A stretch of DNA of 63,193 nt, the filler included, from Reclinomonas americana ATCC 50394 (taxonomy: Eukaryota): NCBI GenBank assembly GCA_048213135.1. It is 13 parts of 13 records of this genome, joined end to end, with 100 filler letters (N's around TTAATTAATTAA, not from the genome) between each part and the next. Parts side by side here need not be neighbours in the genome. Positions count along the whole stretch, not along the records: positions 1,854 to 7,669 come from AFZH01021673.1; positions 7,770 to 10,369 come from AFZH01021674.1; positions 10,470 to 17,868 come from AFZH01021675.1; positions 17,969 to 20,140 come from AFZH01021676.1; positions 20,241 to 36,586 come from AFZH01021677.1; positions 36,687 to 37,994 come from AFZH01021678.1; positions 38,095 to 41,718 come from AFZH01021679.1; positions 41,819 to 46,913 come from AFZH01021680.1; 5 more parts are not named here. One strand, given 5' to 3'. Shown here one piece after another: positions 1 to 63,193 of the stretch (positions are counted from its first letter, which is position 1; each line of letters begins with the position of its first letter). The notes beneath the pieces are model-generated. The model had not been told where the DNA came from. It saw only the letters and a program-made list of their open reading frames with translations, and did no database searches. The translations under genes were made by a program, and so were the position numbers.

Positions 1-960
1 GAGAGAGAAGAGAGAGAGAGAGAGAGAGACGCAACTTGCCACATAGATGGTATACGCCCGGCGACAGAAGCGCGCACGAGCCAGTGGCCACGGCTCCCAG
101 CGCACCCTGCGAAAACGACGCGCCAGTGGCCACCGAGAATATGACGTAGAAGCCAGCCGAGTCAGTGGACTGCAGCGTGACGCTGGAACTCGGCGCTGCC
201 GATCCACTACAATCGGCGGCCGAGAACAGGCCAAACACCGCACCAGCGTCCGACGGCCGAAAGGGAAAGTGCTGTCCGGTCACCACAAGCCTGCTGCTGA
301 CGACACCATTGACGAATTGCTGCAACTTGTCCTCCACGGCAATTGTGTCTGTCAGAGGAATCGACGTCAACATGTCCAACACAGTGCATGCACAAAACCG
401 CATATGCATTGTACGACGAAACAGACAAACACAGTGGCCACAACTGAATTGCGAGTGACGGTGCCGCCAGCACCATCAACGTCGACGCACAGGTACCGTA
501 CGCCACCTGCCCTGTCGCCCGCTGCATTGAAGGTGAGGGTGGCGCCGTTGTTGGTGACAGTGGTCGGCGACGATGCGTTCGTGCATGAGCGGTCAAGTGA
601 GAGAGCGGCAGTGGACGATGCCGACCAAGCCACGGATCCGGACGTGCCGGTGACGCTGATGCTTACAATCTGACTGGCGACGCCGGCCTTGATGGCAATG
701 TTGGCGGGAGAGAGCGCTGAACGTCGCGAGTGCGGAAAGTGAGACAAAACACGAACGCAGCGAACACCACTAGTGCAATCTCATAATATACAAATTAAAG
801 GGGGACAGTGATACACGAGAGGAGCATGTACATGTTGGTTGTACACACGGCCAACTTGGCAATATATACAAACGCAACTGACGGCTGATGCGAACCCGGG
901 AGCCATGGCCAGAAAGACAACCAGCACGAGCAGCAGCAGTTGCAAATGCACACGCATCAT
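1..960 (-). CDS. Putative secreted or surface protein, multi-exon, 3' end runs off the window
   Basis: Signal-like N-terminus (MMRVHLQLLLLVLVVFLAMAPGFASA). Ser/Thr/Val-rich exons join in frame through a GT-AG intron (...NSVVATVFV|YTIAVEDKLQQFVNG...). No family recognised and the start is uncertain. Confidence 0.4.
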
Positions 961-1753
961 CAAAAGTGGTGCGCGCAGGCGCAGCAGTGGAGCGGTGGTA
1001 GTTGTCTTTGTCGCAATCAGCGCTTGCATCGACACGTGCGCCATGGCCATGTTACGCAACGCTGGGTGGTGGCGCAAGGATGAGGAACAGCAGCGCAAGT
1101 GACATGGGGAGAGGCTAATTATAAGCAGATGTACACGGGTGTAGACACGTAAAGGAGAAAACCAAGGCAGACGTGCGAATCTCTCATCAAGATGCGGCAA
1201 GGAGACACACAAAATGAAGAAGGAATCAGTGCTGGCTCCCCCTCTCACACCACCATCCTCTCCTCTAACTAATTCGTGCGGGAGTGCGGCCAGCAGCGCA
1301 AGCAGTGAACGCTCTTGTCTTCTGCGTACGCGTCGTCGATGTCTCACTCTGTGCCATGTTCGCCACGCTGCGCGCTGCGCAGCTACACACACGCAGCGCA
1401 GCGCACAACATGCTCTATCACATACGCACACAAACACACACCGGCTTATGTGCACAAACTCAAGAGGATTTCGCGCTGATGGGCGCGAAATGCGATGACC
1501 AATATATATGTATGACTCATGATCATTTATTGTACGAGCTCGTACGTGTCGTCCCACAACGGCTTTTGCAGCGTGCTGCTGCTGCTGCTGCCATGGAAGA
1601 ATAGACATCTTGATGGCTGTGAACAACTTGTACGTACTGCAGCTTCGTTTTTTTGTTGCCGTGTACCTACCGCGGTAATTGCATATATATGCATGCACGC
1701 TGCGCCTTGACTTTTGGGCGGGAACCGCTCCGTCGTGGTCGAGTTCCTCGTGG

Positions 1754-1853
1754 NNNNNNNNNNNNNNNNNNNNNNNNNNNNNNNNNNNNNNNNNNNNTTA
1801 ATTAATTAANNNNNNNNNNNNNNNNNNNNNNNNNNNNNNNNNNNNNNNNNNNN
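1754..1853. other. Artificial scaffold linker (N44-TTAATTAATTAA-N44), first of 12
   Basis: The identical 100-nt spacer with stops in all frames also occurs at 7670, 10370, 17869, 20141, 36587, 37995, 41719, 46914, 52915, 58333 and 60683. Confidence 0.99.
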
Positions 1854-3273
1854 TGTGACTTGACTGACATCTATTTTCTCATTTGTGTGTGTGCATGTGT
1901 AGTTGCGAGGTGTGCACGGCGGGCATTCGCGGCAAGTGTCCAGTGTGTCGCGCTGAGGTCCCGGCCGGAGTGCAGCTGCAGCTCAACAGGCCGCTGATGG
2001 ATCTCATGGAGCGCTTCCGCATGGTGGAGATTGGAGGAGGAGGAGGAGGGAGCACGCCGACACCCGCACCTCAGCAGCAGCAGCATCAGTCGCGGTCTGA
2101 CGATGGTGCCTCGTCATCATCCGCGGCCGCACCTGTGGTGGCTGGTGCAGAGGGCACAGCTGCTGCTGCAGCAGCTGGAGATGGTGAAGGGGCAGTGGCG
2201 GCAGCAGCAGGTGCAGCAGGAGCAGCAGCAGAGCCTCCGCCACCACCGGCGACTGCGGGAATGGTGCTGGAGGAGGGCGTGCTGGCGTGTGCGCGGTGTG
2301 GGGAGATGTCGTCGCCGGCGCATGGAGTGTATCGGCTGGCTGCGTGTGCGGGGCATGGCGTGCATGCGGCGTGCTTGGTGGCGGCGGTGCGGAGGCTGGT
2401 GGAGAGTCAGGATATGAGTGCGCAGCTCGAGTGTGGCGCCGGCGCATGCAATAGTCGTTGCGTGGAGGTGCCCGCCTGCTCGTTTTACTCCCCCCTCACC
2501 TGTCGCTCCTGTGCGCGCAGCTATACCGTTGATCATCGTGCAGCGCGCGTTGCGGTTCGCGGAGGAGACGGCGCTGCTGGATCAGTACGACGACTTTCTC
2601 AATCGGCAGTTCGCCTCGGGAGCGCGCATCACGCCGTGTCCGGGGGTGCGTGTCATGTGTCGATAACGTTCCTCCTCTGCGTCATGACGCAGGTTCCTCA
2701 TCTTGTGTGTGCGCGTCTCTCTCTCGCAGTGCGGCAGTTTTTGTCTGCCCGAGGATGCAATCGAGTTGGAGGCCGAGTGCATGTGTGGTGTCCATTTTTG
2801 CTTCAAGTGCGGACAAGAGTGGCGCAACCGGGGTCACCGCATGCCGTGTGGCAACGACGGCTGCGAGCCGTCCATCAACCAGCGCCTCGTGCTGTGCGAC
2901 GAACACGTTGCGTTTTTTTCGTTGCACACATTTTACATGTGCGCACACATATTCACGCGATGCTGTCGAACAGCGCGCTCTTCGACACGGTGTGCCGTCC
3001 ATGCGATTGTGCCCACACTGCAGTGCCCTGCTCGGTACGCTTGCCATCCGTGCGGCTTTTCACTCCCCCCGCATCATGATTTCTCACACCTGACTGTGAT
3101 TTTCGATTGCAGACTGCCACAACCTGGTGGAAAAGCACGTCAACTGCCCCCACTGCCACGGCAGATTCTGCATATCGTGCCTACGTGCGCCACGCAGCCC
3201 CGACGATAGGAATTGGTGCATGCACAATCGCCCATGCCTGGCGGCCCCCAGGCAGCGTCTCCTCGATCAGTGA
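1854..3273 (+). CDS. N-terminal RING + RBR (RING1-IBR-RING2) protein with the catalytic Cys substituted; 5' end lies in the gap
   Basis: CEVC...CPVCR..NRPLMDL RING; RING1 (CARC..YRLAAC.GH.VH.AC); IBR (CMCGVHFCFKC); RING2 spliced as MRLCPHCSALLDCHNLVEKHVNCPHCHGRFCISCL; ends CLAAPRQRLLDQ*. Confidence 0.8.
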
Positions 3274-3381
3274 GTGATGATGTCGCGCAGGTTGCGTCGC
3301 CCGTTGTCGCTAGTTTTTCCCCAGTCTTGTGCTGGCAACCAAATATAAAGCAGCCGCTAGCCGTTTCATTTTTTCACCTCC

Positions 3382-6207
3382 TCAATCATCGTCCTCCTCT
3401 ACGTATCCGTCGTATCCGCTCTCCACGGGGAAACCGGCCCCGCGTGGCAACATGGCCGCGCGCGCCAGCCGACCCGTCGGTTCCACTTCCGGCGTCGCCC
3501 CATCGATCGCCATCTCCGACTCCTCGTCTCCATCCGCTGGTACCTCCTCTACTGGCGCATGATAGCGCGGTGCTGCCGACAGCAGCAGCACCAGGTGCTT
3601 CAGCGACAGTTGCTCGGCCATGCGTTGTCCGCCCAGCACCGCAAACCGCTCCAGTGCCGCCGCGCTGCGCTGGAAGAGAACACGCAGGCACTCCTGGATC
3701 GCCGTCTTGCTCTCAGCGTCCAGCACGGTCTGCACACAGAGCTTCTACTCAGCCACGGTGGTCGACGGCGAGATTCACACACAAAGTAATTCTTGCCTGA
3801 CCTCTCTCATGGCGGCTCGTTCCAACGAACGTGCCATGTCCGTCAGCACCGTATTATTGGCACCCTCCTCCAGTCGCGTCACCAACGCCGAGTCGCGTGT
3901 GAGTCGATTCGTGTACGCTGCACGACGAGTGAGCTTCACGATAACAGCAGAAGCATCAATACTCCACACACACACACCTTGCACAAACTGGACCCACAAC
4001 GGTTGCACGATGCTCCACTCCGCCGTCTCAGCTGCGCTTTCAGCTGCCACGCGAGTTCCCCACACGAGAAACGCATCACAAGCCAACCACAACGCGAGAT
4101 GCTCTTCCTCCGTGAGCTCGCCCACCGCCGACTCGTACACAATTGCGTGCAGCGCCAAGCACGCCAAGTGTGCAGTCACCTGAGACGCACGTGCAGAGGT
4201 CAGCGCTGCTGCAGTAAGTACAGGCACTTCCAAATGCACCCGCCTCATCCCACGGGCCGAAACGATACTCGGGCGAGGCGAGTTTGCGCGCCAGGAACAC
4301 ACTTACTGCCGTGTGGCGATTGCGGAAGGTGCTGGGCGAGGCCGTCAGCACATTGTCCAAGATGCACAGGGCGCAGGCGGTCGGCTGATCTCGGGCAAAC
4401 GCCGCTTGCACAAACTCGGCGACGCGCAGGTGACCGTGAAAGGCGATGAAGCGCTCACACGCATCGGCGTCCGTTGTGAGTTGCATGAAGAACGGCAGCA
4501 GCAGCGCGAACCTGCGCGGCAAGTATCAGCCATCTCCATTCATACCTTTTGCGCGGTACACACATCAACAAACCCGTCGCCCTTGAACTGGTGCAGAATG
4601 AGATACGGCAGCAACTCGTCCACCTCGGTCGTCAACATGTCGCTCTCGTCGGAAAAGTACACGCTAAATATTCGCAGACAGGCGAGCGTGACATCGGGGT
4701 GCGGGTCTTGCTCGCCGCGATTGAGAGCATCACGCCGCTCGCGAAAGTAGTGCAGCAGCGAGGTCGCAGACTCTTGTAATCTGCGAAGCAGGAACTGCAA
4801 CTTCTCGGCCGGCAGCGTGGTCAGCGGTCCGTCGTCCACTGCACACGGAATGATGAGTTTCTTTTTCGGTGAGGACGCATGGCAGGCATGCAGGCACGCA
4901 CTGCACAGCTCGCGAATAAACGACTCCAGGATCTGGAAGCACACCGGCAACATCACGCGCGCCTCCTCCGTCATTCTCTCTTGCTCCAGCAATACGCGAA
5001 CCTCCACATGCGTCAGGTCGAGGGCCAGCGACGCAAACGTGCCGAGTTCCTTTGCATCTCGGAGAGATGATGATGACGCGTCAACAAACAGCGATTTCGT
5101 CAGCACCTCCTCGATCATCCACGCCGACCCGGCGTACTCCATCATGACAGACAGCAGTCGGAGTGCCGAGAGACGCTGCGGATGTTCTGCGGAGGAGAGA
5201 CACAGTGCGAGTGCACGTGAGGTCCAGGTGCCACACGCTCTCTCCACGCGCACGGTTACCTGCTCGACGAATGCTGGCGAGAACAGCGTAGAGTCCACGC
5301 CGGACTTGCCTCAGCCATTCCTGCACACACACACACACACACAGATACACATAAGCGTACTGACATCAACTTGAAGCGAGAGAAAGACCAAGAGGGGACG
5401 AACCGGTCGCGGATCATCGACACCAGCAGTGGCCAATGCCAGCGTCGCCGACAGCACGTCCACAGCCGCCATCTTGACCTCGCCACCGCTCTCTGCCTTG
5501 CTCAGCACCCCAGCCAGCACCGACGCCAGTCGCCGAACCTCTGCAACGCGCATCAGCGGAACAACAACGCACCAGGGAAGAGACAACTCACGATCCGCCT
5601 CCAGCCCAGCTCTCCCCTCCACGTGCTGCAGACACCGCGAGGCCACCTGCAACAGGCCAACAGGCACCACCTCCAGTCCCGACTCGACCACGCACAGCAT
5701 GGCGAGGCGCACCAGCAACGCCGACTGCTCCACTCGCGGCACCCACTGCAGTGCACACAACACCGCCATCTCCACAATGCTCTGTGTGCGCCAACACGCA
5801 GGCAACGCCACACACAGTGCCTCCACTGCTGCCTCTGCACTCTCCACCATCTCCGCCACCGCAGCACTGCTGCTCAGCACCTCTAATGCCACCTGCGCGT
5901 ACAGTTCATCCTTGCCTGCGGAACCTGCGCACTCGCTCTCTCGCATGAGAGAAGGAGGAGGAAAAGGGGAGGAGATGGCATGTATAACGCAACGCAGAAG
6001 AGAGAGGAGGAAACGCGGAGTCACACACTCCACTGCTCGTTGCACAGAGTCGACATCAGTGGAGGCGATCACTCGGGGCACGAGGAGCAGTCCGGCGAGC
6101 TTCTCTGTGTGTTGAGAGTGTCACTAGTGTGTGTGAAAGAGAGAAAGAGAGAGAGAGAAGAAACCTTCGTTGGTGGCGCCAGAGAGAAGGCGGAAGCATT
6201 GCTCCAT
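3382..6207 (-). CDS. Neurochondrin-like HEAT/ARM protein
   Basis: The spliced N-terminus MEQCFRLLSGATNEEKLAGLLLVPRVI...VTPRFLLSLLR matches the neurochondrin N-terminal pattern. Leucine-rich helical exons and an acidic C-terminus follow. Confidence 0.7.
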
Positions 6208-6522
6208 GAAAGGACTTTGAGAATTTTGTGACAGAAGAAAGGGACTTTTGAACTACGAACTTCGGCCTTTCTTTCTGCATGCATGCAACACGCCATTGTC
6301 ATCGTTTCACTGGCGGCAACAAAAAAAGAGAGACACGGAAGTGTACAACAGACAGCGGCGAAGTGGAAATACACAATCAGTTGGTGGGGCGGGTGCGTCG
6401 GCAAGGCAGCTGCAGGGCAAACCAACACATCCTGCAGGCGACCGACGCAGACGCCGCGGGCAAACATCAAGGAGTGACTTTGTACAGGGGGGAAAGTAGA
6501 GGAGAGGAGGAATAATACAGTC

Positions 6523-8745
<2,223 letters not shown>

Positions 8746-9360
8746 CTTCTCTCTTCTCTTTCTTTCTCTCTCTTTTGATCACACACAGTCACACAACACG
8801 CGCGGTCTCTTTGCTCTCTTTTTTTGGTTCGCTTGGTGGAACGGGAATCGCCTCCTCTCGCAAGAAAACGCTGCTGATTTTGTGTCGGTTTTGTGATGGG
8901 ACACGACGTTCACTCTGCTTTTGCGCGGTGGAGCCCCACTCGATGGAAAGCACGAAGCAACGACAATGTGCTGCACCGAGAATCGACCGGCGGCACGTGC
9001 TTTTTTGCGCTTATCCACGTGCGCCGCGAAGTATTCAATATCGATATCAACGTCGACGTCGCGAGACCTGTCTCTGGCTCACCAAACCGGCGGCCTGTTG
9101 CAGCATGTGTAATGAACTTGTAGAGGTGACGGTTGGCAATGCACCCGCACAGGGCGCGCCACCAAGGACCGACCACAATACATGACACAGTTCGAATTCG
9201 AACAAAAAGCGACGACACTCGACTCCACCGCGATCACCGACGCTTGCCACTTGCCTGAGTGCAATGCGCATGACCATCCGCGCATGCCAGTGAGCACAGC
9301 AAAGTGCAAAGGGCGCGCATTTTGTCCAAAAGAGCACGCCACACATTACAAACTCGCACA

Positions 9361-10369
9361 ATGAGCACAGCGGACGACGATGACGACGACAGCCATCGAA
9401 GAGGAGGCGCCACTGTCGCCAAGGACGATGATGATGACGACGAAGGGAGCGCACTGTTGCGCGCCAGCGAGTCACTGATGGAGGTGCCGCTGTGGTACCA
9501 CGCACAGCATCCGCCGCGACTGATGCAACAGAGTCGCGTGGCCGAGGGCGCCGTGTGGTCGCTCTCCTCCGATGCCGACATGCAGCGATGGCTGGTCGCT
9601 GGCTCCGACTCGGGCTTCACCGTGGTGGTCGACGTGCAGCGTGTCACCGCCGACAAGGCCGACGAGGGTACGTGTGCTTGTTTGCGCATTTGGCGCGCAA
9701 AGAATCGCGCGCACTGACTGAATCGTCTTCCTTTCGCCAGCGGCTGTGGTTGAGGTGCGCTCGCACACTGGCATCGTGTCGGGCATGTCTCACGTGCCTC
9801 GATCCGACTGCTTTGTGTCGGTGAGCGCCGATGGCTCAGTCGCGGCTGTCCGTGCGTCGACGACACCCCCGACGGTGGTCTCGCTGTCGCGACAGGGCTC
9901 GGGCGCCACCGCCTTTATGAGTGTCGTGGTGTGTCCGTCGGGAAGGCATGTGGCCACGGGCGGAGGCGACACGGTGGTGCGCGTGTATGGCCTGGAGGTG
10001 GATGAGTTGGGCGCGGAAGGGGTGATCCCGTCGGCCTCGGTTCGTCTGGGCCGACTGCTCGTCGAGCTTCGTGGGCACACGAAGGTGCGTTGTTTGTGCG
10101 CGGCCGTGCTGCATGCTGCTCTCCACTCACCGTGTCGCAGAGCGTGGAGGGGCTGGCGTTCTCCAACAATGGAACCATGCTGGCGTCGGTGTCGCGCGAT
10201 GGATCGTTGCGCTTGTGGAATGTTGGTGAGCCGGCGACGGCGCATCGCGATGTGCTCAACAGTGAGCCGCTGTCGCGCGTGGCGTGGTCGCCCGACTCGC
10301 GCCGTGTGGCTGTCACACACTTCATCTCGGGTCCGTCGGCTGTCGTCGTGTTCGACGTGGTCACCGGTC
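9361..10369 (+). CDS. WD40-repeat protein, 3' part lies in the gap
   Basis: SHTGIVSGM..CFVSVSADGSV; VATGGGDTVVRVY; LRGHTK|SVEGLAFSNNGTMLASVSRDGSLRLWNV; VAWSPDSRRVA. Confidence 0.85.
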
Positions 10370-10469
10370 NNNNNNNNNNNNNNNNNNNNNNNNNNNNNNN
10401 NNNNNNNNNNNNNTTAATTAATTAANNNNNNNNNNNNNNNNNNNNNNNNNNNNNNNNNNNNNNNNNNNN

Positions 10470-12764
10470 CCTGCCTTCCTGCCTTGGGCTGTGAGCTGAC
10501 TTTGTGTGTTCAGCAACTTGCGCATCATTCGTCACATGACGCGCGAGGAGGCCGTGGAGATTCTCACGCGTGTGGGAGCGGATAGTGGGCGCGCGCATCC
10601 GACGTTGGTGCCTGGATGCCGCGTGGAGTGCATCCGCGAAGTGGGCCCCATTCATGTCGGCGGTGTGTGCTTGTGTTGCTTTGCATGTTGGTTGTCCGCA
10701 GTCGCTTATCCGCGCACGCAGACCAAGGTACGCTGTGGGATCATGACGACTCGCCGCCGACTTGGTGCGTGCTCATATCACGGCTCTCGTGTCTTATGTC
10801 ATGTGTTAACTTTATTTGTGTGTGCGTGCGTGCGCAGCTACGTCACGTGGGATCGACAGGATTTGCAGACCGAGGCCACGCAGCCGATTCGCGCGCAACT
10901 GGCGGGCGCTCGCGCCGCCAGCGGCTACTGGTGCAACGACGCGTGAGTAGTCGTAGTAGCAGTCGCGAGATAGATGCGCATGTGCGTGTGCGTTCCGCGT
11001 GGCGACTCATGTTCTGTTTTATTGCCGTAGGGATTTGCGTGTGGTTTCACCGCCGGGTGAGGGTGCTAGTGCCGCTGGTCCCGGTCGTTTCTTGGCGAGC
11101 GGCTCGTCGGCGGCCGCTCCTCGAGTACCGGTGCGGTCGGTCGGTGCCCCCAGCGGCCAGACCTACCAGCAACTCAGCGACTACGCCGAGCACTTGCGCA
11201 ACAGCACCGGCAGTCGTGTGCGAGTGGTCGTTGCGTACGGCAACGTCCAAGTCGGCGGTATGTGGTCGACGCACATTTGTTATTTGCCTGCTGTGCACTT
11301 GTTATTGATTGTGGTTGGCAGATATCGGCAAGCTGCAGTTTGTCGACTACTTGCCGCCGGAGGACATGATTACGGAGGCTTACCCGCCACCATGGTTTGT
11401 GGTGCTTTGCAAGCAAGGTCTATATTCTGCGAGCTCACAATATTCCGTGAATTACAGCTACGTCACATTCGACCGCGAGCTCAATTCAACTGCCGAGGTT
11501 CCGCCAGCGCACGACTTGTACGACGTGAATCCGCCGCGTTCACGCGGAGCGTGGGTTCCTGTGGAGTTGCGCCGCGAAATTGTTCGATATTTTTTGATGC
11601 CGTGTTTTGATGCTCACATATAAGTGCAGGTGCCTGCAAGTGGAGAACTCGAGCCGCGCCCCACCGAACTCACCGCCGCCGCCCTCCTCATCGCGTGCGC
11701 GACCATCGCTCCCCGCCGGCGTGCAAGTGATGACCGACCAAAGTCTACAGTGTGTCGTCTGCACCGACCGCAGCGGCTCCGTCTACCGTCTGCAGTGCAC
11801 GCACGGAATACACGGCGAGTGCATTCGTGACTCCATTGGCCCTCTGGTGGCCTCGGACTCGCGTCATCCGCTCAAGTGCCAGCAGCGCGGATGCACCCAG
11901 GGTGAGTGGCTTCATTCGTGATTGAATTGAATCTCACCCTGCCATCTCACTGTTGGTCGCAGCGGTCCCGCTGGAGGTGGTGCACCATGCCGCCGTCGAG
12001 GGCGGCTTCGAGCCGGCCGCCGGACAGTACTTTGACCTGCTCAATCGTCAGTTTGTCATGAGTGGCAAGTCCAAGACGTGCCCGCGGGTGTGTTTCCACT
12101 GCTCCCTCTTGTCATCATTTCACGGCGCACTGCTCACGTTTTTTTCGTGCTTACAGTGCCGTGCATCCATCATGCCCGAGGATCCGAACCTGCGTCAGGT
12201 CACCTGCGCTCTCTGCAACACTCGGTGAGCATGAACTGCCGCCTCGTCCTCGTTGCTGGCGGTATCCTCACTCCCACACTCTGCGTCACAGTTTCTGCAT
12301 GCGCTGTCAGAGCCAGTGGCGGGATGCTGCCAACCAACAGTGGTGCGGCAACGATCAGTGTGACTCGGTCGGTCCCAACTCTCTGCTGCGCACGTGCGCC
12401 ACCAAGTCCATCTCCGGCCTTCCTGGCCAGGTGCCGATCATGCGTGCGTGCCCCTCGTGTCACTATGTGCAAGGTGTGGTGCACGACAGAGGACAATTTT
12501 GATTGTGCGTCCTCGTGTAGCTCACTCCTGTCACTGCAGAGCACTCTACGGCCTGCAAACATATGGCATGCCAGCAGTGCGGCGTCAATTACTGCTTCCG
12601 CTGTCTACTTCCACAGCGCAATGGCTTGTGGCAGTTTCGTTGACAAGAACCGCTGCTGTCATCGTCGTCCGTCCGTGTGCTAATCATTTTCCTCTCGCGC
12701 CAACAGGTGTGGTTCATTCCTCGACCCGTGCAATGTTGCACCTCGGCAAACCGTACCCGAATAA
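10470..12764 (+). CDS. RBR E3 ubiquitin ligase with at least two CPH/SH3-like modules; 5' end lies in the gap
   Basis: Modules LVPGCRVECIREVGPIHVGDQGTLW..YVTWDR and DYAEHLRNSTGSRVRVVVAYGNVQVGDIGKL..YVTFDR; RING1 (CVVC..YRLQCTHGIHGEC); IBR; RING2 MRACPSCHYVQEHSTACKHMACQQCGVNYCFRC; ends CNVAPRQTVPE*. Confidence 0.88.
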
Positions 12765-12962
12765 GAAGCGTGCGCCGTCTTTGCACTCTCGCCAGTGCTG
12801 CGTCGCTCCACAAGATTTCTTGTTTCCTTTTGTCGGTCCTTCTCGTTGTTTGATTTCCATCCTCCCAAAATACACGCGTACATCGTGTCAGTCAGCCTCC
12901 AAACTCTGCTGACAGTTTTTACTTTTTGTTGTCGGCATTTGGCCATCTCCCCTCATCAGTAA

Positions 12963-14563
12963 CTAGTAGAAGCCACCGCCAATTGCCCCGTATCGCCCGC
13001 GCCCGATGCCAGCAGCGCGACCTCGATCGTACAGCTGCGCAGAAATATGAGCGAGTCCACATACACACACACACACAAACGAGGGTGCCACATCATACGC
13101 AACGTCATAGAAACGCTGCACAGCACATGCATACGGTCAGTCGCACAATTAAACAAAACTCAAGAATCGCATCGCGCACGCAACATCGTCCTCGTCGTGT
13201 CGCCGCCTGCCCCCTCCCCCTCCACCCATGTGCACGGAACGCCAGTATTCGTCACGTCGCGGGGCAGAGACACACGATTCGCTGCCGCACCACGTCGAAC
13301 CCTCGCGGCGGCGCCAGCGCGATCCACATCGGAAGCAAAAGTCGGTGTCGCAGAGGCCGCAGCGACCGCGCGAGGCGCCGGGAAAGTCACTCATGCAGTA
13401 GCTCGAGCACTGCGTACAAGCGGAGGTCATTTCGGGAGAGAGAAACAGAGAGAAAACACACAGAGAGAGAGACGGAACCTGCGGGCACGCCACAATGTGC
13501 GACTGGTCAGCCCATGATTGGTTCAGCATGGCCTCGTACTCCTGCAGCAGCGCCTCTTCACCCGCTCGCAGCAGCGCATGCTGCACGGCGACCAGCGACA
13601 CGGCTTCGCAGAAACAACAACGACATAAGACGAAAAAAGCAACCGAACCAAACAGACAGCGCAGAACCACGCACGGATATCACACGAGCGATCGCCACAC
13701 TTGAGCTGCTCCGGGTGTGCCGAGTCCCTGTTGCTGGCCACCAACGCCTGCACCTTGTCCAACAAGCAGTGCGCATGGACCTCATGCTGACACGGCAGGC
13801 GGTAGCGCGGCTCATCGAGCGCCAACTCCTTGCAAATGCGACACTGGCCACTCTTTCCACGGTCAAGGAACTGCACACCGCTGTCGCCAAGCACCGGAAG
13901 CTCGCTCTCTGGCACCGACTGCCCCGGCCCACGACGCACCTGCGCGCATGCATGGCCACAGTAAGCGTGCGCGCGCGCGACAAGCCAAGTCGAGCGGACA
14001 GTACCTCTCCCGGCGGAGGCTGTGCAGGACCTGCCTCACCGCCCTCTGGTCGCACAGGAGCCGCACGAGGCACAGCGACTACAACAGGACCCTGCGGCTG
14101 TGCCTGCACAGGAGGCTGAGGCTGCGCAGGCTGAGAAGGCTGAGGAGGAGGAGGAGGCGACGGATCGACGCCTGCTGGACCGGCCCCCGAGGCCTCCACA
14201 ATGCCAAGTCGCACGGCCTCCCGTTGCACGCGCTTCAGCTGCACTATGAGATCAATCAGCGGCTGGTTCACCTCAAAGACGCCATCGACCGCGGCCTGCA
14301 CTCGCGCGCTGCTGCCTCTGCACAGAGGACACATGCTCTCCGCGGTCAGCGACTGTGAGCATTGACGACACCTGTGTGTGCACACAGAGTAGTGTCAGTG
14401 AGCAGGCACAGGCACAGGCAGAGAGACAGACAGAGAGACACAACATGCAGTGTCCCTGTCCGCAGCGGAGAAACACGGGCATTTCCGACTCTTGCTCGTC
14501 GCTGTAGTTCTGGAAGCACACAGGGCACTGTGCAAGGTTCAGCGCCTCCTCCAATACGTTCAT
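12963..14563 (-). CDS. N-terminal RING + RING1 + IBR protein lacking RING2
   Basis: MNVLEEALNLAQCPVCFQNY..CGQGH..CPLCR..NQPLIDL; RING1 CRIC..YRLPCQHEVHAHC; IBR CGLCDTDFCFRC; then a short Gly/Arg tail. The 3' exons are less certain. Confidence 0.75.
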
Positions 14564-14706
14564 TGTGCGTGTGTGTGTGTGTGTATGTAAAGAGCCTTGC
14601 TGTCAGAGACGCAAGCAAGAGTGGGTGAGAAGCGCGGAATATTTGCGTGTCCCGTCCGCAAGGCTTATCTATCGTCCGCTCACTCACTCTCTCACTCACT
14701 CCGTCC

Positions 14707-25212: not shown

Positions 25213-28200
25213 ATGGACACGCAAAAGCAGCAGGTGAGTGTGAACTGCGTGTCACGAGTGCGAGTGAGATGGCGCTGAGAAAAGTGCGTGCTGTGCAGGA
25301 ACTGTCGCGCATGCTCGCGGCCATGGGCCACGAAGCCGTCGAGCGCCTTCGCCGTGCCTCGGTGCTCATCACTGGCCTCAGTGGACTTGGTGCAGAGATT
25401 GGTCAGTCTCCCTCTCCCTCTGTCTGTTCATCACAGGGCGTCTCTCACCCCAATGCGAAATCAGCCAAGAACCTCGTCTTGTCAGGCATCCAGTCACTGA
25501 CACTGCATGACGATCAGGCGACCACATGGAACGATCTCTCGTCGCAGGTGCACTCGCTCTTTCCCCTCTGACTGCTGTCCACTGCACGTTGGTCGCTGAG
25601 TGTTGTCCGCATGTAGTTCTTCTTGGGTCCGGACGACGTGGGCCAGAACCGCGCCGAGCGCAGCTACGCAGGTGTGGCCGAGCTCAACCCCGACGTGTCG
25701 GTGCGTGTCAACACGGAGGGCGCGCTGCCGAGTGACGAGCTGTTGCGGTCGCATGCGGTTGTCGTGGTGGTCGACAAGCCGGCGCGCTCGCTGCTGAGTC
25801 GCGTGGAGCGCACGTGTCGCGAGGCCGGCACGCACCTGGTGTGGGCCGAGAGCCGAGGCCCCTTTGGTGGCGTGTTTTGTGACTTTGGACCGGCGTTTGT
25901 GTGCTCTGATGTCGACGGGAAGAGCTGCCAGCCCATGAGCATTCTCACCATTGTTGCGCACATGCAATTTTCTCTGTCTCGGACACAGCTCGCTTTCTCT
26001 GACACTGTTGATGCAGACCGATCATGGTGAGGTGGTGGTGCACGACAGCACTCCGGCGGACAACGTGTACCGCGGCTCGCTGGTGCGTTTTGTGTGTGTG
26101 TGTGTGTGTGTGGTCCTCCGTCTTTCGTGTTCGTGTCCGTGCTGAGTGGTGGCGTCCGGACAGGTGGCCTTCTCCGAGGTCGTCGGCTGCGAGGGCATCA
26201 ATGACAGGCAGCTGCGCGTGGAGGAGGTCCACGGCAACACCATCATGGTGGGCAAGCTGGCGGATCATGGCATCACTGGCGAGTACGCCAGCGGCGGCTT
26301 GGTGCGACGCATCAAGGAGCCGAAGACCATGGCCTTCGTTGCGTCATTGCAGAATGCACTCTTTCGCCATCATACATTCACTCACATCTCCTCACACCAC
26401 ACCAGAAACCGCTGAGCGAGTCGATTGTGTCGCCCGACTTCAACGTGGAGACTGGCGAGCTGAAGGATCACCTGCGACGCGGCGTGCACCTCGGTTTCCA
26501 GGCCATTCACGAGTTCGAGGCTGAGGTCGGCGGCCTTCCTCGCTCGGCTTCCGTCGTTGCGTTTTGTTGTACACGCTTTTCTGTTTGTGTGTCACGGCTC
26601 ACCTTCTGCGCACCCCCAGGAGGATTCTGAGCGCGTCATTGCCATTGCGCGCCGCTTGGCCGGTGACGCCGCGCCGCTTGACCGCGACGAAGTGGACGTG
26701 GTGCGCACGCTGTCGTTCTTTGCCCGTGGCAATCTCAACAGCATGGTCAGTGTCGCCGTTTTTCTTCCTACCCCCTCGTTGTGTGCTGACCTTTCTCTCT
26801 CTCTCCCCCATAACAACAGGCTTGCGCTCTCGGTGGTTTCGTCGCGCAGGAGGTTGTCAAGGCCGTCTCCGGCAAGCTGCAGCCGTTGAAGCAGTGGATG
26901 TACCTCGACGTGTGCGAGATCCTTCCGTACGACGCCCCGCTGCCAAGTGCCGAGTACGAGCCTGTTGCGTCGCAGTTGACACCCCACTGTGCACTCCACT
27001 CGCTCACCTCCACCCCCCCCCCCTCTTTCTCTCTCCCGCAGCGCAACAACCGCTACGACGGACAAGTTGCGGTCATTGGGCACACGCTGCAAGACGAGCT
27101 GATGAACAAGAAGATCTTTGTGGTTGGTGCCGGTGCACTCGGCTGCGAGTACCTCAAGAACCTGGCACTCATGGGCTGCGGCTGCGGTCCCGACGGCCTC
27201 GTCACGGTGCGTACACCTATGCACCACGTGCATTTTTTTCTGATTCACTCACTTGCTCGCTGAGCAGGTGACTGACATGGACGCCATTGAGACGTCGAAC
27301 CTGAATCGCCAGTTCCTCTTCCGCCGCCACCACGTTGGAGTTCGTCCCTTGTGCCCCCCATTCACGTGTACCGCCGCCCATGTTGCTGATCTACCTCTCC
27401 CCTCTGCGCAGCAAATGAAATCCAAGGTGGCCGGTGAGAGCGTCAAGCGCATCAACGCCGACTTCCACGTGCGTTCGTTGGAGAACCGCGTCAACGATAC
27501 CACCGACGCCACCTTCTCCGAGGAGTTCTGGCTCTCACAGAACCTGGTGCTCACTGCCGTCGACAGCTTCGAGGCGCGTCGTTCCATCGAGAAGCACTGT
27601 GTGGCCGCGGGCATTCCGTTCTTCGATTCGGGCACTCTGGGTGTGGAGGCTCACTGCCAGGTTTGTACATGTGTAGCGCTCTATGTCGACACACGCTCTA
27701 ACGACATCAATACTCTCTGCAGCCCATTATCCCCCGCTTGACAGTGCTCTTCACTGCCCATCGCGACTCGCCCGACCGCAAGGAGATTCCAGTGTGCACG
27801 AAGAAGTACTTCCCGTACCAGCCGGAGCACACGATTCAGGTCTGTTGATTGATTTAGTGTTTGTTGTTGTTGTTGCCACTCTACTCATCCTCTTCTGCTC
27901 TCTCGGACCTGCAGTGGGCACTCGACGAGTTCGCCAATCACTTCACCCTCATTCCGCAACGCGCCAACGCATACATCACCGACGGCGCCATGTTTGAGGA
28001 GAAGTTCAAGGGCATGGAGCGTGGCACGGTGCGTTGAGAATCAAAAATAATAATCGTCTGCCTGTGTCACTTGGCTAACTCGCATGCACCTGGGGACACA
28101 GATGGTTCGCCAGCTGCACTCGTTCCTGGTGGCCGACCACGCGAGCACATTCGAGGACTGCGTCGTGTGGGCACGCAAGCTGTTCGACGAGTACTACCTG

Positions 28201-29585
28201 CGTTCAGTGCGTGTCCTGCTGCAGACGTACCCACCGGGGTGCCTCGACAAGCACGAGCAGCCGTTCTGGAGCGGCACCCGCCGTTTGCCGCAGGAGATCG
28301 CTTTTGACCCGTCTGACCCTGTGCATGCCGATTTCGTTGTCGCCGCCTCCATCCTGCGCGCGCAGACTATGGTCATTGACGATTCGCTGATCCCTCGCCT
28401 GCCGCTCGCCGCCCTTCGCGAGCATGTCATCTCCATTGCCACGGCGCGTGAGAGTGCAGCTGGCGCATCGGCCGCCGAGGAGGAGGCTCTCGCTGCCTCG
28501 ATTGCCTCCGCTCTGGAGGCAGAGGCGGCCGACGAGCATGCCAGCAAGGCCGGCACGGTGTCGGCGACACGCACCCAGGGCCCGCAGCGCTCGGCTGCCG
28601 CTCGCCTTCCGGAGCTGCCGTCGTCGGAGGAGCTGCACGGGCGAGTGGTACCACCTCGCAGCCTCACGTTCGAGAAGGACGAGGTCGGCAACTGGCACGT
28701 GGAGTTTATTCAGACGGCCAGCAACCTGCGATCGCGTTGCTACCGGTATGTGTGCCTCCTTTTTTTGCGGCTTTGCTGTCGTTTACAATGTGCTCATGTA
28801 CTCGGTCTCTCCGCACAGTCTGCGTGAGGTGGACCGACTGGAGGCGCAAGTCACTGCTGGTCGCATTGTGCCGGCGCTCGTGACCACCACCGCCTTTGTC
28901 ACGGGTCTCTCAGGGTTCGAAGTGCTGAAAGTTGAGTGTTGTGCGATTCACTTTGATCGTGTTGCATGAGCACTGAAATGTGTGTGCATGCACAGTACCT
29001 GCAAGGCAAGGGTGTGGAGTGCTACATGTCCTCGTTTATCAACCTCAGTGTTCCGCAAGTGCTCGTCATGTTTGCCGACGCCTGTGGCACGGTGAGCGCG
29101 CAACTGACTTGCCTCAATGGCACCGTAAATTGCATGCTTATTCGTGTTTTTGCAGTACGATTTCGCCGGTCAAGAGTACACGGCGTGGGACTCGATCCGT
29201 GTGGACGCTGAGGCGGCGGCGACTGTGGGTTCCTTTGTTGACCATCTGGAGCGCACATACGGAGTGATTGTCGGCTCTGTGGCCGGTGCCGACAACACGT
29301 TGTGGTACATGGACATGTGGAAGGGCGACAAGTTGGCGACGGGTCGTGCCAAGACGTTGCGTAGGCTTGATGGTGACGATGGGTCGTCTTTGATGTGCTG
29401 ATGGTGATCACTCCGGAAAAAAATGCAGATTTGCCGAGTTGCAGGGCGCCAGTTCGTCGTCAGCAGCTCCGCAAAAGTGGCTGCAGCTGCACGTGTCGGT
29501 CGACCGCGGAGAGACCATGTACTCGACGCAGCCGGTGCCTGGCGAGACCGTGCGCATGCCGGCAGTCTTTGTCGCACTGTCTTGA
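25213..29585 (+). CDS. Ubiquitin-activating enzyme E1 (UBA1/UBA6 family), divergent, 19 exons
   Basis: [77 protein letters not shown]; catalytic IPVCTKKYFP..EHTIQWA (Cys codon 27795); FEKD; AGRIVPALVTTTA; C-terminal UFD-like region. Confidence 0.95.
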
Positions 29586-29706
29586 TCAATCACACACACG
29601 CACACACGCACACGCACGTCCTCAACTTTGAAGCAATAATACAAGAGCGGGTGTTCGTTCGCTGCATCAAACAATTTTGCCACTTATATTTTTCTCGTCT
29701 CGCCAT

Positions 29707-32700
29707 TCAATCTGCTATCTGCTGCCGGTCTGCGACGGGACACGGCGTCAAGAAGATGCCACACCTGTCAATCGGGCAACAAGAGCGTGTCAGAAGCCAA
29801 CAGGTGGAATGGCGCACGACAGAAGGCTACGTAACGGCCAGTCACCACCTCGTGGCTTCACTTGCAAACAACGGAAACAGAATTCGGTGCCACACTGTTG
29901 CGCGCGGAGAGAGTGAGAAGGCACTTTTCGTATTTTAGCAAAGCGTGAATACGTACCCCTGCTCGTGTGCATCGCACATGCTTGCAGGCCTCGGCGTGCT
30001 CTGCACAGCGCCCGAAACCATGAGCGACAGAAGCAAGAGTTACACGCACAGACAACGCACCGACAAGGGTATGACATCTGGGGCACGCGCGAATCGCCGG
30101 CACGGTACCAGGCAAGCCGCTGATTGTCTTGGTGCCGCATGTACGTAGCACGACGCTTACACCCGACGAATCGCAGTCTGCATTGCCACACCAGCGTCCG
30201 TCGGCACCCGATCGCCACGACCTCTCACAGCGCAAACAAAATCTACGGGTGCGCGCGCACACACACAATCGTCGTGAATACCACCGCCTGATGACATTGC
30301 CACACTGCAGAGAGAGGGAGAGAGACGCAACTCGGTACTGCACAGGCCACAAGTGATGCGCCGCAGGTTCGGATCTTCAGGCATGATGGAAGCTTGGCAC
30401 TGCCGACACACACACCCAAAGCACTGGTAAGAAGAATAGATGCAGAGTGGCTGGCAATCACTGGCGAGTGCGACAAACCCGGCTGTTCGGGCACGTCTTG
30501 GCCTTGCCGGTGAGGAATTGTCGATTCAGCAAGTCAAAGTACTGGTGCGACAACTCCTCGAATCGCGCCTCGCTGGCGGCACTGGTGACCACGTCCAGTG
30601 GAACGACTGCCAGTGCACGAGTGAGTGGATGAAATCAGTTCACGCGCACGAGACGAGGAAGCGCAACTGGCTTTGCATCCACCGCGACAGCAAGCCAGTG
30701 GCCGAGTCGAGTCCTCTCGAATGAGAAGCTGCAATTGTGCACGCATGCACTCGGCGTGCACGCCGTGCGAGCATGGCAGGCGGTACACAGTGCCCTCGTT
30801 ACCCGTGCAGTACTCGCACGTGCATCCGCCAGTCGTCTCCAGTCGCACATTGCTGCGCATGGTCGGCATGGGCCCGCCGCCGCTACCACTTGCCGCAGCC
30901 GCTGCTGCTGCGCTGGCCGGCGCCTCTGCCGCTCTTGCCAAGCGACGCATGGTAGGAGGGGCCATTGTCATGTCCTCCAGCTGGAGACATCTGCGCACGG
31001 AGGGGTAGTGAGCAAAAGACGGCGAACATGCTGAGGATGGAGGCGGCCGAGGAGTCGCAACTCCAGTGGCATCCACTGTCCGCGATTGGCGAATGGCGCA
31101 AGGTCGGGGCACTCGTCGGGCACGAAGGCGTCGGATTGAAGATCGCGATCAAAGGTAACATAGCTGCAGAGCGATTTAGCGTCAGCGCACAACTACAGAC
31201 AAACTCGTGCACGGCATGCACTCACCATGGTGGTGGGTACGCCTCGCCTCGCAGATCTGGTGGCGGCAAGTAGTCGACGTGTTGCAGCACTCCACGATCT
31301 GTGCCCCAAGAGCGCATCAGATGAACACGTAGCGTTCACAAACAGTGTGCTCACGCGCGCCACTCACCACCAACTCGCACGGTTCCGTGTGGCCGAATGA
31401 CATTCACACGCTCGCCGACACGAGTACGCAGCTGCTCGCAGTACTCGTCCAGAGCGGCGGCATCAATGACTGGCTCTGCGGCGCGCTTTATCAGTTCATC
31501 TGGTACCACCACAACCACCACCACAACAACAGCAAGACATGCAACTCCACCTTCAGGAATGACTGGAGTCGAGCCCGACGCCGCTCCAACAGCACCGCCA
31601 CCAGGCACTGCAGGTACCGCTGCCGGTTGGGCTCCAACCACGACTCGGATATCACTGCGACACAAGAAAGGTCAGTTGACTCTACATACAAGAGCGCACG
31701 ACGAGCGACGCACGAGTCATTGACCCAGAAGCCGCTCTCTGCGCGACAGCCGGCCAACGCAGCGCGCATCGGCATGGCGCTGTCGGATTGCAAATCGGCG
31801 CGTTCCCAGCTCACATAACTGCATGAAAAATGAGAGTGAGCCACACGCTCATACCAACAAGCGCAAGGCAGGAGAATATGCACTCACCATGTCGGCGGGT
31901 ACTCGTCGTGCTCCCACAGCGTTCCCTTGTCTGTCGATTTCGCCAGCAAACAAATAAGTTCATCGTCGCAACCACGCTGCTGCGATGCACAACTCACCGC
32001 CAACATTGACGGGCCCCACGGCACGGATGCACTCGACCCGTGTGCCAATGCTGATTTGGCCGGCGCCACCTCCGCCACCACCGCCGCCGCCGCCTCCACC
32101 GCCGCCACTACCAATGGCACCACCACCACCCAGTCGGCGCAGCAAGGCCAGCGCCTCATCCCGCCGCTGGTGCCGAATGATGCGTAGATCGCTGCGACAC
32201 ACACTCAGCAACAGCATGCTGCACAATAGACAAAGAGACGCGCCACACTCAACCGGGGGAACACCCAGTAGCCGTGGCTGCGTGGACACCCCGCATCCAC
32301 CGCCTCACGCGGCACGAGGCCGCTCGTCCACCGCAAGTTTCGATCCCACGACACATAGCTGCACAACAGTCAACAACAACCCTGTGCCGCACACGCTCAC
32401 GCAGCAAAAAAACGCAACAAGCCGCCACGCTCATGACTGACAATGAACGTTCCCTTGTCTGCATGCCACGTACTCATCAGTGACAAGCATAGTGGGGCGG
32501 GAGACCCTCCACACACAACACACCTCCTTGTCGCACAGCAGCATCCTGCATGCGTATGCACTCGACCCTGTCAAACATCTCAATCGACTCCTCCACAAAC
32601 CCGCCATACGCGTCGCGGTCGCCTCCAAAGTCCGCCAGCGTGAGGATCTCATCCTCCTGATCATCCACTTGCGGCGCCTCCTCGTCTCCATGCCGCTGAT

Positions 32701-32951
32701 GCTCTTCCTCACCTCCTCCTCCACCACGAAGTTGCTGCTGTTGCTCTTGCTCATGCTCTGTGTGTGTGTGTTCGGTTAGGGATGCATCACTGTGTGGCAC
32801 AACACGCGATGCGTAACGAATGAGGCTGCCCAGCAGCAGCAGCATAGCAAGATCCTTTTGTATGTTCCACGCACACACACACGCACACATGACGTTGTCA
32901 GATGGAGTGTGCAGTGACTGCGGAAACTCTGTACGCAACTTGCGCGTTCAT
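29707..32951 (-). CDS. RBR E3 ubiquitin ligase with three CPH/SH3-like modules
   Basis: Three RVxxIR..V..GD.G...YV[ST][WF][DE]R modules; RING1 CEYC..YRLPCSHGVHAEC; IBR; RING2 IRACPRCHTLVEHAEACKHVRCTRAGCGTEFCFRC; ends CPVADRQQIAD*. The start codon is tentative. Confidence 0.88.
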
Positions 32952-33346
32952 CTTCTCGTTGTCTGCGGGTATGCGTTTCACACACACACAGAAAGAGAGA
33001 CACGCCCACAGAGGCACACACAGCAGCGCGCGTGTCTGTCTGAGTTTTGAGCGCCGGACGACAGTGTGTGTGCGGACGGAGCTCGCGCGCTGGACGTGTT
33101 CCATTTGTTGCTGCAACTGCAGTGTGAGTGCCGTGTTTGTGTGCGTGGTGTCTCTGTCTGTGCGTGCGTGTGTGTGTGCGCTCTGCTGTCTGTGCCTGTG
33201 TGACTTGCGTGTGCATGAGAGTGTGCCACGTAATGTGTGTTAGTGTCCGCCTGCCTCCTATTCTCACTTTTCTCTCTCTCGCATTCGCATTTTCCAGAGG
33301 CGTGCTGTGTGTGCGCGTGTGTGCGTGTGTGGAGAGAAAGTCACAA

Positions 33347-35358
33347 ATGAGCACCGAGTGCCGCGTGTGCTTCCAGTCGTATTCGTCGGAGAGTCATGCG
33401 CAGCCGAGTTACGTTTGTTTCTCCGCGTGTGGCGCGTGCGATGTTTTTGTGCTCACTGTGTGCCGTGTCGCGCACTCGCTTGTAGTGATCAGCCAGTGCC
33501 CCACTCAGTGCACCATGTTTCGTCACCATCATCATTGCATTCGTGTTCGGTGGTCGTGGATTGACTTTCGTTGTTTGCGTGTGCTGCACAGCTGTCGTAG
33601 CTGCGCGCAGCATGTGACCACTGTGTGCCCCGTGTGCAGTGCGCCAGTGTCGCGTCCGGGTACCGACTTTGTGGTCAATCGCGCCTTCATGGACCTGTTG
33701 CAGCATGTGCCGAGGAACTCGCTCGCCGCGAATACGCCGCCTTTGCAGCTGCCTGCTCATCCTCCGCCGGACGGCGACTGGCCGCGGTATGATGGTCAAA
33801 TGCAGCCGCTTCCGCAGCCGTCGGTGCCGCAGCAGCAGCCGGCACACAATCAGCCGCATGGCCCGCCGCCAGCGCCTGCACAACGCGCAGATGAGGCGGG
33901 CCACCTTTGTGGATCCTGTGGTGCTGTGGGAGCTGCAGCATCGCTGGTGGACCTTGGGTGTGGCCACTACATTCACTCTGCTTGCTTGTGCACTTCTGTG
34001 CAACAAACAATCGAGGAGAATGACCCGTCGAGCACGTTGGTGTGCCAAGTCCGCAACTGCGATATGCGTTTCGTACTCGCCGACGAAGGAAGGCAAAGAT
34101 GCACTCTGTTTTGTCAACTCACACAATGTTCTGCTTGCCTTTCTCTTTCTTTTCTCGCCCAGCAATCGGCTTTGCGGCCATTCACTCCGCCCTCACGCAG
34201 CGCGACCAACGAGATCTGCTTCGATCGTACGACGATTTTCTCGATCGACAGATGGCCAGTGGCTCCAAGTTTACTCCATGCCCGCAGGTGCACCTCAGAG
34301 AGATGTTGGATTGGCGCCTGTTTCGTCTGATAACTCACTTTGCTTCTTGTTCTCTACTCGTGCCTGTCAACGAGCAGTGCCACTCTCTGTGTCAGGCCGA
34401 GAACGGCAACCAGATGTTTGCTCGATGCAACGTCTGTGAGACCCAGTTTTGCTTGCGATGTGGGCAGAATTGGCAGCCGGCGAGCCGCGGAATCGGATGT
34501 GGTAACGCGAACTGCCGTCGGCAGTTCCGCGACCGAGAACTACCGCCGGATTACGATGTCGGTGGTGGCCGTGCGGGTCCTCGTGGTCAACCGCCTGAGT
34601 ACATTGAATTTGGTGGCCAGCGGTATCTTGTGGTTGACCCAGCCTATGTGCCCGACCACGGCATGCAGCGGCCGCCGGGAGTTTTCGACGACCCCATACG
34701 CCCGCCGGACTTGGCGCGGCAGCAACTCGGACTCGATGGTGGTGACAGAGGCTTCAACGGCGACGTTGGGCAGCACTATCCAGCGATCAGCAGACCGCCG
34801 CAAGGCCGCCGTCGCGAGATGCTCCGTCTCGCTGACGGCACGCACGTGATGGCGGTTGCTGTGAGCAATATGCGAGGGCACCGCGATCAGTATTACCATG
34901 GTCATCCTGCGTGGTATAGTCCCACAGTGCGATCGGACGGGATCTCTGTTGGCATGCGGATCCCGCAGAGTCAGGATGTCAATGAGATGCTTGCGTCTGC
35001 ACCCGTGGTGGTGAGCAGTTGGCGAAGGTGCATGCTGTGTGTCTTGTAACAATGCTCACCTTGTTTGTTGGTCCGCAGACCGTCGGCAGTCGAGACATTC
35101 CCATGTATCGTTCATGCCCCAACTGCTCGCTTATTCATGGTTTGCTCCTCTCGAAGTTGCGATGGCGTGCATGCACGAATCTCAGCTCACTCTGCCACCA
35201 CAGACTTGCGAGATCAGCCGAATCCGCCGTACTGCGACTGCGTTTGTGACTTCACCTTCTGCTTTGCATGCTTGGCGAAGGATCCCGGAATTACGCAGAC
35301 AGGCCTTTGGCACGTTTGGCGCGGCAAGTGCCGCGTTGCAGATCGGCAGCATCTGTGA
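33347..35358 (+). CDS. N-terminal RING + RBR protein with a degenerate catalytic loop
   Basis: MSTECRVCFQSY..CPVCSAP..NRAFMDLL; RING1 CGSC..LGCGHYIHSAC; IBR CNVCETQFCLRC; long insert; RING2 YRSCPNCSLIHDLRDQPNPPYCDCVCDFTFCFAC; ends CRVADRQHL*. Confidence 0.82.
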
Positions 35359-35456
35359 GGCGTTCCTCATGATGGTTCACGAATACACTCAAGAAACTCG
35401 CGTTGTGTTCTTGCTGCCCGTTTTCCCCTGCATGTGTATGCATGTCGCCGACTGTT

Positions 35457-37994
35457 CTACTCTGCCACCATATCCGGCACATTCTGTGCGCCCTGTGCGT
35501 GGACGCACGAGGCGTAGCAGGAGAGTTCTCGTCCGTGGTGCAAGGCCCTGTGCAGAGGAACGCAAAAGATACGGCGCCGTTGGTTCGCTGCATGTGTGAA
35601 AGCACCTTGATGTGCACGCAACATGTCGCAGCGCCATGTGTCGGCCACCTCGGGGAACGACTCCTCGAACACGTTGGAGGCTGCGAGTCGTGAGAGTTTA
35701 GGCACTGGGAAAAATAAAGTGTGTAGCTGCCGCTGACACAAACACACACACGCACCGTCACACTTGTCGGAACCGGCGTCGTAGCGCGACCCGCCACCCA
35801 CCAGCGTGGAGCCGGTCGGGCACGAGACGCGCACAATACCAGCGGTGTCGACCTTTTCGCGAACCTACAGTTACAGCACGCTGGTTAGCACAATCGCTGC
35901 ACTTCGTGCGCAGTGAGGCGCAGCGGGTGCCGTGGATCTCACAATTTCGATCTTGCGCTCAGTCGGGAACTTGGCGCAGCGCGAGTAGCACGACGAGGTG
36001 TACGGGGACGAGCCTGAAAGGGGCACATGACAGCAAGTCAGGGCGAATCATGCGTGACAGCATCGTGTGTGCAGTTGAGAATAAGCATACCTGAGATTCC
36101 GACCTTGCACTGCCAGCCGTTGCCGTCGTCGCTAGGACGAGACTCCTGGAAGGCCACGCGTTCAGGCGACTCGCACGTGTGCATGTCTTCAGGCCCAATG
36201 GAGATGCCACCACCGAGAAGCTGTACCGAAGTGAACAAGAGTATAGAAAAAAGCAAACAAAGAAATGTAGCCGTCGCACCTGATATCCAGTCGGGCAGTT
36301 GGCAAGGCTCTCGCCATTGTCGTTCGCATCGTCTCGTGTGGTAACGGCAACTGTTCCAACCGGCAAACGGCAGCAGCGAGCAAAGCATGACCACTTGCCA
36401 CGCTTCACACCCCTGTACAAAACATGCAAGCAGCGAGTCAGTAGTCGGCATCGACAGCTCGCTATCGGAAATGACGCAACGTCTTGCATTGCCATCCGTT
36501 TTCGTACGGGCGACTCAGTCGCAACATGGATCTAGATGCACGTGCAGGAGGAAATGAGTGATCTCACGGTGGAGGGCGGTTTGCAANNNNNNNNNNNNNN
36601 NNNNNNNNNNNNNNNNNNNNNNNNNNNNNNTTAATTAATTAANNNNNNNNNNNNNNNNNNNNNNNNNNNNNNNNNNNNNNNNNNNNTCTCCCTTCGGTCC
36701 AGCCGGTCCGTTGTCACCCTTGGCGCCATTCTGTAGTAGATGCAAACATGAGCTGGGGAGCGCACTCACGTCAAGCCAGCACTATAACGCACCTTGCCAT
36801 CAGCGCCCTTGTCGCCCTTGTCACCCTTCGGTCCAGCTGGTCCGTTGTCGCCCTTGTCACCCTTGTCTCCCTTGGCTCCGTTCTGCATCGCACAGTGTGA
36901 GTCAATAAACAAGATTGAGGATGTGAGCTCGATGCCACTCGCCTTGCCATCAGCTCCGTTGTTTCCCTTGTCTCCCTTGTCACCCTTGTCACCCTTGTCT
37001 CCCTTGTCGCCCTTGGCTCCGTTCTGCGTCACACACATGCATGAGTCGATGAGCAAGACTTAGCGTGTGACTGTTGTCTCTCACCTTGCCATCGGCTCCG
37101 TTGTTTCCCTTGTCACCCTTGTCTCCCTTGTCTCCCTTGGCTCCGTTCTGCATCACACGCAAGCGTGAGTCAACCACCAGGGCTGAGCGTGTGACTGTTG
37201 TCTCTCACCTTGCCATCAGCTCCGTTGTTTCCCTTGTCTCCCTTGTCACCCTTTGGCCCGGCCGGTCCAGTCTGCAATGCAAGGGCATAGAAATGCATCA
37301 ATAACAAAGCAAGACTGAACGTGCGAGCGTGTTGTCTCTCACCTTGCCATCAGCTCCGTTGTTTCCCTTGTCTCCCTTGTCTCCCTTGTCACCCTTCGGT
37401 CCCTTGGAGCCCTTGTCCCCCTTCGGTCCCTTGGAGCCCTTGTCTCCCTTCTGCCCCTTGGAGCCCTTCTGCCCCTTGGAGCCCTTCTGCCCCTTGGAAC
37501 CCCTCTGTCCCTTGGAACCTTTGTTGCCCTTGGAGCCTTTGTTGCCTTTGGAACCGCGGTCGCCCTGCGGCCCCATGGGCAAGAACACACGAAGTCAGCG
37601 CGCGACGTCGATGCGGTGTGTGGACACAACACGTCCGTGTGGCGTACCTTGTTGTTGGTCTCTGCCAGATTCTCGGATTGATCTTCGTCGTCCTCCTCGA
37701 TGTTCTCGCTGTCGCTGACAAGCTCGTCCATTTGTTCCTGAAGATCTTCTGTCACGCACACGAGTGGTGTGCAAGTCAAGCACTGGCCTTGCACGGGCAA
37801 CTGATACTCGCTCCTCACCTTCCGCTGCATCCTCGTCCATGACGAGTTCTTGCTCACCAGTCACATCCTCAGAGAGGTCAAACCAGTCATCTTGGGCGAC
37901 GAGGACGTCAACGGTGGCTGGCTCGGAAACTGCGCATGCGCCGACATCAGTGATCAAGGGGGTTGCATGGCCTTCTGCACTGCACGAACACGCA
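35457..37994 (-). CDS. Collagen-like (Gly-X-Y) protein with a duplicated Cys-containing C-terminal module; 5' end lies in the gap
   Basis: Acidic region, then (GSK/GQK/GDK/GPK)n exons. After the gap are two CPTG...LGGG...ES.P....W.C modules. Assigning both sides of the 36587 gap to one gene is inferred from strand and position. Confidence 0.8.
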
Positions 37995-38334
37995 NNNNNN
38001 NNNNNNNNNNNNNNNNNNNNNNNNNNNNNNNNNNNNNNTTAATTAATTAANNNNNNNNNNNNNNNNNNNNNNNNNNNNNNNNNNNNNNNNNNNNCGCGAG
38101 CGGCAGACACGGGCCAGTGAGAGAGAGAGAGTTCCCGGCAATTTTGTACAATCTCGTGTTCTTGATCACGTTCATGGTCAACTGCAAGCGCGTAGCGACG
38201 ACGATCACTGCGTGTGGCTGTGCACACCGAGTCGCCAATACAGCAGACGAGACGATCAAGCGGGACGGCCCACAGCTGCACCTCGGTCTGGATCGCGGAA
38301 ATTTCAGCGCCATCAATCTTCCGTCGCACACACA

Positions 38335-41300
38335 ATGAGCGCGCCCGAGCCGCCGGCTGTTCCCGTGCGGGCTCCTCCTCCACTGCCGCCACCTCGCACA
38401 GCCAAACCCGTGGACGCCCCGAAGGAGCCGATAGCAAGTGCTGCCGAACAGCCAGTGGCAGCCACCGGACCACACCCACTGGGAGCGTGTGTGTGGAGTC
38501 TCATGGATATCATTACTCGGGCGTATCACTCCGCCGCCTCACCGACTTCGACCGGCGCACAACACGAGTTGTTGCACCAGGCCACGGAAGAGATACAGCG
38601 AGTGGCGCATGAATTGCGCATGGCGTCGCAACAGCTGCCGGCGAGCGCCGAGTGCGACAAGGCCATCATCTCTCAGGTGCTGTACTACATGGACGAGTGC
38701 ATGCGCCGCAATCGCACGTTCATCTCAAGTATGGCCACCGAAGCAGGTGTGTATGTGTGTGCGTGTGTGTGTTCGCTTCCATGCATTCTTCCTGTGAGAG
38801 ATTGAGTGTGTTCCATTGTGTTGCGTGTGTGTATGTATGTGTGTGTGTGTGTGTCTCTCTCTCTCTCTCTCCGTGACTCTCCTCTTGTGTGCGCTTTGTG
38901 CAACATCTCTGTTGTGTGAGCTGCACCACTCTGTGATGAGCACGGGGAAATGTCGGCTTGTCGTCCGGTCATCTGGAGTGACTTGGTGTTTGTTTTCCCC
39001 TTCTTGTTCTCCAGCTGCTGCGGCGGCGTCTGCTCCCGTGCTGGCTCCCCCGCCCAGCACTCGCTTTGGTACTGGCACACAGTCAGGTCAGCGGATGTTC
39101 GAGAGAGTTCTGTCTTGTTATGTGTGAGTTCTAACTGTGTGTTTGCTGCGAAGCTGGCACCTCCGGGTCGTCGCCCGTGCCCGACACTGGTTCGGTGGGT
39201 CGCACACTGTCGAATGGACAAGGTGCGTCTGCATGTGACTGACGAGTCTTTCATTTTATTGTCTGCTGATTCATGTGTTTAGGTGGATCGGCGCCTGCTG
39301 CGGGAGGTTTTTTTGCGATTCGAGTTCTGCTGTGTGTGGTTTCATTCGTTACTGACTGTCTCCGTAGGCCCGACCAGCGTCGCACCACTGCCTGGGTACC
39401 CTGATGGTGAGCCGCCGATGTCTCTGTCTCGCTCGCAGCCATTCGCTTACTTTTTTCCGGCGCAGACCCTCTAAATCGCAATGGCGCCAACGTCACACCT
39501 GGTAATGTGTCGATGAGGAACGGCGCAACGACTGCTGATGCTGCAATTGTCTCCATGGCGTCGGCTGCCATCTCTGTGGAGGGCATGGCTTCCAATCGCG
39601 CGGCACCCCCAAACGCCTCCAATGGCAGCGGTGCGTTGCGCTGGCTGCTGGTTGCGTTTTCGGCTAGCCTGTTGAATAATGTCGTGTGTCGCACAGATGC
39701 TGCGCCGCGACCCACGAACAAGGGTCTTCTGGTCCCACCGCTACCGCCAGCCACCTCTGTCAGCCAGCCCGTGGACCCTCGCGCTCAACCGCTGCAGCAA
39801 CCACCCGGCGATCAACGACGAGTGCAACGTGTGCCGACGGAGTCCGAACCCTGCCCCGTGTCTGGCCTGCCGAATCTCGGGTACGCACCCCCTCATGAGT
39901 GTCGCCGTCCCTACATGCGTTGAAATCGTGTTTCGTGTAGGAATACGTGCTTCATCAATTCGCTTCTGGAGTGTCTGCGCTTCACTCCAACCTTCCGCCA
40001 GCGCTTGGAGCGCTTTGTGACCGAAGGCAGACGGGAACTGGTGTTGGACTCGTTGCCGGCATCGTCGATCCATGCACTGCGCGTCTTGGTGGTTCGTGGT
40101 GAACTGGCTTGCATAGTTTTCCTGCATGTCGTCACCCTCGTCATATCTATCGCAGTGCTTGCACAACTTGTTCACGGCGCTTGACTCGCGCGACAACGAC
40201 ACTGTGCGGTTGCGCGTGGAGGTAGCTACCGTCTCTGCAGCTCTTCTGTCAAGTATCTTGTATTATTCACTGGAACTCGATTGCGATGCGCAGGAGCTGT
40301 TAGTGCAGACGGGCATTGCCGAAGGTCACGGTTCACACTTCCGTCTGTTTGGGTCGCGTATTGAGCAGGACGATCCTGGATGGTTCCTGACCGAGGTCTG
40401 TGCACGTCCACGCAGCACTTCTCGTGATGCAGCTGTCGCCTAAATCGCACTCTCTCTTGTTCGCCGTAGCACATTGTGCCAGCGACGGCGGGTGGGTGAC
40501 TGCGGTCACAATGTGTGTGCTTGGCAACTCGAAAGCTGATTCCCGTGTTGTTGCACAGTGTTCCCTCAAGCTGAGTTGCAGCACGTGTTCCAGTGCTCCG
40601 TCGAATTCCGCTCGACGTGTATAGTTACTGCTCTCCTGTGCCGTGTGCTGTACTCAACAAGATGTTGACGCACGCCTTTCACTGCGGCTGTCACAGAACT
40701 GCATGCGTGAACCTCGAGTCGATGCACAGCCGCAGCTCGAGGTTGTGATTGATGCGATGCAGTTGCGGCAGCCCGGGGCCATCCACGACGCGTTGCGAGC
40801 GTCCATGGTGGGAGACCGACAAATGGTCAAGAATGGAATTACGTGCCGCACGCCCAACTGCAAGTTCCAAGGCTCCAAGGTGTGTTTCGATCCATTCATT
40901 CAATCACCCTTCTCATTTCCTCTCTTTGCCATTGACTTCATGCTTCTTCTCGTTTCCCTGCGAAGGTGGACTCGATCGAGGAGTCCGTGTGGCGACTGCC
41001 GGAGAGCGCGCTGATTGTGCGCGTCGATTGGCGCTCACTGGGGAACAAGTCCTCCAAAGACTTCCCGTTGCAGCTAGACCACCAGTTCCCCTTTAATGTG
41101 GGTGGTGACCGCGTTCTGCTATCGTTGCAGTCGTTGATTGTGAGTTGACGAAGAATCGAGAAGTGTGACTCGCTGTTCGTGCTTGTTACTCATAAAGAAC
41201 AACAGCTACACTCGGGACACAGCACGGATCGCGGCCACTACATGATGATGACGCAACTACAGTGGCCAGTTGCGTTGCTGCCCTTGTCGATGAAGCAAGC

Positions 41301-41482
41301 ACATTCCGACATCACATGTGCAGCACATTGGTCCGGTGTGGGTCCTCTTCGACGACAGTGCGGCGTCATTCGCCGAAGCCGCTGCCGTGCTCCGTCTGAC
41401 ACAGGGCAGCGGCCTACGCGGCAACTGGCGACCAATCATGGTCTTCTATACCATCAACCGTGAGGCTGCGCCGCCGACCTGA
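38335..41482 (+). CDS. USP deubiquitinase with a long N-terminal extension
   Basis: VSGLPNLG|NTCFINSLLECLRF; EQDDPG; HSGHSTDRGHYM; WVLFDDS; RPIMVFY. Confidence 0.87.
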
Positions 41483-41556
41483 AAACCACATCGGAGCGCT
41501 CCCGTCCGCGTTCTTAGTGTCCTCCTTCTCTCATCATTATAAAAAAAAAGCAAGGA

Positions 41557-43456
41557 ATGGGGAGCAGTCAGTCGCGTCCGACCTCATCCTCTGCCTCCGG
41601 CCCAGCCACCACGGTGCCTGTCTACACAAGCAACGCAGCGGCTCTGGGTGCCACCTCCGCAGCCATTGCTCAGCGCCGTCTCGCCGCTCATCCTCCTCCT
41701 CAGCAACAACAACAACAANNNNNNNNNNNNNNNNNNNNNNNNNNNNNNNNNNNNNNNNNNNNTTAATTAATTAANNNNNNNNNNNNNNNNNNNNNNNNNN
41801 NNNNNNNNNNNNNNNNNNCAGATGGTGCCAGGCACACGAGTTCGTGCGGCGCGACCAGTGGGCCCACTCCGAGTTGGAGGTGTGTCGTTCACTCACTTGT
41901 TTCTTGCTTGTATTTGTTGAGCACCAAAAGATCTGTTTTTTTCTCGTGCAGATCTCGGCTCGTTCTACTGGCGTGATCCGGAACGTGGTGCAAGGTGCGT
42001 CCTGTGCAGTCGCTTGTTTTGGTCACTCGTCCTTTGTGTGTGTGATGTCCCTCGTTCCCCTCACACGTGTCGGGAGCAGCTACGTGAGCTGGGATCGCGA
42101 CGACCTCGGTTCGATGAGTTTCTTCCCGTTCGAGGCCCTGGTCAATGGATGCCCGAACCGCCCATCGTCGGGCTACTGGGTGTTTGATGCGTGAGTGTGA
42201 TTCGGCCGTGCACTTTGACAGCGCATCGATGCTGACGCATTGTTTCATGCAGCGATATCGAGGTGGTGGCACCAACCGGTGCGTCTCGCATTGTTCTCTC
42301 ACCACTATGTTTTCGCTCACGTACACACCTCCGCTGGGTGCAGGCGAAGGTGCGGCGACTCGCTCGGAATCAATGGTGGTGGTGCCCGACACGGCCACCG
42401 GCCTCAAGTGCGAAAACTGCATGGACGACCAGAACCCAGTGACGTACCGTCTGCCGTGTGGGCACGGCTTCTGTGCCGAGTGGTGCGAAGCAGATTGAGT
42501 GCGTTTGCGGTCTCCTCGTGCGCCGACTGACTCGGGTGTGTGCTTCTGTAGTCTCGAGGAGTCACTGAAGGCGCACGTGCGTCAACAGCTGCCATCGGCG
42601 CTGCTGTGTGTGAAGAAGGGATGCAAGACGGGTGAGTGTTTTTTCTTCTTCTTCTTCTTGTATGTCGCAGGTTGTTCACATAGAGGTGCAGAGGTTCCGG
42701 TGCCGACGATTCAACACGCGGCGATTGCACGCAACTTCCGCGATGTGGAGCGCGGCTACTACGAGTTGTTGAGTCAACAGTTTGTGGCGGCGCACGTGAA
42801 GCGATGCCCGGGAGTTGCGCGCAGCTGCTCTCTCTCTCTCTCTGTGGTCATAGACACACTGCCTGACATGCAAAAAAACCCGCCACCCGCAGTGCCAGGC
42901 CATGTGCATGCCGGAGAACACCAACGACCGCGATGTGGTGTGCGGCACGTGCCACACTCGCTTCTGCGTGAGCTGTGAGCTACGTTGGCTCACGATGCCC
43001 GGCTTCCCGTCGTGCGGCAATGTGGACTGCACGCGTGCCGGGCCCAACCTCATGCTGGCCTACTGCGGCACCAAAGTTGCGTGTCGCAGGGGGAGGGAGA
43101 GGGCAACAATGGCGGAGCTGTCTTGCTGAACAATCAAAAAAATTTGCAGTTCACGTATGGCATTGCCGAGGAGCACGGTCAGGTGCCAGTGATGCGAGCG
43201 TGCCCGCGGTGTTTCACTATTCAAGGTGCAGTGTGCATTTGTCTTGCGCGCCCGTTAGCGATATATTGCGCGGTGCTCACGATGAGTGGCAGAGCACGCC
43301 GAGGCCTGCAAGCACATGAAGTGCCAGAAGTGCCTCTGCGAGTACTGTTTCCGGTGCTTGTCGGTGCGTGAGAACGATCAGACCCCGTGGCCAGCCATTT
43401 GTGGTCACTGGAACACGCCGTGCCCGATTGCGCCGCGGCAAGTGGTGCCGGAGTGA
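41557..43456 (+). CDS. RBR E3 ligase with a CPH/SH3-like module and MGSSQS N-terminus, spanning a gap
   Basis: MVPGTRVRAARPVGPLRVGDLG..SYVSWDR; RING1 CENC..YRLPCGHGFCAEC; IBR; RING2 MRACPRCFTIQEHAEACKHMKCQKCLCEYCFRC; ends CPIAPRQVVPE*. The link to the first exon across the gap is inferred. Confidence 0.85.
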
Positions 43457-44537
43457 TGAAGATCTGGCAAAGTGAAGTGACAGCAAACTTGGTTATTAAT
43501 CCGAGGGGAGTTGTCGGTATTGATATCACACTCACCGTGTTTCCGATCACAAGCATGTGTCGCGCCAGAGTCTAGGGGTACCTGCTGCTGTTGACTGCGG
43601 TCGTGATGGTCTGAGGCGTGCACCGTGTGTTGACAAAAACGGCGTGCAACATTGCCAAATTCGGATACAGCTTGTGTCCATCGCTGCGTCTTGACGACAG
43701 TGGTGTGCACCGCAGGTGGCACTGCCGATGGTGGCAGCCTTGCCTCGCAACACTCTCCTGCTGTCAGCTGTTGGCTTGCGAATCGCAATGTGATGCATCA
43801 ATGATCCACCAATGCGCGAAGCTGATTTTGATTTTGATGTGAGAGAGATCCTCGTGTGCAAAAAACCGATGCTTCCGATGTGCAGCGTCCACGCTTGTTG
43901 GCGTGCACATGTGTATCTGTGAGAGAAGTGGCAGCAGGCGCATGAGAAAGTTACCACGTGCGCGAGTGAAGAGTGTGCGATTGCACTTTAAATTTTATGA
44001 CAACGTTAACCGCTGCTGAATGAAGACAACGCAGAAACTCTCTGGGGAGTGCACTGTGGTCTCTGTCGCCAGTGCCTTCACTCACCGACGAACAAGGAAC
44101 AGTTGTCTTGCGCCAGTGCACGTTCGGTGTACTTTACACATTGTCACGATCGGACGTCGACGCACACCACCGCGCGCTGCGTGGCTTGGGAGAGGCATGC
44201 AGCGAGACTGAGAGGGGGGAACACAGGCGGAAAGAGAGGGCGCCTGCAGGCACACGCACCCACACACACACACACGCGCGCACGAGAAACAGGCGACGAT
44301 GTGTCACGAGTGAGACTGCGTGTACAGGCGGCGAGGCACGACGCAAGGAACAGCAGGCCAGCTGGTGACACAAGAGAAGAGGGTGTGATGCGGTGGTGCG
44401 GCAGTGGGTACTGGGCGAGATCAGAGAGTGGGATCATCATGGTTTGCTATCCTTCTTCAGAGAGGAGAGGTTGTCTTCATTCAGCACCTGGGCGGTCATG
44501 CACACAGGGCTCATCGTCGTGCAAAGAGCTGCATCTT

Positions 44538-45074
44538 CTACGGCGAAGCCTGACGCTCATAGATGTGCGGATACGATTGGTAGCGCACGGCATGATAGAG
44601 ATCGACGCCCAACAGGCGTGCGATCTGGCGGTTCTGCTGCGGCGATGAGCAAGCCTCGCCGGCAGGGACCGGCATGCGCAGGCCAAAGTAGTTGCATGTC
44701 TGCTGGAGAAAGACGTTCGACCACAGCGCGCCCCATCCGTCCGGCTTTTCGGCTTCGACAAGCTGCAGCCGGGTCGGCACTGCCACACTGTTGTCGGCGA
44801 GGTGCTTGGCAAAGTTGGTCCCCACGCTGATCTTGCCCAACGGATGCGCCGCCGGCCAGTGGTTCTCGAAACTGTGCAACGAGAGGCTTGTGTGTAATGC
44901 GCGTAAGTGGAGAGTGGCGCACACCTGCTGCACTCACCGAATATCCACCAGTTCCGCGTGAAGAGTGAGTTTCGTGACATTTGTGCAGAGGCCGCTCACT
45001 TTTGCATGGAGGCCGTCGATATCCGTGCGCAAATCCGCAATGGCAGCCAGGATGGCGTCGTGGCCTTCGCTCAT
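44538..45074 (-). CDS. Small two-exon hypothetical protein with a coiled N-terminus, possibly Mug135-like
   Basis: MSEGHDAILAAIADLRTDIDGL...ELVDIR|FENHW...CNYFGL...NRQIARLLGV; the GT-AG intron keeps the frame. Confidence 0.5.
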
Positions 45075-45197
45075 CTTCCGATGGAAAAACTGTAAGTGTT
45101 TTCTTTTTTGTAGAGGACAACCAAACTCGGTCTGGGACGCGCGGGACGACCAGATTTGTCGCATCGCAATTTTGAGTCATTTCTTTGTGCATTGATC

Positions 45198-46224
45198 ATG
45201 TGGCCGCGGTGAGTCTCGCTGCTTGCTGTCCACTGGCTCACAACACGCTGGCGCTATCCCTTTCCTTCCTCCCTCCCTCCCTCTCTCTCTGTATTGAGAG
45301 GATGTCCGCGATCCTGTGTTTCTCCGCACGCACACTCGTGGCATTCACTCTCAATGATGCACACGCACACTCTCAACAGAGTGCATATGCGTGCGAGTTT
45401 GGCTCTGCGTGTGCTTGTCTGTGTCTGCGTGCGCTTTGTTGTTGTTGTTGTTGTTTGCACATGTCAGCAATTTCCGTGTTCTGTTTGCACTCTAGCTCTC
45501 CCCTCTCCGCTCCGCCACCTCCCACTCCCTCCATGCGCTGCGCCATCGCGCACACTCTTCTCCTGTTGTCTGCCATGCATTTCCATGGCGACTTATTGTC
45601 CGGCACTTGTGCACTCACTCACGCACACACAGCTTGAGGGTGGAATTGAGGAACTGGCAGAACACCGACACCATGACGTTGGTCAGCAACGAGACCACGA
45701 CATGGACGGCCACAGTCATCCCGGTGAGCTCTATTTTTTGTGAAGAAACACACACGCATATGTTTCGTGTCAGCAGCTGACCATGTTGTTGTTGTTGTTG
45801 TCCAGCCGCGTAACTCGCTGCTGGAGGGCTTCCCGCTCAAGCTGCGCGTGCAGTTCCCGGACTCGTACCCGCGCCAGCCTCCAGAGGTTCATGACCCTTT
45901 GACAAAGAGAAGAAAACCGCTCTCTCCTGTGTTGCTGATTCTCGCTGATCGCAGTTGTACTTTACGCCGGCGATCTACCACCCGAACTGCGACCAAAGCG
46001 ACGGTCGGCTTGTGCTGAAGAAGCTGACGGGCGAGGGCTCGGTCAACGCCGAGTACGACGTGCAAATGCCGCTCAAGGAGATTTTCACGGCAGTGGTGGC
46101 GGCCATTGATCGCCCCGAGCTCGAGTGCGCCTGCGATCCCGACATCCGCAACGCCTTCGAGAACGACTTTGATGGCGCCTACTTCCCGCAGCTCATGGAG
46201 AGCGCCATGCGTCACTCGGAGTAA
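45198..46224 (+). CDS. Divergent UBC-fold E2 (UBE2L3-like features) without the canonical catalytic Cys
   Basis: MWPR|LRVELRNWQ...TTTWTATVIP|PRNSLLEGFPLKLRVQFPDSYPRQPPE|LYFTPAIYHPNCDQSDGRLVL...IDRPELE. The first exon is tentative. Confidence 0.8.
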
Positions 46225-46637
46225 TCTCTCGCAACTCTCTCTGTCTGTTTGTCTTTTTTTGCTTTTTTTCTTCTTTGCGCGCCTTTTTTGCGTGTCACGT
46301 GCACAGCGATGGGCCCTCATTAAAAAAAAAACAAAGCACTCCCACAATCTTCGTCCGCCGGGTTCCAAAGCCCATAAAACACGCCGACATGCAGTGGACA
46401 GGAATGCCACACGAAATTTCGTCGGGCATTGCACTCACACGGAACCCGCCTGCACGAGAAGGTCAGTGCGTGTGGCGTGGTGTGCATTCTTCTCTCTATA
46501 TGTGTGTCTCCACCCGTGCGTGTGTGTGTGCGCGCGTGTGTGTGCGCGAATGTAACCTATCGTCCGCTGCATCATTCCTCACTCTCACACTCTCTTGTGC
46601 ACGCACGCAGTGGTGACGCAGAGGCACAGACGCAAAC

Positions 46638-46913
46638 ATGAGTGAGCTGCTGAGAACATGGGCGTCGCATTTGCTCGATGCGCACCAGTCCGAGGACCCC
46701 ACCGTACAGTACATTCCGCCACGAATGCGAGAGGCACTCATGCGCGCCAGAGCCAAGGTAACGTTGTCGGGCACACAGAGACCACAAGAGACGTGCGACT
46801 CACAACAGTGTGTGTGTTTTGCTAACAGCCGGACGCTGACATGGGTCCACTATTTCGACTCCACATGAAGGACATCAAGCTGTGCCCCAACTGTCCGCGG
46901 GTTGACGAGCACA
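46638..46913 (+). CDS. Hypothetical protein, 5' fragment
   Basis: MSELLRTWASHLL...RARAK|PDADMGPLFRLHMKDIKLCPNCPRVDEH, joined by a GTAACG...CTAACAG intron; runs into the gap. Confidence 0.4.
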
Positions 46914-47013
46914 NNNNNNNNNNNNNNNNNNNNNNNNNNNNNNNNNNNNNNNNNNNNTTAATTAATTAANNNNNNNNNNNNNNNNNNNNNNNNNNNNNNN
47001 NNNNNNNNNNNNN

Positions 47014-47468
47014 GTGCGTGCGTGCGTGCGTGCGTGTGTGACATGCCCACTCAAAAAGGTGTGTGTCTACATTGCGTGATTGTGTGGTGTCAGGAACGCA
47101 ACGAATACACTTCGGCATACTCCTTGTTGGAGAACACAGAGCGGTAGTGCGAGTCCACAATGTCTTCCAGACGATCGATTTGCCTGCAGCCACACATGAG
47201 AAGACTACACAACAGCACCACCACACGAAAGGTTAATTATATACTCACCGCGTGATAAACCCCCAGCCCTGCATGCGTGTTGAGGAGAGAGGGAGAGGAG
47301 AGAGACGCGCACGCACACACACAGACACACACAAGCAAGCACACATCGCCATGAGTGAATGCGATCTCTTCATGTCGTCACGCGTGTGAGTGTGTGTTTT
47401 TGTGTAACCTCTTCATACGACTCAAACTGGAGATTGGCCGCATTGACCAGCGGTGCAGTCTGTGCCAT
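47014..47468 (-). CDS. Cullin (CUL1-like) N-terminal exons; remainder lies in the gap
   Basis: Three small exons splice to MAQTAPLVNAANLQFESYEE|GWGFITR|QIDRLEDIVDSHYRSVFSNKEYAEVYS, resembling cullin helix 1-2 (E.GW..I...I.KL......F....Y..LY). Confidence 0.6.
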
Positions 47469-47591
47469 CGTGCGTTGCTCTCCTCGTTCAAAGCGAGTTG
47501 TGGCCAGTTGTCTCTCTCTCAGAAGTAGAGTGACAAAAGTGATTTCGTTGCTCGCGGTCGACATCGACTCTTTGTTGCACTTTTGCGAGCC

Positions 47592-49635
47592 ATGGCGGGA
47601 AGCTCTGTGGAAGGCGGTGGTTCGTATGTGCCTCTCACTCCTTCGCACAGAGACGCACACATGCACGCACATGCCTGTGTGTGCCTTTGTGCGTGCGAGT
47701 GTGGCCGACATTTCCACGCTCACACACTCTCTTCTCCTGCTCAGAAAACGTGAATGCGCTGGTGATGGACTGGGGCACCACGAGTGTGCGCGGTGGCTAT
47801 GCTGGCGAGGACTCACCAAAGGCCTTCATTCCGTCGGTGCGTGTGAGTGTCTTGTGCATGAATTGTGTGTGTGTGTTGTCATGCAAACTCGTGTGAGACA
47901 ACACGCAGCTGTGTGGTGTGACGATGGAGGGCGGCGAGGACATGGAGGTCGATGGTGAGTGAACACGTGTGTGTATGCCAGCACTTGCTCTTTCTCACAT
48001 GCGCGCCACGCAGGCTCGGGAAGTGGTGCGGCGCGGAGACGAAAGTATCACACCGGGCATCACCAGCTGGCACATCGCAAGCCACACATGGAGATCCTCA
48101 GTCCATTCAAAGACGGACTCGGTGCGTGCCTCCTGCTGCTGTGTGTGTGTGTGTGTGCACAAAGAGTGCGTGTTGTTCATTGCATGACAACGCGCAGTGG
48201 ACGATTGGGATGCATTCGAGCGATTGTTTGATTACACGTTCCGTGACTGTCTGCACGCGAACCCGCCCGACTATGGTGTCATGCTGTCAGAGGTGCCGTA
48301 CAACGCGGCGGCGCAGCGGGAGACGCTGGCCGAGTTGGTGTTTGAGAAGTTTGGCTTTGCATTCGGCTTTGTGGCCAAGAGCCCCGTGCTGACGGCGTTG
48401 CGTGGCTTTCCTCGTCGCCCGCCACTGCAGCGTGCATGCTCATGAGTCGTCGTACGTGCAGCTTCTCGCTCGGGAAGTCGTCGGGCTTGGTGGTGGATGT
48501 GGGCGCGTCGGGCACCGTGGTCACGCCCGTGACCGACGGCTTTGCGCTGACCAGTGGCATTGTGCGCAACTCGTTTGGTGGTGATGCGCTCACCGCACTG
48601 TACCAGCAGTCGGTGGAAGAGCAGGGTGTGCAGGTGCGGCCGGCGTACATGTTGCGGAAACGCAGGGAACAGGATCGAGTGCTGGTGGAGGAGCTCAATC
48701 TGCCCGACACGGCACCGTCGTTCCACAACTATGAAACCTTTGTTGCGCTTGCGTGCTTGCACACGTCACGAATGCTGCTGTCAGTGTGTGTGACGACCCT
48801 TGTGTGTGCTCTCTGCGCAGAGAATTTTCAACGATTTGAAGGAGAGTGTGTCGATGGTGTCGGAGGTGCCATTCGATGAAGAGTTACGTGCGTTGCTTCC
48901 TCTCGCAAACGCATCGCTTGGCTCACCCCTCCAGCACCACAGGGCCAACCGCAACATCCCGGGAGCGCAATATGAGCTGCCGGACGGCTCCAAGATCACC
49001 GTCGGCACCGAACGCTTCTCTATTCCCGAGCAGCTGTTCTTGCCCAGCGCACGAATGGTGTGAACTGATGTGTTGCTCGATTTTTTTTATTGCCGTCGCT
49101 CACACCTGCGTGTCATCGCAGGCGCGAGACCGTGGTCTCGACATTGACATGGGCTCGGAGACGCCACACGCGTTGCATTTGCTGGCGTTTATGGCGCTCA
49201 ACAAGACCGACAGCGACAAGCGGTGAGTGCAGTTGACTGGCCACTCCACTCCCCTTCAGTTTTTCTCACCGTGGTGGTGGTGTGAGCAGCAAGGACGTAC
49301 AGCGCGACGTCATCCTTACCGGCGGCTCCTCGATGATGCGCAATCTGCAAAAGCGATTCGAGAAGGAACTGGCGGCCATGCCCATGGTGCGCGTGTGCAC
49401 AGGCGTGTGCGCCATTCTCATCCGTCCACTTCGCACTGACTGCTGTGTGCGTGCATAGGCCAACAAGGTCAAGCTGACACCGATTCCCTCGGGTCCCGGT
49501 GCCGATTCGAGGCGATGCAGTGCGTGGATCGGTGGCTCCATTCTGGCCTCACTCGGCAACTTCCAGAGCATGTGGATCGGCAAGCGCGAGTACGAGGAGA
49601 TTGGTGCGTCTGTGGTCAACAAGAAGTGTCCTTGA
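47592..49635 (+). CDS. ARP4: Nuclear actin-related protein 4 (ACTL6/BAF53 family), 11 exons
   Basis: [67 protein letters not shown]...KKCP*. Confidence 0.92.
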
Positions 49636-49760
49636 GACGACCGCAACACGGCACAAGAGTAAATATCTGCTGGCGAAAAAATGATGTTGTGTTGTCTTGT
49701 TGTAATTTCATGCATGGGGAAAGCGTAGAAAGTATGACGGCGAGCCAACCGAGACGGCTC

Positions 49761-63193: not shown

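Follow-up and report, generated by a model that had tools for sequence, protein, structure and literature searches.

A cluster of divergent ubiquitin-system genes around a UBA1-type E1 in Reclinomonas americana

A 63,193-nucleotide stretch of Reclinomonas DNA (the window), drawn from an unannotated eukaryotic genome that is intron-rich and compact, carries a dense cluster of ubiquitin-system genes. In the interval 1854-46224 (~45 kb), ~14 of ~21 loci belong to this system: one full-length UBA1-type E1, seven RBR-like loci (A to G), four related USPs, a UBE2H orthologue and an E2-fold gene devoid of the catalytic cysteine (Table 1). Such packing of E1, RBR, USP and E2-fold genes is unusual in eukaryotes. 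At 47-63 kb, a Pfam scan returned no match to ubiquitin-system families. It is very likely that the cluster is genuinely linked and was produced by local duplication. To the fuller reading, namely that this is a lineage-specific cluster of writers and erasers arranged around an orphan paralogue of UBA1-type E1s and the Cys-less E2-fold gene and working by the mechanism proposed below, we assign a probability of roughly 0.5. The density announced by the original prediction was borne out; the complete pathway, the operon-like layout, the cullin and the USP-RBR fusion that it also described were not. For the alleged cullin start, none of the window ORFs scanned matched a Pfam cullin profile. Gene models come from a rough gene finder of our own and contain errors; the His box of USP3, for instance, was missed.

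Table 1. Positions of the cluster genes and associated features along the window.
Feature	Position	Strand	Evidence and remarks
RBR-like A	1854..3270	+	IBR scores, paralogy, model; 5' end cut by linker
UBE2H/Ubc8-type E2	~6602..8290	-	UQ_con profile pieces, PDB matches; spans linker 7670-7769
RBR-like B	10536..12640	+	RING scores, regex matches, paralogy, model
RBR-like C	13149..14563	-	IBR 18.7 bits, zf-RING_2 19.1 bits, model
USP1	15091..17012	+	Pfam UCH 33.2, 28.2 bits (cut-off 23.9); model
USP4	17232..18729	+	Cys-box/His-box similarity to paralogues only; linker-split
USP2	21282..23375	-	Pfam UCH 38.5, 24.4 bits; model
RBR-like D, chimeric truncated copy	23557..25086	-	Duplication, deletion, ORFs, model, MGS start
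Divergent start-codon interval, RBR D/E1	25087..25212		126 bp, head to head
E1, divergent UBA1-type	25213..29585	+	Pfam, tblastn, 1037-aa spliced model, ~17 exons, PDB scores
E-side segmental duplication copy flanking E1	29602..30819		blastn; partner 23472-24470
RBR-like E	29793..32845	-	Regex, paralogy, ORFs, model, zf-RING_2 17.0 bits
RBR-like F	33347..35358	+	IBR 19.7 and 14.4 bits, ORFs, atlas, deep search
USP3	38503..41482	+	Pfam UCH 20.5 bits, under cut-off 23.9
RBR-like G	41557..43453	+	IBR_1 18.4, IBR 17.5 bits; regex, paralogy, model; spans linker 41719-41818
E2-fold gene without canonical catalytic Cys	45673..46224	+	UQ_con, Cdc34 alignment; three exons, ~134 aa or more

All 12 gaps in the window are linkers of the stop-codon type and of fixed length (N44-TTAATTAATTAA-N44, 100 bp). 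The artificial nature of these joins, together with the 96% identity of loci D and E, raises the question of whether contigs were joined arbitrarily or collapsed or duplicated haplotypes inflated the copy number. Against this, the UBE2H gene, USP4 and an EGF-repeat gene each run on past a linker with consistent order and strand. Contig order is thus backed at 3 of the 12 joins and opposed at none, and it is real at least for the three joins that genes run across; where it can be checked it is not arbitrary. Moreover, the core block USP2(-)/RBR D(-)/E1(+)/RBR E(-)/RBR F(+) does lie on a single N-free contig (20241-36586; 16.3 kb uninterrupted), and loci D and E, which differ in their N-terminal halves and stand on opposite sides of E1, are therefore not haplotigs. 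The artefact is largely refuted by these observations and we consider it most improbable.

The presence of an E1 was confirmed. Its Pfam matches fall on separate exons (ThiF twice, FCCH, 4HB, SCCH with an E value of 4.6e-39, and UFD) and the whole set of six domains (IAD, FCCH, 4HB, AAD, SCCH and UFD) is present in a model collinear with UBA1-type proteins, its frame intact through the ~17 exons. Since the catalytic motifs GAGALGCE, NLNRQFLFR and PVCTKKYFP are also intact, the protein is predicted to be competent yet divergent. Its overall identity to UBA1-type proteins is 32%, against 44% between two unrelated members of that group; the corresponding values are 45% against 67.5% in the adenylation (AAD) core, and 28% against 53% in the UFD. 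In both domains the identity is also below that of P0007, another divergent E1. The gene is probably not the housekeeping UBA1 but a paralogue of it. An alternative, which we regard as unlikely, holds that RBR-like and USP families simply expanded in a duplication-prone region where a housekeeping, fast-evolving UBA1 and UBE2H happen to reside, with no dedicated pathway. This would agree with an E1 that has every standard domain and motif and scores higher per codon in codon usage than the other cluster genes (a partly circular measure, as E1 exons seeded the training), which is what a well-expressed housekeeping gene would show. Furthermore, sparse sampling of the lineage exaggerates apparent divergence: a neurochondrin exon of the same window also has zero word-level homologues, so part of the E1 divergence could reflect the lineage and not paralogy. 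However, the E1 identities in the AAD core and the UFD lie far under those of the reference pair, and conservation is good in the UBE2H exons of this window (60 bits across 49 aa).

Both of the E2-fold genes that had been predicted were found, one of them with a valine at the catalytic position. At the minus-strand locus, UQ_con profile positions 35-73, 66-94 and 96-137 matched at 7769-8290, 6934-7668 and 6650-7036, respectively, the best PDB matches being UBE2H and the yeast E2-24 kDa (60.5 and 53-61 bits). This gene is an ordinary, conserved UBE2H orthologue, not of the UBE2L3 type, and the only catalytically plausible E2 of the cluster. UBE2H is known to serve the CTLH/GID ligase, not RBRs; thus, it may be a bystander in the cluster, and an ordinary orthologue is also what coincident expansion would leave in place. 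The second gene has a UBC fold in which HPN is kept, with Val aligned to the active-site Cys of Cdc34. It scored 20.9 and 23.7 bits with UQ_con (cut-off 27) and 0.94 in the atlas, where the UQ_con set made up 26 of 30 matches. That a cluster-specific E2-fold gene exists at all weighs against coincidence, whereas the search for a dedicated active E2 in the cluster found none, and profile scans of the window ORFs found no ubiquitin or Ubl gene, the latter as the original prediction had reported. With UBE2H as the sole plausible E2 and a cluster-specific E2-fold protein lacking the cysteine, the claim of a complete cascade is not supported: the cluster is not a complete self-contained pathway.

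The prediction of six RBR genes plus one USP-RBR chimera matches in number the seven RBR-like loci, all mutually similar and with long open exons; the chimera proved to have no USP domain. The full RING1-IBR-RING2 pattern is kept in three of them. Locus B, whose 5' end probably lies inside the preceding gap, has N-terminal ~80-aa modules, RING1, IBR and a RING2 with ACKHMAC..C....CFRC (RING matches of 20.3 and 19.9 bits; IBR_1 26.2 bits in the RING2 exon, cut-off 27). Locus E, convergent with E1, has two or three such modules, RING1, IBR and a complete RING2 (ACKHVRC ... CGTEFCFRC), and locus G starts with MGSSQSRP followed by an N-terminal module, RING1, IBR and RING2 (ACKHMKC..C....CFRC). 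RING2 spacing is altered in A and F. Locus A, paralogous to C, E and F and a member of profile A1, comprises RING1 (GVYRL..C.GHGVHAAC), a helix region, IBR (17.5 bits; cut-off 24.3) and a RING2-like Cys cluster at 3100-3270 (IBR 16.3 bits). Locus F has an additional N-terminal RING, RING1, a helix region and IBR, from which a long linker leads to a RING2-like cluster (CPNC...YCDCVC....FCFAC), and it falls with IBR/RBR clusters in the atlas at 0.86. Locus C also has an additional N-terminal RING ahead of RING1 and IBR; no RING2-like ORF was detected downstream.

A word-level search returned 0 homologues of the RBR loci, and with one RBR piece as the query, a deep search retrieved a single sequence among 1,835,955,588 protein representatives at E<=0.001. 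A profile built from six IBR pieces did match the IBR of RNF31 (E 3e-4) and ARIH1 (E 4e-3), RBR ligases accounting for 11 of the 14 listed chains. Together, these findings suggest one very divergent, lineage-specific E3 family; the near-orphan RBRs and the low E1 identities uphold the lineage-specific character originally proposed for the members. Alternatively, most RBR-like and some USP copies could be pseudogenes or fragments left by repeated duplication, the toolkit being largely relics. Consistent with decay are the loss of the last RING2 exon and several small indels in D relative to E, the lack of a detectable RING2 in C, the altered spacing in A and F, the low codon-usage scores of RBR loci (for instance, 16 bits over 367 codons for F) and zinc-finger Pfam scores that, for IBR and RING alike, all lie under the gathering cut-offs. 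Yet all seven loci retain long open exons, three have the complete pattern, the Cys and His boxes are kept in four of four USPs and the E1 frame is open throughout. In addition, invariant Cys and Trp columns are preserved in six aligned IBR copies (29-35% identity to the reference copy), which argues for selection. We therefore consider wholesale decay improbable.

The four mutually related USPs were recovered as predicted, two of them above the Pfam cut-off, USP3 below it and USP4 through its boxes. USP1, related to USP2 and USP3, combines a long N-terminus rich in Pro and Gln with a USP domain in which both the Cys and the His box are present. In USP3 the Cys box lies at 39941-40000 and the His box (HSGHSTDRGHY) in an ORF at 41149-41460, outside the gene model. 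USP4 gave no match in Pfam scans; its Cys box ends one contig (17831-17867) and its His box opens the next (17970-), while the part between them is lost at the linker (17869-17968). Over 18-21 aa, the Cys box shares 67-79% identity with those of USP1-3, and the His box is legible in the model as GHY...W..FDD.

USP2 starts with MGSFCSKPGD and shares its polyGln/coiled N-terminal region with RBR D (77% DNA identity over 736 bp; 63% protein identity). Locus D combines this USP2-type N-terminus (MGSLCSKPGD; MGS-CSK region) with an RBR core 96% identical to that of E. It was examined as a true USP-RBR fusion and rejected, as it contains only the non-catalytic N-terminal region of USP2. The D and E cores, on either side of E1, align over 876 bp at 96.2% plus 129 bp at 88%; D lacks the last RING2 exon of E through a 231-bp deletion. 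The cluster thus appears to have grown by tandem and segmental duplication and exon shuffling. Adjacency is expected of paralogues, and the D/E duplication with its N-terminus swap marks an active duplication hotspot, as coincident expansion would have it; on the other side stand the N-terminal module common to a USP and an RBR and the head-to-head starts of E1 and D. Because the two start codons are only 126 bp apart and USP2 and D share an N-terminus, local co-evolution and possibly co-regulation are suggested, the interval being a candidate shared promoter region. Three members, namely USP2, D and G, begin with MGS-, which we take to be an N-myristoylation-type motif and which gives the proposed role in membrane tagging some basis. 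The acylation-type N-terminus common to USP2 and D suggests that writer and eraser might be directed to one membrane site.

That the cluster members work in one common pathway is plausible, at roughly even odds. Judging from the sequences, E1 would activate ubiquitin or some Ubl encoded elsewhere and hand it to an E2 from outside the divergent set, either the adjoining UBE2H or a general E2, with the Cys-less E2-like protein as a putative cofactor or regulator. Loci B, E and G, which keep the RING2 Cys-His motif, would transfer the modifier via a thioester, with the N-terminal ~80-aa modules or else lipid anchors selecting the targets, and the four USPs would undo the modification.

When paralogues are collapsed, ~5 of ~12 distinct families in the interval belong to the ubiquitin system. 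A rough binomial calculation, assuming a background of 4%, makes this improbable for one window; if many windows are scanned, the probability that about five families fall together by chance is by our estimate not negligible, a point in favour of coincidence. The cluster genes contain introns, are apparently monocistronic and lie on both strands, an arrangement that does not fit the operon-like label. The analogy drawn with prokaryotic E1-E2-DUB defence loci comes down to physical linkage, with nothing beyond it in common. Against the main reading, unrelated genes are interspersed in the cluster, encoding neurochondrin, WD40, EGF-repeat and collagen-like proteins.

Between positions 1854 and 46224 about 21 loci were recognized, 14 of which belong to the ubiquitin system: seven RBR-like ligase loci (A to G), four deubiquitinase loci (USP1 to USP4), a UBA1-type E1 gene and two genes for E2-fold proteins. 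Three further gene models without assignment are interspersed in the cluster. Stop-to-stop ORFs were searched against Pfam, covering all 374 ORFs of at least 95 aa in the window and, in the interval 1854-47600, the 267 of 491 ORFs of 40-94 aa that had a crude codon-usage score of at least 3. Gene models were then built with a purpose-written gene finder combining codon usage and splice sites, the Pfam-supported exons serving as training set. The models are approximate and wrong in some details (the USP3 His-box exon was omitted and several in-frame introns were kept). Pfam and fold comparisons were made on single exons or ORFs; spliced proteins were analysed by script only. The introns, mostly 55-100 nt, are short and have donors of the GTGCGT/GTGAGT type and CAG acceptors. 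With introns present and genes on both strands, the locus does not deserve the term operon-like used in the original prediction.

Features of the window, with positions along the joined stretch
Feature	Position	Strand	Remark
RBR-like A	1854-3270	+
RBR-like B	10536-12640	+
RBR-like C	13149-14563	-
RBR-like D	23557-25086	-
RBR-like E	29793-32845	-
RBR-like F	33347-35358	+
RBR-like G	41557-43453	+
USP1	15091-17012	+
USP4	17232-18729	+
USP2	21282-23375	-
USP3	38503-41482	+
E1	25213-29585	+	UBA1-type
UBE2H-type E2	about 6602-8290	-
E2 fold lacking the active-site Cys	45673-46224	+
Neurochondrin	3382-5946	-	unrelated to ubiquitin system
WD40 protein	9361-10368	+	unrelated to ubiquitin system
EGF-repeat protein	19083-21096	+	unrelated to ubiquitin system
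Collagen-like protein	36689-37993	-	unrelated to ubiquitin system
~80-aa module	10500-10943, 11031-11550, 30968-32300 (-), 41819-42190		introns at conserved positions
Linkers	1754-1853, 7670-7769, 10370-10469, 17869-17968, 20141-20240, 36587-36686, 37995-38094, 41719-41818, 46914-47013, 52915-53014, 58333-58432, 60683-60782		artificial

The window (63,193 bases, about 57% G+C) consists of 13 contigs, and its 12 joins are identical 100-base linkers, N44-TTAATTAATTAA-N44, that act as artificial six-frame stop spacers. Since the linkers are artificial and of fixed length, they do not give the true gap sizes, and the concern that the contig order might be arbitrary was justified. Against that concern, order and strand are consistent at three of the 12 joins, where a gene spans the linker, and contradicted at none. 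The UBE2H-type gene crosses linker 7670-7769, with UQ_con positions 35-73 at 7769-8290, 66-94 at 6934-7668 and 96-137 at 6650-7036, all on the minus strand; consistent with this are the PDB matches, which cover UBE2H residues 39-85 and 95-142. USP4 is likewise split, its Cys box closing contig 4 and its His box beginning contig 5, and the EGF-repeat gene lies on both flanks of linker 20141-20240. Several linkers lie in or next to genes with paralogues (USP4, G, B); assemblies are expected to break at such repeats.

Beyond the cluster, at 47-63 kb, Pfam matched no ubiquitin-system family among ORFs of at least 95 aa. This segment carries an ARP4/BAF53-like gene, a WD40 gene, an EcKL kinase, a condensin II subunit and an FAD oxidoreductase. 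The Pfam "actin" match at 47765-49635 (+) is an actin-related protein rather than conventional actin, with Actin-like protein 6A/BAF53 and Arp7/Arp4 as the top PDB entries. A cullin start had been proposed as part of the cluster and was rejected: no cullin repeat or homology domain was matched in the 374 longer ORFs, in the 267 shorter ones or in ORF 46617-46865 (E<=5). Near that place lies a small gene start at 46638-46913 (+), beginning MSELLRTW, whose second exon ends in CPNC at the contig edge; it has a weak MSL2-CXC match (E 0.017) and no cullin signal. As to a modifier, the same two ORF sets gave no Pfam match to the ubiquitin/Ubl family, and a regular expression for ubiquitin motifs returned nothing relevant in the window (one irrelevant match). 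The lack of a ubiquitin or Ubl gene noticed at the outset was thus borne out, with the proviso that a Ubl exon, if short or divergent, may lie among the 224 short ORFs outside the Pfam scan.

A RING1-type C3HC4 pattern, a helix segment conserved as ..Y.D.LNRQF.. and an IBR occur in all seven RBR-like loci; the C-terminal end of the IBR reads FC..C...W....CG[NS]..C in six of six aligned copies. Loci B, E and G have the RING1-IBR-RING2 order with a full RING2 (motif ACKH[MV]xC..C....CFRC). RING2-like clusters of altered spacing occur in A and F, no RING2 was found in C, and D is a truncated RBR copy. The Cys-x-His motif ACKH[MV]xC occupies the expected RING2 position in B, D, E and G, and its cysteine, being in the expected place, is a candidate thioester-forming residue. 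Every IBR or RING hit of the family stayed below the Pfam gathering cut-off, the best being the RING2 exon of B (IBR_1, 26.2 vs 27 bits), and single RBR exons had no significant match in the PDB. A profile of six paralogue IBR pieces did reach the IBRs of RNF31/HOIP (E 3e-4) and ARIH1 (E 4e-3); of 14 chains listed at E<=1, 11 were RBR ligases. Atlas features pointed to IBR/RBR clusters (0.86), as a lead only.

Relatives of the family were scarce. A word-based protein search with a piece of D gave no hits, and a full phmmer scan with a 175-aa piece of F recovered one protein of 1,835,955,588 representatives at E<=0.001. This protein, P0008 (883 aa), has five near-identical RING-IBR repeats followed by one RING2-like end, an unusual architecture of repeated RBR units or, possibly, an assembly artefact. 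The N-terminal halves of B, E and G contain one to three copies of a module of about 80 aa (G.RVECIR.VGP..VGD.GTLW....CYV.WD), for whose exons Pfam offered nothing credible at E<=5; it may resemble the MIB/HERC2 domain. C and F have an additional N-terminal RING.

Among the deubiquitinases, USP1 and USP2 scored above the Pfam UCH cut-off and USP3 below it (20.5 bits); these three are mutually related. USP4, which had no Pfam match among the scanned ORFs, was assigned by motifs only, its Cys box being 67-79% identical to those of USP1-USP3 over 18-21 residues. Cys and His boxes could be read in all four, the His box of USP3 lying in ORF 41149-41460.

Around the E1 gene a segmental duplication was apparent, with 96% identity over 876 bp between 23472-24470 and 29602-30819. 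Locus D lacks the 231 bp that carry the last RING2 exon of E. Its N-terminal half is not derived from E: over 736 bp its DNA is 77% identical to the N-terminal part of the adjoining USP2, which identifies D as the "USP-RBR chimera" of the original prediction. That description holds insofar as the N-terminus is common to D and USP2, and fails in that the common part is non-catalytic, D having no USP domain. These features point to a real cluster, made by local duplication and exon shuffling. D and USP2 both start with MGS[FL]CSKPGD, and G starts with MGSSQS. The MGS- starts of all three match the N-myristoylation consensus, and the cysteine in two of them suits palmitoylation; these N-termini fit the role of candidate acylation signals. 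Long CAG/CAA (polyGln) tracts occupy 22900-23250 and 24565-24850 in the common N-terminal regions of USP2 and D; the opposite strand or other frames give poly-Cys or poly-Ala there. Locus D starts at 25086 on the minus strand and the E1 gene at 25213 on the plus strand, leaving 126 bp between the two start codons, a spacing that suggests a shared bidirectional promoter.

The E1 gene has the UBA1-type architecture, that is, two adenylation domains in one chain, FCCH, 4HB, SCCH with the catalytic Cys and a C-terminal UFD. Searched exon by exon, all six Pfam domains were matched: the first ThiF (IAD) weakly at 25209-26027 (26.5 and 17.2 bits), the second (AAD) at 26814-27738 (42.5 and 84.9 bits), SCCH with 135.3 bits, 4HB with 25.3 bits, and FCCH (23.0 bits) and UFD (19.9 bits) under their cut-offs. 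The spliced model encodes 1037 aa, of which residues 10-965 are collinear with positions 7-940 in a UBA1-type protein of 1010 aa. As the motifs GAGALGCE, TDMDxIExSNLNRQFLFR and the catalytic P-V-C-T-K-K-Y-F-P (aligned with PLCTLKNFP) are intact, the enzyme looks competent.

Its divergence is considerable. Overall identity to UBA1-type proteins is 31-32%, as against 44% between two unrelated UBA1-type proteins; the corresponding values are 45% and 67.5% for the AAD core and 28% and 53% for the UFD, the E2-recruiting domain. In the PDB the SCCH exon scored 82 bits with UBA1 and 43 with UBA6, the AAD exon 77 bits with UBA6 and 57-66 with UBA1, scores that place the protein between the two. A word-based protein search with the SCCH exon of the E1 gave seven hits, the best being 28-41% identical. 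In metagenomes the SCCH exon matched four loci (28-38% identical) on contigs of 3.3-3.4 kb, too short for synteny. By contrast, the UBE2H exons, from this same window, show good conservation (60.5 bits over 49 residues); set beside the divergence of the E1, this favours a UBA1 paralogue rather than the product of a globally fast-evolving proteome. A caveat comes from the neurochondrin exon at 4543-5310 (-), which scored 58.6 bits in Pfam and yet had no homologue in a word-based search of 5.8 billion proteins. None of the window's own proteins turned up in that collection. A search of viral contigs gave no relatives. The organism thus seems unannotated and its lineage poorly sampled.

Of the two E2-fold genes, the first is by sequence an ordinary UBE2H/Ubc8 orthologue: the top PDB matches of both exons were UBE2H, yeast E2-24 kDa and relatives, with UBE2K and UBE2D about 25 bits lower. 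UBE2H serves the CTLH/GID ligase and differs from the UBE2L3-type partner of RBRs, so this gene may be a bystander. A long poly-purine/poly-pyrimidine tract beside and within the locus (6971-7427 and 7771-8134) encodes poly-Phe/Ser when one strand is read and poly-Lys/Glu when the complement is read; the tract produced antisense "genes" and an enlarged UBE2H model in the gene finder.

The second gene has three exons, with UQ_con scores of 20.9 and 23.7 bits, below the 27-bit cut-off, and was referred by Atlas features to E2 clusters (0.94, 26 of 30 hits coming from the UQ_con set). Its best alignment, to Cdc34, pairs FTPAIYHPNCDQSDGRLVLKKL with FTPAIYHPNVY-RDGRLCISIL. The UBC fold and HPN are retained; the catalytic Cys that should follow about eight residues past HPN is missing, a Val standing at the Cdc34 active-site position, and the protein was therefore not classed as an active E2. 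A Cys directly follows HPN. Judged by these residues, the product appears to be UEV-like, or at best a non-canonical E2.

The members of the cluster are thus mainly, as far as their sequences tell, lineage-specific and highly divergent forms of known enzyme classes. It is plausible, with a probability of about one half, that they act in a common pathway, in which the orphan E1 would charge some E2, the E2 would supply the RBR-like ligases, and the USPs would reverse the modification, partly at membranes. A "complete cascade", as first proposed, was not found: the scanned ORFs gave no Ubl and no dedicated active E2, and one ligase copy is truncated. The main rival, which we consider rather unlikely, holds that the region is simply prone to duplication, with two expanding families lying beside a fast-evolving housekeeping E1 and UBE2H. 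With paralogues collapsed, about five of about 12 families are ubiquitin-related; by a rough estimate such a proportion is improbable by chance for a single window and not negligible across very many windows. The conserved UBE2H exons fit poorly with a globally fast-evolving proteome, and the sparse sampling of the lineage tempers this argument.

A further elaboration of the common pathway strikes us as highly improbable, namely that the cluster is a self-contained, membrane-directed conjugation system without a conventional E2. In such a system the substrate of the orphan E1 would be ubiquitin or a Ubl yet to be discovered, and the Cys-less E2-fold protein would serve as a non-covalent adaptor presenting the E1~modifier directly to the RBR-like catalytic Cys; alternatively, the Cys right after HPN could be a relocated active site. 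Matching acylated USPs would remove the mark at the same membranes. Fast duplication, domain swaps and orphan sequences would then reflect an arms race, in defence or host-parasite conflict.

The closest functional analogues of a common pathway would be the vertebrate ISG15 (UBA7, UBE2L6, HERC5/ARIH1, USP18) and FAT10 (UBA6, USE1) pathways. The features shared with these would be a lineage-restricted UBA1 paralogue (a probable one here), complete in its two-ThiF/SCCH/UFD architecture and diverged in its UFD, a dedicated eraser of the USP class and the involvement of an RBR ligase. The ISG15 and FAT10 genes, however, are unclustered, and their Ubl and active dedicated E2 are known, whereas here neither was found, the E2-fold protein being without its Cys, and the E3 and deubiquitinase genes are multiplied in tandem. 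The RBR-like proteins resemble HOIP/RNF31, ARIH1/HHARI and parkin in the RING1-IBR-RING2 order and the RING2 Cys-x-His of B, E and G, but similarity to canonical RBRs is marginal and the accessory parts differ (modules of about 80 aa, the extra RING of C and F, the MGS- starts of D and G).

Prokaryotic E1-E2-DUB operons (Bil systems, CBASS Cap2/Cap3 and the Caldiarchaeum ubiquitin operon) are co-directional and encode a MoeB/ThiF-type E1 of small size together with a JAB/JAMM protease and, in most cases, a neighbouring Ubl. The analogy drawn with them in the original prediction is apt for the physical linkage of activating, conjugating-fold and deconjugating enzymes and goes no further: here a 1037-aa UBA1-type E1 is accompanied by USPs and RBR-like E3s, with spliceosomal introns, on both strands, and no Ubl was found in the window. 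UEV proteins (Mms2/UEV1, the TSG101 UEV domain) have the E2 fold without a catalytic Cys. The Cys-less product resembles them in combining a UBC fold with a missing active-site Cys; it differs in retaining HPN and in aligning best with that region of Cdc34 in which the acidic-loop insertion lies. Lineage-specific tandem multiplication of RBR genes has a parallel in plants, whose RBR genes reportedly include tandemly expanded subfamilies according to Marin's surveys; we know of no E1, USP or E2-fold gene reported as a member of such arrays. A full-text literature search, whose coverage stops short of subscription journals, returned no description of a eukaryotic E1/RBR/USP cluster.

In eukaryotes, genes for E1, E2, E3 and DUB enzymes usually lie scattered. 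Gathered in a compact cluster, they would form a rare natural grouping that hints at which writer, eraser and activator cooperate; the one described here joins an orphan E1 of the UBA1 type, a multiplied RBR-like family nearly without public relatives, four USPs and a Cys-less E2-fold gene. The value of the locus would hinge on the presence of a separate housekeeping UBA1 in the genome and on co-expression of the members. Should the E1 be a true paralogue, it would represent an independent case, beside UBA6 and UBA7, of a new Ubl-type pathway arising from UBA1, with candidate partners in hand. Otherwise the locus would still illustrate tandem expansion and exon shuffling, including a putatively acylated N-terminus common to a ligase and a deubiquitinase.

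Repeats of other kinds were also seen. The collagen-like gene, which runs past both ends of its small contig, has many G-x-y repeats (GDKGDKGNNGADGK units; Pfam Collagen scores as high as 66 bits), and its internal tandem repeats are about 77% identical in DNA. (TG)n microsatellites are common in introns and intergenic DNA across the window.

Follow-up and report, generated by a model that had tools for sequence, protein, structure and literature searches.

The 63,193-nucleotide stretch of Reclinomonas americana DNA analyzed here (the window) is best explained as holding a local expansion of one lineage-specific family of RBR (RING1-IBR-RING2) ubiquitin ligases, split into two clades. Members of one clade carry N-terminal repeat modules and keep the catalytic cysteine of RING2, whereas members of the other carry an extra RING finger at the N-terminus and have lost that cysteine. 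Tentatively, we favour the reading that the members of this second clade are RBR-derived proteins that may work through the added canonical RING.

Gene models and domain content

The window is GC-rich, intron-bearing eukaryotic sequence with contigs chained by linkers, each linker between contigs consisting of paired 44-N runs that flank a 12-base spacer. Gene models were built by hand from sequence alone as exon chains with GT..AG introns, and open reading frames were recovered at all RBR-type loci. The hand-built models and local family profiles (E < 1e-3, among the matches listed) identify seven loci of RBR type in the window: three extra-RING copies (g1, g3 and g7), three repeat-module copies (g2, gB and g8) and one chimera (g4) (Table 1).

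Table 1. Positions of the RBR-type loci and of the spacers between paired genes, counted along the window.
Feature	Position	Strand	Details
g1, extra-RING RBR paralog	1903..3273	+	exons 1903-2456, 2521-2645, 2730-2906, 2974-3034, 3113-3273
g2, RBR paralog	10470..12764	+	RBR exons 11625-11901, 11963-12087, 12157-12224, 12292-12473, 12540-12633, 12707-12764
g2-g3 tail-to-tail spacer	12765..13148		no RING2-like frame (motif scan, profiles)
g3, extra-RING RBR paralog	14563-13149	-	exons 14563-14445, 14371-14005, 13939-13675, 13603-13479, 13409-13149
g4, USP/RBR chimeric duplicate	23560..25086	-	sequence identity to USP gene and gB
gB, RBR paralog	29707..32951	-	RBR exons 30980-30668, 30606-30479, 30399-30332, 30242-30061, 30000-29957, 29894-29836, 29764-29707
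gB-g7 head-to-head spacer	32952..33346		possible shared promoter region
g7, extra-RING RBR paralog, 512 aa	33347..35358	+	exons 33347-33435, 33592-34067, 34163-34287, 34378-35010, 35079-35139, 35204-35358
g8, RBR paralog	41819..43456	+	10 exons, 5'-cut at 41819

The C3HC4 Cys/His spacing of RING1 is present in the alignment of all six modelled genes, and the IBR alignment has eleven invariant columns, seven of them Cys. Domains were called with Pfam by scanning single exons. The models zf-C3HC4_2, zf-RING_2 and zf-RING_UBOX matched exons of g2, g3, gB and g8 with E = 2.6e-4 to 1.3e-3, and IBR (PF01485) matched the IBR exons of g1, g3, g7 and g8 with E = 4.9e-4 to 1.4e-3 (19-21 bits; cut-off 24.3). 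The RING2 exon of g2 matched IBR/IBR_1 (E = 7.9e-5). All of these RING and IBR matches fall below the curated cut-offs because single exons alone were scanned. Scanned as single exons, the RING1-bearing exons of g1 and g7 gave no Pfam RING1 match, and neither the RING2 exon of g7 nor its 240-aa first stretch gave any Pfam match.

The two clades

An unrooted tree built from RING1-IBR alone separates g1, g3 and g7 from g2, gB and g8 with 98/98 support, and gene structure gives the same split. The extra-RING genes have in common an intron inside the N-terminal RING, at the same position and phase in all three, together with an IBR exon that is not split and one exon of 61 nt that bears the first RING2 Cys pair. 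Exons of 68 and 182 nt are common to g2 and gB. Identity among g1, g3 and g7 is 31-38%, with all RING1 and IBR cysteines kept.

An earlier note on this DNA stated that the repeat-module ('CPH-type') genes keep the motif EHxxACKH, and we found it in g2, gB and g8, and also in g4. RING2 has Cys-Lys-His in each of g2, gB and g8, within the string A-C-K-H, and all nine Cys columns of the domain are common to them; these three presumably function as ordinary RBR ligases that form a thioester. The N-terminal repeat modules number at least two in g2, which is 5'-cut at 10470, and three in gB, whose start codon is at 32951 or ~32890, and one is visible in g8. The modules are beta-rich repeats, each split over three exons. 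Concerning the CPH label, the six third-exon module pieces, scanned as pieces and not as whole modules, matched no Pfam family at E up to 10 (0/6), and a PDB profile search with repeat-module pieces gave no match at E up to 10.

In the seventh locus, g4, the N-terminal part resembles the beginning of the USP gene at 23375-21290 (~86% DNA identity), and the RBR part is 96.2% identical to gB. This locus is a recent USP/RBR chimera, and probably a pseudogene since its helix exon contains a one-base insertion (frameshift) and the last two RING2 exons, and with them the second half of RING2, are missing.

Loss of the RING2 nucleophile

An obligatory thioester on RING2 defines RBR ligases. The claim that the extra-RING genes are without the catalytic RING2 cysteine holds for 3/3 of them, a count that applies within the window. 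The last exon of g1 reads LVEKHVNC, with a Glu codon at 3130-3132 in the column where active copies carry Cys. All presumed zinc cysteines of this RING2 are kept, as are the flanking His and the Lys-His that follows the Glu, and a spare Cys lies six residues upstream of it (motif DCHNLVEKH). The RING2 loop of g7 is remodelled to PNPPYCDC (35218-35241), which puts Pro in the catalytic column and has neither Cys nor His of a Cys-x-His. In g3, a complete C3HC4 N-terminal RING is followed by RING1 and IBR, and the protein ends there without a RING2; a possible extra 3' exon, read by eye to 12963, brings no Cys-rich sequence. The three are RBR-derived but have no RING2 with a catalytic Cys, and their sequences support the conclusion that the thioester step of RBR ligases cannot proceed in them on the usual cysteine of RING2.

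We scanned stop-to-stop frames of at least 40 residues for C-x-H-[MIVLF]-x-C, a scan that a shorter exon or another loop spelling escapes, and obtained no match inside or beside g3 and g7. The one match within g1, a C-x-H-x2-C at 2923-2940, was considered as a rescuing exon. It is intronic, precedes the first RING2 Cys pair and is not in frame, and was rejected because order and frame are wrong. The local RING2 profile gave no further match at E < 1e-3 among the matches listed, and the motif scan likewise gave none outside the named loci.

Apart from the nucleophile, much of RING2 is retained in g1 and g7. Nine Cys columns do not vary among the three active copies; eight of them are kept in g1, whose sole loss is the catalytic column, and seven in g7, whose losses are the catalytic column and one ligand position beside which a His is present. 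Of the other aligned RING2 columns, 17/49 in g1 and 15/49 in g7 match any active copy. Between g1 and g7, the RING2 exons correspond in position, phase and length (61 nt) and run into the conserved C-terminal tail, where both genes retain the motif A-R-Q. This pattern looks like selective loss of the nucleophile and not like decay. Because g1 and g7 keep the RING2 zinc scaffold and the C-terminal tail, a pseudo-enzyme or a changed mechanism would fit better than dead genes.

Extra RING and Cys loss coincide in 3/3 genes with the added finger vs 0/4 of the others when g4 is counted (Fisher p = 0.029), and in 3/3 vs 0/3 when g4 is left out (p = 0.10). As the two types are clades, this co-occurrence may stem from a single ancestral event, so that n is effectively 1.

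The added N-terminal RING finger

The N-terminal finger of g3 fits C-x2-C-x17-C-x3-H-x2-C-x2-C-x9-C-x2-C. Given the splice 33435/33592, the finger of g7 has the same spacing with Cys for His, making it all-Cys. Compared with the canonical RING spacing, C-x2-C-x(9-39)-C-x(1-3)-H-x(2-3)-C-x2-C-x(4-48)-C-x2-C, g3 is thus an exact fit and g7 fits apart from that one residue. The first intron of g7, which sets this finger, is 156 nt long, in frame and stop-free, and its boundary is model-dependent; g7 also has an insert of ~160 aa after the IBR. In g1 the contig edge at 1854 cuts the gene at its 5' end, and therefore only the second half of the finger is visible, with the last four ligands. Pfam matches to the N-terminal RING half-domains are weak (zf-C3HC4_3, E = 0.05-0.85). 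The finger ends in C-P-x-C-R in g1 and g3; in g7 its last Cys is followed by Ser and not by Arg/Lys. RINGs that activate E2~Ub typically have Pro and Arg around the last Cys pair and a hydrophobic residue within the first C-x-[VI]-C, hallmarks that g1 and g3 carry.

The earlier note had offered a switch to canonical RING catalysis as one explanation for these genes. This appears plausible, since the finger fits RING spacing in g3 and g7 and the intron within it has the same position and phase in g1, g3 and g7. The clade would have acquired a canonical N-terminal RING finger, with the usable RING2 nucleophile gone. Direct discharge of E2~ubiquitin by the added RING, in the manner of ordinary RING E3s, would make the thioester step dispensable. 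RING2 would then be free to persist as a non-catalytic IBR-like zinc module (g1 and g7) or to be dropped (g3), and RING1-IBR would be retained as a binding or scaffold module. We infer that the N-terminal RING may be the working catalytic element. More doubtful, though possible, is a full conversion of an RBR ligase to a RING ligase, in which the HECT-like thioester step was abandoned once an E2-activating RING had been fused to the N-terminus, RING2 became a non-catalytic, BRcat-like module binding ubiquitin or E2, and the paralogs represent steps in succession, from exchange of the nucleophile through rebuilding of the loop to loss of the domain. Against the favoured reading, g3 might be simply a truncated dead copy.

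Neighbouring genes and alternative explanations

Both neighbour pairs reported in the earlier note exist: the tail-to-tail arrangement of g2 and g3 leaves 199-385 bp between their stops, and gB and g7 are head-to-head with a gap of about 400-450 bp. Pseudo-ligase adaptors are the explanation that draws most on these pairs. Cys-less paralogs without E3 activity of their own would regulate or target the neighbouring active paralogs, for example as hetero-oligomers through RING1-IBR, or with the inactive RING2 as a decoy for E2 or ubiquitin, comparable to BARD1 and TRAF2. Two of the three extra-RING genes adjoin an intact paralog (g3-g2 and g7-gB), the ~400 bp head-to-head spacer could co-regulate gB and g7, and a RING2 scaffold kept without its nucleophile is typical of pseudo-enzymes. 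Pseudo-E3s are an accepted class according to the available text of PMC13061254. However, the orientations of the two pairs differ, and they are therefore not a duplicated, conserved two-gene unit. Neither g1 nor g8 has a visible partner paralog, g3 is equally close to a USP gene (head-to-head at ~144 bp), and adjacent paralogs are expected in any local duplication cluster. Adaptors would also leave the added N-terminal RING without a role. We consider this explanation unlikely; the part of it that stands is the loss of the RING2 thioester Cys, and what links the genes to active partners is adjacency.

Ranked below it, and improbable in our view, is that some or all of g1, g3 and g7 are non-functional or dying duplicates in a fast-turnover cluster, with RING2 damage as the first visible lesion. 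One recent copy in the cluster, g4, is indeed broken by a frameshift and a deletion, a whole domain is missing in g3, and the available text of a soybean study describes six RBR proteins with RING2 deletions and suggests that some EST-less genes are pseudogenes (PMC3904995). Yet every exon of g1, g3 and g7 is open with GT..AG borders, and these genes are old, to judge from their divergence, but have kept every RING1/IBR cysteine. The RING2 Cys columns are retained at 8/9 and 7/9 against about one third identity elsewhere in the domain, and g1 has lost one Cys only, precisely that of the catalytic position. In a bolder variant of the conversion reading, g1 would have kept thioester formation, but on the spare Cys upstream of the Glu. 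This Cys is an extra, non-ligand residue of a catalytic loop whose surroundings are otherwise preserved in g1 (flanking His, Lys-His and all zinc ligands), and the available part of PMC10211241 describes apparent pseudo-enzymes whose catalytic residues have migrated. A precedent for a shifted RBR cysteine was not found in the literature examined, and a relocated nucleophile cannot explain the clade because g7 and g3 have no such Cys; we regard it as very improbable. Least probable of all, and hardly to be expected, is that the true transcripts use missed exons that restore a normal RING2. The hand-built models do leave the 3' end of g3 and the first intron of g7 uncertain, but the RING2 exons of g1 and g7 match each other and lead into the conserved tail, g2 fills the opposite strand within 200-385 bp downstream of g3, and neither profile (E < 1e-3, among the matches listed) nor motif scan yielded a further RING2 beyond the named loci.

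Relatives and comparison with known systems

Word-index protein searches with the first stretch of g7 (with longer proteins), gB exon 4 and the IBR-exon alignment gave no match. An exhaustive HMMER search with the alignment of N-terminal RING and RING1 returned two proteins at E <= 0.001, both unrelated RING proteins on inspection. In metagenomes, the IBR alignment gave 126 pattern stretches with 0 confirmed, and the gB/g2/g4 exon alignment gave 166 stretches leading to two loci, which were rejected as out-of-frame short-word matches on bacterial-looking contigs. The first exon of g1 retrieved generic RING clusters only from the ESM Atlas, all with scores under 0.9. In the PDB, the g1 RING2 exon matched the IBR of HOIP weakly (E = 0.56), and a lectin match to the g8 RING2 exon, via its tail only, was taken as chance. 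Our limited search of the open-access literature found no published description of a RING-plus-RBR family without the RING2 Cys.

The family has the domain order of RBR E3s such as ARIH1/HHARI, ARIH2, parkin and HOIP (RING1, helix, IBR, RING2), and its exon-level Pfam matches, below cut-offs, are to RING and IBR models. The catalytic string of g2, gB and g8, C-x-H-[MV]-x-C-x2-C-x4-C-x2-C, is also RBR-like; in a RING2-exon profile, the Cys/Glu column aligns with Cys310 of ARIH2 (string CNHMQC) in a weak match (E = 0.18). Unlike these E3s, the IBR here closes with a C-G-N-x2-C knuckle instead of the usual His-x4-Cys, RING2 runs on into a conserved tail with A-[PD]-R-Q at its end, the N-terminal modules differ from those of every named RBR subfamily, and g1, g3 and g7 fail the defining feature of a catalytic Cys.

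RBR catalysis depends on the RING2 Cys, and IBR has the same fold without that Cys, according to the available text of two sources (PMC3305615, PMC3940038). The RING2 of g1 and g7 resembles the IBR/BRcat as described in the accessible part of the latter (PMC3940038) and would in effect be a second BRcat-like module, because the zinc-ligand pattern is kept and the nucleophile is gone. It differs from IBR/BRcat in standing at the RING2 position with the RING2-specific tail, and in g1 by the Lys-His beside the lost Cys.

Other systems share single features. CUL9/PARC combines CPH, cullin and RBR in one chain, as given in the available text of PMC11257990, and if g2, gB and g8 have CPH-like repeats, they would form another CPH-plus-RBR combination; unlike CUL9/PARC, they have no cullin, DOC or Ariadne parts, and their modules are repeated one to three times. 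BARD1 and TRAF2, in the accessible text of PMC13061254, resemble the extra-RING genes as inactive E3-type domains that may serve an active partner. These two are RING-type with known partners, whereas here the dead part is an RBR RING2 and the partners are putative. The same text has all 14 human RBR members curated as E3s (PMC13061254). Soybean GmRTRP9-13 are RBR paralogs with incomplete RING2, for which the available text of PMC3904995 likewise describes an expanded, partly tandem RBR family with several RING2-defective members, and RING2-defective RBR paralogs thus have a precedent there. The soybean defects are RING2 deletions, some in suspected pseudogenes, whereas here the defect accompanies an added N-terminal RING, and in two genes the nucleophile is lost in a point-like manner from a scaffold that is retained.

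The practical weight of the finding is limited, as the searches described above found no relatives and RING2-defective RBR paralogs are already known in plants, from the accessible soybean text (PMC3904995). If the proposed explanation is true, the clade would show which parts of the RBR module serve roles beyond catalysis, and it would provide a natural test of one E3 mechanism replacing another.

RBR loci and gene models

Each locus was read on its coding strand and its exons were chained by coordinates; in these hand-chained models every exon chain is open, with GT..AG at each internal border. Profiles made from the window's own exons were compared with all 1,664 stop-to-stop frames (E < 1e-3), and the matches listed were confined to seven loci, namely three RBR paralogs with an added N-terminal RING (g1, g3 and g7), three with N-terminal repeat modules (g2, gB and g8) and a USP/RBR chimera (g4).

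Coordinates of RBR loci, IBR exons and contig joints
Feature	Coordinates	Strand	Description
g1	1903-3273	+	RBR locus
g2	10470-12764	+	RBR locus
g3	14563-13149	-	RBR locus
g4	25086-23560	-	RBR locus
gB	~32951-29707	-	RBR locus
g7	33347-35358	+	RBR locus
g8	41819-43456	+	RBR locus
IBR exons	2730-2906, 13260-13409, 34378-34533, 42893-43075		family IBR end motif
Joints	1754-1853, 7670-7769, 10370-10469, 17869-17968, 20141-20240, 36587-36686 and seven more		44-N pairs

In the six modelled proteins the alignment gives the order RING1, helix, IBR and RING2 with conserved cysteines. The Pfam scan took single exons only, and all RING and IBR matches were below the Pfam cut-offs: the RING1 exons of g2, g3, gB and g8 matched RING models (E = 2.6e-4 to 1.3e-3), the IBR exons of g1, g3, g7 and g8 matched IBR (E = 4.9e-4 to 1.4e-3), and the RING2 exons of g2 (E = 7.9e-5), g1 (3.9e-3) and g8 (1.9e-2) matched IBR/IBR_1. 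The g7 RING2 exon had no Pfam match in this single-exon scan. While the IBR usually ends in His-x4-Cys, that of the window's RBR family ends in W-x8-C-G-[NS]-x2-C, and a conserved tail ending A-[PD]-R-Q follows RING2 in all five genes that have one.

The N-terminal modules of g2, gB and g8 may resemble CPH domains, the label that the earlier note gave these genes. Each is about 75-90 residues long and spread over three exons, with at least two copies in g2, three in gB and at least one in g8; module pieces had no match in Pfam or PDB. The chimera g4 keeps E-H-A-E-A-C-K-H, yet it is no repeat-module gene. Its 5' part (24480-25086, -) has ~86% DNA identity with the beginning of a USP gene (23375-21290), and its RBR part is 96.2% identical to gB over 876 bases. 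Its helix exon carries one extra T that shifts the frame, and the gB stretch bearing the last two RING2 exons is missing. If the extra base is real and not introduced in assembly, g4 looks like a recent chimeric pseudogene, with a copy of the USP gene's 5' part joined to an RBR body.

Genomic surroundings

The window is GC-rich (~52-60%), and its genes are interrupted by short GT..AG introns. The thirteen joints each consist of a pair of 44-N runs flanking a 12-base AT-only spacer. Since the window is a contig chain, gene order and neighbourhood may be artificial wherever a joint intervenes; g1, g2 and g8 begin directly at joints and are all cut by contig edges, and a WD40 gene (9722-10369, +) is truncated by the joint preceding g2.

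A UBA1-like ubiquitin-activating enzyme gene (27244-28824, +; probably ~25200-29400) lies between g4 and gB (ThiF E = 6e-24; UBA_E1_SCCH E = 5e-39), and the cluster thus combines E1, USP and RBR genes. One USP/UCH deubiquitinase gene (14707-~17800, +; UCH E = 5.5e-8) has a long low-complexity N-terminus. A second (21290-23375, -) starts with M-G-S-x-C-S, an apparent myristoylation/palmitoylation signal, and continues with a poly-Gln tract. Other features are a secreted-looking protein with many Cys-rich EGF-like repeats (19083-21096, +; EGF_2 E = 5e-7), which a contig joint divides, and a neurochondrin-like gene downstream of g1 (4540-5307, -; E = 5e-16). Self-comparison revealed ~150-bp tandem repeats of 78% identity at 36792-37396 and a long short-unit repeat tract (7088-8065) flanking the 7.7-kb joint on both sides.

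Loss of the RING2 cysteine

RBR catalysis requires the RING2 Cys, and the IBR has the same fold without it, according to PMC3305615 and PMC3940038. The earlier note had read this cysteine as kept in the module-type genes and lost in the extra-RING genes, and its coordinates and readings proved correct in the gene models, motif scan and local profiles. E-H-x-x-A-C-K-H opens the last RING2 part of g2, gB and g8. The corresponding g1 exon has D-C-H-N-L-V-E-K-H-V-N-C, its Glu encoded at 3130-3132, and the g7 loop (Q-P-N-P-P-Y-C-D-C-V-C) has no Cys-x-His. RING2 is absent from g3, which stops 87 codons into the IBR exon or, if an optional terminal exon identified by eye is included, at 12963. In a RING2-exon profile the fifth position aligned with Cys310 of ARIH2 in CNHMQC, a weak match (E = 0.18) in the expected register; in this column the active copies have the Cys of A-C-K-H, and g1 has Glu.

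There is a small probability that the models themselves are artefacts, with true transcripts that differ from them, or that the catalytic Cys of g1 has moved elsewhere. Motif scan, reading and local profiles found no Cys-rich frame between g3 and the stop of g2 (12764). The motif scan's sole Cys-x-His-like match near these genes, at 2923-2940 in g1, is intronic and out of frame, and it precedes RING2's first Cys pair. The Cys-less paralogs may also be decaying copies. The three active copies share nine invariant RING2 Cys columns, which we read as eight presumed zinc ligands and the catalytic Cys. The sole loss in g1 is the catalytic column (8/9 retained), and g7 (7/9) has lost this column and one ligand next to which a His stands, while only 17/49 (g1) and 15/49 (g7) of the remaining aligned columns match any active copy. 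The tail A-R-Q survives in both genes, and in g1 so does the Lys-His that follows the missing Cys. Because this retention exceeds a rough binomial expectation (chance 0.35 per column; p ~0.001 for 8/9 and ~0.01 for 7/9), it argues for continued constraint on the RING2 fold of g1 and g7 and for a specific loss of the nucleophile. All RING1 and IBR cysteines are in place in g3, which offers no comparable RING2 evidence.

Two clades and their pairing

The proposed two RBR subtypes were recovered as a {g1,g3,g7} versus {g2,gB,g8} split (98/98 support) in a tree built on RING1-IBR alone, with N-terminal domains and RING2 left out; branches are long, and neither clade has a resolved internal order. 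Exon structure matches the split: g1, g3 and g7 have in common a phase-2 intron inside the N-terminal RING and an unsplit IBR exon, a 61-nt exon encoding the initial Cys pair of RING2 was noted as common to the extra-RING genes, and exons of 68 and 182 nt recur in g2 and gB. The 125-nt helix exon, the C-G-[NS]-x2-C IBR end and the tail end occur in both clades, which therefore derive from one lineage-specific RBR ancestor. The extra RING co-occurs with Cys loss in 3/3 genes versus 0/4 (p = 0.029), or versus 0/3 with g4 excluded (p = 0.10); because the two types are clades, this association may go back to one event in their history.

The models bear out the pairing described earlier, g2 and g3 being tail-to-tail and gB and g7 head-to-head with ~400-450 bp between starts. 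The Cys-less paralogs may serve active partners as adaptors. However, the orientations differ between the pairs, so there is no duplicated two-gene unit; g8 has no such neighbour, the upstream side of g1 is a contig gap, and g3 is also head-to-head with a USP gene, their starts ~144 bp apart.

Possible role of the added RING

Word-index protein searches found no relatives; two exhaustive profile-search matches were unrelated proteins and two metagenome matches were spurious. Lineage-specific and tandem RBR expansions are described for plants (PMC2904391), and pseudo-E3s are a recognised class (PMC13061254). RING2-defective RBRs are already known in soybean, where PMC3904995 reports RING2 deletions, some in suspected pseudogenes. 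A RING-plus-RBR family without the RING2 Cys was not found described in the limited open-access literature searched.

The N-terminal RING of g3 has exact C3HC4 spacing, and that of g7 has this spacing with Cys for His once the first intron (33436-33591, +) is removed; only half of that of g1, after the shared intron, is visible. The finger ends in C-P-x-C-R in g1 and g3, with Ser at the Arg position in g7, and starts with C-x-V-C in g3 and g7. RINGs able to bind and activate E2~ubiquitin typically have such ends and starts. The g7 intron (156 nt) is in frame without a stop, and its possible retention would insert 52 residues mid-RING. Between IBR and RING2, g7 also has a ~160-residue Pro/Gly/Arg-rich insert (34534-35010, +) that is absent from the other paralogs.

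The earlier note proposed either a switch to RING catalysis or pseudo-ligases, a reading that the results support in part. Its premise stands, as g1, g3 and g7 are, on the predicted proteins, RBR-derived and incapable of the canonical RING2 thioester, two of them keeping the fold; action through the added RING is our interpretation. We prefer it because of the C3HC4 spacing and the E2-activation-type residues. Function would then have moved from RING2 to the N-terminal RING, and although we hold this to be somewhat short of probable, the best-supported mechanism is that g1, g3 and g7 may act through their added RING.

Follow-up and report, generated by a model that had tools for sequence, protein, structure and literature searches.

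Can an RBR ubiquitin ligase capture its targets with CPH domains and dispense with a cullin? This question is raised by a locus of Reclinomonas americana ATCC 50394 (assembly GCA_048213135.1), termed gene A here, in which the initial annotation saw CPH-like repeats fused to an active RBR ligase. In humans, CUL9, also termed PARC (PDB 8q7e, 2juf), unites in one chain a CPH domain and an RBR with its catalytic equipment. According to the available text of PMC11257990 and PMC9507964, the CPH domain of CUL9 and CUL7 recruits TP53 for ubiquitylation, and ubiquitylation of TP53 by CUL9 requires both the CPH domain and the RBR cysteine (PMC11257990). The HERC2 CPH domain binds NCOA4 weakly via a Trp in β4, as stated in the available part of PMC12318192. 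The CUL7 and PARC genes are described as chordate-restricted (PMC2785787, available text), and a HECT survey has dated the Cul7 domain of HERC2 to the origin of animals (PMC3673628, available text).

The window, i.e., the whole stretch of DNA that was analysed (63,193 nucleotides), consists of 13 contigs of a 108-Mb, 16,441-contig assembly joined with 100-nt spacers, and only genes on one contig are treated as certain neighbours. Seven other contigs (C6751–C6757) match the window contigs at 90–96% identity and in equal order, except for a collagen-like piece. Because of this identity and order they are taken for a second haplotype, and the equal order suggests that the linkage of the window contigs is true.

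The gene A model runs from an ATG at 32951 to a TGA at 29707 and is stop-free over 706 amino acids (Table 1). Its 17 introns are all GT-AG and 48–89 nt long, with splice sites set from the minus-strand reading, the paralogs and the second haplotype. Exon indels between the haplotypes are in frame (three of three), compared to none of 15 intron indels with a length that is a multiple of three, and GT-AG is kept in the second haplotype for the 14 introns checked of the 17. This comparison supports the open frame. The peptide quoted in the initial annotation is present once it is split into exons, and its three repeats do stand before RING1, which is followed by IBR and RING2 in the spliced model. 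The repeat exons would be spliced to the RBR exons; one 323-nt exon (30990–30668) holds RING1 as well as the last part of repeat 3. The model is least certain at its two 5′ exons (32951–32928 and 32854–32806), and a further intron, stopless and 51 nt long, may lie at 31550–31500, which would drop a poly-Val run. A fourth exon reaching 32401 was rejected because of a 1-nt haplotype indel at 32406, which makes the stretch intronic and places the donor at 32418.

Table 1. Features of gene A, its paralogs and its neighbours (window positions unless a contig is named).
Feature	Position	Strand	Basis or remark
Contig of gene A (C6210)	20241-36586		
Gene A, predicted 706-aa CPH-CPH-CPH-RING1-IBR-RING2 protein	29707..32951	-	18-exon open frame
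Gene A exons 1-9	32951-32928, 32854-32806, 32757-32524, 32458-32419, 32358-32254, 32191-31998, 31930-31888, 31818-31714, 31654-31368	-	
Gene A exons 10-18	31298-31226, 31163-31062, 30990-30668, 30606-30479, 30399-30332, 30242-30061, 30000-29957, 29894-29836, 29764-29707	-	
CPH repeat 1 (aa 64-156), complete, N-terminal helix motif present; β3 Trp120, β4 Trp147	32176..32641	-	35.7 bits, outside-CPH HMM
CPH repeat 2 (aa 197-270), Trp234, Trp261	31639..32055	-	33.3 bits, outside-CPH HMM
CPH repeat 3 (aa 329-424)	30975..31464	-	15.5 bits, outside-CPH HMM
RING1 (aa 477-524), C3H2C3, last Cys pair without Pro	30675..30818	-	Sequence; weak Pfam zf-RING_2 match, E 0.0057, below cut-off
IBR (aa 565-615), Cys-only ligands at end	30173..30493	-	Sequence; weak Pfam matches, IBR_1 E 0.063, IBR E 0.52
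RING2/Rcat (aa 645-695), Cys658 (29986-29984), His660 and Glu671 kept	29740..30085	-	Family profile
Paralog B (5′ end in gap): repeat 1 tail, repeats 2 and 3, RBR with Cys-x-His	10470..12764	+	
Paralog C (5′ end in gap): one or more CPH repeats, RBR with Cys-x-His	41819..43456	+	
Paralog D: one CPH copy after ZZ-like finger, then RBR	Contig C539		ZZ-like finger E 0.0094
Gene G: N-terminal RING, RING1, IBR, RING2 with P-N-P for Cys-x-His	33348..35359	+	Open frame, in-frame indels
UBA1-type E1 gene, usual catalytic Cys motif present	25209..29586	+	Pfam ThiF, E1_FCCH, UBA_E1_SCCH, E1_UFD
Chimeric broken copy: adjacent USP gene's start fused to copy of gene A RBR	23576..25087	-	
Gene E: RING-RING1-IBR-RING2, RING2 without Cys-x-His	1903-3273		

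By sequence comparison, the three repeats are CPH domains (Pfam Cul7, PF11515). Introns fall at three equal sites in every repeat, with phases 1, 2 and 2, and the spliced repeats, which are mutually 25–35% identical, align with one another in BLASTP (repeats 1 and 2 and repeats 2 and 3, E 1e-10 to 3e-10). Repeat 2 has a poly-Gly linker in place of the N-terminal helix. Repeat 3 is the most divergent, with ~10 extra residues after β2 and Phe389 in place of the β3 Trp, and keeps Trp415. On the predicted fold, a Trp in the strand matching HERC2 β4 appears to be kept in all three.

Scores on an HMM built from 61 outside CPH domains (Table 1) can be compared to the best of 1000 shuffles for each repeat, which gave 8.2, 7.5 and 6.0 bits for repeats 1 to 3, and they are partly circular because the profile behind the outside proteins took in two Pfam-positive CPH exons of the Reclinomonas genome. 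For a similar reason, a match of an exon profile to CPH was discounted as independent support, since that profile contained an exon of contig C445. A first-exon profile had 46 matches among 1.84 billion proteins, and Pfam Cul7 is above cut-off in 42 of them. An HMM built solely from eight RBR-linked spliced repeats finds long-loop CPH domains (described below) near full length, at up to 42.5 bits versus 2.4 for reversed controls. In two proteins this HMM scores CPH at 33.8 and 23.9 bits versus 1.4 and -1.5 for the MIB_HERC2 domains of the same proteins, and by this comparison homology of the repeats to MIB_HERC2 (PF06701) is absent. HHalign gave 99% for the spliced repeats against CPH, 97.3% for unspliced first exons with the genome's own Pfam-positive CPH genes left out, and 1% for a third-exon alignment against protein P0009 alone. 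Searches of Pfam and PDB with single gene A exons or an RBR-only exon profile gave no Cul7 or CPH match because the exons are too short. A Cul7 match on contig C51 (L003) was rejected as noise, and an Atlas search gave no usable match for repeat 1 and only leads below 0.9 for P0009. Thus, the repeats are homologous to CPH over their full length, transitively via Pfam-positive outside proteins and the gene on C445, and the CPH likeness first noted from the sequence holds in profile scores, HHalign and the predicted fold of a relative, with the choice between CPH and MIB_HERC2 falling to CPH.

The repeats share sequence motifs and β3 and β4 aromatics with the CPH family (CUL7, PDB 2jng; HERC2, 9l8y), but differ by ~20 extra residues between the β3 and β4 motifs and by single exons that lie below Pfam's reach. 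The same insertion is present in the CPH domain on C445 and in proteins P0001, P0002, P0004, P0008, P0009 and P0011. Alignments of P0009 to PARC, CUL7, CUL9 and HERC2 open a 16-residue gap at the insertion site. In its predicted structure (pLDDT 82.9) the domain comprises one helix, five strands and a loop of low confidence, and the top matches of this structure are the CPH domains of HERC2, PARC and CUL7 (Foldseek E 5e-7 to 3e-6; VIA Z 11.8, 9.8). The SH3-like fold of a helix and five strands is therefore a prediction for the relative P0009, and the repeats are placed in it by homology. Another difference from the known family concerns p53: a search of the Reclinomonas genome for the p53 family, with controls silent, gave no match. 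To our knowledge, CPH ligands are known from human proteins only.

Pfam Cul7 is above cut-off on C445 and on its likely allele C1940. The C445 domain is 34–45% identical to the three repeats, scores 86 bits on the HMM of eight RBR-linked repeats, and has introns at the repeats' three sites and phases, plus one more. A HECT domain follows it ~5 kb downstream on the same strand, the interval holds exon-like sequence, and the two domains likely belong to one gene. Several other long-loop proteins are intronless, carry caspase-like or kinase domains, and have 2–8 CPH copies. One of them maps to a Planctomycetota MAG, where 14 Cul7 matches lie on four contigs; it was the sole genome with a match among 301 of the phylum. 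P0008 lies on a 6.9-Mb contig and is probably bacterial. In a CPH tree built on 79 core columns with the insertion columns left out, all long-loop domains fall on one side with moderate support (94/84, not starred), and a constraint holding the named long-loop set together is neither shown nor rejected (p-AU 0.113). The tree pairs the repeats by position across paralogs; it gives no direction of transfer, and no transfer claim is drawn from it.

The RBR core of gene A shows the RING1-IBR-RING2 order and the zinc-ligand spacing, with Pfam matches of its single exons below cut-off. A profile made from six RING2 pieces of the family matches ARIH1 (E 4.6e-5), CUL9 (E 2.9e-4), parkin and ARIH2 in the PDB, and the family Cys-x-His aligns with RING2 of ARIH1 and with C2249 of CUL9, which the available text of PMC11257990 names as catalytic. 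Of the “active RBR ligase” originally proposed, the catalytic residues Cys658 and His660 are present, and “active” applies to these residues only. RING1 departs from the usual pattern (C3H2C3, no Pro), which makes the use of an E2 uncertain. The protein ends 11 residues past the last RING2 Cys, a C-terminus too short for an Ariadne domain, and the 706-residue model has no room for a cullin region. In addition, none of the 59 Cullin matches listed is on the contigs of gene A or its paralogs (C6210, C6208, C6213, C539), in keeping with the cullin-free architecture that had been suggested. Gene A shares domain order and the Cys-x-His site with the Ariadne-type RBRs (ARIH1/HHARI, ARIH2) and parkin, but lacks Ariadne, UBA-like, Ubl and RING0 domains, has a RING-H2-type RING1, and ends its IBR and RING2 with Cys-only ligands. 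It is set apart from the Ariadne RBRs by domain content. The RING2 tail may resemble that of the “DDB_G0292642-like” RBRs.

Human CUL9 is described as a 2517-residue chordate CUL7-ARIH fusion with one short-loop CPH domain and ARM, DOC and cullin regions, and as neddylation-dependent (PMC11257990; PMC2785787, available text). Gene A is predicted to encode 706 residues that include three long-loop CPH domains but neither a cullin nor an Ariadne domain. The absence of the last two suggests that its likeness to CUL9 is likely convergent, so that its CPH-RBR pairing likely arose independently. By analogy, gene A would work like the CPH-to-RBR arm of CUL9 minus the cullin, and would be a member of neither the CUL9 nor the Ariadne group.

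The outside proteins include other, unnamed CPH architectures. Tandem CPH on a RING ligase is already found in P0005 and P0006 (RING with 6–7 CPH), P0016 is BTB-BACK-CPH, and P0001, P0004, P0008 and P0011 join long-loop CPH to caspase-like or kinase domains. Like gene A these are cullin-free CPH arrays, some of them on a RING ligase; unlike gene A, they lack an IBR or RBR domain. Such a domain was absent from all 49 proteins scanned, so that CPH and RBR never occurred together in this shallow search, which included the 46 profile matches. As weaker evidence, word-indexed protein searches gave nothing with the IBR/RING2 exon and first-exon alignment, and three proteins, none with an IBR, with the long-loop alignment. 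A literature search, with most subscription journals outside its reach, found no cullin-free CPH-RBR, bacterial CPH or catalytically dead RBR partner. All parts of gene A are known domains, but their predicted combination, CPH and RBR without cullin, was found nowhere else searched. SH3-like repeats serve as substrate modules of E3 ligases in Mind bomb and plant KEG, which have MIB_HERC2 or related repeats and RING catalysis. The predicted role of the gene A repeats is similar, but they lack a MIB_HERC2 match and stand before an RBR in place of a RING.

Paralogs with matching introns had been reported for two further loci, and both are confirmed on contigs other than that of gene A: B has two whole repeats and a tail, C has at least one repeat, and the repeat intron sites are common to both. 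A repeat-1-like piece on contig C15749 (L035) fits the paralog B junction. A search of the genome with one RBR exon gave 21 matches, a number that counts allelic pairs. CPH precedes RBR in four genes (A, B, C and D), and none was seen in the examined stretches of nine other RBR-family contigs. The claim of variable copy number stands, with three CPH domains in gene A compared to one in the gene on C539. Between A and B, repeat 2 is identical at 47 of 74 positions, repeat 3 at 53 of 95 and the RBR at 129 of 224, i.e., 56–64% for the repeats versus 58% for the RBR core. Since gene A's own repeats are only 25–35% identical to each other, the three-repeat array predates the A/B split.

What, then, would gene A do? 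It is probably a stand-alone RBR ligase in which three CPH domains would bind targets for ubiquitin transfer by RING2. RING1 would recruit E2-ubiquitin, as in the RBR mechanism (PMC3940038, available text), Cys658 would accept the ubiquitin as a thioester, and from there it would move to the protein bound by the CPH domains. Within the gene A protein this route would involve neither a cullin nor RBX1 nor neddylation. Substrate binding by the repeats is suggested by analogy with CUL7, CUL9 and HERC2, and the CPH domains are, as far as sequence allows, the sole recognisable non-catalytic modules of gene A. Three flexibly linked copies with a β4 Trp could give avid or multi-partner capture. A CPH-bearing ligase gene in this genome likely donated the module to the RBR lineage, unless the copying went the other way, and triplication followed. 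By the time A and B split, the copies had likely settled into fixed roles that depend on position, namely avidity or several partners.

The main rival to substrate capture is a regulatory or docking role, in which the CPH repeats hold the RBR shut or tether a partner. RBRs are usually auto-inhibited, often by their N-terminal domains (PMC3940038, available text), and gene A lacks an Ariadne domain and any other domain of known inhibitory function. A candidate partner lies close by. Gene G, a RING-RBR gene without the RING2 Cys, is head to head with gene A, with ~400 bp between them, and its two haplotypes are separated by 16 synonymous and 14 non-synonymous substitutions. Next to paralog B, in tail-to-tail orientation, gene F seems to end after IBR in both haplotypes; A and B thus each adjoin a conserved RING-RBR gene with RING2 dead or missing. 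Genes G and E keep open frames, conserved between haplotypes, despite a RING2 without Cys-x-His. The position-specific conservation of the repeats would also fit fixed contacts. However, CPH domains are flexibly tethered and substrate-binding in CUL7, CUL9 and HERC2 as far as the available sources describe them, the linkers in gene A are Gly/Ala/Pro-rich, and the one-repeat paralog D has no such partner in the C539 stretch examined. On balance, the regulatory or docking role is rather unlikely, and substrate capture is preferred.

A different role would follow if the repeats were fast-diversifying sensor modules of a ubiquitin-based defence, in line with the “diversified” repeats of the initial annotation. 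Copy number is one or three, the RBR clade is expanded (the 21 matches, including allelic pairs, to one exon), the genome has at least five further E1 loci, and the bacterial relatives are tandem arrays on caspase-like proteases and kinases. The substitution pattern argues otherwise. In the repeats of A, B and C together, the haplotypes differ at 2 of 1171 non-synonymous sites versus 19 of 365 synonymous sites (Fisher p 1e-10), which marks purifying selection on the repeats. In gene A the repeats have nine synonymous and two non-synonymous changes and the RBR core ten and none; the RBR core of paralog C has seven and none. Paralog B is the exception, and its differences lie in the RBR half (24 synonymous and 18 non-synonymous) rather than in the repeats (three and none). 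Between paralogs the repeats match the core in conservation, so the suggested comparison of repeats with the RBR core found no faster change in the repeats. The conservation of each repeat position across paralogs argues against hypervariable sensors, a reading that is very improbable, and “diversified”, taken as fast-changing, is not supported.

That the gene A model fuses two genes or that the locus is a decaying duplicate is barely credible. The splicing of gene A is predicted from DNA and a broken chimeric copy of its RBR lies 5 kb off, but repeat 3 runs into the exon that encodes RING1, paralogs B, C and D show an equal layout, and the haplotype comparison shows conservation of frame and of codon changes. 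The RBR of the chimeric copy is 96% identical to that of gene A; the copy has a 1-nt insertion, has lost the RING2 end, and is missing from the second haplotype.

Substrate capture by a stand-alone gene A ligase may have a wider setting. The UBA1-type E1 gene is tail to tail with gene A, a USP-like gene (motif identified by eye) is on the same contig, and a further pair of USP genes, together with two E2-like genes, is found on flanking contigs. That such a cluster surrounds each E1 paralog was considered and rejected: tblastn with the RBR, CPH, USP and E2 pieces of the window gave no match in 11 stretches around six other E1-bearing contigs, nor in nine other stretches. Gene A and its Cys-less RING-RBR neighbour might act together as an E3 of two subunits that works with the E1, E2 and USP paralogs clustered around it, with the long-loop CPH as an undescribed branch shared with bacteria; this proposal is speculative and distinctly unlikely as a whole. 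If it were true, CPH would be an ancient binding module, independent of p53, that became part of HECT, RING and RBR ligases on several occasions. The active and dead RBR genes, paired next to an E1, offer a testable case of a clustered ubiquitin module.

By its domains and by analogy, gene A likely tags proteins caught by its CPH modules, and the CUL9-style pairing of CPH with RBR likely arose twice. The cullin-free CPH-RBR of this protist and the long-loop branch that extends into bacteria offer simple proteins in which to ask what a CPH domain bound before p53.

Ubiquitin-system genes are densely packed across consecutive contigs of the window (1854-46913), where six intact-looking RBR-family genes are found with three USP-like genes, one E1 gene and two E2-like genes, and the contig order of this cluster is the same in the second haplotype. 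Several cluster proteins begin with Met-Gly-Ser (window 41557-41718, 23377 and 25087; genomic stretch L048 at about 7540), which we take to be a possible myristoylation signal. The protein of gene A, the predicted triple-CPH RBR ligase, does not have this start.

Genes E and G, both without the RING2 Cys-x-His, are conserved between haplotypes, and together with gene F they are possible pseudo-ligase partners. The E2-like gene at 45949-46221 may encode a UEV-type or a shifted-site E2. For the collagen-like gene, no counterpart was found in the second-haplotype contig series examined.

Coordinates (window positions) of cluster neighbours and the chimeric gene
Feature	Position	Strand	Remarks
Gene E, RING-RBR	1903-3273	+	RING2 has E-K-H, no catalytic Cys-x-His
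Gene F, RING-RBR	about 14500-12950	-	RING2 apparently missing
Chimera, USP start + gene A RBR	23576-25087	-	One haplotype only; frameshift and deletion
Gene G, RING-RBR	33348-35359	+	RING2 has P-N-P, no catalytic Cys-x-His
Collagen-like Gly-X-Y repeat gene	36687-37994	-	On short contig
E2-like gene	45949-46221	+	Val replaces usual catalytic Cys; Cys immediately follows HPN

The RBR half of paralog B (11750-12764) differs from its second-haplotype counterpart (L034) by 24 synonymous and 18 non-synonymous changes, while its repeats are far less diverged (3 synonymous, 0 non-synonymous). The divergence of the RBR half possibly reflects gene conversion or an old allele. The chimera arose either by recent shuffling or through misassembly.

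CPH domains also occur elsewhere. On contig C445 (L029 7032-7250 to L030 about 3850), what is likely a single large gene combines a long-loop CPH with a C-terminal HECT, a HERC2-like pairing, here in a protist. Another gene, on C5024 and C160 (L004 1396-1900; L005), has a short-loop CPH domain, immediately preceded by the tail of a possible second SH3-like module. In a Planctomycetota MAG (L076 244-5448; L097-L104), large proteins, caspase-like and others, carry at their ends tandem arrays of as many as 8 long-loop CPH domains; no such domains were found in 300 other Planctomycetota genomes.

Once likely alleles are paired, the Reclinomonas assembly contains no fewer than five other UBA1-type E1 loci (L066-L075, on contigs C271, C284, C841, C780, C297, C7709, C63, C91 and C6303). 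This E1 expansion is unusual.
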